Shown here: one piece after another, positions 1-64,000 of the stretch
Numbering within the stretch: position 1 is the first letter of the stretch
How the letters are laid out: every line of letters begins with the position of its first letter
DNA from: Ophelia neglecta
Lineage: Eukaryota
Assembly: GCA_965285935.1 (NCBI GenBank)
Contig: CBDIWN010000008.1
Location: 372,001-436,000 of the forward strand
Length of the DNA: 64,000 bases
Direction: 5' to 3'
The notes under the pieces: generated by a model
What the model saw: only the letters and a program-made list of their open reading frames with translations
Told to the model about the DNA's origin: nothing
Databases searched by the model: none
Program-made: the position numbers and the translations under genes

Positions 1-130
1 ATATGACTGTGGAAATTTTCTGGTTCCCTAAGATACCTTGTTCCTCAGTATACTTTGACTGTCATTGAGTACATTTTACCATTTTTCGTTGTCAAACTTT
101 GAAATATGAAGGTTATCAAAGAAAACATAC

Positions 131-3100
131 AGGCCCTGATATTCTTAAAGCGATCCCTAGCTATGTTTTGTTTCTGCTTGGCCACGTCACATGAACTCAG
201 TTCTCCATTAGGCACGTCCTAAAACAGCAGATTAAGTAATTAATGGAAAAAAGCATGAAAAGAAAGATGAAAACAGAAGGACAAACATCCGTATGATAAA
301 TGAGAGAACACAAATCATATATCATAGCATCGATGCAAAATTAGGTAGCTGGAAAGAACCAATATGTTTTTTAATTCAGACCATCCAACTTTAAGATATC
401 ACACTCGCTGAATGTCTTAAAATGAAGGTTAAGAATATTGGAACATTATTTTATTTTAGTTTCAAATATTGCCCAGTAATTAATAAAGATCTATTTTCGT
501 GGCTAAGCTTGGTTTCTTTTCTGCCGCTAACATATATATAACAAATGACCAGTTATTGAAACCCGCAGTGTATATACAATGAATGTTTTGGGTAATAGTG
601 CGTATGCATGAAACATTTGTCCTTCATTACGCATGTGTGACCCAATGAGTCAATGCCACAACAGTGGTAGTCTAAAAACTGCAGTGGGATAAGACACCAA
701 GATATGAAAGCTTACATGGTGGATCAACCGATGTCATGAACTGTTTGAAGTTTAATTACCAGATAAAAACATTAATAGATACATCAATACCAAACGATAC
801 ACGTAAAGGACGCATAATTTACTCAATGTTTTAATTGGAAACTAAAAGGAGCATAACTCCTGGCCGTTGACAATGGTTGCCTAGATTGAGGGCGCGGTTT
901 TCATTTTCAAAATGCTACTTACTTCAAATTCCTTTTTCAAACCATCCTTAGTGTATTTCCGTGCCCCAATATATACTTCTAGATCATCTTCTTTGACGCA
1001 AGTTCCTTCTTCAAGACGTTTTGTAGCCGGGAAGTCATAGTATATCGTATTAGGGTTCTCATCTACGTTACCTCCAAAGCATGGATTGTCTACTTCCTCC
1101 ACAACTTTCGTTTCGGCGAGTTCATTATCAGGTCCTTTGGAATGGTAAAAAAGAACATTAGTCGCATACTGTCCATAGCACCTGACATGCTTTCTAAAAA
1201 TGACACTATACAGCGAAGCGAGTGTTAACATAAATTGATTTCATATGAAAAAACGAGAGTAGGTACCCGGCACACAAACAATATCATTTATCAAGAAAAG
1301 TCAATTAATTTGGCCCGATACAATCAGGAACCGAAAGCCATAGGCCTGGAATTACTTACCGGAAGGCCTTCTAAATGACGAATAGCTTCTTCCCTTTGGA
1401 GGTATCTCCTCCATTTTAGCATTAGCATTATCTTTCGCTTTCGTGCGTCGTTTCCTATTATGAATTTTCAAACACACCGTTTTGATTGGGTAATGTAAAT
1501 AGCGCTCGTAAGGGTTTTTATTACTCATTAGTGATTACGAAGCACTCTCAGTGTCGATGCTTTCTAACATCATTATGGGATATAATGCGTCTGAGAAACA
1601 ACGTACGGGGTGATAATTTCTTAATTCACCAACCTGAGAAAAACGACAAGAATTACCACCAGGATGGCTATAGTCAGGAACGCTGCTATTGATCCGGTAA
1701 TAGGTCCGACCAGGCTTAACGAAGCTGGGGGATCGACACTAGGTTCTGAAGGATTGCACAATTACGTGAAATGGTGATTGGTTAAGCAGCTGTAATCATG
1801 TTGTTTGCATCTGAAGCACAATGCATAGGTAGTATAAACATCGGCATATAAAGGCAATGTCAACTGCTTTGCGGCACACGAATTCAACGGTTACAAGTTA
1901 ATAAAAACTTCAGTTGTTGTAGTAAATATTATTTGTGACGACAACAAATATGAAATTACATGTGAAAAGGCAATATTATCGACATTTTTTTTATATTGAC
2001 AACAAATAGTTGAGTTTAAAACTGAATTTCAATTCAAAACCTTGTTCCTGTGTGGCTAAAGTAGTAGCGAAGACAGTCGTGTTTTTGAGAGAGTCTTCTT
2101 TTATTCCAGTCAATTGCCGATAAATCTTTAATATGATCCGGTATGTAGAATTGACGGCCAGATTTGTCAATGTCTTGTCATATTGCATAGCAATATTATC
2201 TTCGTTGATTTCTATTGTAAGCGATTCAATATCTGCCCCATTTGCCTCTGATACGGTGATTTTGTAGCCAAATACAGCCGATGTATATAATGGAATAGCT
2301 TTCACGTGTGTCCATTCAATGGTTATCCTGTCAGTTTGAACATTGGTAATGCTGACCTTGTTTATGTCCGGATACTCAACATAGGCTGTTCATATAAAAA
2401 AAGCAATAAGATCATTTTGTTTTCATTAATACATAAACATTACTGTGATTACTTTTATTAGATATATTGATCAAAATTATGTGCAATAAAACTGATTTTA
2501 CATACCTACAGACTGATTACAATAATCTCCAGCATACCATGTATCGTATGGTATCAGCTGACAACCGTGACTACATGCTCCACTGTACTGATGACAAGAC
2601 GTTATGTTATCTATAGTCGCACAGTGAAAGCCACATATGTGATCGCAGGTTATCCCATAAAAACCACTGTGACAGACGCACGTCCCGCTATACCTGTCAC
2701 ACACAGGGTTACCATGCTCACCAAGACACCGATTATTACAGGTTTTATTGCAGTATTCGCCATAAGAACCGCCCTGACACCCATGGGTACAAATCCCATT
2801 CCACTGGTCGCAAGATCCAGAGACTAATTGGTTGAGCGGCTTACAGCCAGAACTGCACTCTGTTTTACAAAATGCTCCCCACCTGGCCCCAAGACAGCCC
2901 TTAGAGCATGTTCCGTTGTTTCTCACACAAACCGATGTCCCATTAACACCATTACAGTGTTCACTGCAGGTTTTATCACATGTCTTTAAGTAGAAACCGT
3001 TTCGACAACCATTATTACAATCTCCTGTTTCTCTGTGACAATCGGGGGACCCATTGACACGATGACAACCATTGCTACATCTGTTCTGACACTGGTCTCC

Positions 3101-6100
3101 AAAGTAAGGGTCCTGACAGCCACTCGTGCAACGTCCATCAGTAACAGAACATGACCGAGAATTAGGCTCCTGACCAATAAGGCAATTCGCACTACATTGG
3201 CTGTTACAATTGATACCGAAATGGTTTATGTCACATTCTGTAATGTAGATTTTAGTCTATACGTGAAGGTTTGTTACGGTTCACCTTGAAACTAGATGTA
3301 ACTGCTCAGACATTGTGTGTTATGTTATCTTCAGTGAATAGTGGCATGATTTGTTAAAGGTTAAAACAGTAACGGGCCTACCTTGGCAGTCCGGGTACTT
3401 TGGGTAGTTCTTGTCGCATATACCGCAGCCAATCATGGGATCGCAAGACTGGCATCGATTTCTGTCACACACTAGAATAACAGGGGAATAGTTAACACAC
3501 ATAAATAGTGACCTGTTGGGCCATACATTTTAACACAACTTTCATAAATCCCGATTAATCGCTTTAACTCTTAATTGTCTTCCCGTGCAAGCCTAAGATC
3601 CAAGTAATTACAGTGGGTTGACGTCAAGTTCAGGAGTGAGTCTGTATTTGTTTATCACCATCTATAATCTGACTATTAATATATTAAGTTAGGGCATTAA
3701 TTGCAATAGTGGCAACAAGGTGTGGGTGCGTTGGTAAATGTATCCCTTATGCAGCAACTATCTATTCAAAATGGCCACAGTCCAATTCAGGAACATACAT
3801 TCAAGGATGACAATGAGTGCGGGTTTTAACATACCAATAGGTTTGTATCCGTGAACTATCACCTGACACTGGGCAAAGAACTGGACTTGATACCCGCCTG
3901 CATTTCTGATAATGGTGACGTATCTGCCGCTGAGGGGTGAGTCACAATATATTGTGTCGCTTCCTGCTTTTGGAACGACTCCTTTATAATTCTTACAGAG
4001 ACTTGTTAAATCACCGTCTGTCTCGGAACCAACTCCAAGGCGAAAATTACCGGTACGACCTGTGAAAAGGTATTCCTGGATACAAATACATTGTCTCCAA
4101 TGACACATTGTCCTCAGAGCGACTCTTGCAGTAACATTGATTCATGTATTGTACAGACGAATATGGGGGTAACTAATAACTAATTAAGAATCAACAAATG
4201 GCGTTTTGCAAAAGGCATGTGTTCATTATCTCAAGTTTGTGTTTTTAAGTAGCTCACAATGAATATAATTCTGCTATTTCGTAAAACTAAACCTGTTCTC
4301 GCAGAAAATATTCACAGGCCTAGTTTGCATTTGCCTTCAATCCCTGTATTAAATGGGAACTCGAATTCATGTGACATCTATTCGTTTTAATGCTAAAATA
4401 TATTAGATATGTAAGTAGCAATACTGGTACTGGTGGTCTATCAAATGCATACACATGAAGTACAAGTTGGAATTCTTTTTTTTTTGCCCATGAGAACAGA
4501 ATGGGAAGGACGAAAACAATTATTAGTAATGATGTGATTAATGCTACAATCATGCGTGGATGTTTCAGGTAAATGTTTTACATTTGTCTCTATCAGTCGT
4601 TTTTCATTTTCTTACTGTAAGATGGAGAATGCTGTCTGTTTAAGATGGTGACACTAACAACTGTGTAGATGTCCTCTAGATCGACGTACCACCAGGCTCT
4701 CTTCCCAGATCCAGCATCAGGATGTGCACAATTAGCTATCGATGTAAAGATTTTACCATCGACGGCCAGATCAGCGGCGAAATTATAAAATTGTCCACTT
4801 TGATATGCCGGCCTTCCCTTCGCTATATTACCTGTTTATACAAAATACTGATAAAACAGTCTGGTCTATTATGCTGTATTTAATCATAGAATAACTTATT
4901 TAGTAAACCACAAGGGCGAAAAGAACGGAAACTACAATTTACCGGCAAATGGATAAAACGATCCTCATAATCAAAGGATAACACAAAACAAGAAATTTAA
5001 AAGCATCATATTGAACCCGATGCATACTATAGAAACATTTCTCTGGTAGGGCATGAATATCTATTTGCATTTCACTCCGGGTCGGACTCCTGAAGAGAAG
5101 GGAAGAGGTTGAGGCATATTGGTTCAGCTAGGGATTGGAAAAAGTGCAGGATGCATGCAAACATTGCTAAACACGTGTAGACCTACCCTCTACCTGCATT
5201 CCTCCCATGGCAATATTATTTGTTCTTTTCAACATTGTCAGGGGCGTTCTGATATTTCATAATATAATAATTATATATTGCATAAAGAAATTGATTATAT
5301 TTTGACTGTTCATGTAAAATGTACGTCATATTATTAAAATGAGACTTATGGAGTGCTTATACCTACACAAATAAGGACTTGAAAGTTAGATAGTCACAGC
5401 GATAGTGTGCCTCATGTGTCTGTTTATTGTTAAAAAGTTTCAGGAAATGATGCAATGGTTAAATGAAACTTTGATAACTATACATTATAACACTTTCAAA
5501 GATACTCTATTTTGACAGTTTTAAAATAAAAATAAACAGAATTTTTTACCGAGTTTACACCCAGGCCCGTCTCTCCGTATGATGGCAGGGTCATCCCATT
5601 CACATTCACCTCCATTGATACAATCTCCTGTCGTCTGATCACAACCCTTGGTACAGTGACAGGGAAATACACAGCCAGCAGTACTCCCAAACCTACACAG
5701 ACCTGAGGGAAAAAGTTCCTGTTGTTAGCTGAAAATATCCGAGGGCACTAACTTGTTTCATCTTTTATTTAATATCTACACTGGAACACTCTGTCAGCCG
5801 GCTGTTCTTCCCAACGGCCCGGATTATGTGAATCAGTTCAATCATACATAAAAAAATATATGATGCAATAGATGCCATTAGATTCTACTACCATGAGCTA
5901 TTTCTCCACCCGAGAAATAATCTCCGTCCGACTCACACTTCATATCAGCCTCCGCAGACGCAATTCATTCCATTTTCGGATAACTTGGATAATAACGTTT
6001 GATCAGTACAAACTTTTTTTCTTCTCATATTCCATTTCCATGCCCACACAAGGGTGTGGGTGGTAATAAGCAGTCCCGTGCCCCTTGTACGGTAAACATC

Positions 6101-6819
6101 CTAATGGTAATACATGGCATGTTTTAATGTGAGCAGCATTGTGACCTTTCATAATTCCCGATAGCTTTATTATATTTTTAAATACAAACGCGTCTTTGAA
6201 TTCTCACTTGTGAGAAGTGACACCTATGCAAAGCTTTCCCCAAAAGCTGCCCCCCCCCCAAAAAAAAAAAGAAAGCGCACCACGCACCTCCCAGGAGCCG
6301 TTTCCTATTTTTGGAAACATCCGCCCCTGGACAGGATTCACGTCTACAACACACCACACGATATTCATATGAATGTGTGCCTTAAGATTCAAAGATCGGT
6401 GAATAGAAAATTTTATATCTATTTCAATGTAAACATTCCGCTTCCAATATGTTATCAGAAGCACTGGCGGGGTACCGAAAGAATAAGGCCCAGATAATAA
6501 TGGTGGGCATGAAATTTGTCAAGGTTTGTGGGACTTTCTGACGTGAAGTGGGTCGTCTTTAGTTATGTCACGATTTTGGTTGTAACTTGTGAAAATATAT
6601 AGTTGACACCAACTGATTTTGATGCGTACTACAAAGTATTCATGACCAAAAAATCATACGTGTAAATCGAATGTTTTACTTAATTAATACTGCCTCGGAC
6701 AACAACAAGGAGATCAAATAATAACAATAAAATAACATCTACTAACCTGTCTGAGAGGTAACTCTTGTAAGAAAAACATTGGAACTGACTAGAAAACAAA
6801 TGTAAATGGTAGGAGACAT
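131..6819 (-). CDS. Gene A: receptor-type protein tyrosine phosphatase with F-type lectin, EGF-like repeats and FN3-like ectodomain (3'-partial; PTP region continues beyond position 1)
   Basis: Hand-built GT-AG exons with consistent phases: 6819-6747 (signal peptide MSPTIYICFLVSSNVFLTRVTSQT), 5702-5550 (EGF-like), 4831-4616 and 4059-3835 (F-type lectin, NIAKGRPAYQS..AVDG..CAHP..AWWYVDL..GRYVTI), 3471-3382, 3237-2506 (6 EGF-like repeats), 2385-2041 (FN3-like), 1745-1634 (TM GPITGSIAAFLTIAILVVILVVFL), 1454-1360, 1134-923, 218-131 (PTP D1 start, AKQKQNIARDRFKNIRA). Exon-for-exon homologous to gene C. Confidence 0.9.
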
Positions 6820-8230
6820 TATCAAAGTGCACGTTCACACACCTCCGTAAGTGTGTTTATTGTGAACACTATGCTTGGCAGAAGTGAGGTTCAGGTATGC
6901 CTACATTCAATACTGACATTTATAAAGATATTTACTTCCTTGTTCCTCAGCGGTCGCCTGAAAGTAAATACACCAGTCCACATCCCGTTGAACAAACATA
7001 AAGAACACGAAGAAAACGTGTTTGCAGTCATGTTATAGATTTTATAAGTTCAACTTCTGTTGAATAATTCTTCGTCATTTAATACTATGCGCCTTAGAAC
7101 ATGAATTTGTAAGTAACGCTATATATATATTACGTCTAATAGATAATGTTGTATGATTGTAAAAATATAATATATTGAATTGGAAGTCCCGTGGGTTGTT
7201 TTTTGAACTTTATTGTTACAATATTAATTCAATCGGATAGTATTTACCCATGGCAGTGACGATACTCATATTCATTAGTTGAATATAAGGAAATAATCTG
7301 TAAGCAATGAAAATAAAAATCATGTAAAAAACAAATAAGGGGACTAAAAGACGTTCTCCATGGGGTTAAATTAAAGCAAATTAAATCAAAGATATACACT
7401 GGGATTATAGATTTTTGCCCGGTGAGGGACGGGATAATAAAGATGAATTAGGCTAGACTACAGACATACATGAAACAATGAACCGCCGGAGCAGGGACAC
7501 GCACTGCTAGGCGAAGTTAGCAATATTCACCACATGTTTTATAAGTACCGGTATTTAAATAAGGCCGTTACCTACATTTATGTCGACTATAAATACAGAC
7601 AAACAAATAAAGCTACTCTAGTGTGTTTGTGGATAAATTATAACATAAATGCAAATAATAACATGAATGGAGATATGATGGCGGTCGATAAAGTCTACAG
7701 GCCAATAGAGTCATAGCCGGTCTTTACATACTTGTTGGTAGAAAAAAGTGTTTTGGGCGTTATGACAGCTGTGTAAAGCACTTTTTGGTGCCAGGTAACC
7801 AACGAAGCTCGCTGCAAAATCACACCTCGTTGAACTTCAGCAATTAATACATTATGTGTGATAACAAGACTCCTACACAAGTTCTTTTTCATGATCGTAA
7901 ACATTTAAATTAAAGTCTTCATTGTTATATGAATAAACGCCTCCCAATTTTCTTTTTCCCATCATGGCAAAGTTTGGTATAATTCTCCTGGATTTGAACC
8001 ATTTTCAAGAGTGTGCCCGTTTAAAAGCATTCCTATCACCTAAAAATCTAGAGCGTGGCATATGATTTCTCAATAAATTTGTCATAATAATTAATGCTAT
8101 TAAATATATAATATGGCAAAAATTCATCCAAAAAAATAATCCATTCATAAATCGTGCCAGGGGTAGCGGCATTTTGAGCAGGGGGGGGGGGGGGGGCGTA
8201 TCTATTTTCTATCTATATATTTGGGGTAAC

Positions 8231-8476
8231 CTTATTGGATGAGGGGTGGGGCCTTATCCTAATTGGATGGGGGGGGGGCTTATCCTAATTGAATGGGGGT
8301 GGGGCCTTATCCTAATCGGATGAGGGGTTGGGCCTTATCCTTATTGGATGGGGGGGGGGGCTTATCATAATTGGATGGGGGGGGGGGCTTATCCTAATTG
8401 GATGGGGGGGGCTTATCCTCATTGGATGGGGGGGGGGCTTATCCTAATTGGATGGGGGGGGGGCTTATCCTAATTA
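8231..8476. repeat. G-rich minisatellite, about 9-10 units of CTTATCCTAATTGGAT plus G(9-11)
   Basis: Directly visible tandem units of about 25-28 bp with variable G-run length. Confidence 0.95.
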
Positions 8477-10379
8477 CGTATCGACATTCCGAAGCTGTAC
8501 GCCAATATATTTACTCAAAATGAACTGAACATTTCCTAAAGTTCAAAATAAGGGTGTTCTTTGAGCCATTGGAGGTTATAAAACGACGCTAGCTTGAGAG
8601 CCACCCTATAGATAGATAGATAGTATGCATGTATCATGTATACAAATTAAAAGTTAAGGTCGTTAGGTCAGAAATTTAATAGACCGCCGAATTAGACATT
8701 GAGAAACACCGTTGAAAATGAGGATTTTCAACTGAAGAATAATAAACGAATCCATGACAGGTTTGAATTGCGGCCAGATTGATTATCCAAGTCCCGTCAT
8801 ACTTAACAAGGGTAAGTCGCGGACACCTGGATGTTATGAACTATATTTTACCACAAATTGTGTACAAACCGGCATCCGATTGAAGACATGGCATTCCGAC
8901 TTGGCTTCCCGCGAACGATAAAGCTGTACAAAACAATATTTATTAAGTCATCAATAGTTAGTGCAGCACACACATTGTATAATCTTTACTTCTTTGATGC
9001 GAGATTGAGATAAACATTAAATTGTATATTGGAAATTTCATTCCCATCCCGAACCCACATATTTTTGGTGGAAAGTACACGGAGGCTAGAATATCAGGCT
9101 AGCAGTCTAGAAGGAGCTTATATCATACCAAGTCGGCCAATATGATACGTATTGTATGTTGATCTTTGGACGTTGGCGCGTGGGGTATGATCAGGTTTAA
9201 CAAGTGTCTTATTGTCAGCAAAGAGACCTCTCAGCTATGTTTGCCATATATTGGATACGCAATATGTGTAGACATAAAACCTTCCTTACAAGTGCCATTG
9301 CAACCATCACTCTATGTGATGCGCCTCGAAGCGACCTCTGATGTCATTATAAACAAATGTTGATCGTTACATGTTTGGATTCTTTCTTTCAGCACGGCAA
9401 TATGCTTCATCGGCAAGTAATTTAGCGTTTAATTTTCTCTAGCTAGGTGCGTATACATTTCATCCCCTTCAACTCTCATTTCACAAATAATAGATCTGCC
9501 TCCCGGATTTTAAAGTTAAATAACATGCTGGACTACTGGTGTACACATGGACGAATTCTGATTTAGAATCTCACTGGAAGAATTGTCACTTTCAGCAATG
9601 AAACCGATTTGATCAAGCTAGTTTTCATTGTGCCAATCCACAGTCTGACATCTTATGTTATGACAGAAAACAACAGTTTGGGAATCTGTTAGTAAACCAT
9701 CAGGATATGTGATGAATGCTATAACTTTCGTCATTGTATGTTTCCCCAAACATATATTCAATATGCTGGTGAAATATTTGTTATGCTTTCTACTTTTTGA
9801 ACAAATTCCACCATTGTTCGTTTTTGTTTCCTTTTTGAATTTTCGAAATTGTTCTTTTTTTGTTCTTTTTGGATTTACATCTTTCTGTACAAGTACACTT
9901 TATTGATCAGAGTAGAGTCCTGTTTGGCTCTTTACTGTTATACTGAGTTTTATTACTTTAAATGGAATTAAACTAATTCTTCACTAATTGTTTAATATTT
10001 TGCAGGGTGATATCAAGTCACTCCTTCTTTTACATTGCGCGGTTTGTCGGAAAGATAAAGTCACCAGTACAACACGTTTAAACTGACCGCAACTAAAACA
10101 ATCAGATATGTGTTTTGTGTTCCGGAAGCTTATTCCCATTAAATCAATTTACTGATAATGACGAATTTGGTAATGCTGTAATGGATTGAAGCATTTCTTG
10201 TCACTCCAAAAACTAAATGATGGAATATTTGAACTTTACGACCATTAAACTGATTTATAATTGACCTAAAGTCCTTAAACGAAGAATTATAAGTAAGAAA
10301 ATTATACGTTTTGAATATTATCTAGAGTAACTAGATAATTTGAAATTGAATTATATTTTTAGTGGTGTAGCCAAAACTT

Positions 10380-10660
10380 GATATGATTTAGAAGTGGTAA
10401 TAGTGGAGGGATTCATCTGGCTTTGTTAAAAATAGAATACTTTTCTCGAAATGATATCAATGTGATTAATGCTTCCAATAAAAACATGTTTATAAAAATC
10501 CCAAAACAATAAATAGAGTCAAAAAAGAGTGTCATTATTAAGTATTTACAGACCTAAAGAAAATGACTTGAAGGGGTTGATGTTTTACTAGTAACACGAG
10601 TAAAAAATAACCACATTTATCTGGCGGAAGATTTTAATATGAATATATAAATCGAGTTAC
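10380..10660 (+). mobile_element. Degenerate non-LTR retrotransposon APE endonuclease fragment (CR1/L2-like)
   Basis: Broken frames give RSGNSGG, SIYRPKEND and NHIYLAEDFNMN, resembling the APE motifs GGGV, IYRPP and GDFN. Confidence 0.45.
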
Positions 10661-12356
10661 AGGTCTCTTACAGTTTTTCTTAAGGCAACACTGAACACGA
10701 TGTGAAATTATACAATAATGCATTTTATTTTCTCATTGCAAGAGATATTAAGCTTATATTTTCATTAACTATTATTTTCTTTACAAGTTTATGGAGCTTG
10801 ATTTATTTATTGATATGTGGGGGTTGTGGCTTTCATTAAGATAAACCCTTGATTATTGTCCCCACCCCCACCCCCATCATGATATACACCCAGTCCCTTC
10901 TTGAAAATATTAATGTTTTTTTTCCTCTTTCCTGTACATGGTTCTCTCCAGATTCCTTGACATAAACAAGCATATAAAACGGCACTTGAGGTATCTGGAC
11001 GGTAACAAAGCCATAATTCAATTCAAAGGTATTTAAGTCTAGCTTCCCCCAATATAACTGTCCATCTGAACTGTTAATGGGCTGTACTATTAAATTCAGA
11101 TGGGTATGTTCAAGTTTGTCTCAAAAGAGACATACATTCATCCGCAACAAAATAAAATAACGAATTCTTAAGTTAGTTAAATTTGCTTTTAAAGTCAAAT
11201 TTCTGTATAATAGGACATAATTACAATTTAAATCCATTACGTCAGTACGTCCTTGGCATGTTTCCAATACAGTCTATAATCATTGATGGTTATAAAGAGA
11301 TTTTTATCGGTATTTTGAGACGCCGCGTATGCAAAGAGTAAATTTGCATCATTTTATATAACTGCCATGGAAGCAATCAGGGACGCCCTTGGCGGAATCC
11401 TGTGACGGATTTAGAAGCTGTGGGTGTCCCCTCTTTACTTTCCCCTCTTGATGTACTGAATAAAAATACATGATGTTAAATATTCTCGTTAACTTTTCTG
11501 GCGGAGGTCCCGCAACGTATTTTTCATTACGTTTTACATTTTCTAGACAAAACTCGTTGGTGAGAGAAGACACCCATTCCACGCCTTGACTATATAGCTC
11601 CCTCCGCCCCCTTTATAAATTTATAGATGTTTGAAGATTCAAACAAGATACCACGAATTTCCTAACGTATATAGTTGGGTGTTCAAGTTTAATGGTTGCC
11701 GTTTGACTTGCCTTGTGGTGAACTATTAGCGATATTGGCCGCACTCTCAGAGGTAGTGTAGGTCGCGGCTAAGGATTTAACCAGCAAGCACAGTTTTAAG
11801 ACCTGCCGAGGTAAGGCGATGGTTTAAGGTTAGTGTCACGGTTTTGGTTAATCTTTTAAGATGTATCGTCTGCTCCGACACGACCTTTGACTTCTGGTCG
11901 TGTCCTCTGACTTCATTTTGGAATAAACAAGACAAAAAGTCCAAATACCCTTTATATATTGTAAGACTAAGATTATGTATCACAGTTTGACCATACTGGT
12001 TACTAACTAACTCTGGTATAAATGTAGGTGGAATAAAACAGTAGTGCTTTCCAAGAATGGTAATGTCGGGTCCCACCCCACACCCACATTAGTGGAAAGA
12101 ACATTCAGGCTGGAATATCAAGTTTGGAGTTTGATTGGAGTTTATATCATTGGATTGAACTAATAGATATATGATTACATGAGATATACTGTTATGCGAG
12201 TCCTGTTTGTTCAAGCACACAACTTGTATATAATACTATTAATGGTAGCATTAATAATCAGCAGTCCATATTGGTAAGGGTGGAATTGATTGCTCAAACT
12301 TAGATGACATTATCGGGTTGCAATCAAAATAATACATGTGTAAGCGGAGTCATTGT

Positions 12357-15300
12357 TTAATTCTTGGCGCCCTCTTGCTGGTCTATATCCTCATAATCAT
12401 TATTTGTATTTAGTTGTTCGATCATTGGATTTCCATCCTCAGTCAGATTAGCTGTAAAACGTAATAAAACATTCCTAAATCCACACTTCATACTTTCATG
12501 AATCAAAGACATGTACACAAAACAATTTTCAAATCAAAATCTAATGACAATGCCCATATTGCAATATTAAGAACCGCCTGTATATGCTTATACTTTATGG
12601 ATATCTGCAACACATGTTCAGCCCATATTACAAATCACCTTTAATACGACAGGAAAAAGTTGTTTGCCGCTATAATTATGAATTATAATTATTAGTGGTA
12701 ACAGGCCATTTCACCTACACATGTAATTCTCACATTGTAACACTATTATATTACGCTATGGTATTAACAAAGTGTGGTATTTCCCAAATGTCGCTTTCAT
12801 TATGAGTTCACAGTGCGTGTAAAATATGTGTTTATTGGTCAAACAACGATGCGCAGTAAATAGGAGAAGAAAAAAAAACTATTATAAAACCAAAGCTTTT
12901 TTTCTGACTCTCACCATAGGGGGAAGGTTGCGGGGATATTTTCTCATATATGTTACAGTCGGATAATTCAATTTCTTGTGTGCCGTGAACCTGGTTGTCA
13001 TTTTGTTGTGAACATTCGTTTGTTAATTGGGTCACCTTTCGTACCCTGCAAAAATGAAAACAACATACTTCCATATTCATTAACATTTAATGTCATCCAA
13101 CACAGTCAATACTACATGCTTATGTGAATATATCTACCAGATTGGGCCTAGAGAAAGTACGTAAACTATTTTCTTTAAACATTTCGAATGGTGGTTTTTA
13201 TTGAAAATAACAAGAAAGCATCTATTTTAGACATCACTTACTTGACAATTAGACAACCACTGATGGTGGCAACAGTGGCAATTACTGCAACAACCGCTAT
13301 AACAATTCCTGCCAATGCGCCCGATGATAGGGATGCATTTTGCCCTTGTCAAATAAATATGCTAAATTGGAATATATGGTAGCTGATATCATACAAGCGC
13401 GGGACTATTCTGCTCTAGTAAACCCTACGTTGTACGCTACAAAGGGGTCTTTGTCATTTGTCTATGGCTACATTTAAAATAATGATTGTGTCTATTAAGT
13501 AACTACACTTTAGACATCACTATCTAGACACAATTTAATGTATAGTCTTTATTGTCAATAAGGGAATTGCCGACGTTTCTTCGACATTTGCAACAAACAT
13601 TATTAGTTTAACATTAAATTCAATAACCTTGATTTTGCGCAGCCAAAGTAGTGGCAAAGACTGTCGCAGGGTTGCGGGAGTCTTCTTTTGTTCCATTCAA
13701 TTGTCGATAAATGTTTAATACAATCCGATATGTGGAATTGGCCAATAGACCTGTTAAAGTTTGACTATATTTCATGGAAGTATTATCTTCTCTGACTGCC
13801 ATTCTAAACGCTTTATCATTTTTCCCATTTCCGTCCGAGGCAGTGATTTTATACCCAAATATAGCCGCTGTATTTAATGGAATAGCTTTCACGTGTGTCC
13901 ATTCAATGGTTATCCGGTCAGTTTGAACATTGGTAATGCTGACCTTGTTTATGTCCTGATACTCAACATAGGCTGTTCAAATAAAAAAGCAATAAGATAA
14001 TATTGCTTACATTAATACATAAGCATAATTGTAATTACTTTTTATATAGATGAAATATTAATCAAAATTATGTCTCAGTGAAATATAACTGATTTTACTT
14101 ACCTATAGATTGATTACAATGATCTCCAGCATACCATGTATCGTACGGTGGTAGTTGACAACCGTGACTGCATGTTCCACTGTATTGGTGACAAGCCGTT
14201 ACGTTATCTACAGCCTCACAATTACTACTACATGGTTGATGGCAGGTTTTGCCATAATAACCACTGTGACAGACGCACCCTCCGCTATATCTATCACACC
14301 CAGGATTACTATGCTCACCAAGACACTGATTAATACATATTTTATTGCATAATTCGCCGTAAGAACCGTCTTTACACCCATAATTACAAATTCCACTCCA
14401 CTGGTTGCAAGATCCAGAGACTAATTGGTTGAGCGGCTTACAGCCCGAACTGCACCTTGTTTCACAAAATGCTCCCCACCTGGCCCCCAGACAGCCCTTA
14501 GAGCATATTCCATTGTTCCTTGCACAAACAGATGTCCCATTAACACCATTACAGTATTCACTGCAGGTTTCGTTACATGTGTTTGAGTAGTAACCGTTTC
14601 GACAACTATTCGTGCAATCGCCTGTTTCTCTCTGACAAACTTTGGTACCATTGACATGATGACAACCATTGCTACATTTGTTATGACACTGGTATCCAAA
14701 GAAAGGGTCCTGACAGCCACTCGTGCAACGCCCATCAGTGACAGAACATGATCGAGAATTGGACTCCTGATCAATAAGGCAATTGGCAGTACATTGGTTG
14801 TTACAGTTTAAACCAAAATGGTTTTTGTCACATTCTGTAACGTAGATTATAGTCAGTAAGTGAAAGTTTGTAATGGTTTACCGGGAAACTGGATGTTATT
14901 GCTAAGACATTGTGTATTATATAATCTCCAGTGAAAAGTAACATGATTTGTTTAGTCTTAGACACTAATGTGCCTACCTTGGCAGTCCGGGTACTTTGGG
15001 TAGTTCTTGGGGCATTTATTACAGCCAATAACGGGATCGCACGACTGACATCGGGTTGTATCACAAACTAGAATGACAGGTGGATAGTTAGCAAAAATAA
15101 AAAGTGATGTATTGGACCTTATCTTTAAACAAAACTTTCATATATCCCAATTCATCGCATTGACTCTAATTTTTTTCCTGTGCAAGCCTAAGGTCGAAGT
15201 AATTCCAGTGGGTGACATCAAGTTCAGGCGTGAGTTTGCATTTGTTTATCACCATCTATTATCTGACTATTTATATATTAAGTTAGGGCATTACTTTTAA

Positions 15301-18300
15301 TGGTGCCCACAATGTGTTGGTCCGTTTGTAAATGTTTCCCTTATGCAGCCACTATCTATTCAAAATGGCCACAATTCAAATCTGGGCCATGCATTCAAAG
15401 ATGAAAATGAGTGCGGGTTTTAACATACCAATAGGTTTATATCCGTGAACTATCACCTCACACAGGGCAAGGTACTGGACTTGATGCCCGCCTGCATTTC
15501 TGATAATGGTGACGTATCTGCCGCTGAGGGGTGAGTCACAATATATTGTGTCGTTTCCTGCTCTAGGAACGACTCCTGTATAATTCTTACAGAGACTTGT
15601 TAAATCACCGTCTGTCTCGGATCCAACTCCAAGGCGAAAATTAGCTGTAAGATCTGTAAAAAGGTATTCCTGGATACAAATACATAGTCCTCAGATCGAC
15701 ACTTACAGTAAACTTGAATCATGTATTGTACAGACGAATATGGGTGTGACTAATAACTAATTTATAAATCAACAAATGGTGTTTGCTTAAGGGCTATGTG
15801 TACATTATCCCAAGGTTGGGTTGACATGTTTTTAAGTAGCTCACCAGACTATTTTGTTGGCGAAGTTTACACTTATAGAATGAATTCTAATAAAATAGTG
15901 GAAGATTTAATACCAAAAACAGTGTGTTGTGGGAAATACCTCTTTACCTTTTCACCACGTATTCACATTGTATGTTAAGCTTGTTTTACCAGTACCGTAG
16001 CTAACAATCAAGGACACAAAATATTTTGTTTTGCGATGGTTGCTTCGCAAATGATTTTGTATTAAAGTTGTATCCTGTTTTAGAGGGAATTATTCACAGG
16101 CCTAGTTTACATTTGCCTTCGACCCCTGTATTAAATGGGAACTCAAACTCATGGGACATCAATTAGTTTTAATGCTAAAATATATTAGATGTGTAAGTAG
16201 CAATACTAGTACTGGTGGTCTATCCAAAGCCATGAGTACAGCATGGGAGGGACGAAAACAATTATTAGTAATGATGCGATTAATGCTAACATCGTGCACC
16301 TAAGATTATTATTCTATTTCTGTCTCTAGATATGGTCATCGTTTTTCTTCTTTTCTTACTATGATATGGAGAATCCTCTCTGTTTAAGATGGTGACACTA
16401 ACAACTGTGTAGATATCCTCTAGATCGACGTACCACCAGGCTCTCTTCCCATGCCCAGCGTCAGGATGTGCGCAATAAATTACCCATGTAACGATTCTAC
16501 CATCGACGGCCAGGTCAGCGGCTAAATTGTCAACTTGTCCACTTTGATATGCCGGCCTTCCCTTCGCTATATTACCTGTTTATACAAAATACTGATAAAA
16601 CAGACTGGTCTCTTATGCTGTATTTAATCATAGAATAAACTATTAAGTGAACCACAAGGGCGAAAAGAACGGAAAATACACTTTACCAGCAAATGGATAA
16701 AACGGATAATACAAAACAAGAAATTTAAAAGCATCATATTGTATGCGATGCATACTATATAAGCATTTCTCTGGTAAGGCATAAATATTTATTTGTATTA
16801 CACTCCAGGTCTGACGCGGGAAGAGGTTGAGGCATTATTGGTTCGGGTAGGGATCGGAAAAAATGCATGCAAACGTTGTTTGACACATGTAGACCCGCCC
16901 CCTTCCTGCATTATAGGTTTTTACAGACATATATGCCATACTTTAGTAATATCACAGTCTTATTCATTGCCATAACAATCATATTTTTGCTATGTATACA
17001 GAGCCACTAGAACACATGCCATCAATGTGCTTAATCAGGGGCCACATTCTTTAAAAATTAGTCCCATGCTTCTTGCTGATTTACACCAAATGACTTCAGT
17101 TTCTCCAATGGCAATGGCAGCATTATCTATTAACTGGTCGTAATATTTTGGCCGAAGTTTGTAGCTATCCATTCCCTTTAATCTTTAATACATAATTGTA
17201 GCTTTGTAGTCCATGGTGTTTCCCTGTCAGATGAACCACCATCAAAGCGAGGAATATAATTGTGTATCATCTGCATATCGACGAAAGTGGATACGTTGAG
17301 GAAAACTTACAATATCCCCCAAAGGGAGTGTGCATATAAGAAACAAAATATGTCCTAGAATACGTCCCTGTTGAAAACCTCACATTTAAAAAAAGTAGGA
17401 TAAGACAGGTCGCTACAAATCTTAACGTTCTCGGTAAGACCACCCAAGTATGATTTAAACCAATTGAGGGCTTCTCTTCCTAAATACATACTTTCAGCTG
17501 TTTACGATCCAGCAGAGTTGAATGATTAATGTTTCAAAGCCGCTGGCAGATCGAGATATATAAAAAGACATGAACAAATTAATGAATATTATTCTGCACT
17601 ATGTTATTGTTTATAGGTTGTCTGGAACGTCTCTCCGAGCTCATTTACAACCAAATGTTCAGACAGCCTCAGGGCAACAGTCTGTTCAGAACAAAAATGA
17701 TATATTTGAATCACAAATGTTGTTGGCCATTATATTTTTGCTCACGCCAGCTTTCTTAATTGTTTTTTTTAACAGCATTCTTCAACATATATGGAAAAGT
17801 ACAACTCTTAAATGGCAAATTTACAATATTTGCATATACTGGTGCTAGTGATTCCAAACATTCCTTTGTCTCCAACATTGGCAGAAGATCCAATTCACAG
17901 CTCTTGTAGACATTTAACGCCTAGCAAAGTTATCCATTCTCCTAAAGTTTCTAGTTATTGTTCTTAGAGTTTGGGCTCTCTTAGGGTTTGATTGAATAAA
18001 TAGGTGTCGTAAGTGCATTCATAAATTCATATATCCCCCTGGCATAGTATTTATTCTTTTCAACGTTGTCAGGGTAGTTCTGATATTTCCTAATATATTA
18101 ATTATATACTGCACATAGTTATTGATTATATTTTGAATGTTCAAGAAAAATGTAAATCATATTATTAAAATTAGAATTACGGAGTGTTTATATCTTATCT
18201 TACACAAAAAAGAACTTGAAAGTTAGCTAGTATTAGCGATAGTGTGCATCAGGTGTCTGCTTGTTAAACGGTTTCGGGAAATGACGTTATGGTTAAATGA

Positions 18301-20712
18301 AAGTTGTTAAGTACACAGTATAACACTTTCAAAGATACTCTATTTTTACCGTTTTAATATAAATATAAACAGAAATTTTACCGAGTTTACACCCAGGCCC
18401 TTCTCTCCGTATGATGGCAGGGTCATCCCATTCACATTCACCTCCGTCGATACAATCTCCTGTCGTCTGATCACAACCGTTGGTACAGTGACAGGGAAAT
18501 ACACAGCCAGTAGTATTCCCAAACCTACACAGACCTGAGGGAAAAATGTCAAGGGAAACATTTAAATGGTAGGACTTGATGTTCGACAAAAACATGAAAC
18601 AAATAAGTATTCCTGAACATTTTCTTAGGGCACCACGGCTTTCTTTGAATCGTAAAAGTTTGCTCCAAAAAGTCGGGCCAAAAAGAAAAACTAATTTACA
18701 ACGAGGAGTGTGGTGGGCCAAACATATCAAACGTAATCTGCGACACATGAACCTACTTATGTAGAAGAATACATCGACGAATTATAAAATTTCATATTAG
18801 TAGTATATTTTGACACAACAGCGTTGTAGCGCTACTAACGTTGTGTGCGTTTGACGAGCGTCCTGTTGTTAGCTGAACGTATCCGAGGGCACTAACTAAT
18901 TCCGTTGAAAGTCAGATATTTCATTTTTTATCAACTATCTTTACCCTGAAGCACGCTGTCAGCAAATTGTTCTTCCCAAGTATTACATGAATCAGTTCAA
19001 ATAAAACAGTTCAAATCAATGACATACATAAAATAATTATATATGATGCAATAGATGCAATTAAATTCTACAACCCTGAGCTATTTTATTTTTCCTTCGT
19101 CCTCCAAACCTCATATCAGCCTCCGCAGCGGAATTTCGTTCCATTTTCGGATAAATCTGTTAATAGCATTTACTCAGTATAAACTATTAATTTGTCTTGT
19201 TTCGTTTCCAAGCATCAAAAGCGCCATACTAGCTTTAGTACTTGTAATAGTAATTGTATTTGTGATCCTTTTTGTGCCTCGGTCAATGCGGCAAACGGTA
19301 TCATTTTTAAAAATACCAAATGAAGCATTGACAAACCATCAATGCGGCAAACAGTATTATTTTGCGGTCAGAACTATGTGCATTTGGTATTATTGTGGGT
19401 CAAACTCGCAGCACAAAAATACCAAATGAAGCACTGACAAACCACCATACAATCCCCTGATTTCCTTTACCTTACTATACCCATAAGAAATATCCAAGCT
19501 ACACAGACAAAAATAATAATTCATCGGTAGCCTACAAAATGAAATATGAATTCAGAAGATTGTCAAACACGATGTTAAACCCACAGAAGGGGACAAAACG
19601 GGATCCGAAATATAAAAGAATCCTCTGAGCCGAAAGGTTCTTATAGCAGTCTTTTGCCTACTTCAAATACAAAGCGGGGTTCCTTAAACATCCAGTACAA
19701 ACATATAATGAGATTTATATCCTGTGTATTCAAGGCACTGTGTGTATAGCCGACAGTAATGCAAATAATCTGAGGCGAACTAATGCTCTTTGTTAAGAGT
19801 CCGGTGGGGGATCTAGAGATTGCCAGGTTCTTTAGCGGGTCTAGTTGCAGTCAAACCCCTTGACGTTGTCAGAGCCCCCTGGAGCAATCTGGCGGATCGA
19901 TAAGTAGTTATACTGTCGGATCTAGAGGTTGTCAGACACCCTTTATAGATTTAGAGGTTGTCAGAGCAACCTTATCACATTTTGTACAAAAGAGTTCATT
20001 CAAGCTGTTAGATATCCTTAATTTATCACGGAGAAATTCCGTTATTCCCGATAGCGTTCTAAGTTTGTTTTCAATAAAAACGCTTCTTTGAAATCTCGCT
20101 TGCGGGAAGTGACAATTATTCCACCCTTTTCCGAAGGCCGCTCCCCACATCCACAACCTGGCGCCGTTTTCTATTTGCGGGACGCAACCGGCCCTGGATA
20201 CAACACAAAACTTTACATACGAGATTGATATTAATGTGTGCTTTAAGATCCCAGGTGTAGTGATTTGATGATTTAAAATCATGTTCATTGGAAACGGATA
20301 CCTTCCCTTCCAATGTGTTTAATGTCAGTGGTGGGGTAGTGAAAGAAGAAGGCCTAGAAACTAATGTTGGGCAAGCAATATGTCAAGATCTGTCTTTTCT
20401 GACGCGAACAGGTCGTCTTTGGCTAGTGTCAGGATTTTGGTTGTAACTTGTGAACATGTATAGTTGACACCACGACGGCAACTGATTTTAATATCATATG
20501 TGTGCTTCAGATGTTTTCTGACTCTATTTCCATACTAATCACTGTTGATCTTTACGGGTTAACAATAAGTTAAAACAACTTTGAATACTTAATAATACCG
20601 CTGCCAACAATAAGGAGATCGAGTAATAATAATACTAACCTGTCTGAGCGGTAACTCTTGTAAGGAAAACACTGGAACTGACCAGCAAACAAATGTAAAT
20701 GATACGAGACAT
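12357..20712 (-). CDS. Gene B: phosphatase-less single-pass F-type lectin/EGF/FN3 receptor (MEGF10/Draper-like architecture) with a tyrosine-motif tail, about 720 aa
   Basis: Exons 20712-20640 (signal peptide MSRIIYICLLVSSSVFLTRVTAQT), 18534-18382, 16575-16360, 15653-15429, 15067-14978, 14834-14103 (open, 6 EGF-like repeats), 13972-13628 (FN3-like), 13344-13242 (TM GALAGIVIAVVAVIATVATISGCLIV), 13045-12915, 12451-12357 (TAA). Exons 1-7 have the same lengths as gene A (73,153,216,225,90,732,345). Phases join with no internal stop. Confidence 0.85.
16990..17960 (-). mobile_element. Decayed L2/CR1-type LINE reverse transcriptase fragment in gene B intron 2
   Basis: Fragmented minus-strand peptides CELDLLP..KECLESLAPVYANIVNL..FP, LDLPAAFET, QGRILGHILFL, and RYADDTQLY (YADD at about 17266-17277). 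Confidence 0.8.
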
Positions 20713-21064
20713 TATCGAATTGCACGTTCACACACCTGCGTGAGTGTGTTTATTGTGAACACTATGCCAGATAGAAGTGACTTACAGGTATGCCTACATT
20801 CAATACTGACATTTGTAATGATATTAATTTCCTGCTTTCCGAGCGGTCGCCTGAAAGTAAATACACCAGTCTAAACCTTGTTAAACAAACAATCTTTATG
20901 GCTGAAGGATTACGTGTTTGCAGCCATGTAATATATTTTGAGACATGTAATATATTGAAGTGGAAGTCCCGTGGTTTGTATTTCGAACGCTTTATTACAA
21001 TATTAATTGAATCGGATGGTATTTACACATGACGGGGATGATACTCATATTCATAAGATTAATA

Positions 21065-21242
21065 CAGTGAAACCTGCCCTAAAAAACACCTCTATAATCA
21101 GACCAACTGCCAATTCAGACCACTTATATGAGGCCTGCTATGTATAATTTCAATTCTAAATAACCTGTCTAAACAGACCACCTTCAAAATGAGACCAGCA
21201 TGTTCCAGTCCCTTCGGTGGTCTTTATTCACAGGTTTCACTG
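21065..21242. mobile_element. MITE of Tc1/mariner-pogo type
   Basis: TIR CAGTGAAACCTG...CAGGTTTCACTG flanked by TA on both sides. The paralogous empty site (GAATATAAGGAAATA) lies at about 7281 upstream of gene A. Confidence 0.9.
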
Positions 21243-21434
21243 TATAAGGAAATAGTCTGTTAGTAATGAAAACAAACATCATGTAAAATTAAAATGCAAA
21301 TAAGGAGACTAAAAGACGTTCTCCATGCGGTTAACTTAAAGGAATGCAAATCAGGGATATACACTGGGACATGAACTATATTATAGTATCTTACCCAGTG
21401 AGGGACGGGATGATAAAGATGATACAGACATATA

Positions 21435-21610
21435 CAGTTGTCCCTGCGATGTAGGGACCCTCTGATGAAGGGACTCCCCCGACCACAGGAAATTTTCAAT
21501 GCCCATGTCCTATTTTTCCTATGTTAATGTCCCACTGACGAAGGGACACCTGCTATGTAGGGACACATTTGCTTGGGTGTAGAGGTGTGCCTACGTCGCA
21601 GGGACCACTG
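21435..21610. mobile_element. Second TA-flanked MITE
   Basis: Imperfect 21-bp TIR CAGTTGTCCCTGCGATGTAGG / CCTACGTCGCAGGGACCACTG, TA flanks, internal AGGGAC repeats. Empty site at about 7461-7476. Confidence 0.85.
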
Positions 21611-23469
21611 TATATGAAACAAGAACCGCCAGTGCAGGGTCACACACAAGCCCAGATAGCACAGTCACGTTTGGTAATATCGCAATCGACTTTACCACAT
21701 TGGCCCAATGTCGGTTGCGCGGCACTGCAGCGATACGCTCTATTAACTTAGTTGGTCCAATACAGTATGTACTAAATTGGGACGATGCTTTAATTTCAAC
21801 ACTGGGCCAATGTAATAACATAGCATTTCTGCGATACGGTCTATATACTTTGTTGGCCCAATGCAGTTTCCAACAATTGGGCCCATGTTGTTCTTTCAAC
21901 ATTTGTCCGACTTTTGGAGTCAGATATAGGCAGATATTTTGGTCATTATGAAATTATCATCTGATTATGTACCAAATAGAGTTCCTTCCTTCAACGACTA
22001 GGCCTATATATGGTCAGCTGGTCGGTCACGTTTAGTGCAAATTTCGCATCCTTAACACATTGACGGCCTGGACAAAGCATTCAGGCTTGTTTGGCGCAAC
22101 TCTAGCGCAAGGGACGATGGGAACGAGAGTAGCTTGCTGCGCGAATACTACGCCCATGCGCAGTCATTGTAGCCGTTACTACTTGAAATGTCTTTGTGCC
22201 CAATGCTTACACGCGCTTACGAAATCATGGAATGATGAAATGACGATACGATGCTTTGAAATTTGTGCGAAGCGGTTTAATCTGTAACAAATAAAATGTG
22301 GTTTACAATGTGTTCCTTAAACAAATTAATCACTTGTATCTTGACGGCGACATGACAAAGAACTAATTTACCGAAGTTAAGTATTAATTACTCACAACAT
22401 TGGGTTCTATGACAAGTTGACTGTTGACTTTTTTGACTGTAATGGCTTCCGCAGCTGCCATGCTCGTTTATTGCAACGTGGCTCTTATATCCTTCCGGTG
22501 CAGGCCAGCGTCCGAAATACGGACATGACAAATGACTGACGTCAAACAAGGGTCCCGTGAATGCCTAAATTGGCATACACGGCGACGATGGCTACTACTA
22601 TGACACAAATAATGGCCCACCAGAACGGAGCTATACAACGGAATACAACTATACAACTATACAATCGTCAGTTACAGTCATACTTCCTTCTCGTCAGACG
22701 TTCTGAAACTGTACGGCGGATTTTTACTGTGCACGGAAGACAAATTATATGTAAGTTAACTGGTTGTATCAGTTTTGTTTCATAGCTAAAAACAGGATTA
22801 AAGTCTCGGTTATTTCTTCAGGTTGCTCAAACGCACGAATATTCGGTAGTGCCTACATATTTTGGTTATCTTGTCTCTAGTCTTGTCCCAACTGAGCGAT
22901 AATGCCGGTAACATGTTCACATATGCTTAAAGCACAAACACTTGTTAATTATAGACAAAGGTTATTGTACTAGAACTTGTTTTAGCCATGTTTTCAGTTA
23001 TGATAACAGAGCAATATCTAGTGTTGAGAGTCGGTACTCGCAAACAGAAAGAAACAGATGCTGGGTGTGGTATTGTTAGTGGAACATTTACACTTGTATC
23101 TCTATGTTTCACTTTTTGAGATAAATACTGACCACAAGCCACTGTAAAACATTTTCAGTCGCTAGAAGCCAATGTCAGCAAGAGCAGAGCGATGGAGGTT
23201 AAGACGCATGCCTTATGAATACAAACTGATTTTTAAACCAGGAAGAGGTGATTCAAATTCTGCTGGGTTTTGAGCAGACACCCAGATGTGATGAAGCAGA
23301 ATAATAACTCGGATACATTTGTAAAAAAAATGCTGTTCCGAAGGCAATGTCATTATCCAGGATCCAGTCGAAAACTGTTCAGGATAGTTGTATGATGAAG
23401 TTGGTAACGTAAATAGAGGCAAGACGGTGAAGTGATGACGATGAAGCGTCTTCAGGTAAGTTTGTAAGA

Positions 23470-23810
23470 GGTGAGCTGGTTATATACAGACGAGTAGCTT
23501 TGAGAGGAAATCGTCTGTTTATGCAAAGTCACTCCAACAGGACGTCGTAGGTATTGATCGTACCTTAAGGAAAACGTTTGGTTCCGTGGAATAGGTAGCC
23601 ATGTAGGGACATTTGTGAAACAATGCATTCGATGGCTGGTGGCAATTCATGTCAGACCGCCGTATGAGCTAATAAAACCCATCCCTTTACCAGAAACCCA
23701 TGGAAGGGGGTGTCTGTGGATTTTAAGGACTGTTGTCTTCAGGGGAATATTTGATTGTTTTGATGGATGACTTTAACAGGTTTCCGGAGGTGGGGGTTAT
23801 AACCAATACC
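23470..23810 (+). mobile_element. Ty3/Gypsy LTR-retrotransposon integrase relic
   Basis: Frameshifted peptides ALRGNRL, KENVWFRGIGSHVGTFVKQC, PIPLPE/PWKGVSVDF and SGEYLIVLMDDFNRFPEV match the integrase Zn-binding region and start of the rve core. Confidence 0.8.
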
Positions 23811-26720
23811 TAAGGTGGATGACCCGCCCTAAATAAACGAATGCTCGGCCATTCCGTCAATGCATAGATGGCGAAATTAGATTATGACGTGCGCTCAATA
23901 CAAGGCTGAAGGAAAAAATGGCGCCAAACGCTTATGTAAAGGATTTATGTAGCTAGAGCTCCATATGTGGTTATTGTACAAAACAATGATTGAAAACAAA
24001 CTGATTTGAAACGTTAAGCTTTTGAATTGTGCGAACATAATTACAGATTGTCCCATTTTCCTTATCTTAGTAGGCTACTCTATTCCGCACGTTCATAAAG
24101 CTCTCCGTTGTCCTTTGTTTAAAAAAACCGGCGGTTGTTGCTCATCAACCTAATACTGCCATCGCTTTACACTAAATTATTCAGGCGTCCGCATTTAGGC
24201 TTTCCGTCAAACGATTGTCTGCATTTTAAGTATAAGGGCTTTTCCAGAATTTATCTTCAGGCATGGTGGGCGGCAGCCGTTTTTTGTCCGTGGGTTGGGA
24301 GGCGTTCGCTTTTCCATGTCCGAGGGTAGGGGGGTCTCAGTGATGTCGTGAGCCATCATGAGGATGTATAATGAGACAAAAATATGTCCAGGGGTCCAAG
24401 GCCTCATTATTTTTCAAAAGAACATTTCGCCGCCAATATACCAACAATGAAAACATACGGTACAAAACTTAGATTCATAAACAAAGTGCAAATTCCCTCC
24501 AGGGGCCTATCCTGTCATAATACTGCATGTATCTTATTAAGCCTGAGCATGTAGATACATTTCGCTGACCTACCAATCAGCGGTGATAGTACGGCCGAGA
24601 TTGGTCGCTTTGCAGTTTGCCACGGTGATTACCTGCGAAAGGCGTCTATACCGCTGATTAGAATTGCGAAAAGGAACATTTCGTTATCGGTGTTCTACTT
24701 ACAAGAATGTCCATTGAATTAACTGATAATGTGTTGGACTTTAACCTATAAAGTTTCTAGGCATTTTGTTTACAAGTGGAAAGTGGGACATTTGCTATAG
24801 TCTTCAATTTGTTGTCGTTGTCTGCTGCGGCCCCGGGTACTGCTCATGAGCAAGTGATTGTGTGTGGTGCACGGGGTTTGTGGCGAAAGGCTGCGGCCCG
24901 TTCATTGGCTATGCTCGCTTTGGTTAAAATGTAGTAGATTTATAAATGTATCATTAAACTAAACTGAAATTGTAATGTAAAGTGTAAACCGGTAGCAAAA
25001 TGTATCTGTATGTATAATTATCTTTGTCCAAGGGCCAGAGGCAAATGTCCAATAAAATTATATCTATCTAGCTATAACTAAATGTCTGCCAAAATATAAA
25101 TGCTTTCATTTTCAGAATTGTACAACTAATATTGAATCGGACAAAGCTTGACACATCATTTATTTGAACTATACAAGATTAATACCAATAGGAGGAAGCA
25201 TTCGTAACAGTTCAATCGAACATTGAAAATATATGGTATATAACAGTCATCAGTTTTGCGCATTTACGGTTGAATATATGTCTCAATTAATACCTGATAC
25301 AACGTGTATTTATCCCTTCTGTAAGGGTGAAGACGATATAATAAACAACCTGGCATATTTAAGTTAACCTAAATTGATAATGAGTTGAGGTCTAAGTGAA
25401 GGTTACTTTCCAGGAACGATGACTTTCGAGTAACATGTCTTTTGACTAAAAACAACCGTGGACGAATATAACAGTATCTGACATAAAACAAGCTATTTAT
25501 TAACTCTATAGAAAACGCCATTGCAGCGATAAAGTACACAAATCAACATGTTTGGCCGAGGAGAAGCAAGCACAGTTGAGGCAAATCATATGTTTGTAAT
25601 AGATATGGATAGTAACATAAAAACAGGTGGTAAACATATTATAATTAGAAACCACCGTGCATTATTGACTGCAAAAATACATTTCATATGCTCGATGATT
25701 GATAAAGCAATGGGATTAAAAAACCAAATCATAGCATATTTATTAATGAATATGGTACTTGTAAGTAACAGTAACTTTATAACAACATCAAACAGACGCG
25801 ACAATCACTTCCTGATGAGTTTATTTCTTGGGTTGTAAACATCCATTCTCGCATTATTAGTGGATTGTATGTATATTGCGTATCGACTGAGGGAATAAGC
25901 ATCTTGAGAGCAAAGCAACATTACCAACGATCCCAAAACATAATGTATATCGTCGTTAAGTTAATCACGTACAAAATCTACGTGTTAATCTAATTGGTGT
26001 ATTGTTCCTCTATCATTTATGTTCAAACTTTACATAAGGTTGGAGAATTGTACACTATATTTTGAATTGATTATAATTTCTCATGAATACTAAGTAATTC
26101 GTCTTGTCTCAAAATAAATTTGTACAAAAAAGCTGTGGTAAATACAGAGATTAGTTCGTATTCATTTGAAATTATGCTTGCATAGCCTCCCATCCCTATC
26201 CAACTGATTATTATAGTGCTTCCCAGAAAATTATAATGGACTTTAAAAGTTTCTTTTGGCATTGGAAATGCCATTGCAACCCCCCTCCCCCACTCAAAAA
26301 CATGTTTTATTTTCCTGATATTAAGAAATACATGGGTTCTAAAAAGCCCAGATTTCTGTAAATTTAATGTTCAAATGTCACTGCGTATAAACGTTTATAT
26401 CAGATTTTCGCCTGATATTTAGATGCAATAAACTGTGTACAAATATAATATTGTACAAATACTTTATACCGAATTGAATCCTTTAATTTGCTCATACTAC
26501 TCTATGGCGTACTGAATTGTTAACTTCAAACTCTTGATAACAACGGCGATATTAAATAGTTTCTTATTAAATAATTATCAATCATATTGAAAGGAAATAA
26601 AATATCGAATCAAATCAACCAGTTTGAATTTGATATTACAAAGCAAGCTAACACGCAATCTATGTATGAGAACAGTGGCTTCATTCTAATCATCTTAAAG
26701 GAATGTAGTAACGAAGTTAA

Positions 26721-28632
26721 CTACTTAAAGGTTCCATAGAGCTTGTTTCTTGTAATATACTCCATTGCAATACCATGTAGGAAACGATACTGGTCCTGTA
26801 AAGAAAAGGAAACATAGATCTTACATGTGGCGATATCTTGATATACATGTATTGGATAACAGATGTATAAATAGTGCACTATCATTGAATATTAATGCTG
26901 TTGAATATAGACAGACCTTTTGAAATTGTAAATTATTTTACAAATACAGTAACCTTTGGTACAAATCTTGAAAATCCTTCCGGCAATGCATCGATTAGTT
27001 ATGTTACTTACCAAATTGTTGACAAATTGTTCTCTGTGTAGAGATACAACCCGCACAGCAAGAAAGACGTCCACCTCGCGCTCTTCCTGCAGCTTCTCCA
27101 GCATATAATGTGCCGCACATATCATTCCACTACGACTAGCTCCGTCTCTGAGAAATATAGAAGTAGTAAACGACAAGGTAATTAGGGTTTGGGATGCTTT
27201 AAAGAGATCAATACTCTCCTTTATCACCTTACCAGGCGTGACCACAAGGCAATGAGAGTTCAGATGAATTTTTAGAGAGATGTTACATGGGGTTGAAGCT
27301 AGCTTATTTATGTGTGTGTTAGTCCTTTTATTACAAACAGTGGTGATGTGCTTATAACTTACTTGCATTGGATAACAATTTTTCCAATGCCAGCTTGTTG
27401 TTGACTCTTCTTAATGCGTTCTAACAAATTTAAAGTGTCCTCCAATCCTGGCAGATCCTGGTTATCTGGACGTTGTTTGAACAATATATGGCAGACTCTT
27501 ACTGGCTGGTTCTGGAACTTATTATATAACCGATAGTAATAAAATAATGCTGTAATCAAACATAATATATTTCGGTTGACGTATAATAGTTGCCATATGC
27601 AAAACGATCCATGTGCTTAACTAATATTTATATTCAAACTTTATATAAGGTTGGAGAATTGAACTGTATACTTTGAACTGAACAGTGTGTTTAATATCGA
27701 GAGACTAACACTTGAGGAAAATGACACAATGAATGTTCTTTCTTCTATGGCATCTTTCTCATCTTCCTTTTGTGAATCGATGCGCACCTCAAGGTCACCA
27801 AACTGCCTTACATCACCTTTCTCAAAATCCAAGTACTTGGGAGAATCCTGATGATCGAAATATATGGATCCAGTCAGTTTTATATAATTAGACATATGTA
27901 AATTCGATAATGTAACTTCTCGCTACTCGAATGGCACTCTTGGCTTGAAAGAAACACGTTCATCTACCTCAGAGTCAGGGGACGATGTTTCTAAAGTAAT
28001 CACAGTGTGGCACTTTTGTTCGTACACCAAACGCCAGAAGTCAATGATAGTATCAGGTAATGGCAATTGGGTCGCAATAAATGTCTTCTCCGAGAGATAA
28101 CTCTAATAAATCGTGGAAGAAACCAAGAATATTCCTACTATTAGTGGATTTAGTTATATCGGTTGGGTACTTACGAAATAACGAAAACAGTGAAGTTATT
28201 AATTGAGAATTGTCCTCTAAATCAGCTGGAAATCATCATTAAAGATATCCTCACTAATACGAAGATATATATAAATAGTTATATAACAATCTAAAAGGGA
28301 GAAAAGCTGAATTTAGGTTGTGATCACTTAAACTTATACATACGTTAACCAAAATGGCATTGATATAGTCATTTGTGCCCGGACATCTTGTAGATAGACA
28401 CAACCTGTGTTTATTATCTATAGAAGAAAAACAATAGCACACAGATGGTTGCGTTAACTAATTTGATTCAGCAAACGAACACACATTTCCATAGAGGACC
28501 AATATGCATATCCGTTATCTATACCCATGTACCTGGCACTATATCAGCATCTCGATTCTTCCGATTGTTTTCCTTACTCAGAGCAGTAAGTTTGTCAGCT
28601 GACTTCTTGTGTTGTTTCATTTTGGAGAGGAT
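26721..28632 (-). other. PTP domain D2 of gene C, probable pseudophosphatase
   Basis: [14 protein letters not shown] and [21 protein letters not shown] are present. WPD is replaced by RPD and the signature reads VIQCKDGASRSG. Confidence 0.8.
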
Positions 28633-31600
28633 CTATAAATCATGTCATGATTGTATCGTACAATGGAAATACAACCGGATGACTTTTTAAATTTGCCAAA
28701 TTGTTATTTTAGTGTTTTTATAGATAACATAAATCGCATTCTACTTTTACACTTTTTCATACATTAAACATTATCATATTGAATAATGTGAATGTAAATT
28801 TAGAAAATGATATAAATACGATTAAGTAAATACAATTATTAATAATTTGCATAATAATTCTATCTCCAAGTACTAATTTATTGACATTTTTTGTCAATTA
28901 ATCAATGATGAAATTTTGCAGCAAAAACGCAAATGAATGGAATGTATTTATATGAATACAAAACCCACCTTGAACTGTTCTTCAATGGGAACCTCATTGG
29001 AATATTCATTTCCGTCTATCAGTTGTGTATACCTCTCAGGATACAGGTTACACGGAATGGCGGTCTCTCCTTGCTGGTATGCGTCTAGCAGTGCATCGTA
29101 AATGAATTCATATTGTGACTGAAAGCAGGAGAAGAGTAAGCCTATGCTACCAATTGCCGGATAACAGCAGTCAGTGATATGTAGCTAGGTTCAAAATTTG
29201 ATATCGAATTTATAACACTGAACAGCATAATTAATAGATCAATTACTACTATCTACATTTATAATATTGTTATTTTTTGCCCACTTTCTATAATAAATGA
29301 GGTCAGATAAACACGAAAAATCTTTCTAGACAGAACATTCTAATTGCTTCAACACATGGCCTTTGGATCTACACTAATGGTTGCTGACATGAAGCATGAA
29401 ACATTGGCTCATGTTAAAGCCTAGTATCCTCTCAACTGGACTATTATCACAGAAAAAAGTCTTACCAAGGATTGAACCATGTCCATGCGTTCATTTCTGA
29501 GTTGTGTCACACATCTGAAGACATCTACCTTTCCTTCTCCTTTCATTTGGTCCAGAAGATAGTCCAGAGCAATCAATGTCCCTGTGCGTCCAATTCCCGC
29601 ACTAGAGAGAAAGTTACATATGTTTATTCTATGTATTGTACATAAATGAATACCCTTGAATTGTTCTTAATCAGACTTAGTGTTTGCTTTTAATCGGTTA
29701 TTTGACCTGCAGTGGACGATGATTGGTCCTGTTCCCTCCACGTCAAATGATCTCAGTTTTCTTCTGAAGGCCAAGAGAGGAAACGGGTGGTCTGGGGTCA
29801 GTTTGTCTGGCCAGGAAAGGAATTGGAAGTGCTTTACTGTCCTTTGTTCATTCTACAAGAGGAAAACATTATTATTCTTATTTCAAATTTCATTTGCGTT
29901 GATTGTTTCTAAGATTAATGAGTGGCGGCAATATATTGAATTAATAGTTAAACACGGAGGTTGGACAAGGTGACCACACTCTATGACGATTCATGTGTTA
30001 GAGAATCTCAAATGATATCATATTCAAGCTACAGTGTATTACTACTGAGCACTGCCCTCTTAAGTTGGCACTAATCTAATGAATGTGTAACGGGAATCCG
30101 GTGGACTGCATGTATAAGCTAAACTAAAGAAAGGCTTAAATTGAATATTTTGATTTATTTGGGACAGATGGTATGCAAAATTTGTTGAGGCAAGCCACAG
30201 CTGTTCGTTGTTCGTAGAATTGGCGTTCATTGTGTGACATATGCTTTTATAGATAAGTGAAAATGTGAACACAAAAAAGCAAAGACTAAAGAAATTGACG
30301 CACAAACCAACCTCTTTTTAGACATATACTGAGCAGATATGCTTTAAAGCCAAGCCCACAATCATGTCTAGTACTGATCAAATTTGTATACGTTGCAAAA
30401 CAACACGCTATTTACATTATGGTATAAAGTGGAAATGTTGATCACATATTTCTGAAGCTTCCTTTGCCTTCCTCGCTACCTCGTAGTATTAAGATTCGAG
30501 CAGTACGGGACATTTCACATTATTCTAAAGTATCTTTGTTCCATTTGCATATTCCCCATTTAATTAAGCGAAGTACTTTTAAAACCTACCCCCTTTTGAA
30601 TGGTGATGATTGTTAGATTATGGTCGGCATATGACTCACAGGCCGTGGTAATCACTGTAATATCACCATAGGTTACACTCTCTCCAACTGGCTCGGGCCA
30701 ATACTGTGCACACTTTGTCTGTTATTAATAAAACGAATTGGGATGGTCAATGTTTCTGTTGACACGCCTAAACGGGATTTCATACCCCAATACCAAAATG
30801 ATGCAATATATCGAAAAACATTTCATGCTGTTTCACACTGACAAACCTTTGTGAGTTCTTTAATTCGAGTTGCCATAACAACACGATTTGACTGTAACTG
30901 CCAGACCATAGACCATAACGCGCAGGCTGTTTCAGGCTTTGGTCCTGGAAAAAAATTAATTCAAACGTAGTGTTTGATACTCGTTAGGAGTATTATTCTG
31001 ATTTTGTTGGTGTTTTGTTTTTTTCTAATTATAAATAAAAATAGTTGCATAGGTTTTAATATGTTTATTCTTAATATATTGTTTTAAAATGTTATTATAA
31101 ATTATATTTAATTATCATAACTATTTTCAATCTTTATCTTCGTGAAATTGTGAACCTGAACTGTGACAACTAATCTAATTGCTAGATAACTGCATCAGAA
31201 CTTTATTTACTTACCTTGTGTGGCTACGTAATGGTTTGACTTGTCAGGATAACCCTGGAATGTATGCATCATTTTGATTGTATGGTTGAAAACGGCTTTA
31301 AGATTTGCGTTATTTAAAATATCGGAAAGCAAATTTGACTCAGTTAAGGTGCCTGTAAACCCCTACAAATGTATTGCAGTATAAGATTGGTAAAAATGGC
31401 AATGTCACTTATATTATATGGATAGATATATAGTTTATAGATCCTTAGATGACAGGCGTAATCCAAATTTCTACCCCATTATCACTTTTATTTAGTATTA
31501 AATGGCTTGATTACGGCAACATTTGATTGTTGACATCACATATGGTAATCACGTGACCAATGTTGTCATACATACTAATTAGACTCCTCCCCCTCTCTTA

Positions 31601-34600
31601 ACTGAATCTAGCAGGCCTGAAGACGTTACTAAGAAAGATGTATACAATCATCTGATACAGATTCGAACTAGTCCCCATAAATATTCGGCTTGCTCAATAT
31701 CTGTACTTTTGGATACTAGTTATATTATCAGTAAATGGCATTTTCAATGTCACTAAGGTGCTTTAACTTAAAGATCAATTTAAAAATGTGTATGACAGGG
31801 TAGAATTATGTATTGCTGTTGTTCTCGATGAACGCAATATTTACAACTTTGTACCGGTGGGGTTTTACAGGGAGCTTAAACCATGTTCCATATAACGGTA
31901 ATCGTGTTTACCGTAATGAAGCTGGCATTGATGTAGTCCGAGTTATCTACAGTAGCCTCCAAAACAACTCGAGAATAGTCATCTGTAGAAACATAACTCG
32001 TGATATAATGACTAGTGGTACTAAGCGAGGTCATTTAACGTCGAAATAGTAAAATATGCCTCGTGAAATGTATAGTAAAATATGGCTTGTGAAATGGATA
32101 GTGAAAAATGACTCGTGAAATGTGAAATGTATAGTGAAATTTTCATATTGGATTCTTTTTACACCATACATCGTCACTTTACGTTCTGTTCACTATTTAA
32201 TTGTCAAACAAGTACTTTTAAATGGTAGTTGACGGGTAAAAACACATACAGGCTCTGATGTTCTTAAATCGATTCCTATCGATGTTGTTTGGCTGCTTGG
32301 CCACGTCACACGGGCTCAGTTCTCCTTGAGGCAGGTCCTAAAAAACGGACATTACTTAAATCAATCTTAAAATTTAAAATAATAGGACTAAATCAAACAA
32401 GACAAATAAACAAATAGGGAGATAGACAAAGAGTTATTCCTTCACAAATAGTTCAATACTTTATCATATAAAATGACTAGGTAGTAGATGTCAATCGCGA
32501 AAAGCTTGGTGTGCGGCCTTATAAAAGACAAATTCCCACATTTTATATATTATATTCGGGATGGTAACAATGGTTTCAAATAACACATCCGATTTAAGAT
32601 ATCATCAACGCTGTGTTGGTTTTCCAATGATTGGAAATCACAATGATAGATTCGTTTTTTATTGAAAATAAAAACACGTTGTATGTCGGCAAATCCCGCT
32701 TGATTTTTGTTGTCAACATGTATACAACAAATGCCAATATATGTTATCAGCGGGGTACATAAAATGTAGGTAGTGGTAATTGGTAATGATTTAGAAACTT
32801 GATTTCTTTGGAAACATGTCCAAGCTTTACCTTACAGTTTTATCACACCTACAGTTTTTAGTTTAAAACTGAGCAGAGTAGCCAGTGAACTCGAGCCATT
32901 TTATATGCCGATTCAAAAGAAAAGAAATTATATCATAACAGCAGGTAACTTACACCAAATTCTTTCCTCAGACCATCCTTTGTGTATTTCCGAGCCCCAA
33001 TATAAGCTTCCAGGTCTTCCTCTTTAACACAAGTTCCCTCATCAAGTTTTTTTGTAGCCGGGAAGTCGTAATATATCGTATGGGGGTTGTCCTCATCTAA
33101 GGTACCCTCAAAGCTTGGGTTGCCTATTTCTTTCACAAATTGCGTGTCGGCGAGGTCTTTGGCACGTCCTATGCAATGGAAAAACAAAAAAAAAAACATC
33201 TTGTTGAAACGTGTCTAAAGCATATATAGCAATTTGTTGAGAATAAAGCAACATTTAATTTTACATACAAAGACGTGCGTTACTTACGGGAAGGTTTTTT
33301 AACAGACGCATAACTTGGCATTTCTTCAATTTTAGAACCAACATTGTCCTGCGATTGCTTGCGCCATTTCCTTCTACGATTGTAAAAAGAAGTGTTGAAG
33401 AAGAGTTATAAAATTGGTAGCGATGTTATTGCGTAATCCTTTTCAAGAAGCGCTGTCAATTATGTGGCAAACTAAAACCATAATGTGAAATAATGTGCCT
33501 ACAACGTAGGGCCTACGAGATGATTATTTTTCAATAGTTACACACTTGAGAAAAATTACAACAAGAATTACTACAAGGACAGCTATCAGCAGGACGGCCA
33601 CGACAGATCCGGTAATAGGACCGACCAGTCCTGGCAGGCCTCTCGCACTGACGCTTGGGTCTGGATGATTGCACAGATATGCGAAATTGACGTTGGTCAA
33701 AAAGTCGTAAATATATTGTTATCATTCACTGCACTTTAATGGGGAATTAAACTTACACAGGGGATAGTTTGGCTTGCCATAAATATATTGAAATTGCAGG
33801 AGAAGATATGCGTTTGACGCAACTAAATACGACACCACTTTTTCCTGACTTATTTTCGATATTTGTGACAAAATAATTATAAGTTCAATGTAATTTTAGT
33901 TTTATTAACCTTGCTCCTGTGCAGCCAAAGTAGTAGCTAAGACTGTCGTGGCTTTGCGGGAGTCTTCCTCTTTTATCCCAGGCAATTGTCGATAGATGTT
34001 TACTGTGATCCAATACGTAGAATTCGCAGCAAGATTTGGCAATGTTTGGTTATATTTCATTAAGACATTATCTTCTCTGATTGCTATCATAAACGGTTCA
34101 ACCTCTGTCTTATTTGCATCGAACGCAGTGATTTTGTAGCCATATACAGCCGATGTATTCAATGGAATAGCTTTAACATGCGGCCATTCAATGGTTACGC
34201 TGTCAGTTTGCAACTTGGTAATGATAACTTTGTTTCCCTCAGGATACTCCACGTACCCTGTTCCCAAGAAAAAACAAAACGGTTGTAAAGTGTTTTCATT
34301 GATAAACAAACACGGAATAGATACTGTTTTCATTAATGTGTTTCCGTTAATTATAAAAAAACGGAATAGATACACGGTAATAAAAGCAACATCATTCATC
34401 GAGAATAGTGCGTTAAATCTGTCAGAAATCATCAGGAACCACAAGCCGAGGGCCTTTGTAGGTAGCACGGTGATTAGTTTTCATTCTGCTATAAATGTTT
34501 GTTTCTTAAATAATGCAATAAGTGGAATAAAACTGATTGTGCTTACCTATAGACTGGTTACAATGATCTCCAGCATACCATGTATCGTACGGTGGAAGCT

Positions 34601-37600
34601 GACAACCGTGACTGCATGATCCACTGTATTGATGACAAGTCGTTATTTTATCTACAGCCTCACAGTAACTACTACACGGTTGATCGCAGGTTTTGCCATA
34701 ATAACCACTGTGACATGTGCAGGACCCAGAATACCTTTCACACACGGGGTAACCTTGCTCACCAGAACACTGGCATGTTTTATTGCAGTATTCGCCATAA
34801 GAACCGTCCTTGCACCCATGATTACAAATTCCGCTAAACTGGTTACAAGACCCAGAGGCTGTCTTGTCGACAGGCTTACAACCTGAACCGCACTATGTTT
34901 CACAAAATCCACCGAACCTGCTATCCTTACAGCCCTGAGAGCATGTTCCGTTGTCTCGGGCACATATAGGTTTTCCATTTATACCATCACAGTAGTCACT
35001 GCAGGGTAAGGTACATGAATTACCGTAGTAACCATTTTGACAACCGTTGTTACAATGTCCTGTATCTCTGTGACAAGTGTTGGAGTCTGTGATAACAAGA
35101 CATTTATGGTTACATTGGCTCTGACACTGGTCTCCAAAGTATTGATCCAGACAACCACTCGTGCATCGTCCATCAGCGACAGAACATATCTGATTAACAC
35201 AATTTGCGCTGCAGGTTGAGGAACACATCGTACCATAATAACCACTTTTACAACCATTCTGACAATCTCCTGTTTCTCTGTTACAAGTGATGGAGCCTGA
35301 GATAACACTACATCCATTGCTGCAGCTCAGATGACACGTGACCCCGTAGTATTGGGCTCTACACCCCTGAGTACAACTACCAGAGTCTCGGTTACAGACT
35401 TCTAAGCTGTCAATACGGTGGCAGTTAGTACTGCACCAACTAGTACATGTATTTCCCCAATATCCTGGAATACACCCATTATTACAACGGCCATCAGAGA
35501 GAGAACATTGCCGAGAGTTGGAACCCTGAACAAAGAGGCAATGCGCACTACATTGGAAATTACAGTTGATACCGTAATGGTCTTTGTCACATTCTGTAAG
35601 GTACATCATATGTCATAATTCAAGATTATAACGATTATTATTATTTAGCATGGTACCGGATGTTACCACTATGGCACTGCCTAACATATAATGAAAGTTA
35701 ACACGGTAAGCCTACCTTGATATTGTCTAAAAGATAATGTACGTTAAAATGGTAAGCCTACCTCAAACTGTCTAACATATAATGAACGTTAACACGGTAC
35801 ACCTACCTTTACACTCTGGGTACTTAGAGTTCTGGGTACATGTAGAGCAGCCAATTAAAGGATCGCATGACTCACATCGGCTACTCTGACACACTGGAAT
35901 AACAGGTGGGTGTTAAAAAGCAACTGCAAGCTTCAGGCAAACATCAAGGTAAATTTAGAGGGTTGATATAATTTTCCGTAGTGCGTTTATATCTATCTAA
36001 TATCAAATGTAAACAGCCCACCGATAAAATTTAAAATTCGTAATTGGCGACAATAACCAAAAGGTAGATTCTGCTCATCGAAATTTACTCTTTGTGCATG
36101 AACTAAATATTTAAAATAAACACTTTCTATTAAGTTATATATTCGAGATGTGAGGGTTTGACATACCAATAGGTTTATAACCATGAACAATCACCTCACA
36201 CAAAGCAAGAAATTGAGGTTCAACAGTGGCCTCGCGCGTTCTGATAATGGTAACGTATCTGCCGCTGAGAGACGGGTTACATTGTATGGTTACATTTCCT
36301 CCCTGAGGAACGACTCCCGTAAACACTTTACAGGGAATTGTAAAGTCGCCCTTAGTTTGGTGACCAACTCCAAGACGAAAATTACCGGTACGCTCTGTGA
36401 AAATAAATAACTGGCCTAAAATAACAAAATTGAACGCCAGGAAAACCAAAGAAATAGTGATCTCGGCCAATAATAACCCCATATCACAATGTCAGGATAG
36501 AAGATAGACATTTTCACTGTAACTTGCTGGGAGTATAGCTCTCTAGCGATCTGCCATTGGAGACCCACTTATCTTATATTATGACCCGAGCTTCTCTCCC
36601 CATTCATACAGTTTAAATCAGCCCAAAAAAAGTCCTGTCACCTCAGGATTTATTGGTAGAATATAACTCAATTGTGCGTCCAGTATTGGAATTTGCCTGC
36701 CAGGTGTGTCACATAGGCCTTACCGGGAGCTAAGTAGTGACTTTAAATCTGTGCATAATCGAGCGCAATGAACAAGGCGCTCTCAGTGGAATGGGGGTCA
36801 GAATGGAAAATTTGTGCTGATAGTAATGGCAGATGACAGTATCTAAACTGATGCAGAGACAAAGGGTAGTATCGACTAAAACTTAATATTAACACTAACC
36901 TAAACACCTGAGATTTCATATTAGTGGGTTGCATATTATAAATTAATTTGTATAAAGGTTGAGCACGCTCTCTTAACGGGTCAGCGGTTTTACACTTTGC
37001 ATGTCTTTAAACAGTTCAAATAAGAATTAAATGATGTACTGAATTGCACATTTTCAATGCAGAGAATAATGTTATAGTAGTGATGTTTACACAATATATG
37101 ACGTATGATTTGAGACACAACTTATTTATACAATAAAATCTCATAGTCAAAAAAGTTAATAAATATACACCTGTTATGTTGCCAAAAAATACTTCTTTCA
37201 ATTTATTTTATTTGTTTCTATTTTTGTATTATGTTCATAACAATTCAAACCACATTATTTTTTTTCTGATTATATTTCTTGGATTATTTCATCCGATGCT
37301 CCGGGTGAACAAAATCTGCCCTCTTGTGTAAAATATTACACATTACACCCGTTTTCTGTCCATGTAATATATCAAACTCTATGGCGTGCGCATAGTAACC
37401 AGGGTAAGTCTACTAGTCGTCCACTTACCATGCGCCGTAGAATCACCTCTGTTGTAGATCGTGACACTGGTCACTGTGTAGGTATCTTGTAGATCTACGT
37501 ACCACCACGCTCTCCTACCACCCCCTGCATCAGGGTGTGCACACTGATTAATATCTGTGCTGACAATACCATCCACTGCCAGACTTGCTACTAGATAATT

Positions 37601-40600
37601 CCAGTGACCACTTTGATAAGCTGGCTTCCCCCTTGCTATATTACCTAAACACAATATTATTAAAATGACGAGGGAGGTAATTACTAAAAGAAAACATAGT
37701 TATAGCATAGTTATTTTCTTCTTAATGGTGAACCCGTCCATAACGAAGAAGTTATGGCAAACTTCTTTAGACAAAAAGATCCCTATATGTAGTATGGAAA
37801 CAACTTATTATATTACTAAAGCTTTCTAAAAGTATGTGTTTGTCAGATCTCTTGATATGGATATATGGGAAAAAACAAAATGTTTCATAAGTGGTAATCA
37901 TAGGTAATATATCGGTGTCTGTGATAGTCTTAGGTTTTTAAACAAATCATGTATAAACGACGTTTGTCATTCATGAATAGTAATATATTACTGTTTTCGC
38001 ACCAGTTTTGATTTCGGCCAGGACCAAAATGGCTCTAACAGATTAATTTAAAATATAATGCATTTTTCCAATAACGGTGAACTGGTCATTTGGGCTTCTG
38101 TCTTACGGCATGAATGGCAAAGAATCAATTTTAAAAAAGTAAACAACAAAAAACTGAAAATGTAATTAGAACATATATTTAACATAAGGAATGTTGGCTA
38201 TCAGCCGTGTCTGATATTTGCACTAAAATGTAAAAGCAGGGTCGGTGTTTTCCCAAGACTTGTTCCAGACAATTTTACAATAAGACCCATAAACAATTTG
38301 CCTTTTTTCTTAGTTGATAACTATTTTCTACAGTACTAAGTTTTAAGAAAAAAATTGCCCATATTTTGAAAGGTCACTGAGAGTATTGGTCATATATTAT
38401 ACGACTTCCATCCGGCTTAGGGATCATTAGAGGGTGTTTTATTTTTATTTTTGCTGTCTGAAGTTTTGATAGAATAGATCGAATATATAAATGGTGTTTG
38501 TTCCGTCCCTAATGGGTGTGTACATTTTTACTAATAATTGCTATCTGAAGATTCAATTGAAAAGACTGATTACATAAATGGTGTTTGTTCGTTCAGAGTT
38601 TCACATACACACGTGGTAATATTTCCTAGTTTGGATATATGAAATATGTTTTGGATATTGAGTCCATAGAAAATGCATTTCATAATTCTAAATGGAAAAT
38701 AATCATGTTTTTATTAACACTGTTTTCTGTTGGTAAGCGTTGTTAGATATGACTTAAGGGATAACATTAATTTGATTAGCATATTGTATAATACTTCCAA
38801 AGATGATATATTTACTATAGACAAAAATAAGAAAGGTTACCAATTTTACACCCTGGTCCAGTTCTTAGCATGGTGGCAGGATCATCCCAACGACACTGTC
38901 CTCCATTCAAACAAGCTCCTGTTAGTTTGTTACAGCCATCAGTACACAGACAGGGAAATACACAGTCCGCAGTATGACCAAATCTACAAAGACCTGATGG
39001 AGGCAATGCTGAACATGATGCCAATGGATGCAATGAAAACGTTTAGACCTCGTTTAGATGAACACATAATTAAAGCCCTTAAACTTTGCACGGAAACTCT
39101 TGTCTTTGCAAATATAAATAAAACATAGTGACACAATGAAATTCTTATAGAACATTAGCTAAAATAGTATTATAAACTCATGCCGTCAGACCCTGGCAGG
39201 AGAGGGAGCGAGAAGCTTTCATATACTTTATAACGGCTTTCCTATCAATTTTAGCTCAAGAGAACAGAGAATCCGATTCAAGTTCAAATATTCACTATTA
39301 CATTGCAAAGTAGTCATATATTTGATAAATATGCGGGTATATGGTATGCGGATCTTTACCTTCAGTTAAAATTAAAGCCAAATTAGCCCATGCACACAGC
39401 TGTGCTCGAAATGCTCTTGCAGCATATATGGGTAAATCACTAAGTTAGCATAAAATAAATAGTTGCTGTCATTGAGGCGGCAATACGTAATTAATAGTGT
39501 CCATTCTCGCTATGATACCGAACCCGTTTGGCTGAGTAAATATATTCTTACTCATAAAGCCTTTCTCATAAACTCTTACTCATACATACAGAACCATATA
39601 CTCTTACTCATATACTCTCATCTCTTATACTTTTATATCTTACTCATATCGAAATTATATCTAAGTCGTTAATGGATGAAGTATTGCTTGCATTGTTATA
39701 ACCTAATGTTCCATTTTAAAGGAAATGGACAAGCTATCCCATGCCTCCCTAACCAACATTTGCCGTTCTCCTACCGGAACCCGCTCCGTCTGCCTTCATT
39801 CATGGCCCATTCTCCAGCCGGGCTTCATCGCTCAATTAACAACACATATTGTTCAGTATTCACCCTCACCAGTCACCAGGTTTTGTTCAGTACACATAAT
39901 TGAACCCTTGAAGGGAAAACATATGTTTTGTGAACACTTCCGGACAAGTATTCCCAAGTATAACAACTTGTATGCCTGATACATAGGGCCTATGCTTTGG
40001 CATGCATTCTGCCTAAATAAGCCGTCAAATGTATTCAAGAGGGATTTATTTTACTCGAGAAATGATCCTTTCTCTTTTCATTTACAAGGATCCATAATTG
40101 GCAACAATAACTTTCCATGAATTGTGAAGAGATAAATATCGCTATTTCTTTAAATGAGGCACGCAAATTTTAGTTATCTTTCATCTGTGATAAGACACAC
40201 CAAAACTCCTAAGCGGCTCTTTGGCGCATTTTTCTCAAGCTTATGTTCGGTCTCTATTGATCCTATCTCCAACATTTGAAAGTAAAAATTACCATACTAT
40301 ACTTAGTCACAAGTATGGAAGGAAATGGTGCAAATCCGCAGGGTAGCAGCTAACTCCCCCCCCCCCCCCCCGCCCCCTCCTCACGGTTTTTAACATCCCA
40401 ACGTTTACACAGCGCTATGTACGCACTTTTATGTTCAAAGGTGAACTTGAAATTTTCTTCCCATATTCTGGTGACTGTTGTGCCAAATTTACATTTGATT
40501 AGAATTTAATATATTTTCTCCAATATCCATTGAAATATTGAAATCAAAGAAAAAGTGCGCGAGGTACTTGGCAGTAATATGCAAAGGCTACGGGCAGTAT

Positions 40601-41977
40601 CGACTAAAAATTAATATTTACACTAACCTCAAACACGTGGAATTTCATATATGTAATTATAATAGTGGGTTGCATATTATAGATTAAGTTGTATGAAGTT
40701 TGAGCACGCTCTCTTAACGGGTCAGCGGTGTTGCACTAAAGTCTGTTTCTTCTCGAAAGTAAGCCATCGCGCGAAAGCGGGAGTCACTGCCCTTTGCACT
40801 TGCACGACAGAAATGCAATGCTCGCGTATGTCTAGCCTTACCGCACCCAAGAACAAGATTGAGACAAATGTTTCAAACTAGACCAGATATTCATAGATAT
40901 ATATTCTTTAGAACAATAAAAATGGAGTCATGAATACTGAAGCTTGACAAATTTGCCTTTCAAAGTATTAAGCTATTTAGTCGTTGACCTACTTCCAATA
41001 CAAAGCGATGATCATTGACTGTGTATTATAGGATGGTAATGGTTTTTGCACATAGCGTGTATGCACATACTTTATGTATAGAATTCACCACTTTGCAAAC
41101 AATCAGTCATGCATTTGACTAAGATTCCATGGACGGATTTAAAAGTTGGCGAAGCTCATTCTTGCACCAAGAGACCATTTTAAGCCGTGAAATATATAAC
41201 CTTACTGGCAGAGGTCACTAATATTTTTACACCGCTTTATTACATTTACTTTATAATGGTAATATTATACCTAGCTTATGGGAGGTCAAACTTTAGCCAT
41301 GCCAAATCCCGGACAGTTGCCCCCCCCCCCCCTCTCCCTACTTCGTTTCTCACTATTGAAGGCTTCTGCCCCGTGTAACCCTCGAGGGCCGCAACTATAC
41401 CTTTCCTTTATTCTCAATTTAATTTGTACATTTAGATTTTGCGTGTGATGAATATGATTTTTCCTCAAAATAATTGTTAAGGTAAACTCTTAGCGATCTT
41501 TGGGTAGTCGCAAGGGTACTGGAGGTCAGGAATTATAAATTGCGGAGCAAGCAAATGATTCAGAACCATTCACCTCGACTGTTGCGAAGGGTATGGTCTG
41601 TAATAAGTGTTACGATTTTGGTCAAGATTTGAAGATGTATCGTCGGCTCCGACGCGGCCACATATTTCTGATACCTTTAGGTATCATGCATCACAAAAAT
41701 TCAACATAAAATATAACCGTTAAGCAACTCACCCTTTTATTATTTTTACATATGACAAGAGAGTAGCTCATTTAATATCGTCTTGTATTGTGTCGCAAAC
41801 AACACATCCACTCATTTGAATAATAAATCATGCCGCTGCCAACAACAACAATATTGTGTAATTGTAATACACATAATTATAGTTAAGATACATTTACTAA
41901 CCTGGTTGGCCAACAACTCTAGTTGTAAGAAAGACAGTGGAACCGACTAGCAAACACACATTAATCAGAGGAGCCAT
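26721..41977 (-). CDS. Gene C: tandem-domain receptor-type protein tyrosine phosphatase with F-type lectin/EGF/FN3 ectodomain; 25 exons, about 1411 codons, one in-frame TAG at 34895-34893
   Basis: Exons 41977-41902 (signal peptide), 38993-38841, 37644-37429, 36394-36167, 35893-35807, 35593-34547 (9 EGF-like repeats), 34257-33910, 33660-33546 (TM), 33373-33288, 33168-32954, 32337-32250, 31982-31912 (DYINAS), 31254-31215, 30944-30847, 30718-30590 (KCAQYWP), 29852-29707 (WPD, IIVHC), 29601-29466 (SAGIGRTG), 29118-28969, 28632-28533, 28417-28344, 28102-27968, 27847-27710, 27511-27363, 27147-27012, 26795-26721 (TAG). All GT-AG with consistent phases. Confidence 0.9.
29070..32337 (-). other. PTP domain D1 of gene C, catalytic motifs intact
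   Basis: [63 protein letters not shown] and MVQSLSQYEF occur in the canonical order of classical PTP motifs. Confidence 0.9.
32049..32140. repeat. Short tandem repeat, about 26-bp unit (GTAAAATATGNCTCGTGAAATGTATA), about 3 copies
   Basis: Visible in gene C intron 11. Confidence 0.7.
36600..36770 (+). mobile_element. LINE (CR1/L2-group) ORF2 C-terminal fragment
   Basis: [29 protein letters not shown] resembles the IRPVLEYACxVW motif of these elements. Confidence 0.7.
36862..36990 (+). repeat. About 130-bp dispersed repeat, second copy at about 40591-40730
   Basis: GTATCGACTAAAA..CACTAACC..GTGGGTTGCATATTATA..TTGAGCACGCTCTCTTAACGGGTCAGCGG is present in introns 3 and 1 of gene C. Confidence 0.8.
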
Positions 41978-43681
41978 TTTCAAATCACCATGAATGTGTT
42001 ATTGCGAAGAGGAAGCTGGCTAGAAGTGATATAGGTTGATATCCAGTAGGTTTGTGAATTCAAAATAAATCTAACTACCCGGTACCTGGGCGGTCGTTTG
42101 GAACTAAATAAATGAACGTGGATACGATAAGAAACAGACAAGGTGGCTTTCAAATCCCCTATTTGCAGGGATGTCATTTATTTACACGCATTCACATAAG
42201 AATGAATACTAGTATAAACATTGATGTAAGCGTTTTGTGGCATGTATTTGCACGGAGCGCGCGAAGTTTATTCTTATTAAACAACTTTTGAATATTTTAC
42301 CATATAGGAATAATTTTATATGTAACTTAACTCAGCACAGGGCTAAAAAGATAAATAAAGAGGCCTTACTTGGCACTGACGTGCATAAGAATGATCTGGG
42401 AGAGAGGATTTTTAAGTGGCAAGAATAGACATTTAATGTGTATTAGCTTGATACATTCAGTTTGTCGCCATCATATGTTTATTAATGTTGTAAAATATTT
42501 CCCTCGCAAAATCTTCGTTTATCGTTTAGTACTACACACTCGTGTTGCTCGTATAGAAAACGATCCTGATCTGACTAATGGTTTTGAAACCTAACACCCA
42601 TATAGGCCAGAGAGACATAACAAGTACTGGTTTGTCATATGGCATATGTCATGCCTGTTCAAATCACTTAACATTCATCTCATGTCAGTTCCTTTTAACT
42701 TGTATATAAATGTTCAGTCAATGTATCTGAAGTGATTGGCTTTTGTATAGCCCATATAATATGAATATTTATGTACGAGGCAAAGTAATACCACGTGAAA
42801 AAATATATTTACAGGCAAACAAGTATGTTACAGGAAATCAAAGAATGGACTGTACTTTGTCCTCATGAAACCACATGCAATGTAATAATATCAAGGCGTG
42901 TGCAAATGTAGTCAGATTCGTGTTCATTAAAATACAAAGAAAATTTGCCTTAAGCTAATACTAGTTTGTTTGCCGTGAACGTTAACTGGTACACGATAAG
43001 TTGTTTGGCTGAAAATTTCATTGAATATATTAACACTAATATAGCTTTTAGTTCATATGGGTTTTAAAATAAAAATGCCGGTAGGGAGTATATTTATTTT
43101 AACCGCCGACAAATATTATAGAACATTCATTGGCAATTGGCCATTATTTCAATCGGAATTCATCAGGAATGGTCAGTTGCAGGCCTGCAAATATCAAACG
43201 CATGTCCCAGTCAAAGCCCATTACAAACGTATAAGTTGTCCACTTAAAACAAAGATGAAATATACTTCGGAGACTCTATGGTTTATAAAAGAGGTTGTAT
43301 CAATCCAATGCTCTATAATTGTAAGGTCACCATAGTTCTAACCATCGTGGCGGAATAGTGTGAATGCTGTGTTGCCATTGGCTGATCGCAACTGCCATAT
43401 TGGCTGCTGTCGCAATAAAGTACATGCATATATGTATGGTTGTGCGCATTTCTGTATTCAAGTCATGGTTTCAAGTCAAAGGATTTCATTTCGAACAAAG
43501 TAGAATTATTAACATATCCGGCGACGGCATATCCAGCTCCATTGGTGTTTCCGAACGGTCGCCTGGAACTAATACATTCGTCTCCACTACTCTAAACACA
43601 CGAATCCTATAGGCTATAGAATAAGGTGCTTCCGGCAATGTTATATAGGTTAGGTGTTCATCGTGGATTGAATAATACTAT

Positions 43682-44200
43682 TGTCACGAACCGGCGCTGT
43701 TCTATTCAAATTTATCTATTGGGACGATATAGGTGATGTTTAGAACTGGCACCGGTATTAGCCTAGCCTACTCTCGATACAGGTTCTATAGTCTACATGG
43801 CATTCACATAAATACATTCACTAACCACCTTAACCATTGCTGAGGGTCCTGGGGAGATATTTACACGGGCCCGGGACCAGGGCTGATATATACGGGCCGG
43901 GGACCGGGGCTAAGGGAGGCTGGGGTATGGCAACACGGACGGAGGAGGAAGACACAAGGGAGCGATAGACATTCGGGTCCCGTTAGATCAGGTAGAGCGG
44001 TTCGGCCGGCTCCGGTATCTCCGTAGACAAGGCACCCTTGATAGGCTAGACAGTTCTGCTCGGTTGGTTTTCGGTAGCTCGCTGGCCCAGCTAGTCCTCG
44101 GTCTGCTCAACAGAGGTGCTCCACCGACATACATAGGACCGACTCGGCAGGGGTCACGGGCTAGCACAATGAACAGCTGATACATAGTAATGTAAGTTTC
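43682..44200 (+). mobile_element. Possible truncated LTR-like sequence; 5'-truncated second copy from 48986
   Basis: Starts TGTCACG, is GC-rich, and has a TATA-like GATATATA. No clear CA end or TSD found. Confidence 0.35.
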
Positions 44201-46086
44201 CGTTTCGCAAATCGATTTTTTTTTCAATCAAGTTATTTGAACACAATGTCCCTGCCACGCCTACCCAAATCAGAATAGTGCTGCGCATAACCTATATTTC
44301 GTATTGCAAGATCCTTCACATTTTCATTTCTTTTGTTCTGGGAGGACAATAATTTTCCATGAAACGCGAACAGGTTATCTTTTTGAGGTATATGCGATAC
44401 TTTAGTTTATTTTTGCATGTATTGGGATGTGATCTACTAATGCCAATTTCGTACCAGTCACCAGAGTGGAAGCTTGGTGCACTTTCGACAAACAACCGTT
44501 GGGTCATTTTTTATCTTCCTATGTTTAAAGTATAGGCGACAAAAGTATCTCACTATTCTTATTGACAGTTAGAAAAAGCAGTCGACCCCCCTCCCCCTCT
44601 CCCGCCCCTTGCTGCTTGATAATAAGGTCAATGTAGCCCATTGCTTGGGGTATACATTTTGTATTTGATTGTATCCTGAAAACCACAGTACACTTGTTCA
44701 AAGGATTCGAAGGATATTAGTACTTAATGAGTATACACCAGTAACATGCATGTATTCCTGAATACTGCCTGTCGGAGATGAGTTCAGCCTAGTTTAGCTA
44801 TTTATCTTGCAGGGGGCTGCTGCATATGATTAATCAAAAGCATAAGTAGGGTGAAAGTTGTGTTTTTGCAGCGCTAGTGGGTTCATTGAAAACCATGCTA
44901 GCACTTCGAGGTGGGCAAAGAAAGTTGACAATGCAGACTATTGAGATTGAGAGAAAGAGAAGACTATGTCGGATTTAAACTGGTAGCTTAGGAAAGCGTT
45001 ATCCTCCCCCCCCCCCCAACAACCTCACACACCATAGATCAACACGTTGACTTAAGATAATCACAGGTTTTACCAGTTCGAAATGAATTTTTTTCATATT
45101 TGTATTTCCCATGCTCGTTCAAAAGGAAGCAAACCGCCTGATATGACCTTCTTAACTGATCAGGTCATTAGTATTTACTCCCTGTCTGGCTAGACGGAAT
45201 GAATTCAATAAACTATTGAATATGAATTGAAACCTGTCGATGTATGGTTTTCGTCTTTAACGAAATTCAAATATCTATATAATATTGAGTTGAGAACTGC
45301 ACGAGGGCTCGACAGTCATATGAAAGCTGTTTAACATAACTGAATATGCACACAACAAAAGTGTCAGGAATCTCCCACGTATTATTTTTCTTCTGTTTAG
45401 TGTCATATGATCACAGGCCCTATACAAATGAAGAGTAAATTTTCGTCCAAGACTACCTAATATTGATGCATTTAGCATAATTCCATTTTGATTTAACCGA
45501 AACCGACCTCTATATTCACTTAATAGTCAGTAAAACTATTCAAATGCAAGCAGAATGGTCAAAGATTAGCTTTGACACTAGCTTTCTATTAGTGTATGCT
45601 AATTGTCATGAGCACAATTTTATTAAACCTTACTTATTATGTAGGACTAGAAGTCTAATTTAAAAAAAAATACTTATTCTATTTCGCCTTAGCCTATTGC
45701 CAATAGTATTGCCAAGAGTATGTTTGTACACAGGGGACAGTATCGACACCCGCACCCGTGGTATTGATAAGTTTCTAAATGCTGAGGCATATAATTAAAC
45801 AAGGCCAGTGTTACCAGTAAATTTAAGATTTACTGGTTTAGTTCTAACCAAATTGAGCAAGACACACATAGTTATCTAACTTATCCTTATATAGGAAGTC
45901 GAATAGCATTAGGATGTTCAATTGATTTACGGGCTTCATCCATCGTTTATCTGGTTATAATGATTTGCCAGTAAGTATTTTAATAACAAGTCACATAATA
46001 TTCCCCTAGTGACCTCATAATGTTGTTAGTATGTTCTTTTGAGAGTATTGTCACTTCAATAATGTTAATGGTTAATACTTTAATAA

Positions 46087-46617
46087 CACGTGTGTGATAG
46101 CCAGCCTGTCTGAGCATTCGTAGCTTTAACACATGATTGATACTCCGAACCTATCTGAGCACTCCTAGTAATAACATGTGAGTGATAGTTCATCCCTGTC
46201 TGAACAACCCTAATTATAAAGTGTGCGTTATAAGCAGGGCCTATCCGAGAATTCTAAGTTAAAACACGTGAGTGATAATCCGGCCCTATCTTAGCACGAC
46301 TAGCTATAACATTATAGTGATAACTTTGCCCTTTCAGAGCATTCCTAACTTTATCGACTGAGGGATAACCCGGGCCTATCTGTGCCCTCCTTTCTATATC
46401 ACATGATTGATAATCCGGCTCTATCTGAGCACTCTATCTATATCACGTGATTGATAATCCGGCTCTATCTGAGCACTCTTATCTTTACCACGTGAGTGAT
46501 AATCCGGCCTTATCTGAACATTCCTAAGTATGACACGCGAGTGACAATCCGGCCCAATCTAAGCACTATAAGCCGTAACACGTTAGTGACAAATCGGCCC
46601 TATCTGAAAATTCTTAA
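46087..46617. repeat. Diverged 45-bp minisatellite, 12 units (consensus about CACGTGAGTGATAATCCGGCCCTATCTGAGCACTCCTAGTTATAA)
   Basis: Units aligned by eye; period 45 bp, with one unit slightly shorter. Confidence 0.9.
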
Positions 46618-47077
46618 TGTCACTTAGTTTTTACCTTGTCTATGGATCCAGATCTGGTGCATTTCTGCATCACTGTTCATGTGTTGATTGAACAGTAATT
46701 GTTTTTGTTATTGATAAAGCTTAACCGTTTCCATTTTGCTCCAGTTCTACTTACGAAAAAATGCAGAAGAAATCCGAAAAGGTCTGGAAATTCCATCGGT
46801 ATCAATTAGTAGATGAATTCTACAACAATTGCGCCGCCATTGATCATCATCTGTAGCATATGGTACTTAGCGACGATTTATACCATAAACTTAATGACAC
46901 AGTACAAGATAAGGGGCCGTTCTGTAAGAACCATTTTCTATATTTCTATATATACCATGCTTAGCTCAATATTTCCATTGCCTAATGCGCTAGGACTAAA
47001 CACATCGACGATAGATCCGTAAAGTAAATAGCTATCACTAGTACAGTATATTAAGTGTAACAACGGATATTTAACTT

Positions 47078-47778
47078 TCCGGCACCCATTGGGTAAGTGA
47101 GGTCGTGTCTGTCTTGAGCACAGATAGAAATACCAGCAGCTCAAATGACTCACCTCTTCATGTGCGAGTGCCATTCTTGGACAATTTCTTCATGGAAGAG
47201 AAAACTGCTGGCTGCCAGAGACGCATTTGTCTCCTAAAGAGCTTCCAGATCACGTTTGGCTTCTTTCAGCAAATATTATACTGGTTTTAATAAATCCCAA
47301 ATCGGCCATAGTGTCCCGATATAATTTCGACCTGGACAGCAATGCTTTAATTCATGGGATGATTATTTTCAGTTTCAACTATCAAAAAATGTTCTTTACG
47401 GCCATTGGTTTACTTATACAAAGAGGTGGTGGGAATATGCGCACAAAGCAAATGTTCACATTTTTACTTACGAGAATTTATCTTACGATTTAGAAGGTAC
47501 TATTGAAAAAATGGCTGAATTCTTAAATACAAAAATTAGTAAAGAAACAGTTACTAAAATCGCAAAAGCATGTTAAATTCGAATCAATGCGTACCAATCC
47601 AATGACAAATGAAATACGAATGCAAGGTTCCCTTTTGAAAATTCATAGACGTGGGGGAGTGGAGGACTGGAAGAATTATTTTATTGTAGCACAAAACGAG
47701 CTTTTTAATCAAACGTACAGTAAGCATATTCAAAGTGGAAGCAGCATTGGAAATTATTTGATACATAAAATTCCATGA
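47078..47778 (+). pseudogene. Cytosolic sulfotransferase (SULT1-like) pseudogene, copy 1
   Basis: SGTHWVSEVV (5'-PSB remnant), RVPFLD, INPKSAIVSRYNF, GHWFTYTKRWWE, TYENLSYDLEGTIEKMAEFL and FESMRTNPMTN..RRGGVEDWKNYFIVAQNELF across frameshifts and a stop. Extra 10-bp deletion at about 47220. Confidence 0.85.
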
Positions 47779-50700
47779 CATTGAAACATGCGAAATCCAC
47801 TGTCCATACGCCCGTTGCAGTTACGAACGCCCCGGCCTGCGTGATACAATCAATGAACCCAAAATCAAATAGCGATATTTAACTTCATTTAAACAACATT
47901 ACTACATTATTTACATAATAAGTTATATTTATATCTACTATGTAGCTCAATTAGGGAGAGGGTTAAGAGGATTATTAGATTTGATTTTTGAAAGAGGGGA
48001 CCTGTTGTAAATTTAATCTGCTACTTCATGGTAGAGTTTTTCTTTTAGGCACAGGTATTAATTCTTTAAATCGAAATAGCACATATGACGATTATCCAAT
48101 ACTCTGCCAATTATGAAACCATCATTTTTTTCAATTGTAGTACCTTTTTTTCAATTAATAGGATTTCACATTTTACTTAAAATTAGACAGCAAAATAACG
48201 ATTAATTTCTATACTTTGTCACATAGGAGCAAATGATGATATATCGCTTTATGTTCGTTTTTTTGTTGAAAAAAATGTATATAGCATGAACAAAGGAGTT
48301 GGAGCTTATAATGATTAAGCACGTGTAAGGTTTGTCTTCGTCAATCTTTACTGTGGTCCATTTATATATGTCTTCCGGTAGTTTTGAATAATGATCTGGA
48401 AACGTCACCTTAACGTGGAAATGCAATAATATACCAGTCTATTCAGTACATGTACACTTAAGTAGCTGGGAATTTATATTTATACGTATGCGCTACAGTG
48501 GTTTCTCTTCATCTTTATTGCAGTTATGAGAAATGTATATCAAATACGTTGATCTGTCCTTTGAGATATCAGCACGCCTTTTCATGAGGTTTATTAACCC
48601 ACTTACTCTTCTGTCACTGGCGACTATGCTGTCTTTAGGAATGTCATATACGACTTTGTTCTTAGGCAGAGTGCGCACCAAACAACGAAAACAGTCCACG
48701 AAACAAGAAAATTCATCCTTTTCCTGTAGTCTTAATAAAACAATGAAAAACATGTTCAAGTCTTAATTGTACATTTATTATGACAAAGTCAGTCTCAATG
48801 CGTATGGTTTCGTTGTAAATTGATAAAATCATATCAGCATTTAAATGGCAATTAGGTCGAGGAAATCAAACATCAGTCTTTGAAAGAATGTCGGTAATAA
48901 TTTGTCTCACGTACATGTAACATCTCACAATACATATATATTCTTAATGAACTATTAGTAATGTTCATAATTAGGTGGCATGTTATATTCAAATTTATCT
49001 ATTGGGACGATATAGGTGATGTTTAGAACTGGCACCGGTATTAGCCTAGCCTACTGTCGATACAGGTTCTATACTCTACATGGCATTCACATTAATACAT
49101 TCACTAACCAACTTAACCATTGCTGGGGCTCCTGGGGAGATATATACACGGGCCCGGGACCAGGGCTGATATATACGGGCCGGGGACCGGGGCTAAGGGA
49201 GGCTGGGGTATGGCAACACGGACGGAGGAGGAAGACACAAGGGAGCGACAGACATTCGGGTCCCGTTAGATCAGGTAGAGCGGTTCGGCCGGCTGCGGTA
49301 TCTCCGTACACAAGGCACCCTTGATAGGCTAGACAGTTCTGCTCGGTTGGTTTTCGGTAGCTCGCTGGCCCAGCTAGTCCTCGGTCTGCTCAACAGAGGT
49401 GCTCCACCGACATACATAGGACCGACTCGGCAGGGGTCACGGGCTAGCACAATGAACAGCTGATACATAGTAATGTAAGTTTCCGTTTCGCAAATCGATT
49501 TTTTTTTCAATCAAGTTATTTGAACACAATGTCCCTGCCACGCCTACCCAAATCAGAATAGTGCTGCGCATAACCTATATTTCGTATTGCAAGATCCTTC
49601 ACATTTTCATTTCTTTTGTTCTGGGAGGACAATAATTTTCTATGAAACGCGAACAGGTTATCTTTTTGAGGTATATGCGATACTTTAGTTTATTTTTGCA
49701 TGTATTGGGATGTGATCTACTAATGCCAATTTCGTACCAGTCACCAGAGTGGAAGCTTGGTGCACTTTCGACAAACAACCGTTGGGTCATTTTTTATCTT
49801 CCTATGTTTAAAGTATAGGCGACAAAAGTATCTCACTATTCTTATTGACAGTTAGAAAAAGCAGTCGACCCCCCTCCCCCTCTCCCGCCCCTTGCTGCTT
49901 GATAATAAGGTCAATGTAGCCCATTGCTTGGGGTATACATTTTGTATTTGATTGTATCCTGAAAACCACAGTACACTTGTTCAAAGGATTCGAAGGATTT
50001 TAGTACTTAATGAGTATACACCAGTAACATGCATGTATTCCTGAATACTGCCTGTCGGAGATGAGTTCAGCCTAGTTTAGCTATTTATCTTGCAGGGGGC
50101 TGCTGCATATGATTAATCAAAAGCATAAGTAGGGTGAAAGTTGTGTTTTTGCAGCGCTAGTGGGTTCATTGAAAACCATGCTAGCACTTCGAGGTGGGCA
50201 AAGAAAGTTGACAATGCAGACTATTGAGATTGAGAGAAAGAGAAGACTATGTCGGATTTAAACTGGTAGCTTAGGAAAGCGTTATCCTCCCCCCCCCCCC
50301 CCCCAACAACCTCACACACCATAGATCAACACGTTGACTTAAGATAATCACAGGTTTTACCAGTTCGAAATGAATTTTTTTCATATTTGTATTTCCCATG
50401 TTCGTTCAAAAGGAAGCAAACCGCCTGATATGACCTTCTTAACTGATCAGGTCATTAGTATTTACTCCCTGTCTGGCTAGACGGAATGAATTCAATAAAC
50501 TATTGAATATGAATTGAAACCTGTCGATGTATGGTTTTCGTCTTTAACGAAATTCAAATATCTATATAATATTGAGTTGAGAACTGCACGAGGGCTCGAC
50601 AGTCATATGAAAGCTGTTTAACATAACTGAATATGCACACAACAAAAGTGTCAGGAATCTCCCACGTATTATTTTTCTTCTGTTTAGTGTCATATGATCA

Positions 50701-51372
50701 CAGGCCCTATACAAATGAAGAGTAAATTTTCGTCCAAGACTACCTAATATTGATGCATTTAGCATAATTCCATTTTGATTTAACCGAAACCGACCTATAT
50801 ATTCACTTAATAGTCAGTAAAACTATTCAAATGCAAGCAGAATGGTCAAAGATTAGCTTTGACACTAGCTTTCTATTAGTGTATGCTCATTGTCATGAGC
50901 ACAATTTTATTAAACCTTACTTATTATGTAGGACTAGAAGTCTAATTTAAAAAAAATACTTATTCTATTTCGCCTTAGCCTATTGCCAATAGTATTGCCA
51001 AGAGTATGTTTGTACACAGGGGACAGTATCGACACCCGCACCCGTGGTATTGATAAGTTTCTAAATGCTGAGGCATATAATTAAACAAGGCCAGTGTTAC
51101 CAGTAAATTTAAGATTTACTGGTTTAGTTCTAACCAAATTGAGCAAGACACACATAGTTATCTAACTTATCCTTATATAGGAAGTCGAATAGCATTAGGA
51201 TGTTCAATTGATTTACGGGCTTCATCCATCGTTTATCTGGTTATAATGATTTGCCAGTAAGTATTTTAATAACAAGTCACATAATATTCCCCTAGTGACC
51301 TCATAATGTTGTTAGTATGTTCTTTTGAGAGTATTGTCACTTCAATAATGTTAATGGTTAATACTTTAATAA

Positions 51373-51903
51373 CACGTGTGTGATAGCCAGCCTGTCTGAG
51401 CATTCGTAGCTTTAACACATGATTGATACTCCGAACCTATCTGAGCACTCCTAGTAATAACATGTGAGTGATAGTTCATCCCTGTCTGAACAACCCTAAT
51501 TATAAAGTGTGCGTTATAAGCAGGGCCTATCCGAGAATTCTTAGTTAAAACACGTGAGTGATAATCCGGCCCTATCTTAGCACGACTAGCTATAACATTA
51601 TAGTGATAACTTTGCCCTTTCAGAGCATTCCTAACTTTATCGACTGAGGGATAACCCGGGCCTATCTGTGCCCTCCTTTCTATATCACGTGATTGATAAT
51701 CCGGCTCTATCTGAGCACTCTATCTATATCACGTGATTGATAATCCGGCTCTATCTGAGCACTCTTATCTTTACCACGTGAGTGATAATCCGGCCTTATC
51801 TGAACATTCCTAAGTATGACACGCGAGTGACAATCCGGCCCAATCTAAGCACTATAAGCCGTAACACGTTAGTGACAAATCGGCCCTATCTGAAAATTCT
51901 TAA
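51373..51903. repeat. Second copy of the 45-bp minisatellite
   Basis: Lies inside duplication copy 2. Confidence 0.9.
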
Positions 51904-52363
51904 TGTCACTTAGTTTTTACCTTGTCTATGGATCCAGATCTGGTGCATTTCTGCATCACTGTTCATGTGTTGATTGAACATTAATTGTTTTTGTTATTGA
52001 TAAAGCTTAACCGTTTCCCTTTTGCTCCAGTTCTACTTACGAAAAAATGCAGAAGAAATCCGAAAAGGTCTGGAAATTCTATCGGTATCAATTAGTAGAT
52101 GAATTCTACAACAATTGCGCCGCCATTGATCATCATCTGTAGCATATGGTACCTAGCGACGATTTATACCATAAACTTAATGACACAGTACAAGATAAGG
52201 GGCCGTTCTGTAAGAACCATTTTCTATATTTCTATATATACCATGCTTAGCTCAATATTTCCATTGCCTAATGCGCTAGGACTAAACACATCGACGATAG
52301 ATCCGTAAATTAAATAGCTATCACTAGTACAGTATATTAAGTGTAACAACGGATATTTAACTT

Positions 52364-53074
52364 TCCGGCACCCATTGGGTAAGTGAGGTCGTGTCTGTCT
52401 TGAGCACAGATAGAAATACCAGCAGCTCAAATGACTCACCTCTTCATGTGCGAGTGCCATTCTTGGACAATTTCTTCATGGAAGAGAAAACTGCTGGCTG
52501 CCAGAGAATATTTAAGACGCATTTGTCTCCTAAAGAGCTTCCAGATCACGTTTGGCTTCTTTCAGCAAATATTATACTGGTTTTAAGAAATCCCAAATCG
52601 GCCATAGTGTCCCGATATAATTTCGACCTGGACAGCAATGCTTTAATTCATGGGATGATTATTTTCAGTTTCAACTATCAAAAAATGTTCTTTACGGCCA
52701 TTGGTTTACTTATACAAAGAGGTGGTGGGAATATGCGCACAAAGCAAATGTTCACATTTTTACTTACGAGAATTTATCTTACGATTTAGAAGGTACTATT
52801 GAAAAAATGGCTGAATTCTTAAATACAAAAATTAGTAAAGAAACAGTTACTAAAATCGCAAAAGCATGTTAAATTCGAATCAATGCGTACCAATCCAATG
52901 ACAAATGAAATACGAATGCAAGGTTCCCTTTTGAAAATTCATAGACGTGGGGGAGTGGAGGACTGGAAGAATTATTTTATTGTAGCACAAAACGAGCTTT
53001 TTAATCAAACGTACAGTAAGCATATTCAAAGTGGAAGCAGCATTGGAAATTATTTGATACATAAAATTCCATGA
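52364..53074 (+). pseudogene. Cytosolic sulfotransferase pseudogene, copy 2
   Basis: Same motifs as copy 1, with RIFKTHL and LRNPKS intact, but the same two downstream frameshifts and TAA. Confidence 0.85.
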
Positions 53075-56000
53075 CATTGAAACATGCGAAATCCACTGTC
53101 CATACGCCCGTTGCAGTTACGAACGCCCCGGCCTGCGTGATACAATCAATGAACCCAAAATCAAATAGCGATATTTAACTTCATTTAAACAACATTACTA
53201 CATTATTTACATAATAAGTTATATTTATATCTACTATGTAGCTCAATTAGGGAGAGGGTTAAGAGGATTATTAGGTTTGATTTTTGAAAGAGGGGACCTG
53301 TTGTAAATTTAATCTGCTACTTCATGGTAGAGTTTTTCTTTTAGGCACAGGTATTAATTCTTTAAATCGAAATAGCACATATGACGATTATCCAATACTC
53401 TGCCAATTATGAAACCATCATTTTTTTCAATTGTAGTACCTTTTTTTCAATTAATAGGATTTCACATTTTACTTAAAATTAGACAGCAAAATAACGATTA
53501 ATTCCTATACTTTGTCACATAGGAGCAAATGATGATATATCGCTTTATGTTCGTTTTTTTGTTGAAAAAAATGTATATAGCATGAACAAAGGAGTTGGAG
53601 CTTATAATGATTAAGCACGTGTAAGGTTTGTCTTCGTCAATCTTTACTGTGGTCCATTTATATATGTCTTCCGGTAGTTTTGAATAATGATCTGGAAACG
53701 TCACCTTAACGTGGAAATGCAATAATATACCAGTCTATTCAGTACATGTACACTTAAGTAGCTGGGAATTTATATTTATACGTATGCGCTACAGTGGTTT
53801 CTCTTCATCTTTATTGCAGTTATGAGAAATGTATATCAAATACGTTGATCTGTCCTTTGAGATATAAGCACGCCTTTTCATGAGGTTTATTAACCCACTT
53901 ACTCTTCTGTCACTGGCGACTATGCTGTCTTTAGGAATGTCATATACGACTTTGTTCTTAGGCAGAGTGCGCACCAAACAACGAAAACAGTCCACGAAAC
54001 AAGAAAATTCATCCTTTTCCTGTAGTCTTAATAAAACAATGAAAAACATGTTCAAGTCTTAATTGTACATTTATTATGACAAAGTCAGTCTCAATGCGTA
54101 TGGTTTCGTTGTAAATTGATAAAATCATATCAGCATTTAAATGGCAATTAGGTCGAGGAAATCAAACATCAGTCTTTGAAAGAATGTCGGTAATAATTTG
54201 TCTCACGTACATGTAACATCTCACAATACATATATATTCTTAATGAACTATTAGCAATGTTCATAATTAGGTTGCATGTTCTTAAAAGTGATGTTCCTGG
54301 CATAACGATGCAAACGTTACATCCGGTTAAACGCTTAGCCAATAAGGTGTTCTTTATAATGCAGGTATCCAAGCTTCCTAATCCTTTTTAGCCAAATCTC
54401 GTATTTGTCCGGTAGGCTAAATGAAAAGGATGTGTTTTTAAATTTTGCCTAGAAGTTCACAGCATGACATTCCAGAATTCTAATCAAACGTGAGATTAAG
54501 GCCGAGTTAAGAGCATCCACGCCATTTACAAACAACTGTCATGAAATACTAAAGATACTACTGCGAATATTCAGTTGTTTCTAAACTCTCTGTTTGAATT
54601 TCGGCGTTCATGTGAGAATTATCCACCTTCTGTATTTTAAACTTGGTGTACCCTTTTCGGCCGGAAACGATGGTTTTGAAGTGCGTTAGGTATAAATTCA
54701 CTTCAATATATGTTTTGTGATTGAAAGTGCTTTTTTTTCCACATTCACGGGTTGACATAAAGTGAAGTTCAATAGCGTGAACTTATCGCTATTATAATGG
54801 TATTGGACCGTTTTCGTGACGCCCTGTAATAAGTACTTACTTTGCTCCTATGACTTTAGTGATCTCATTTATATACTCCGGTATTCCTAGCCCAGTAAAA
54901 ACTACACTTCTCGGCATGCTAAGATGAAGATTCTTGAGAAAATCAAGAAATGTTTCTGTCTCCGTCCGAGGAAATAAAGCGGTCTTGATAGTGTACACCT
55001 GTTATAAAAGAGGTTTTTGGGGATTAGACAATGAAGAACAAATATAATATATAAAAGCACCAATGGGTTTGAAAGAACCGAGAGCATACAGACATCGTTT
55101 ATAATGCATTTGCAATACCAGATAATGATTATCTAAATTTAATCACATCGTTTGATGATACATGGAAATAGAAAATGGTGTTTAACTTAACTTAAAGAGT
55201 ACTAATTCCTGTAACTAGTAATAAATAATGATAACTGTTCCAAGTATTGTTTGTGATGTTAATACTAACCCCCTCGTCATCAACTGGTAAATGATAGACC
55301 ACCTTGATCAAAGATCCTCCCGCAAACGAACGTGATATTTTCTTTCACGGACAATTTTGATTAAGTATGAAAATTAAATCAGTTCCTACATATTTGATTA
55401 TTACTGAAACACTACGGCCAGAAAAAATTGTGATCAGTACGTTTTTAACTACGTCCATCTAAAAGGTATAATATAATACTTTACGGCGTTGTTGCTACAT
55501 AATAAAATAATTGGGTTTAAATTTTCAAGGTAATTAAAACTTTCAAAAAATTCTAAATTTCATGCCCAAATTTTTATTTCAAATATGGCTGAACAAAATC
55601 CGTTTCTTCAAAAAAATATCTAGTAAGCACAGCTCCCCCTCCCCTTTTTATAATCTACTGGAACGTCGGTACTGCTTGTGCCACACCAATAGGATCAACT
55701 TAAATAGGTCCCTAGTCAATAAAACGGTTATTCAAAATGTGTTCCTCACCTATATCAAGTGCTAGTTTTGATTCCCTACCATAAAGGAATAGCTCGCCGG
55801 GAAGAGATATACCCGCCGCCATTGTGTAGGAAGCAAACATTGTTCTTGTTATATTTCCCCCGTTATGGTATCAATTTATTACGTTTAATTATTTTTACAC
55901 ATCACCGAGCCACTGTACAGGTCATTTAAGAAGTACCTGTGTATTTGCTTTTATATATTTGCCAGGTTCGATGTTACTGCTCCTGCTCTTTGTTTATAGT

Positions 56001-57984
56001 GATATTTGTGCCGGCTGTTTCAAAAAAATCATCAATCCACTCCAAAATCTAAATAAATGAAAAGCTATAGTTCACTCCCTAATAGTAGACAATAAAGTAC
56101 TCTACATAACAATCGATTTTTTGTCAATGCTCAGAGCGTATAAAAAAATTTAAGGATTTGTTGGCTGCATATCAGAAATATGACATTTACAATTGACATT
56201 AATGAATGAATAACATTTTGAACAGTGGTTTAAACTGTCTAAATATCGGAAACAAGGTGTTCTTGTATAAGCAAAAAGGTCATAATATGGTAGATAGGTT
56301 ACGATGAGTCCATGTTTTCCCTGGGTTAAAACATGTGTTCTGTGTTGGAAGAATGCCTGAAACTCGAAAGGACGACGTTATTCTCATCCCAAAGTAAACG
56401 TTGGTGAACTTAAACCTTCCTAGCTGGTATTTTTTTCCTCAAATTTTTGGTCATCAGCTGTGACAGGGCAAGCAGACATAATGGAGTATACTTTATGTGT
56501 ATTAGTCTGCACTCCTCCTGCTCAGCATGTATATTTCACCTCTTTGCTTCGTCCATTTGGAGATCGGTTGAATAAAAAATATTTCATCTCGATGGTGAAA
56601 AGGTTATATAAATGTGCGAAAAATCAACATTTTACAAAGGTGGGACATATTCTGCTCACTTACAAATACATATATTCAACAAATTAACTTCATGATTTAT
56701 CAGACAATAGCGTAGTTAGTTGGTTGGGTCTGGTGTGGCGGTAGGGCAATACAATTCACTGCACCTATACATTCGGTGGCTGCTGCTAGAAGAAAGATTT
56801 CCCGCCGTCGATCAGCTTAATATCCTAAAGTGGTCTGTGCATATAATTAAACGCCTGAATGAGTTTAAAATAGAAATACGAGGCGTTCTAACCACAGGGG
56901 ATTTCAAATACATTGGGCAACAAAAGTAAGGCCTAGCACATTTAATTTATAGCACATGCAAAAGAAAAAGATTATATTAAGGAATATATGAAAGCCTACT
57001 CAAAATCCAGACACTAATTTATTGTTTTCACCAAACCGAGGAATGTCCAACGCACAAGTGTAAGAACTGAATGGTCCGATGAGCTGCATGGAGAACATAT
57101 GAAAACAGGTGAGCTTAAATCGACCCGTATATAGTATTAAATCGTTTTTTAAACAAAGAAAGTTTTTAGCCTAACCAACATGAAATGGTTCAAGTCTTAT
57201 CAAACTGGGTTCAATTGCATTATATCTTGTAATAAATATTCAGTTTGTATCAACATAAACACCCAAAAATTGATCATTACTGATAATCATTTGACTTTCA
57301 AGACTTCTAAAGTGGTTTCTAGCAAACTGCATGGATCGTGAAGATTGAACGAGCAACTGCAAGGACTGGTGGTGATTAAACGAATCATTGACAGCGGACA
57401 TGGACGGAGGCTGAGGAGACAACTGGCTTGCCAATTGGCTGCTCTGGGAAGACGACTTAGTTACCAAAAGCAAGGGTGGAGACTGTGGAGATGACTGACT
57501 TGATAGTTTGAATGAAAGGATGCTGTGGTGATTATGAAATTGTATTCTTCTTTTCTTTTTTCCAAAATTTCACAGCAAAACACTGTATCAGGAGGAGCGT
57601 TATTTACTTAAAGTGTCTCTTGGGCTCTTCGAATAATAGATGTTTGGGGAAAAAGCCGTTTTTGTCTTCCTTTATTTGGTAGGATGCATGTCACCCTTCT
57701 TTTTTGTAGTTTGAACAGGCGTAGGTGGTTGAGATGGCATCGGCTTGTTCTGATGAGAATAAGGTGGTATTAAAACGTCCGTCGTCATCAATGAGTTTTT
57801 TCGGGCGCTTGCAGCTGCTTGCATTCCATGGAACGTTTGGGGAACAGGAAAAGTGTCTGTTTTCAGTGAGATAAGCTGCTAGGCTACCTCATATGCCATG
57901 CTTTCTTATGATAAATGGCAGAACATCGCCGTCAGAGAGTAACAGAGAATGAACATCTAGACTACACACTTCGCCCGATTGTGA

Positions 57985-58330
57985 AAAATCTGCCCAGTCG
58001 ATGCTTTTATTGATAATGGCGGGGGGGGGGGGGGGGGGGTTTCCTGGTGAAAAGTGTGTTTCTTATTGCCTAACACCTATGGATAAGCTACCAGGTTTTT
58101 TTTCGTCAAACATCAGGATTCTCCCCTTTGAACAGCAGTAAGTAAGCGGAATAGTGAAGGAGATGTGTACGGCTGCAAAAATTAGTGGTGACAGGATAAA
58201 ATATTCACTACGCTCTACTGCTGCCAGTCGATTGGATGAAGCAGGAATTTACCAAAAATAATTTAGGATATAGTAGCATTGAGGTCCTACAAACGAACCA
58301 ACGAGGTAAAAAGGCATTATGTAGTAGTAT
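57985..58330 (+). mobile_element. Crypton-like tyrosine recombinase (DUF3504-type) relic
   Basis: VSGIVKEMCTAAKISGDRIKYSLRSTAASRLDEAGI followed by ALRSYKRT resembles the TNHSLRATAATRL..G..GHRS..VRSYKR motif. Confidence 0.7.
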
Positions 58331-58548
58331 TATACCGGGCGATCAACCCTCATGCAGTCTGTCTGACATCTCCACGTCCTTCTTTAAGTACATATGGTGC
58401 GTACACTGACTTCAGTAGTATCACTAGCCCTCTCCACATAATAGTAGGATAAGTGTTGCTGATTCTGGCGCTTCATCCATCCGTATCGTCAATAACAGTC
58501 ATTTATGGCGCGGTCTTTTCAACCTTAATAAAGGCTGAGTCATAGATG

Positions 58549-60138
58549 ACCGAGATGGCCATATTGGAATTCAAAATGGCCGCCACTTGACATCTACATT
58601 TTCTATTATCTCTGGACATAATGCAGCTATTGACTTGAATACCAGCCACAGTTTGTCTTCTGGTTGCAACTCCTGTCCCAGGGACACTGCCAGCACCACA
58701 ACATCGGTGTCTTCAGTCCGGATGAGTATTGTATGGTGTTCATGCTGTGTTGCCTGCAGCTCATCCCTCCAACGAAAGCAGCTCTGGAAGAACATGTCAA
58801 GAGGGCAGTGTATCAAGGTGGACATGTCTATGGTCAGATACTGCTACCAGCACCAGAGCTCCCTCCACCAACCAACTGGGGTCGGTTAAGGACAGGAGAA
58901 GGACAGAACACACCTTACTGGACCAGGCTAACTGAGGCAGCACACAGCTGCATTGAGCTGGTTTCTTGCAAGTGCAAGAAAGGGTGTGTCAGGCGCTGCA
59001 AGTGCAAGAAGGCTGCCCTTCAGTGCACAGCCCTGGAAGGGGACTGCATATGACGATGAGTCAACAACATACATGTACTTTTGGCAATGCTAAACTTGTT
59101 TAACATGACACCATTTATGTACACGTCTTTCTCTTCGAATAAAAGATGTTTTTGTCTTTCTTTATTTGGTAGGATGCATGTCAGCGGGAAGACGAGTTGG
59201 GTAACCAAAAGCAAGGGTGGAGGCTGTGGAGATGACTGACTTGATAGTTTGAATGAATGGATGCTGTGGAGATAATGAAATTTTATTCTTCATTTCTCTT
59301 CAAGTAGTAAATTGATACTTACGGTTCCTCATATGAGAACCGAAACTTATAGGCGGCGCTGTTTCAGATATATTGCTCCATGTCTTTGGAACATGCTGCC
59401 TGAAGATATAAAAACTGCAAAAACAATTATGTCTTTTAAGAAGCAATCAAAAATACATCTGTCAAATTAGAATACATGTAGCACCATATTCTTAAAATTG
59501 TATTTCTTTTTGTCTTATATTTTAAGCTTGTAACTTTTAACAAGGACCTACTTTAGCATTATCTAGTTACTACTTTATTCTGAGTTGTTTATAATGAAAC
59601 TGTTAGATGTTTTTTATTTTGTAAAGTGCTTAGAGCTATGTATAGGCGCTATAGAAATCAATGTATTAAACTACTACTAATAATAATAATGTCCAGAGAT
59701 AATAGCAAAAGTAGATTTCAAGTTGAAAATGGTACCATTGCATTCCTTGCCCCCAAAACCATACATTTAGACACCAGAATGAAGTCAATCGATGCATTTT
59801 GACCAGAGATTGTAGAAAATGGAGATTTCAAGTGGCGGCCATTTTGAAATCCAATATGGCCGACGTAAAGACAAAAATTTCAAGTTGAAAATGGTACCAT
59901 TGCAGTCCTTGCCCCCAAAAACATACATTAAGACACATGAATGAAGTCAATAGCTGCATTATGTCCAGAGATAATAGCAAATGTAGATGTCAAGTGGCGG
60001 CCATTTTGAAATCCAATTTCAAGTGACCCAATATCTGAAAATGTTTGCAATATATTGATGTACATTCGTGCCAAATTTAGTTCTTGTTTCACAAAATGCA
60101 CAATACTGTTTTAATATTTGGGCTAAGCCGCTGCACTA
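58549..60138 (+). mobile_element. Rearranged Academ-like DNA transposon remnant
   Basis: Plus-strand LIPPTKAALEEHVKRAVYQGGH..CKCKKGCVRRCKCKKAALQCT (C-terminal Cys-rich finger), minus-strand RTEDTDVVVLAV (XPG/PIN-like DTDV motif), repeated AAGTGGCGGCCATTTTGAAATCCAA subterminal blocks, and a right end ..GCCGCTGCACTA consistent with TAG/CTA termini. Confidence 0.65.
59324..59690 (+). mobile_element. 3' end of an L2 LINE nested in the Academ-like element
   Basis: VPHMRTETYRRRCFRYIAPCLWNMLPEDIKTAKTIMSFKKQSKIHL followed by the L2-type tail TGTAAAGTGCTTAGAG..GGCGCTATAGAAAT and (TAA)n. Confidence 0.85.
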
Positions 60139-62142
60139 AAACGATTCAATAGAGTTAAGTTGACATAGTCCATCCTATTAATTTACACGAAAAATGAAAA
60201 AGTAATCATGTTTTTTTAATTAAACTATTCATGTATGATAATTAAGCTTTTTTGGTATCCAGCGTAGACCTGTTTTGGATTAAAATTGCTTAATTCCTAC
60301 TGACCCGCAATAATCACATGATAGTACACCGGATTCATGAGAGCAAATTTCTATATTGTTAGTTTTGATGATTTTCAAAAATCAAGAGATGTATACGGAA
60401 TTCTTATTTATAAGCCCACATTCCCACCGGCAAAACAAATCCTTTCACGAGTCGTACGCAAGCTGTGGACTTGTGGACAGCAGGTGATTATTTTTATATA
60501 TAATCGGTGTAAATTGAGGGTGTATTTCTGAGGACATAAACATGTCTTCGTTTAGGAGAGTGAAAAGATTTGGGAAATTAATTTCCAGTTGTTGGCTCTA
60601 GAAAAAATTTGTCATATTAGCTTAATTTTCTATCAGTCTAGCCAACTGCTTCGATGTGAGGGTTAAAATCCTTCTTTTGTTTTCATTCTAACATAAAATG
60701 TCTCCGTCGAGTTCATATATGGACACCGTTGCGTTTCCATATTTTTCTGTAGTATCGTTGGTTGCCATAAGACTTCTTTCTCTGTCAGTATGAGATTGTT
60801 CGCCGGAGGTTCGCCGTCGAAAATATGTCTGGGTTTTTACACACCACAGGCCCGTATTAACTCACCCCGGAGAGCGCTGACAGAAGCTCTTTATGATCGA
60901 CCGCATTTCAACATATACAAGCTGAACCCATTCTAGACGATCGGTTAATAAATACACCTAATGGCACAAGTTTGAGGCCTAAAATGTATTTCTTCGTACC
61001 GGAGTTAGGTTTAACAAAGAACCTTTGGATGACGGATGGCTAAGTCGAGTGGGGCAATTATGATGCCTTTTAAAGGGGTCGCCTCTGTGGTATGCGTCTC
61101 ACGCCACTCGCTGGAAAACTGCACTTGGGTGGCTAGGTTGAGGTCGCGAGTCTCTAAATACTGAAAAGGTTTGGACCGATTAAATATGCCTTTGTTGTTA
61201 GGGCGCTTATCTGCTTGACTGACGTGTAGCCAAAAGCAACAGCTACAGTCTTTGTCTATACTGTCTGGATGTTATATTTAAATAATGGTAGCTAATGTAT
61301 GACAATTTAGAACATGTAGAGAACTGTTTCAATTGTGACATCAACCTGGACCCATAACTGCATTTCAGGCCTATTTATAAAGTTTCGCCGCACGAACATT
61401 TTTTGTGTGCGATTTGCCTTAGTATCCCTTCTTTCCAAAGCTCTTCCCCGCGACGATACTGTATGGTAAAGTATGGGTGGGGAACCGTCCGGGTTTACAT
61501 CACTTTGGGTTAGTTTTTATCTCATTGTCAAATTGTTCATTTTGTTGATGAATATGATTCCGAGCTTTAATTCCATCAACACAAATCAACCTAACACTGA
61601 CCCGGCGCGTGAATCTCGTACTGCATAAACCAGTGCTAGGTTTATTTGCCTCGTTTGAAATCCCGTGGCACTCTGTTTACCGCGAGACTTCGCAAAAAAA
61701 CTAACAGATTTGGACACCGTAAGATGGTAGCACAATCGGCTTGGTTCACAGCCTGCAGATTTTTGGGTTGGCAGGGGTTTGTTGAGATCATATTTCTCTC
61801 AATTTTTTCGTTTATCAAATTCGGCCTGTCCATTTCCAAACTATAGATCAAATTATAGATGGAATACCTGGGACTTTTCGCATTTGGGATATTACACCCC
61901 TTTTTCGCGAGTGGATGTATTTTTATCGCAAACTGACTTGGTGTTACTGGTCCCATGAGTGGTTTGGCCGAATCTCGGTGTTTCGTTTGATACTAATTTC
62001 ATTTCTGCCCCATGAGAACTGACGGACTAATGGTCAATTCTCGTCGCCGATATATTACCCCAATTTCGATAATAACGGCTGGTATCTCTGAACGGGGGGA
62101 GGGGGTTTTAATAGCCCATGTACGTGGCCTGGTACATATACG

Positions 62143-62685
62143 TCTACCTGTACATTGCTCTCCGTCCTACCTGTACCTGGCTCTCAATCCTACCTGTACC
62201 TGGCTCTCCATCCTACCTGTACCTGGCTCTCCATCCTACCTGTAACTTGCTCTCCGTCCTACCTGTATGTGGCTCTCCATCCTACCTGATCTCCATCATA
62301 CCTGTACCTGGATCAACATCCTACATGTACCTGGCGCTCCATCCTACCTGTACCTGGCTCTCCATCGGCCATCCTACCTGTACCTGGCTCTGCATTCTAC
62401 CTGTACCTGGCTCTCCATCGGCCGTCCTACCTGTACCTGGGTCTCCAGCCTACCCTTACCTAGCGCTCCATCCTACCTGTACCTGGCTCTCCATCCTACC
62501 TGTATCTGGCTCTCCATCGGCCATCCTACCTGTACCTGGCTCTCCATCCTACCTGTACCTGGTTCTCCATCGGCCATCCTACCTGTACCTGGCTCTCCAT
62601 CCTACCTGTATCTGGCTCTCCATCTACCATCCTACCTGTACCTGGCTCTCCATCCTACCTGTACCTGGCTCTCCATCGGCCTGTA
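62143..62685. repeat. Minisatellite, 23-bp unit CCATCCTACCTGTACCTGGCTCT with 30-bp variants (+CCATCGG), about 20 copies
   Basis: Directly visible; explains the repetitive ORFs at 62012-62693. Confidence 0.95.
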
Positions 62686-64000
62686 AAAGGTAATGTGGTG
62701 CCCTGGAGAAAAACAATTTCTATCTGCTAATACTCAGACTGAAACATGTCTAGTCTCGTTTTTAAGTCAGCTGTTATAGGCGCCAAATTTTCAAAATCTG
62801 GGCAAAGGTGATCCGGCAAAAAATTGAGTAAAATCATTATAATTATCAGGATCAACCTTTTAATGTTTAAGATGTTCAAATAGTTGATATTTTTGGGTAA
62901 ACCATAATATGACATATATATTCACAGTTAACAGTGTCTTATTTATTATATTTATTATTTACATGAAAATAATCAAACTGTCATAATATTTTATTTCAGG
63001 AGGTCCAAAATGCCTCTGTGAGAGCAGGGGATTATGTGAATGCCCAATGCATTTTCCACATGGACAGGACTTCAGTAAAGACTCTCGCAGAACTAGCAGT
63101 ACCATACTGGGGGGGGGGGGGGGGGTGAAGGGTGCGCCAAATAAAAACATGTATACGAGTGACTGGTAGTAAGTTCATGAAACGTATCCACAATATGTAT
63201 CCCAATTCCAAAATCAAAATACATCAGATTTTAGAAAAAAATTTCTGTGTTTCGTGGCATTGCTTTAGTTAAGGGTAAAGCAGAGTACACCAGCATCAGT
63301 GCTGCCCACAGTGGGCCTTGCAGGCCCCAATTAGGATTTTTTTAGTATTTCTTGACATTGCTATAGTGGCTTTTAGAGGAAACCTTAAGGCAACAGGTAA
63401 ATCGGTCGACCCAAATAAACATTTATGATTTTTTTTTGGAACTGTGTACATCCCGGGATCGGTCTATTCCTGAATGGAAACATTACATAATTTCCACCAT
63501 ATAACTTTTGATTTTATTTAGAACTTATGTTGAAAGTGACTGTCGGACATGCATGCATGCATGCTATCCCTTACAATAGGATGGGGGCTTGTGTTCCTTA
63601 AATTCTTCTATTTATATAGTGTGCTTACGTGGCCAGGTGGGGGGTTGCGTTCCTATAATTCTTGTATTAAATAAGTATGCTTGCCTGGCTAAGTCACAAA
63701 TAATGTAGATGTTCTGACATGATTTTATGACTATTACTTTGCCCTTTATTATCAGTGCATCATCCTGGACTGAATGATAATAAATATATTGAATTTGCAT
63801 TCTAGTTATTGTTTTCTTTCAAATAACTAATATGAACTTTCCTGGACAGATTTTGTTTATATCAATATAATCCCAATCCCTTCTATGTTTAATTTGGGAG
63901 TGTGCAATTGTTAAGCATAGAACTTCATAAATAAAAGCAAGAAATATCCAGATATTATTGTTTATCATTAAAATTTAATTCATTATTTACCATTTACCAA

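What the first reader, a model, noticed from the sequence alone, without database searches (positions are those of the whole stretch)
131..41977. Candidate paired-receptor glycan-sensing cluster: one lectin/EGF/FN3 ectodomain wired to either a tyrosine phosphatase or an ITAM-type tail
Seen: three tandem paralogs share exon-identical ectodomain architecture. A and C continue into PTP domains, whereas B, A's closest ectodomain relative including introns and 5' flank, has an unrelated TM exon and a short Tyr-motif tail. Established: vertebrate paired receptors (KIR, Siglec, SIRP, LILR) couple similar ectodomains to opposing activating and inhibitory modules; F-type lectins recognise glycans in immunity and fertilisation; CED-1/Draper/MEGF10 signal through Tyr motifs. 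Inference: this is an invertebrate self/non-self or pathogen-recognition cluster in which the inhibitory arm carries its phosphatase in cis and the activating arm recruits SH2 kinases, with C possibly giving a secreted form. I cannot say whether this exact arrangement is already described.
Basis: partly seen in the sequence, partly recalled or inferred. Interest (0 to 1): 0.9.

Follow-up and report, generated by a model that had tools for sequence, protein, structure and literature searches.

The report
Lectin receptors with phosphatase or ITAM tails
Three neighbouring genes of a marine invertebrate belong to a large tandem family of sugar-binding surface receptors whose near-identical outer parts are joined either to a tyrosine phosphatase or to a short ITAM-type signalling tail, which recalls vertebrate paired immune receptors but has no RNA or functional evidence yet.

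Summary
Three minus-strand paralogues (C 41977..~26900, B 20712..12357, A 6819..off the window) share a seven-exon ectodomain: signal peptide, Cys-rich exon, F-type lectin on two exons, Cys-rich exon, PEAR1/MEGF-type EGF array, FN3. All ectodomain introns are phase 1.

A and C continue into TM plus tandem D1-D2 phosphatase. I confirmed A's phosphatase outside the window. B has an unrelated TM exon and a 74-aa tail with YEKI-x6-YANL and YEDI, giving an intact 720-aa ORF.

- **Not a one-off.** B's TM/tail module has at least 25 copies and the phosphatase module at least 22. They are interleaved on contig C16 and at C7:90.45-91.0 Mb.
- **Family tail.** The consensus keeps four invariant tyrosines, a canonical ITAM (YxNL-x7-YEQL) and an NPxY.
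- **Exchange between formats.** Ectodomain trees mix the two formats; monophyly of the ITAM type is rejected (AU p=0.011). B is a mosaic, overall nearest an ITAM-type gene (g7), not A.

Caveats:
- C has an in-frame TAG in its EGF exon.
- B has lost the second consensus ITAM tyrosine and one lectin Arg, and it needs an AAG acceptor.
- No RNA data exist.

The paired-receptor reading is structurally supported and functionally untested. The scan has noted this family before on other DNA of this genome (s1-739819).

The parts
131..6819 (-). Gene A (phosphatase type). Exons: signal 6819-6747, Cys-rich-1 5702-5550, lectin-1 4831-4616, lectin-2 4059-3835, Cys-rich-2 3471-3382, EGF array 3237-2506, FN3 2385-2041, TM 1745-1634, juxtamembrane 1454-1360 and 1134-923, first PTP exon 218-131. 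The gene continues off the window.
   Evidence: Searches give the splice model, which is in frame. One search finds all D1 and D2 exons in C16:362001-372000. One search shows the D1 signature (VHC / SAGIGRTG) and the WPD loop present, with no stops in the exon cores.
12357..20712 (-). Gene B (ITAM-tail type), an intact 720-aa ORF. Exons: signal 20712-20640, Cys-rich-1 18534-18382, lectin-1 16575-16360, lectin-2 15653-15429, Cys-rich-2 15067-14978, EGF array 14834-14103, FN3 13972-13628, TM 13344-13242, tail-1 13045-12915, tail-2 12451-12357 (TAA stop).
   Evidence: Searches give the model. One search shows the splice sites conserved in other ITAM-type genes. One search gives Pfam fn3 and F5_F8_type_C hits.
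12384..12948 (-). Tyrosine motifs of B's tail: YEKI (12948-12937), YANL across the tail-1/tail-2 junction (12918..12444), the Tyr-to-Ile position in NPM-I-EQL (12425-12411) and YEDI (12395-12384).
   Evidence: Searches give the positions. One search gives the family consensus, with Tyr at all four positions in every other copy.
13242..13346 (-). B's TM exon with its AAG acceptor. The ancestral TAG acceptor 19 nt upstream would be out of frame and reach a stop after 21 codons.
   Evidence: Relatives L019-L021 have CAG at this same acceptor. L012 and L013 share AAG. The AAG acceptor is also used by the juxtamembrane exon of all A-like phosphatase genes.
26895..41977 (-). Gene C (phosphatase type). 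Exons: signal 41977-41902, Cys-rich-1 38993-38841, lectin-1 37644-37429, lectin-2 36394-36167, Cys-rich-2 35893-35807, EGF array 35593-34547 (about 8 units), FN3 34257-33910, TM 33660-33546, juxtamembrane 33373-33288 and 33168-32954, D1 exons about 32337-28951, D2 exons about 28632-26895.
   Evidence: One search gives Pfam Y_phosphatase hits on five D1 pieces and two D2 pieces. I did not refine the PTP exon borders to single-base precision.
34893..34895 (-). In-frame TAG in C's EGF exon (codon 487). A has GAG and B has AGG at this position.
15649..15651 (-). First full codon of B's lectin-2 exon. It is CTT (Leu) where all ten other cluster genes have CGT (Arg). This position aligns with the second Arg of the F-type lectin fucose triad.
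20713..21422 (-). B's 5' flank, 80-88% identical to the 5' flanks of both phosphatase-type and ITAM-type genes. A's equivalent is 6820-7446.

Best explanation
**Shown.** The window holds three members of a large, tandemly arrayed receptor family of a marine invertebrate. One ectodomain design is used throughout: an N-terminal Cys-rich module, an F-type lectin domain, a second Cys-rich module, an array of PEAR1/MEGF-type EGF units and one FN3.

This ectodomain is joined to one of two unrelated membrane and cytoplasmic cassettes:
- **P format:** TM, juxtamembrane region and a tandem D1 (active signature) / D2 tyrosine phosphatase. Genes A and C have this format.
- **I format:** a different TM and a tail of about 74 aa. 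Its four conserved tyrosines form a canonical ITAM, an overlapping NPxY and a C-terminal YEDI. Gene B has this format.

Genes of the two formats alternate along the arrays and share proximal 5' flanks. All ectodomain introns are phase 1 and both TM exons end in phase 2. Unequal crossing-over and gene conversion therefore move ectodomain segments between formats without breaking the frame. The ectodomain tree mixes the formats, and B is a mosaic.

In this window:
- A looks intact.
- B is an open I-format gene with derived changes: an AAG acceptor, loss of the second ITAM tyrosine with a compensating YEKI, and Arg to Leu in the lectin triad.
- C carries one nonsense codon.

**Inferred.** Both formats probably sit on the same cells and bind related, probably glycan, ligands through fast-evolving lectin loops. 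I-format receptors would be phosphorylated by Src-family kinases. They would then recruit Syk/Shark-type tandem-SH2 kinases, or PTB adaptors through the NPxY, and activate the cell. P-format receptors engaged by the same ligand would bring a phosphatase into the same contact and set or veto that signal.

This would be a paired-receptor logic in which the counter-arm carries its phosphatase in cis instead of recruiting one through an ITIM.
For: - **Architecture and exon structure:**
- **Domain identities:**
  - F-type lectin by PDB sequence search, FBP32 at 1e-10, Sm-hPAF and 1K12.
  - fn3, EGF_laminin and F5_F8_type_C by Pfam.
  - PEAR1L/laminin-type EGF clusters, mostly molluscan, from the Atlas.
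  - Y_phosphatase on D1 and D2 exons, with D1 nearest PTPRS/LAR, PTP-epsilon/alpha and CD45.
- **A's phosphatase** lies outside the window. The D1 signature and WPD loop are present in all P genes.
- **I cassette:** at least 25 copies at 69-82% DNA identity over about 1.05 kb, with tail-1 open in all. All four tyrosines are invariant in the ten distinct complete copies compared, except one in B.
- **P cassette:** at least 22 close copies.
- **Interleaving:** within C16:200-476 kb the order is P,P,I(hybrid),P,I,(tail fragment),I,I,P,A(P),B(I),C(P). The same alternation shows in coordinates on the rest of C16 and on C7.
- **Exchange between formats:**
  - The ML tree puts g5_I with g2_P/g4_P (100/98) and B_I with g7_I (100/97).
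  - One clade of I types is rejected, AU p=0.011.
  - The sliding nearest-neighbour scan shows B as a mosaic.
  - A hybrid, g3, has a P-type TM joined to tail-1.
- **Shared promoter-proximal sequence** between the formats.
- **Lectin variability:** lectin exons have the highest pN/pS (0.72-0.77 against 0.42 for FN3), with variability in discrete patches.
- **Literature:** ITAM-Syk signalling is reported experimentally in a mollusc (PMC6994640).
Against: - No RNA run could be found. The three runs that hold the region are genomic. Transcription, splicing, co-expression and cell type are therefore all unknown.
- Selection on the ectodomain and tails is only moderate (dN/dS 0.3-0.9). The cluster also holds clear pseudogenes: g3 with a stop in FN3, g13 with a stop in lectin-2, a tail fragment and C's TAG.
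- In B itself, the family's canonical ITAM is broken and the second lectin Arg is lost.
- The canonical RxD of the fucose motif reads RxH in A-like genes, and the loop is one residue longer. Fucose binding is therefore not assured.
- A receptor PTP can promote Src-kinase signalling, as CD45 does, so 'inhibitory' is an assumption.
- Only one fragmentary relative was found outside this genome.
Confidence: 0.6

Rival explanations
1. Birth-and-death debris. In this window only A is a working gene. B is a drifting copy, giving either a soluble product or a nonsense-mediated-decay substrate if the ancestral TAG acceptor is used. C is a young pseudogene. On this view A/B/C do not form a functional pair, even if the wider family has two working formats.
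For: - C has an in-frame TAG.
- B needs an AAG acceptor 19 nt downstream of a good TAG acceptor that would shift the frame.
- B alone lost the second ITAM tyrosine and the lectin Arg.
- B's tail against its nearest relative gives pN/pS of about 0.8-1.2.
- Other pseudogenes sit in the cluster.
Against: - All ten of B's exons are open with conserved GT-AG sites.
- The same downstream acceptor position is CAG in three intact relatives. AAG is the normal acceptor of the juxtamembrane exon in all A-like P genes.
- Close type-1 tail pairs show equally high pN/pS, so B's ratio is not distinctive.
- B gained an Ile that recreates ITAM spacing with the first two tyrosines.
- C is otherwise intact over about 1,500 codons at the level of exon cores.
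Confidence: 0.3
2. Cooperation rather than opposition. The phosphatase-format receptors act like CD45 or CD148, keeping Src-family kinases primed. Both formats would then promote signalling when ligand is met, or the phosphatase format would act on quite different substrates.
For: - D1 is a classical active-type domain, nearest LAR/PTP-alpha/epsilon/CD45 among solved structures.
- Established knowledge: CD45 and PTP-alpha activate Src-family kinases by removing the C-terminal inhibitory phosphate.
Against: No sequence evidence decides this. Established kinetic-segregation models depend on the phosphatase being excluded from the contact. Here the shared ectodomain would draw it in.
Confidence: 0.2
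3. Not immunity. The family serves gamete recognition, allorecognition, or tissue adhesion and engulfment, as with oyster bindin F-lectins or Draper/MEGF10. The two formats would then reflect different cell types or stages rather than a paired sensor.
For: - F-type lectins act in fertilisation as well as in immunity (PMC12221842; PMC5712786).
- The EGF array type and the NPxY plus YxxL tail resemble the CED-1/Draper/MEGF10/PEAR1 group.
- Rapid ectodomain evolution fits reproductive proteins too.
Against: - Shared proximal promoters between the formats argue for similar expression.
- Interleaved activating and counteracting formats with ectodomain exchange are, in known systems, typical of immune or allorecognition loci.
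Confidence: 0.25
4. One transcription unit. B's ectodomain exons splice past their own tail into A's TM and phosphatase exons, so B is an alternative 5' module of A rather than a separate ITAM receptor.
For: B lies 5.5 kb upstream of A on the same strand. B's FN3 donor and A's TM acceptor are both phase 1, so the join would be in frame.
Against: - The I cassette is a conserved three-exon module with its own stop, present in at least 25 genes. Many of these are not followed by a P gene.
- A has its own signal exon and a conserved promoter-proximal flank.
Confidence: 0.05

Closest known systems
Vertebrate paired receptor clusters (KIR, LILR, Ly49, SIRP, Siglec, CEACAM)
   Same: Tandem clusters hold genes with closely related ectodomains and alternative, functionally opposed cytoplasmic signalling parts. 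The types are interleaved. Ectodomains are exchanged repeatedly between types, and gene birth and death is rapid, leaving pseudogenes.
   Different: The ectodomain is lectin/EGF/FN3, not Ig or C-type lectin. The counter-arm carries a tandem phosphatase in cis instead of an ITIM that recruits SHP-1/2. The activating arm carries its ITAM in cis and has no charged TM residue for an adaptor. No function has been shown.
Classical tandem-domain receptor tyrosine phosphatases (LAR/PTPRS, PTP-alpha/epsilon, CD45)
   Same: Type I membrane proteins with an FN3-containing ectodomain, a D1 with the HC(X)5R signature and WPD loop, and a D2 with a degenerate active site. In A-like genes D2 reads C(X)5H.
   Different: No known subtype that I could find has an F-type lectin head or a PEAR1/MEGF-type EGF array. 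The family is expanded to dozens of tandem copies.
CED-1 / Draper / MEGF10 / PEAR1 engulfment receptors
   Same: An array of PEAR1L/laminin-type EGF units sits on a single-pass receptor. Its short tail combines NPxY with YxxL/I motifs, and Draper's ITAM recruits Shark.
   Different: There is no EMI domain. An F-type lectin and an FN3 are added. The ITAM spacing is 7 (6 in B) rather than Draper's 11. The genes form large tandem arrays with phosphatase-tailed twins.
F-type lectins (eel agglutinin, FBP32, oyster bindin, Drosophila furrowed)
   Same: The lectin-1 exon aligns to solved F-type lectin domains, with the His and first Arg of the fucose motif conserved. Membrane-bound mosaic F-lectins are known (furrowed).
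   Different: Two F-type lectin reviews do not mention phosphatase or ITAM partners. The RxD-x4-R stretch is altered: RxH in A-like genes, one extra residue, and no Cys-Cys.
Oyster CgIgR-Syk pathway and Botryllus fester-family receptors
   Same: Invertebrate receptors with cis ITAM (CgIgR, PMC6994640). Polymorphic invertebrate receptor families with activating and inhibitory motifs (PMC12582321, title and abstract only).
   Different: Those have Ig or other ectodomains and use ITIM/ITAM pairs. None pairs an ITAM receptor with a phosphatase-tailed twin.

Membership tests
Classical receptor-type protein tyrosine phosphatase (tandem D1-D2) | PTP catalytic domain recognised by a family profile, present twice | tested here: met
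   Pfam PF00102 hits, at or above its cut-off on all but one piece, on five D1 and two D2 exon pieces of C. The homologous exons of A are in C16:362001-372000.
Classical receptor-type protein tyrosine phosphatase (tandem D1-D2) | D1 active-site signature HC(X)5R and WPD loop | tested here: met
   VHC | SAGIGRTG across an exon junction, and SWPD, in C, A, g2, g4 and g9. D2 has C(X)5R in C and C(X)5H in A-like genes.
Classical receptor-type protein tyrosine phosphatase (tandem D1-D2) | Signal peptide and single TM segment between ectodomain and PTP | tested here: met
   A hydrophobic signal exon and a TM exon of about 24 residues followed by a basic stop-transfer, read directly. No predictor was run.
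F-type lectin domain | Sequence similarity to solved F-type lectin domains | tested here: met
   C's lectin-1 exon against 3CQO at 9.7e-11, 4GWI at 1.6e-8, 1K12 at 1.8e-7 and 2J1R at 5e-3. Pfam F5_F8_type_C clan hits.
F-type lectin domain | Fucose-binding triad His ... Arg-x-Asp-x4-Arg | tested here: inconclusive
   His and the first Arg are present in A, B and C. The second Arg is present in A, C and eight other cluster genes but is Leu in B. Asp is His in A-like genes, and the spacing is one residue longer. His is lost in g3 and g8.
F-type lectin domain | Jelly-roll F-type fold; glycan binding | not testable with these tools
The domain spans two exons.
ITAM-bearing receptor | Cytoplasmic YxxL/I-x6-8-YxxL/I | tested here: met
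   B has YEKI-x6-YANL. The family consensus is YxNL-x7-YEQL, with Tyr invariant in the nine other distinct complete copies compared. B's second consensus Tyr is Ile.
ITAM-bearing receptor | Tyrosine phosphorylation and recruitment of a tandem-SH2 kinase | not testable with these tools
   This needs biochemistry. ITAM-Syk signalling is reported in an oyster (PMC6994640).
Paired activating/inhibitory receptor cluster | Closely related ectodomains on clustered genes with alternative signalling parts | tested here: met
   P and I genes are interleaved. Ectodomain identities between the two formats reach about 90%, and the tree mixes the types.
Paired activating/inhibitory receptor cluster | Inhibitory member signals through ITIM/ITSM; activating member pairs with an ITAM adaptor through a charged TM residue | tested here: not met
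   No ITIM-tailed member was seen. The counter-arm is a cis phosphatase. B's TM segment (13318-13244) has no charged residue, and its ITAM is in cis.
Paired activating/inhibitory receptor cluster | Co-expression and opposing signals on shared ligands | not testable with these tools
   No RNA run was found. There are no functional data.
CED-1/Draper/MEGF10/PEAR1 | EMI domain plus array of PEAR1/MEGF-type EGF units | tested here: inconclusive
   EGF_laminin hit on C's array. The nearest Atlas clusters carry EGF_laminin/EGF_PEAR1L (a lead only). No EMI hit on any exon.
CED-1/Draper/MEGF10/PEAR1 | Tail with NPxY and YxxL | tested here: met
   The family consensus NPMYEQL gives NPxY overlapping YxxL. 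In B the Tyr is Ile, so B itself lacks the NPxY.

The most novel reading that the evidence does not exclude
A lophotrochozoan-type marine invertebrate runs a true paired-receptor recognition system built from non-Ig parts. Dozens of F-type-lectin receptors sense polymorphic or microbial glycans, and each ectodomain lineage is repeatedly re-issued in two formats by exon shuffling across phase-1 introns. One format is an ITAM/NPxY activator. The other carries a tandem tyrosine phosphatase in cis, so that inhibition needs no ITIM and no SHP-type phosphatase. This would be an independent invention of the activating/inhibitory receptor logic, and the first in which a receptor PTP is the ligand-matched counter-arm.
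Probability: 0.3. Interest if true: 0.85.

Novelty: new variant of a known kind. Interest (0 to 1): 0.66.

Why it matters
Paired activating and inhibitory receptors are a hallmark of vertebrate innate immunity. Where that logic came from is an open question.

This family shows the same genomic signature in an invertebrate: interleaved formats, shared ectodomains, exchange between formats, and rapid birth and death. It is built from lectin/EGF/FN3 modules, and a receptor phosphatase stands where vertebrates use an ITIM.

If the family is functional, three things follow:
- It would show convergent evolution of the paired-receptor principle.
- It would give receptor PTPs, most of which still lack known ligands, a family with a predicted ligand class.
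- It would offer a natural test of kinetic-segregation ideas, because the phosphatase is drawn into the contact by the same ligand instead of being excluded from it.

It also illustrates how all-phase-1 exon structure lets whole signalling cassettes be swapped.

Tried and rejected
- **RNA evidence.** The look-up of sequencing runs returned only three runs of one sample. Laid on 11001-17000, they are genomic contigs that cover introns without splice joints. They confirm the assembly of 12535-13595 but say nothing about transcription.
- **Relatives in other species.** A profile of the three FN3 exons searched against 1.84 billion representatives gave one true relative. It is a 203-aa fragment on a 1.3-kb Logan contig. 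The other twelve hits are generic multi-FN3 proteins, so conservation outside this genome is unknown.
- **Whole-contig map.** I asked for all of C16. Counts for the rest of C16 and for C7 rest on genome search hit lists.
- **Searches that gave nothing useful.**
  - PDB sequence search with B's EGF exon found nothing.
  - Pfam found nothing on B's EGF exon or on either Cys-rich exon.
  - The Atlas search with FN3 was uninformative.
- **An ATG exon at A 5878.** I considered it as A's start and rejected it. It has poor donors, and B has ATT there. The real signal exons came from similarity to C's.
- **'B = partial duplicate of A that captured a tail'.** Rejected in favour of 'B = I-lineage gene with a converted ectodomain'.
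- **Selection on B's tail.** I tested whether it is distinctively relaxed. It is not distinguishable from close type-1 pairs.
- **Joined proteins.** Spliced proteins were assembled only inside scripts, to check frames and compute distances. Exons were searched one by one by reference.
- **Literature.** No paper in the library holds both 'receptor protein tyrosine phosphatase' and F-type lectin/fucolectin terms. Two F-type lectin reviews do not mention phosphatase or ITAM.

Full report
**1. What is in the window**

A six-frame ORF self-comparison and a DNA self-comparison show three collinear paralogues on the minus strand.

I fixed exon borders from three-way DNA alignments and three-frame reading. 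I then checked them by assembling the coding sequences inside a script.

- All three genes start with a homologous signal-peptide exon. I found A's and B's only through similarity to C's.
- Seven ectodomain exons have almost identical lengths in the three genes.
- Every ectodomain intron is phase 1.

*Gene B* (20712..12357) is an uninterrupted 720-codon reading frame.

*Gene A* (6819..131 in the window) is open as far as the window goes. With C's phosphatase exons as queries, all D1 and D2 exons of A turn up in the 10 kb beyond the window edge, at C16:362001-372000. The D1 signature and WPD loop are intact there.

*Gene C* (41977..~26900) has all phosphatase exons inside the window. It also has an in-frame TAG at 34895-34893 in its EGF exon, where A has GAG and B has AGG. 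C's EGF exon is 1047 nt against 732 nt in A and B, which is two to three extra EGF units.

**2. Domain identities**

I searched each exon by reference.

- **Lectin.** The lectin-1 exon matches solved F-type lectins: FBP32 at 9.7e-11, Sm-hPAF, eel agglutinin 1K12 and pneumococcal fucolectin-related protein. It also hits the F5/8-C clan in Pfam.
- **FN3.** It passes Pfam's cut-off.
- **EGF array.** C's array hits EGF_laminin. The nearest Atlas clusters, mostly molluscan, carry EGF_laminin and EGF_PEAR1L. This is a lead only.
- **Phosphatase.** Five D1 pieces and two D2 pieces hit Y_phosphatase. D1 is nearest LAR/PTPRS, PTP-epsilon/alpha and CD45 among solved chains.
- **D2.** It keeps C(X)5R in C but reads C(X)5H in A-like genes.

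**3. Gene B's 3' end**

After the FN3 donor (phase 1) come three exons with no similarity to A or C.

- *TM exon, 13344-13242.* The hydrophobic segment has no charged residue, and the donor is a strong GTAAGT in phase 2.
- *Tail-1, 13045-12915.* It has a good polypyrimidine tract and a CAG acceptor.
- *Tail-2, 12451-12357.* It ends in TAA.

The spliced tail reads YEKI, six residues, YANL (the Tyr and Ala-Asn-Leu straddle the last intron), and further on YEDI.

No phosphatase remnant lies in the 5 kb between B and A.

**4. The family behind the three genes**

The window is G000:C16:372001-436000.

B's TM/tail module, introns included, occurs at least 25 times.
- The copies lie on C16 and at C7:90.45-91.0 Mb.
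- They share 69-82% DNA identity over about 1.05 kb.
- Tail-1 is open in every copy.

A's juxtamembrane exon finds at least 22 close copies in the same two regions. More than 30 more distant copies lie in other arrays on C7 and C5.

I obtained C16:200001-476000 as one stretch and mapped every family exon on it. All genes are on one strand, in this order:

| Gene | Format | Note |
|---|---|---|
| g1 | P | partial; a recent duplicate of g2 |
| g2 | P | |
| g3 | hybrid | P-type TM joined to tail-1; stop in FN3 |
| g4 | P | |
| g5 | I | |
| (fragment) | – | tail fragment only |
| g7 | I | |
| g8 | I | |
| g9 | P | |
| A | P | |
| B | I | |
| C | P | in-frame TAG |
| g13 | – | a C-like 5' half with a stop in lectin-2 |

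Hit coordinates on the rest of C16 and on C7 alternate in the same way.

**5. The tail is a conserved signalling module**

I aligned the tails of all copies in hand. The juxtamembrane half varies. The distal half is nearly constant and holds four tyrosines:
- Y in NVYEKP.
- Y-x-N-L.
- NPMYEQL, seven residues further on. Together with Y-x-N-L this makes a canonical ITAM, and it also contains an NPxY.
- YEDI.

All four are invariant in the ten distinct complete copies compared, with one exception. B has Ile in place of the NPMY tyrosine.

B is also the only copy with Ile instead of Pro after the first tyrosine. That change creates its YEKI-x6-YANL spacing.

Splice sites of the module are conserved across I genes.

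The TM acceptor exists in two states:
- Most copies use an upstream TAG and encode seven extra residues.
- A sub-lineage has a net 1-nt deletion that puts that acceptor out of frame. It uses an acceptor 19 nt downstream instead. This is CAG in three intact copies (L019-L021) and AAG in B, L012 and L013.

AAG is also the acceptor of the juxtamembrane exon in all A-like phosphatase genes, so AAG acceptors are evidently used in this family.

If B used the upstream TAG, it would read 21 out-of-frame codons and stop. I put the odds that B is spliced as modelled at about two in three.

**6. Exchange between the two formats**

Within the window, A and B are collinear through exons, introns and 600 nt of 5' flank.

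A sliding nearest-neighbour scan of B against the 276 kb shows a mosaic:
- The lectin exons are nearest A (90-91%).
- The 5' region is nearest g9, g7 and g3.
- Everything from the 3' half of the EGF exon downstream is nearest g7, an I gene.

The FN3 exon exists in two versions, and all I genes end it with the same short I-specific stretch.

An ML tree of five concatenated ectodomain exons gives three results:
- B groups with g7_I (100/97).
- g5_I sits inside g2_P/g4_P (100/98).
- Monophyly of the I ectodomains is rejected (AU p=0.011).

The hybrid g3 joins a P-type TM exon, which is also phase 2, to the tail-1 acceptor. The formats can therefore also be swapped one intron further down.

The proximal 5' flanks of A and B are nearly identical. 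They are 80-88% identical to those of both formats.

**7. Selection**

- *Ectodomain.* Pairwise dN/dS is 0.3-0.9, and A-B is 0.51.
- *By exon.* The two lectin exons have the highest pN/pS (0.77 and 0.72). FN3 is at 0.42. Variability is concentrated in three patches of lectin-1.
- *Tails.* Deep comparisons give about 0.4. Close pairs scatter around 1, whether or not B is included.
- *Lectin triad.* B alone has Leu at the position of the second Arg of the fucose triad. A-like genes have His where the canonical motif has Asp, plus one extra loop residue.

**8. What could not be shown**

- No RNA run holds the region. The three runs found are genomic short-read assemblies of one sample.
- Only one fragmentary relative was found outside this genome.
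The Atlas neighbours of the EGF array are mostly molluscan, and earlier notes guess annelid or mollusc.

**9. Reading**

*Shown.* This is a two-format receptor family with shared, exchanging ectodomains and a conserved ITAM/NPxY tail module.

*Inferred.* The formats are co-expressed, bind glycans, and signal in opposition.

The closest analogy is the vertebrate paired-receptor cluster. Two of that family's defining features are not met: there is no ITIM, and there is no adaptor-coupled activating member. It therefore works like a paired-receptor cluster rather than being one.

The I format on its own resembles a lectin-headed Draper/MEGF10/PEAR1-type receptor. The P format is a classical tandem receptor PTP with an unprecedented head.

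The open literature I could search does not link F-type lectins with receptor phosphatases (reviews). ITAM-Syk signalling has been shown in an oyster.

**10. Relation to earlier notes of this scan**

- s1-739819, on another piece of this genome, was already followed up as 'ITAM-tailed twins of receptor phosphatases'. My cluster map agrees with it and extends it.
- s1-730838 read a similar locus as a decaying cluster with a truncated copy. The pseudogenes I see (g3, g13, C) fit that in part. The number and conservation of I cassettes argue against decay as the whole story.
- s1-747439 noted B's spliced ITAM on this window. I confirm it. I add that it is a derived arrangement and that the family's canonical ITAM is broken in B.

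Noticed in passing
window 43698-48984 and 48981-54280: A 5.3-kb direct tandem duplication at 99.2% identity. Each copy contains a 45-bp x 11.7 minisatellite (46083-46607, 51369-51893). There are only short ORFs and no family exons.
   Followed up: partly
window 8226-8475: A G-run-rich 26-27-bp tandem repeat (about 9 copies) in the spacer between genes B and A. It reads as a Pro-rich pseudo-ORF on the minus strand.
   Followed up: no
window 62144-62681 and 59715-60017: A 23/53-bp minisatellite that gives long repetitive ORFs, and a 162-bp x 1.9 repeat nearby.
   Followed up: no
window 36851-36996 and 40579-40737: An 82%-identical 150-bp segment present twice in introns of gene C. It is probably a dispersed repeat.
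   Followed up: no
G000:C16:232001-242474 (gene g3): A third kind of junction. The P-type TM and juxtamembrane exon are fused to the intron and acceptor of tail-1. The TM donor (phase 2) could splice in frame to tail-1. The gene has a stop in its FN3 exon. A similar copy is at C7:90.657 Mb (L015).
   Followed up: partly
G000:C16:201644-205988 versus 216560-220904: A segmental duplication, offset about 14.9 kb, that copies the 3' two-thirds of a phosphatase-type gene (g1 = partial copy of g2).
   Followed up: no
G000:C16:463880-470626 (gene g13): A C-like 5' half (signal to Cys-rich-2) with a stop in lectin-2 and a shortened Cys-rich-1. No FN3, TM or tail was detected downstream.
   Followed up: no
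G000:C5:16.6-19.0 Mb and C7:79, 87, 91.4-91.8, 93.5, 96 Mb: More than 30 further exons related to A's juxtamembrane exon (38-67% identity), in several other tandem arrays. The receptor-phosphatase superfamily is much larger than the cluster studied here.
   Followed up: no
window 594-915: The intron between A's first PTP exon and the juxtamembrane exon holds a dispersed repeat, with 69-78% copies on contigs C1, C7, C8, C9 and C12.
   Followed up: no
window 12301-12700: B's last exon plus the start of its 3' UTR matches several places outside annotated genes at 85-87%. Orphan tail-2/3'UTR fragments seem to be scattered through the cluster.
   Followed up: no

Follow-up and report, generated by a model that had tools for sequence, protein, structure and literature searches.

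Gene B of Ophelia neglecta is probably an intact member of a large tandem family of type I receptors whose tail would act as a conserved multi-phosphotyrosine docking module, and one in which this module appears to have been rewired. The window, which is the whole 64,000-nucleotide stretch of DNA analyzed (C16:372001-436000), carries three family genes arranged head to tail on its minus strand: gene A (26700-41870, ends approximate), gene B, and gene C (1-7446, running off the window start).

Exon structure and predicted ectodomain of gene B

The gene B model is complete, with 10 coding exons (2163 nt, 720 aa) that are all bounded by GT-AG splice sites and contain no internal stops. The joined model was assembled by script to check for an open frame, and domain searches were run exon by exon. 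The predicted plan consists of a signal peptide, a Cys-rich module, an F5/8-C/F-lectin-like domain, EGF-like repeats, a fibronectin type III (FN3) domain, a transmembrane segment, and a tail.

Exon 1 (20640-20712, minus strand, like all exons of this gene) provides the start codon and a 24-aa signal peptide, ends at a GTTAGT donor, and contains a short block shared with the region upstream of gene A. Exon 2 (18382-18534) encodes the N-terminal Cys-rich module, which shares 63-91% amino acid identity with the compared paralogs and has no Pfam match. The two halves of the predicted F5/8 type C/F-lectin-like domain would be encoded by exon 3 (16360-16575) and exon 4 (15429-15653). Taken alone, the half domain in exon 3 scored 25.3 bits against PF22633 (cut-off 27.8) and 22.2 bits against PF00754, just under the cut-off, and the equivalent lectin exon of gene A reached 36.3 bits with an F5/8-C type model, above the cut-off. 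Exon 5 (14978-15067) adds a small Cys-rich module, followed in exon 6 (14103-14834) by six repeats of ~40 aa with six cysteines each, all of them invariant in the alignment of the repeats, which are EGF-like by pattern only. Pfam searches with exons 2, 5, and 6 at E-values up to 10 returned no EMI or EGF matches, so that the EMI module followed by EGF repeats of CED-1, Draper, and MEGF10 was not found in the ectodomain at this threshold. Likewise, the exon 6 repeats had no matches among PDB sequences, and their AlphaFold2 model, built on a 12-sequence paralog alignment, had a mean pLDDT of 42.7, too poor for a fold search.

The FN3 domain is encoded by exon 7 (13628-13972; PF00041, 26.8 bits), and the stalk and transmembrane segment by exon 8 (13242-13344), which ends at the donor CAA/GTAAGT. 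The model contains 57 cysteines and 12 N-glycosylation sequons ahead of the membrane, which would be crossed by one hydrophobic segment of ~24 aa. The basic sequence KVRK follows, and the tail beyond it is predicted to be cytoplasmic.

The tail splice junction and the tyrosine motifs

Two exons encode nearly all of the tail. The penultimate exon (exon 9, 13045-12915) is flanked by the acceptor TTGCAG and the donor GTGAGA, and the last exon (exon 10, 12451-12357) begins after the acceptor TTACAG and closes with a TAA stop at 12359-12357. The preliminary description held that these exons join in frame to give a tail of roughly 75 residues in which all three tyrosines lie in YxxI/L motifs, YEKI and YANL being separated by six residues and followed by YEDI. 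Both direct reading and the scripted model reproduced this arrangement, with GT-AG borders. Two spare bases of exon 8 combine with G13045 to encode the Lys that opens KVRK, and the tail after the transmembrane segment measures exactly 75 aa, with tyrosines at residues 679, 689, and 709 of the 720-aa model. YEKI lies at 12948-12937 in the membrane-proximal part of the tail. YANL (12918-12915 plus 12451-12444) is completed only by splicing: its Tyr is encoded at 12918-12916, the following Ala by G12915 together with CT at 12451-12450, and Asn-Leu by the last exon, which further encodes NPM-I-EQL (Ile at 12422-12420, a Tyr in the paralogs) and YEDI (12395-12384).

The resulting YEKI-x6-YANL, with the proline-rich linker SPQPSP, conforms to the ITAM pattern, in which 6-8 residues (12 at most) lie between one YxxL/I motif and the next, and S-P-Y-A-N-L conforms to the ITIM pattern [S/I/V/L]-x-Y-x-x-[I/V/L]. 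When the tail was shuffled 200,000 times, all three tyrosines fell in YxxI/L motifs in 0.12% of the shuffles, the ITAM pattern arose in 0.26%, and both occurred together in 0.02%. Because the shuffles rarely reproduce the motifs, chance can be ruled out as their explanation; two of the three tyrosine sites are present because they were inherited from a conserved family motif.

Comparison with paralogous loci indicates that the 12915/12451 junction is very probably real. The donor context TA[TC]-G/GTGAGA, the acceptor context ..ACAG/NN-AAT-CTG (the slash marking the exon border), the intron phases, and the stop position are retained in all 43 paralogous loci for which both tail exons are available, and the junction codon specifies Ala or Val in every copy. 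In seven measured paralogs, the two exons are constant in length at 131 and 95 nt, with introns of 414-470 nt, and the tail exons are free of indels and mostly more conserved than the introns. The last exon of gene B itself is 85-94% identical to those of paralogs in its own subfamily, again with no indels. That the junction is unused, through intron retention or use of other sites, or that gene B is silent, would be in keeping with the outcome of a search of public runs, which located three runs, all from a single sample and none of them listed as RNA, and over 12101-18100 yielded DNA contigs with no splice joints. For instance, one 1061-nt genomic contig covers 12535-13595, introns included; the penultimate exon is identical in these runs, which may derive from the assembly's own sample. 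Nevertheless, the preservation of splice sites, phase, exon lengths, reading frames, and stop across paralogs whose introns vary in length makes this alternative very unlikely.

The family tail and its remodeling in gene B

To place the gene B tail in context, the 762-Mb genome of the same animal was searched for related tails, giving at least 47 penultimate-exon matches on C16 and C7 at 89.1-91.1 Mb. From 47 loci fetched, both tail exons were recovered in 43, and these yielded 38 unique tails; counting was limited to unique tails because identical copies occur, which may have arisen by duplication in the assembly. The evidence for conservation comes from paralogs of a single assembly, which are mutually non-independent. 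An exhaustive HMMER protein search with the FN3 exon produced seven matches, only one of them a relative, namely a fragment of 203 aa whose 1340-nt contig carries no tail exons, and word-index protein searches with the two tail-exon ORFs produced no matches.

The consensus family tail reads YE[KE]P-x6-Y[AV]NL-x7-(NPM)YEQL-x5-YE[DE]I and contains four tyrosines: Y1 (N-V-Y-E-[KE]-P), Y2 (G-Y-[AV]-N-L, spanning the junction), Y3 (N-P-M-Y-E-Q-L), and Y4 (Y-E-[DEN]-I). Y1 and the Y2-x-N-L motif are present in all 38 unique tails. Y3 is present in 33, being replaced by Asn in four (L022, L030, L073, and L075) and by Ile in gene B, and N-P precedes the Y3 motif in 30 of the 35 tallied tails. Y4 is found in 35, the exceptions being two frameshifted tails and one Y-to-C substitution. 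The tyrosine codons vary synonymously between TAT and TAC among the paralogs, tail dN/dS is ~0.32 among the closer paralogs, and the tail core of the most distant subfamilies is still ~60% identical, as compared to 32-34% for the FN3 exon. Thus, conservation of the gene B tyrosines, which the preliminary description had named as a check in orthologs and alleles, holds among paralogs for Y1 and Y2 and, in all but three damaged tails, for Y4, but does not extend to the Ile at Y1+3, which only gene B has.

Judged by these tails, what the family conserves as a canonical ITAM is the Y2/Y3 pair (Y[AV]NL-x7-YEQL), which overlaps the NPxY motif; both of its tyrosines and their +3 residues are conserved in the family, but the pair is broken in gene B. 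Among SH2-binding motifs, YxN is of the Grb2 type, YxxP of the Crk/Abl type, and YE[DE]I of the Src-SH2 type. From such motif knowledge, Y2 would be a Grb2-type YxN site, Y1 a Crk/Abl-type YxxP site, and Y4 a YEEI-like site.

YxxI/L motifs also match the sorting signal YxxPhi, and NPxY is an internalization signal of the LDL-receptor type. The tail motifs could accordingly serve chiefly in sorting, with YxxPhi bound by AP-2 and NPxY by endocytic adaptors of the PTB type, and the family would then consist of endocytic or scavenger lectin receptors, a reading in keeping with an ectodomain that looks lectin- or scavenger-type and with the fact that every YxxI/L here is also a YxxPhi. It is nonetheless unlikely, since sorting has no need of the acidic flanks (YE[DE]I, YEQL), the invariant Asn at Y2+2, or the exact x7 spacing, and since pairing with phosphatase-fused twins suits phosphotyrosine signaling. 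Sorting and phosphotyrosine signaling may also coexist.

Gene B departs from the family tail at two motif positions. At Y1+3, it alone among the 38 unique tails has Ile (Pro in 29 and Ala in five of the others), encoded by ATA as opposed to CCN or GCT; among these tails, the +3 residue of the gene B pair is therefore not conserved at Y1. At Y3 (12422-12420), it has ATC (Ile) in place of TAC (Tyr), and Ile at this position is likewise unique to gene B. Each change needs two nucleotide substitutions. Together, they cost gene B the family ITAM, the NPxY motif (which reads NPM-I-EQL), and YxxP, and supplied YxxI-x6-YxxL. The YEKI/YANL pair is thus derived and gene-specific, as the Ile at Y1+3 is unique and Y3 is lost. 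With respect to the earlier ITAM reading of this pair, the motifs do exist, but the Y1 half is not kept as YxxI among paralogs, and the ITAM of the family is a different pair, destroyed in gene B. Similarly, SPYANL fits the ITIM pattern as had been described, but only by virtue of residues confined to gene B and its closest relatives; in most paralogs, A-G-Y or A-A-Y stands in place of S-P-Y, which takes them outside the pattern.

The nearest paralog of gene B, L007, was used to compare substitution rates. Over the 54 codons of the tail compared, dN was 0.107 and dS 0.067, and in the FN3 exon dN was 0.073 and dS 0.132. A tail dN in excess of dS could reflect a relaxation of constraint as well as altered function, the underlying counts being small. 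A compensatory motif shift was also considered as a general rule and was rejected, as the four other tails lacking Y3 have not gained YxxI at Y1; such a shift is possible in gene B itself, with no pattern of this kind among the paralogs.

Candidate partners for either type of motif are encoded in the genome. A scan for SH2 domains returned 86 exon matches, and four loci were examined. The first (L060), one uninterrupted open frame of 695 aa, has the SH2-Ank-SH2-Tyr-kinase architecture of Shark. The second (L062), a Syk-like candidate known from its exons only, combines a pair of SH2 exons, 1 kb from each other, with a tyrosine-kinase exon ~6 kb downstream. The third (L063) is SHP-like and belongs to a tandem array at C2:96.40-96.66 Mb in which paired SH2 exons precede phosphatase exons, and the fourth (L061) is a p85-type PI3K subunit. 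These loci establish the presence of the needed partners, and that alone.

Several readings of the altered tail can be weighed against these data. Most likely, gene B still signals by phosphotyrosine through an altered set of partners, with its YxN and YEDI sites retained. Whether YEKI-x6-YANL is in addition a working ITAM, one that has slid by one tyrosine toward the membrane and that attracts a tandem-SH2 kinase of the Syk or Shark type when both tyrosines are phosphorylated, is a more tentative matter. The pair fits the YxxL/I-x6-8-YxxL/I consensus and is rare in shuffles, the two changes behind it each replaced two nucleotides of a codon at a motif position, and Shark-like and Syk-like genes are encoded; on the other hand, Ile occupies Y1+3 in only one of 38 tails, the four other tails without Y3 show no such gain, and the linker is rich in proline and, at x6, as short as the consensus allows. 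It is about as likely, and similarly doubtful, that gene B is an ITAM-less variant, acting as a weak, inhibitory, or decoy receptor (with SPYANL as an ITIM for SHP-like proteins) or drifting under relaxed constraint. This would be consistent with the S-x-Y-x-x-L motif, the SHP-like array, the tail dN/dS comparison with L007, and the loss of Y3 in four further tails, but is countered by the ten intact exons, by the retention of Y1, Y2, Y4, and their flanks, and by the very few changes behind the dN/dS estimate.

Phosphatase-fused twins and a proposed mechanism

Genes A and C follow the exon plan of gene B up to the FN3 exon and then continue with a different transmembrane exon, a juxtamembrane exon, and tyrosine-phosphatase exons, making them RPTP-type twins. 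In gene A, Pfam identified two separate Y_phosphatase domains, and the WPD and HCSAGxGRTG motifs are present in the phosphatase domains of both genes. In alignable parts, genes B and C share 82-92% nucleotide identity, introns included, from exon 2 to the middle of the FN3 exon. Over 13800-13501, identity is down to 68%, and it is no higher than background (~50%) after 13500, where gene B is instead 84-93% identical to short-tail genes. The possibility that the tail and phosphatase exons are alternatives of one gene was rejected, as within the window gene B is not followed by phosphatase-type exons and gene A does not contain exons of the tail type.

At least 145 related FN3 exons were found genome-wide. 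The C16/C7 cluster includes 22 close phosphatase-type members (at least 22 genome-wide) and 31 short-tail members. An FN3 tree of these 31 short-tail and 22 phosphatase-type genes requires at least six switches of tail type, compared to a mean of 17 under label shuffling, and at least two of the switches are forced by strongly supported branches. Both the comparison of genes B and C and the FN3 tree show that closely related ectodomains are combined with distinct cytoplasmic parts within one cluster, the layout of which is that of paired receptors. Judged from their domain content, the two types of twin would be expected to signal in opposite directions.

The following mechanism can be proposed. 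A ligand, perhaps a glycan, would cluster the receptor through its lectin-like domain, upon which Src-family kinases would phosphorylate the family tail. A tandem-SH2 kinase, Shark-like or Syk-like, would then dock on Y2/Y3, and single-SH2 or PTB adaptors would dock on the other sites. Phosphatase-fused twins with near-identical ectodomains would oppose signaling by the tail, and a phosphatase that shares the ectodomain would presumably not be excluded from the contact. In gene B, the double-nucleotide changes removed the NPxY motif with the second ITAM tyrosine as well as YxxP, and made YEKI, so that Y1/Y2 is the only ITAM-spaced pair left.

The closest known parallel is the group of engulfment receptors comprising Draper of Drosophila, CED-1, MEGF10, and Jedi-1, type I receptors that likewise combine numerous EGF-like, Cys-rich repeats with a short tail bearing NPxY together with an ITAM or YxxL motif. 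That combination of tail motifs is present in the family consensus and absent from gene B, where NPxY is replaced by NPM-I-EQL. In contrast to the Draper group, the family adds an F5/8-C/F-lectin-like domain and an FN3 domain. The ITAM of Draper has x11 spacing, unlike the x7 of the family and the x6 of gene B. Src42A phosphorylates Draper, the Draper ITAM is the binding site for Shark, Crk and p85 are recruited as well, and triggering occurs upon exclusion of a transmembrane phosphatase from the contact (PMC6219719). The family tail has motif types suited to these partners, and Shark-like and p85-like proteins are encoded. In oyster, CgIgR carries a classical ITAM in its own tail, binds CgSyk, and promotes ERK phosphorylation (PMC6994640). 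It resembles the present family as an invertebrate single-pass receptor with such a motif in its own tail, but has five Ig domains, was studied as one gene, and has no described phosphatase-fused twin.

The arrangement in clusters, with near-identical ectodomains on opposite tails and tail motifs swapped between genes or alleles, recalls the KIR, LILR, SIRP, and Siglec types of receptor and Botryllus FcoR (PMC12582321). Unlike the paired vertebrate receptors, the presumed inhibitory partner here carries phosphatase domains itself, as opposed to an ITIM that recruits SHP, and the activating motif lies in the receptor's own tail and not in an adaptor. Genes A and C, with an ectodomain, a transmembrane segment, and two Y_phosphatase domains, are laid out like RPTPs of the CD45 and Ptp69D class, whereas gene B lacks phosphatase exons and has just the ectodomain, as far as the FN3 exon, in common with them. 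A further picture, tentative and on balance unlikely, is of an invertebrate paired-receptor system in which one lectin-like ectodomain is joined either to a compact Draper-like phosphotyrosine tail, with ITAM, NPxY, YxN, YxxP, and YEEI-type sites, or directly to phosphatase domains, and in which gene B would represent an ITAM sliding along a ladder of tyrosines, with an altered choice of partners.

ITAM signaling outside vertebrates has few worked examples, namely Draper with Shark and oyster CgIgR with Syk. If borne out, activating/inhibitory pairing of a new kind would be represented by the present family, in which dozens of receptors share a compact, strongly conserved tyrosine ladder and each type of ectodomain also occurs fused to phosphatases. 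Gene B by itself makes a more modest case: it does have an ITAM-like pair, but one that is derived and private to this gene, and that would mislead if read as the signaling motif of the family. Together with the tails in which Y3 has changed from Tyr to Asn, gene B may serve as a set of natural variants revealing which tyrosines are used for recruitment of a tandem-SH2 kinase, of PTB proteins, and of single-SH2 proteins.

The lectin-like domain and an intronic fragment of gene B

Exon 4 of gene B, the minus-strand, 10-exon lectin-like receptor gene, begins (window positions 15653-15640) with N-L-T-A-N-F-R-L, where its window paralogs A and C, which also carry tyrosine-phosphatase domains, have x-R-T-G-N-F-R-L. 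An Arg adjoining the conserved N-R-x-D stretch of the lectin-like domain is substituted in gene B and an N-glycosylation sequon is gained, a difference that possibly alters the sugar-binding site. The intron between gene B exons 2 and 3 contains a reverse-transcriptase-like fragment (..YADDTQLY..; 17245-17379, minus strand); in alignments with gene B, this stretch is absent from gene C and from family locus L036.

Elsewhere in the window, a unit of roughly 5.3 kb occurs as two tandem copies on the plus strand (43900-53100), with near-identical open frames at 47149-47775 and 52361-53071 and a further pair at 43914-44177 and 49197-49460; by eye, its coding parts look like sulfotransferase. The plus-strand open frame at 62100-62730, built of a repeated unit (..PTCTWLSILPVPGSPSYLYLALH..), is apparently a coding-looking tandem repeat.

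Copies and tail variants of the receptor family

Many family genes are near-identical between the 963-kb contig C16, which carries the window, and C7:90.45-91.08 Mb, and near-identical copies occur in both orientations within C16. Part of C16 may represent an inverted duplication or an alternative haplotype. Gene B itself lacks a close copy, the best other tail exon reaching 72% at the amino acid level.

Among family tails, Y3 (the tyrosine of NPMYEQL) is replaced by Asn in four (L030, L073, L075, and L022), the last exon is frameshifted in L009 and L022, one codon is deleted ahead of Y4 (in YE[DE]I) in L008, and Y4 is Cys in L078. A stop codon also lies inside the FN3 exon adjoining L011. These copies comprise natural tail variants and, likely, pseudogenes.

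SH2-domain enzymes encoded in the genome

The same assembly (G000) encodes a Shark-type kinase (L060; C8:29348500-29351800) with the domain order SH2, ankyrin repeats, SH2, and tyrosine kinase. In contrast to the many-exon receptor genes, it lacks introns, its coding sequence being one unbroken open frame of 695 aa (positions 242-2326 of the locus, minus strand). SHP-like genes, about nine or more in number, are arrayed in tandem at C2:96400000-96665000 (e.g., L063); in these genes, tyrosine-phosphatase exons come after paired SH2 exons. An expansion of this kind would fit a large load of ITIM/ITAM-type tails.

Follow-up and report, generated by a model that had tools for sequence, protein, structure and literature searches.

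The window, which is the whole stretch of 64,000 nucleotides that was analysed, carries three tandem paralogs, A, B and C, all located on the minus strand (Table 1). Exon models for these genes were predicted from open frames bounded by AG/GT (GT-AG) splice ends. The three genes share one plan: a signal peptide, one EGF-like exon, an F-type lectin domain encoded by two exons, an EGF array, an FN3 domain and a single TM helix. In gene C, the TM helix is followed by phosphatase domain D1, in which WPD and [10 protein letters not shown] are intact and the HCSAGxGR pattern is present, and then by D2. Only the first phosphatase (PTP) exon of gene A lies inside the window, and its catalytic phosphatase part lies outside. 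The in-frame TAG in the EGF array of gene C might represent a null allele, a pseudogene or a sequence error. If this codon is read literally, the product would be a secreted lectin-EGF fragment.

Table 1. Predicted genes, exons and other features of the window (positions are those of the window).
Feature	Position	Strand	Remarks
Gene A	131..6819	-	11 exons in the window, runs past base 1; open frame, GT-AG
Gene A signal peptide exon	6819-6747	-	
Gene A EGF-like exon	5702-5550	-	
Gene A exon 3, F-type first half	4616..4831	-	CDR1-3 and start of CDR4; His112 at 4724, Arg141 at 4637, His143 (replacing Asp) at 4631
Gene A exon 4, F-type second half	3835..4059	-	Arg149 (AAA Arg86) at 4057; Gln213 (replacing calcium Glu) at 3865
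Gene A EGF exon	3471-3382	-	
Gene A EGF array	3237-2506	-	
Gene A FN3	2385-2041	-	
Gene A TM exon	1745-1634	-	
Gene A juxtamembrane exons	1454-1360 and 1134-923	-	
Gene A first PTP exon	218-131	-	76% identity with the first PTP exon of C
Gene B	12357..20712	-	10 exons, 720 amino acids, without phosphatase exons
Gene B signal peptide exon	20712-20640	-	
Gene B EGF-like exon	18534-18382	-	
Gene B exon 3	16360..16575	-	CDR1-3 and start of CDR4; His112 at 16468, Arg141 at 16381, Asp143 at 16375
Gene B exon 4	15429..15653	-	Leu149 (replacing second triad Arg) at 15651; Glu213 retained at 15459
Gene B EGF exon	15067-14978	-	
Gene B EGF array	14834-14103	-	
Gene B FN3	13972-13628	-	
Gene B TM exon	13242..13344	-	Not related to the TM exons of A and C
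Gene B tail exon 9	12915..13045	-	Predicted first ITAM half YEKI (12948-12937) and Tyr of second half (12918)
Gene B tail exon 10	12357..12451	-	Rest of second ITAM half (YANL, across predicted splice), third motif YEDI (12395-12384), stop
Gene C	26721..41977	-	25 exons, 1411 codons; ectodomain as in A and B but with longer EGF array
Gene C F-type lectin	36167..37644	-	Exons 37644-37429 and 36394-36167
Gene C in-frame TAG	34893..34895	-	Codon 487 (EGF array); sole stop in an otherwise intact 25-exon frame
Gene C TM exon	33660-33546	-	
Weak signal-peptide-exon match	10581-10652	-	E 0.003; contains a stop
Tandem duplication	43698-54280		5.3 kb, 99.2% identity, 29 mismatches, 15 gap bases
Sulfotransferase-like sequences	47075-47775 and 52361-53071	+	Overlapping frames, no evident introns
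Tandem repeat arrays	62144-62690, 8227-8475, 46083-46617, 51369-51903		
Short direct and inverted repeats	57446-60017		Around a 139-codon Cys-rich frame, 58634-59050 (+), with no Pfam match

For the EGF exon, the closest matches found come from molluscs, at 29-36% protein identity. PTP domains are present in five of eight such relatives, and two of these five also carry an F5/8 lectin domain. A close relative was not found when exon 3 was used as the query. Exon 3 does match the solved F-type lectins 3cqo (4e-8) and 1k12 (5e-5), and the exon 4 profile matches 3cqo (6e-9); Pfam F5_F8_type_C scores under its cut-off when half domains are scanned. Separately, the weak match to a signal-peptide exon is possibly the remnant of another paralog.

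Both disulfides of F-type lectins (C50-C146 and C108-C124 in Anguilla anguilla agglutinin, AAA) have their counterparts in A, B and C, at C110, C212, C169 and C186, and His112 and Arg141 are common to the three copies. The contiguous Cys82-Cys83 is missing from all of them. In the cation motif h2DGx, the AVDG is retained, but x is K/R/I and not N/D/S. The fucose motif, H...RxD x4 R/K, is not matched: A reads RxH x5 R, having lost the Asp of RxD (His143), and B reads RxD x5 L, lacking the second Arg of the triad (Leu149). C alone reads RxD x5 R, one residue longer than the consensus spacing. The calcium Glu (AAA Glu147) is kept in B and C and is Gln in A, such that C is the sole copy with His, RxD, second Arg and calcium Glu together; it is also the copy with the premature stop. 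Among 204 non-redundant F-type domains used for comparison (out of 488 extracted), the positions changed in A (D143, L209, L211 and E213) are 75-94% conserved and the position changed in B (R149) is 64% conserved. A and B lack the full fucose motif, and therefore they are unlikely to be canonical fucose binders.

An earlier note on this DNA had claimed, from a hand alignment, that amino-acid differences between A and B cluster in the ligand-binding loops of the lectin domain. Exon 3 indeed spans 216 nt on the minus strand in each gene, with AG/GT ends, and carries the same 14 amino-acid differences and 5 synonymous-only codons counted previously. The patches of difference, the identical framework strands and the versions carried by C at those sites were likewise recovered. 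The 14:5 count was rejected as a sign of selection, given that 16 nonsynonymous and 7 synonymous changes on 164:52 sites yield a neutral ratio (omega 0.71, p 0.47 versus neutrality). The A-B dN of the F-type domain (0.086) is below that of the EGF array (0.124) and FN3 (0.191).

To place these differences, sites were mapped onto AAA CDR1-5 by sequence alignment to 1k12 and 3cqo, with CDR borders set from motif anchors after the differences were known; a tighter CDR set (17 of 40 codons differing) leaves the likelihood results unchanged. A and B differ at 19 of 45 CDR codons versus 6 of 102 elsewhere (Fisher p 3e-7). Residues that differ in all three copies occur at 13 sites, 12 of them in CDRs (p 2e-6). 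By alignment, the variable sites fall on AAA CDR1-5 and on named binding residues, which places them on the predicted binding face; the changes include positions aligned to AAA Asn40, Phe45, Ser49, Gly80, Asp81, Arg86 and Glu147 (residue roles from PMC5712786). Part of the exon-4 patch does not belong to the loops, as its last three differences (209, 211 and 213) correspond to AAA L143, L145 and E147, in the last strand and the calcium ligand. By comparison of aligned sequences, general loop tolerance fails to explain the CDR clustering, because the clustering persists among columns that vary in the 204 other domains, where A and B differ at 16 of 36 CDR columns versus 3 of 57 non-CDR columns (p 8e-6).

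Similarity between A and B declines from the 5' to the 3' end. Their exons 1-4 show identities of 0.89-0.96, versus 0.80 in FN3, a domain in which all three copies are roughly equally far apart (p 7e-12); silent divergence (pS) between A and B rises from 0.086 in exons 1-4 to 0.267 in exons 5-7 (p 3e-6). Of the informative sites, 143 of 176 in exons 2-4 set C apart from A and B, versus 39 of 98 in FN3; A and B therefore likely share recent ancestry at their 5' ends, most simply via gene conversion. Introns 2-4, which flank the F-type exons, diverge by 0.12-0.17 between A and B, values taken from BLAST-aligned parts and thus possibly underestimates. Along the sequence, CDR patches that differ and framework that is nearly identical succeed each other at intervals of a few dozen bases. 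The loops would either have changed rapidly after the ends became alike or have escaped homogenisation, and the silent differences inside the CDRs (5 of 33 sites) are compatible with both.

The earlier note had also proposed diversifying selection on ligand specificity, to be dropped if loop dN/dS did not exceed that of the rest of the gene or if the variable sites lay away from the binding face. Loop omega does exceed that of the remainder, at 2.25 versus 0.24 within the domain (p 1e-7) and 1.13 versus 0.50 across the whole ectodomain (p 0.002). However, estimates of CDR omega from a pairwise codon model of A versus B vary with the neutral yardstick. These are 2.73 with the silent rate of exons 1-4 (p 0.006), 2.25 with that of the F-type domain itself (p 0.039), 1.9-2.1 when introns 2-3 supply the rate (p 0.004-0.011), 1.54 when intron 4 does (p 0.08), 1.13 with the gene-wide rate (p 0.65) and 1.05 with introns 1 and 5 (p 0.65-0.84 for these last two yardsticks together). 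This spread arises because of the difference in silent divergence between exons 1-4 and exons 5-7. Since omega above 1 hinges on the yardstick chosen, positive selection on the A-B binding loops is suggestive only. Placement in CDR1-5 and the excess of loops over the rest thus speak for the proposal, but an omega above 1 is not sustained against the gene-wide rate.

It is possible, if rather unlikely, that no positive selection has occurred, and that near-neutral loops retain a divergence of A and B from earlier times, the framework being held alike by purifying selection together with patchy conversion across many paralogs. The estimates of 1.13 and 1.05 are in keeping with such a history, as are loop omega values below 1 for A-C and B-C (dN about 0.58, dS 1.2-1.3), the patchiness of silent divergence along the gene, and the numerous similar contigs that stack over the lectin-receptor ectodomain exons. 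It is harder to reconcile with the low divergence of introns 2-4, bearing in mind that those values may be underestimates, with the near identity of A and B at non-CDR columns that vary freely elsewhere, or with the close alternation of CDR patches and framework.

The intracellular ends of the genes differ. Downstream of FN3, the TM and juxtamembrane exons of A and C correspond to each other and run into PTP D1. In contrast, B departs at intron 7, which is unalignable with that of A, and proceeds to a different TM exon (47-48% nucleotide identity to A and C, versus 68% between A and C) and a 75-residue tail. No PTP exon was found between B and A. The predicted tail carries two YxxI/L motifs with a 6-residue spacer and a third motif further along. 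As a predicted splice product it fits the strict ITAM pattern, defined as cytoplasmic Yxx[I/L] x6-9 Yxx[L/I] (PMC9546547), and the second ITAM half depends on the predicted splice, for which AG/GT signals are present. Among 100,000 shuffles of this tail, a strict ITAM arises in 0.4% and three YxxL/I motifs in 0.1%.

Contigs from three runs of one sample were mapped over positions 1-18700. The B TM exon and exon 9 are represented by one contig per run, with 1-2 differences and a depth near that of intergenic sequence (X1: 29 versus 22-28). In ectodomain bins, the summed contig depth reaches several hundred, and as many as 18 contigs overlap at a single place; these sums are not copy numbers. 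These data suggest that there are many close ectodomain paralogs and that the B-type tail is rare. Among the contigs listed for these three runs of one sample, none joins FN3 to the B TM exon, and an Atlas search with tail exon 10 gave no usable match.

Additional relatives were collected with the ectodomain of the Ostrea PTP protein P0159 as query, and the best 120 of 183 shorter relatives were examined. Short-tailed relatives (TM plus a tail of 20-249 residues) number 38 in the best 120 of 183, and 25 of these 38 carry a strict ITAM. When three relatives from the EGF search are added, ITAMs are present in 25 of 41 tails, whereas 2000 shuffles average 0.23 such tails and never exceed 4. A strict ITAM was found in none of nine juxtamembrane regions of phosphatase or kinase members and in none of nine TM-bearing multi-lectin proteins. 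A profile search, which served as background, gave mostly multi-lectin proteins, none with the catalytic PTP motif.

Spacing between the paired YxxL/I motifs is constant at 8-9 in the 25 oyster ITAM tails, versus 6 in B, and the B tail is at most 32% alike to the oyster tails. The oyster tails are also mutually related: they form 9 clusters at 40% identity (6 with ITAM), and at 33% all but one of the 38 tails merge, so they may count as one origin. Three Ostrea ITAM forms have 71-73% identity to P0159 across the query region, and the contig given for them equals that of P0159 in length. In a tree of 19 domains, B pairs with A (99/94), and the phosphatase form P0159 falls with the three Ostrea ITAM forms (98/98); the tree omits 13 of the 25 oyster ITAM proteins (match of less than 90 profile positions) and P0157 (no match). 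A single ITAM clade was rejected in this 19-domain tree (p-AU 5e-65). Perhaps, then, ITAM tails had two independent origins overall, one in oysters and one in this window.

Two side observations concern these relatives. Judged by eye, variation among the Ostrea edulis paralogs P0159-P0164 falls mostly at CDR-equivalent positions and in one bottom loop. P0154 (Mytilus) and P0158 (Ruditapes) have comparable EGF arrays, followed by a tyrosine kinase domain or by a short tail that bears three more widely spaced YxxL motifs; within this superfamily, the predicted intracellular ends are modular.

As in paired receptors, the genes at this locus are clustered, their ectodomains are closely related and their predicted ends are opposite. 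The lectin outer parts of A and B, nearly identical except chiefly in the predicted ligand-binding loops, are joined to opposite signalling ends and likely make an off/on receptor pair; annotated oyster proteins show this arrangement too. We therefore favour, with moderate confidence, an explanation wherein the phosphatase of A and C and the predicted ITAM of B form an activating/inhibitory pair, with 5' ends likely homogenised by conversion and loops likely kept apart by selection. A ligand would cluster B, a Src-type kinase would phosphorylate its tail, and Syk would dock on the phosphorylated tail, leading to phagocytosis or defence. The oyster Ig receptor CgIgR, which has an ITAM, recruits Syk (PMC6994640). 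On binding related ligands, whether self or decoy, phosphatase members would reverse the B signal, via their own phosphatase rather than via ITIM and SHP. Conversion would keep the outer scaffold alike, and loop changes would vary the ligand and give each member its own ligand range, which for A and B is probably not plain fucose. For Siglec-11/16, conversion keeps ligand preference alike (PMC5701461), but the loops diverge in A and B, so these two need not share a ligand.

An unlikely alternative to the activating/inhibitory pair is that B serves endocytosis or acts as a scavenger-type receptor, its tyrosine motifs directing internalisation, and that the phosphatase members act independently without any paired logic. 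The YxxL/I motif also matches the endocytic sorting consensus. The Biomphalaria family of matching architecture has been classed as scavenger class F-like (PMC13712769), yet the constant spacing of two motifs in 25 oyster tails and the finding that in two lineages ITAM forms have phosphatase forms as their closest kin argue against this reading. Birth-and-death decay, in which the changes would reflect lost sugar binding in redundant copies, is very unlikely: the altered conserved residues of A and B and the stop in C would fit, but B, and A as far as seen, have open frames and intact splice sites, framework omega is 0.24 with cysteines conserved, and the triad is also missing in some oyster bindin isoforms (PMC5712786).

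Among known systems, A-C resemble the Biomphalaria LG5R 1B/1C receptors (PMC13712769) and the SudRes1 MEGF/GBD receptor phosphatases (PMC12297450), which have a signal peptide, a fucolectin or galactose-binding domain, an EGF array and a single TM, and which also show extracellular diversity and domain loss. The LG5R genes are clustered paralogs, of which 1C has two PTP domains, like A and C, and 1B has a short tail, like B (PMC13712769). The likeness to these receptors, which lie at snail resistance loci, is one of architecture, to which A, B and C add FN3. Short LG5R tails are reported to be without identifiable signatures (PMC13712769). The term 'ITAM' is absent from the main texts of PMC13712769 and PMC12297450 and from 22 of 27 supplements of the former, and the LG5R main text contains neither 'immunoreceptor' nor 'Syk'. 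A SYK-like kinase gene (Gene_Model_190, LOC106057675) lies within the snail LG5R receptor-cluster region according to supplement files 10-12, not the main text, of PMC13712769; its presence there may be due to chance.

Diversification of the F-type domain around the binding pocket, as in A and B, is described for oyster sperm bindin and eel fucolectin isoforms, with eight positively selected sites in bindin, loss of the triad in some of its isoforms, and a mid-domain intron as in A, B and C (PMC5712786). Those isoforms are not signalling receptors of the A-C type, whereas here the domain heads a phosphatase or ITAM receptor and selection is suggestive only. Siglec inhibition uses an ITIM and Siglec activation uses an adaptor, whereas A and C would have the phosphatase built in and B would have the ITAM in the receptor chain itself. 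Siglec-11/16 and Siglec-5/14 are lectins with opposite signalling ends and with ligand-binding exons homogenised by conversion, as proposed for A and B, and their frequent null alleles are a further likeness (PMC5701461; PMC4042635). Their fold is unrelated to the F-type fold, and their binding loops are kept alike but those of A and B diverge. Hydractinia Alr (PMC9546547) and oyster CgIgR (PMC6994640) are invertebrate receptors with ITAM tails, like the predicted B, and Alr has an FN3-like fold beside the membrane, comparable to the FN3 of A-C. Both have Ig ectodomains and no lectin domain, and their proposed counterweight is an ITIM, not a receptor phosphatase.

Both the diversification of F-type lectin loops and the lectin-EGF receptor architecture are already known. 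In the open-licence literature, we found no report on receptors of this kind that brings F-type lectin and ITAM together with receptor phosphatase. What appears to be new, as unreported in that literature, is that short-tailed members with predicted ITAMs are the nearest relatives of phosphatase members. More tentatively, molluscs and their kin could possess a widespread but so far unrecognised paired immune-receptor system, LG5R and SudRes1 included, in which F-type lectin-EGF ectodomains were repeatedly shuffled to ITAM or phosphatase ends and loops are under diversifying selection; we regard this extension as conceivable but somewhat doubtful. The kinship of ITAM-tailed and phosphatase members, if real, would offer a testable signalling mechanism, switched on through Syk and off by the receptor phosphatase. 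It would apply to a large family that has so far been annotated only as MEGF10-, draper- or PTP-kappa-like and that includes candidates at snail schistosome-resistance loci. It would also mean a type of paired receptor whose inhibitory member is the enzyme itself.

The window also holds features outside the three receptor genes. The tandem duplication is either very recent or an assembly artefact. The sulfotransferase-like sequences, of which the second copy was scanned and matches Pfam Sulfotransfer_1, look like a frameshifted pseudogene, and the first copy is without a short piece found in the second. The region of short direct and inverted repeats around the Cys-rich frame may be a transposon remnant.
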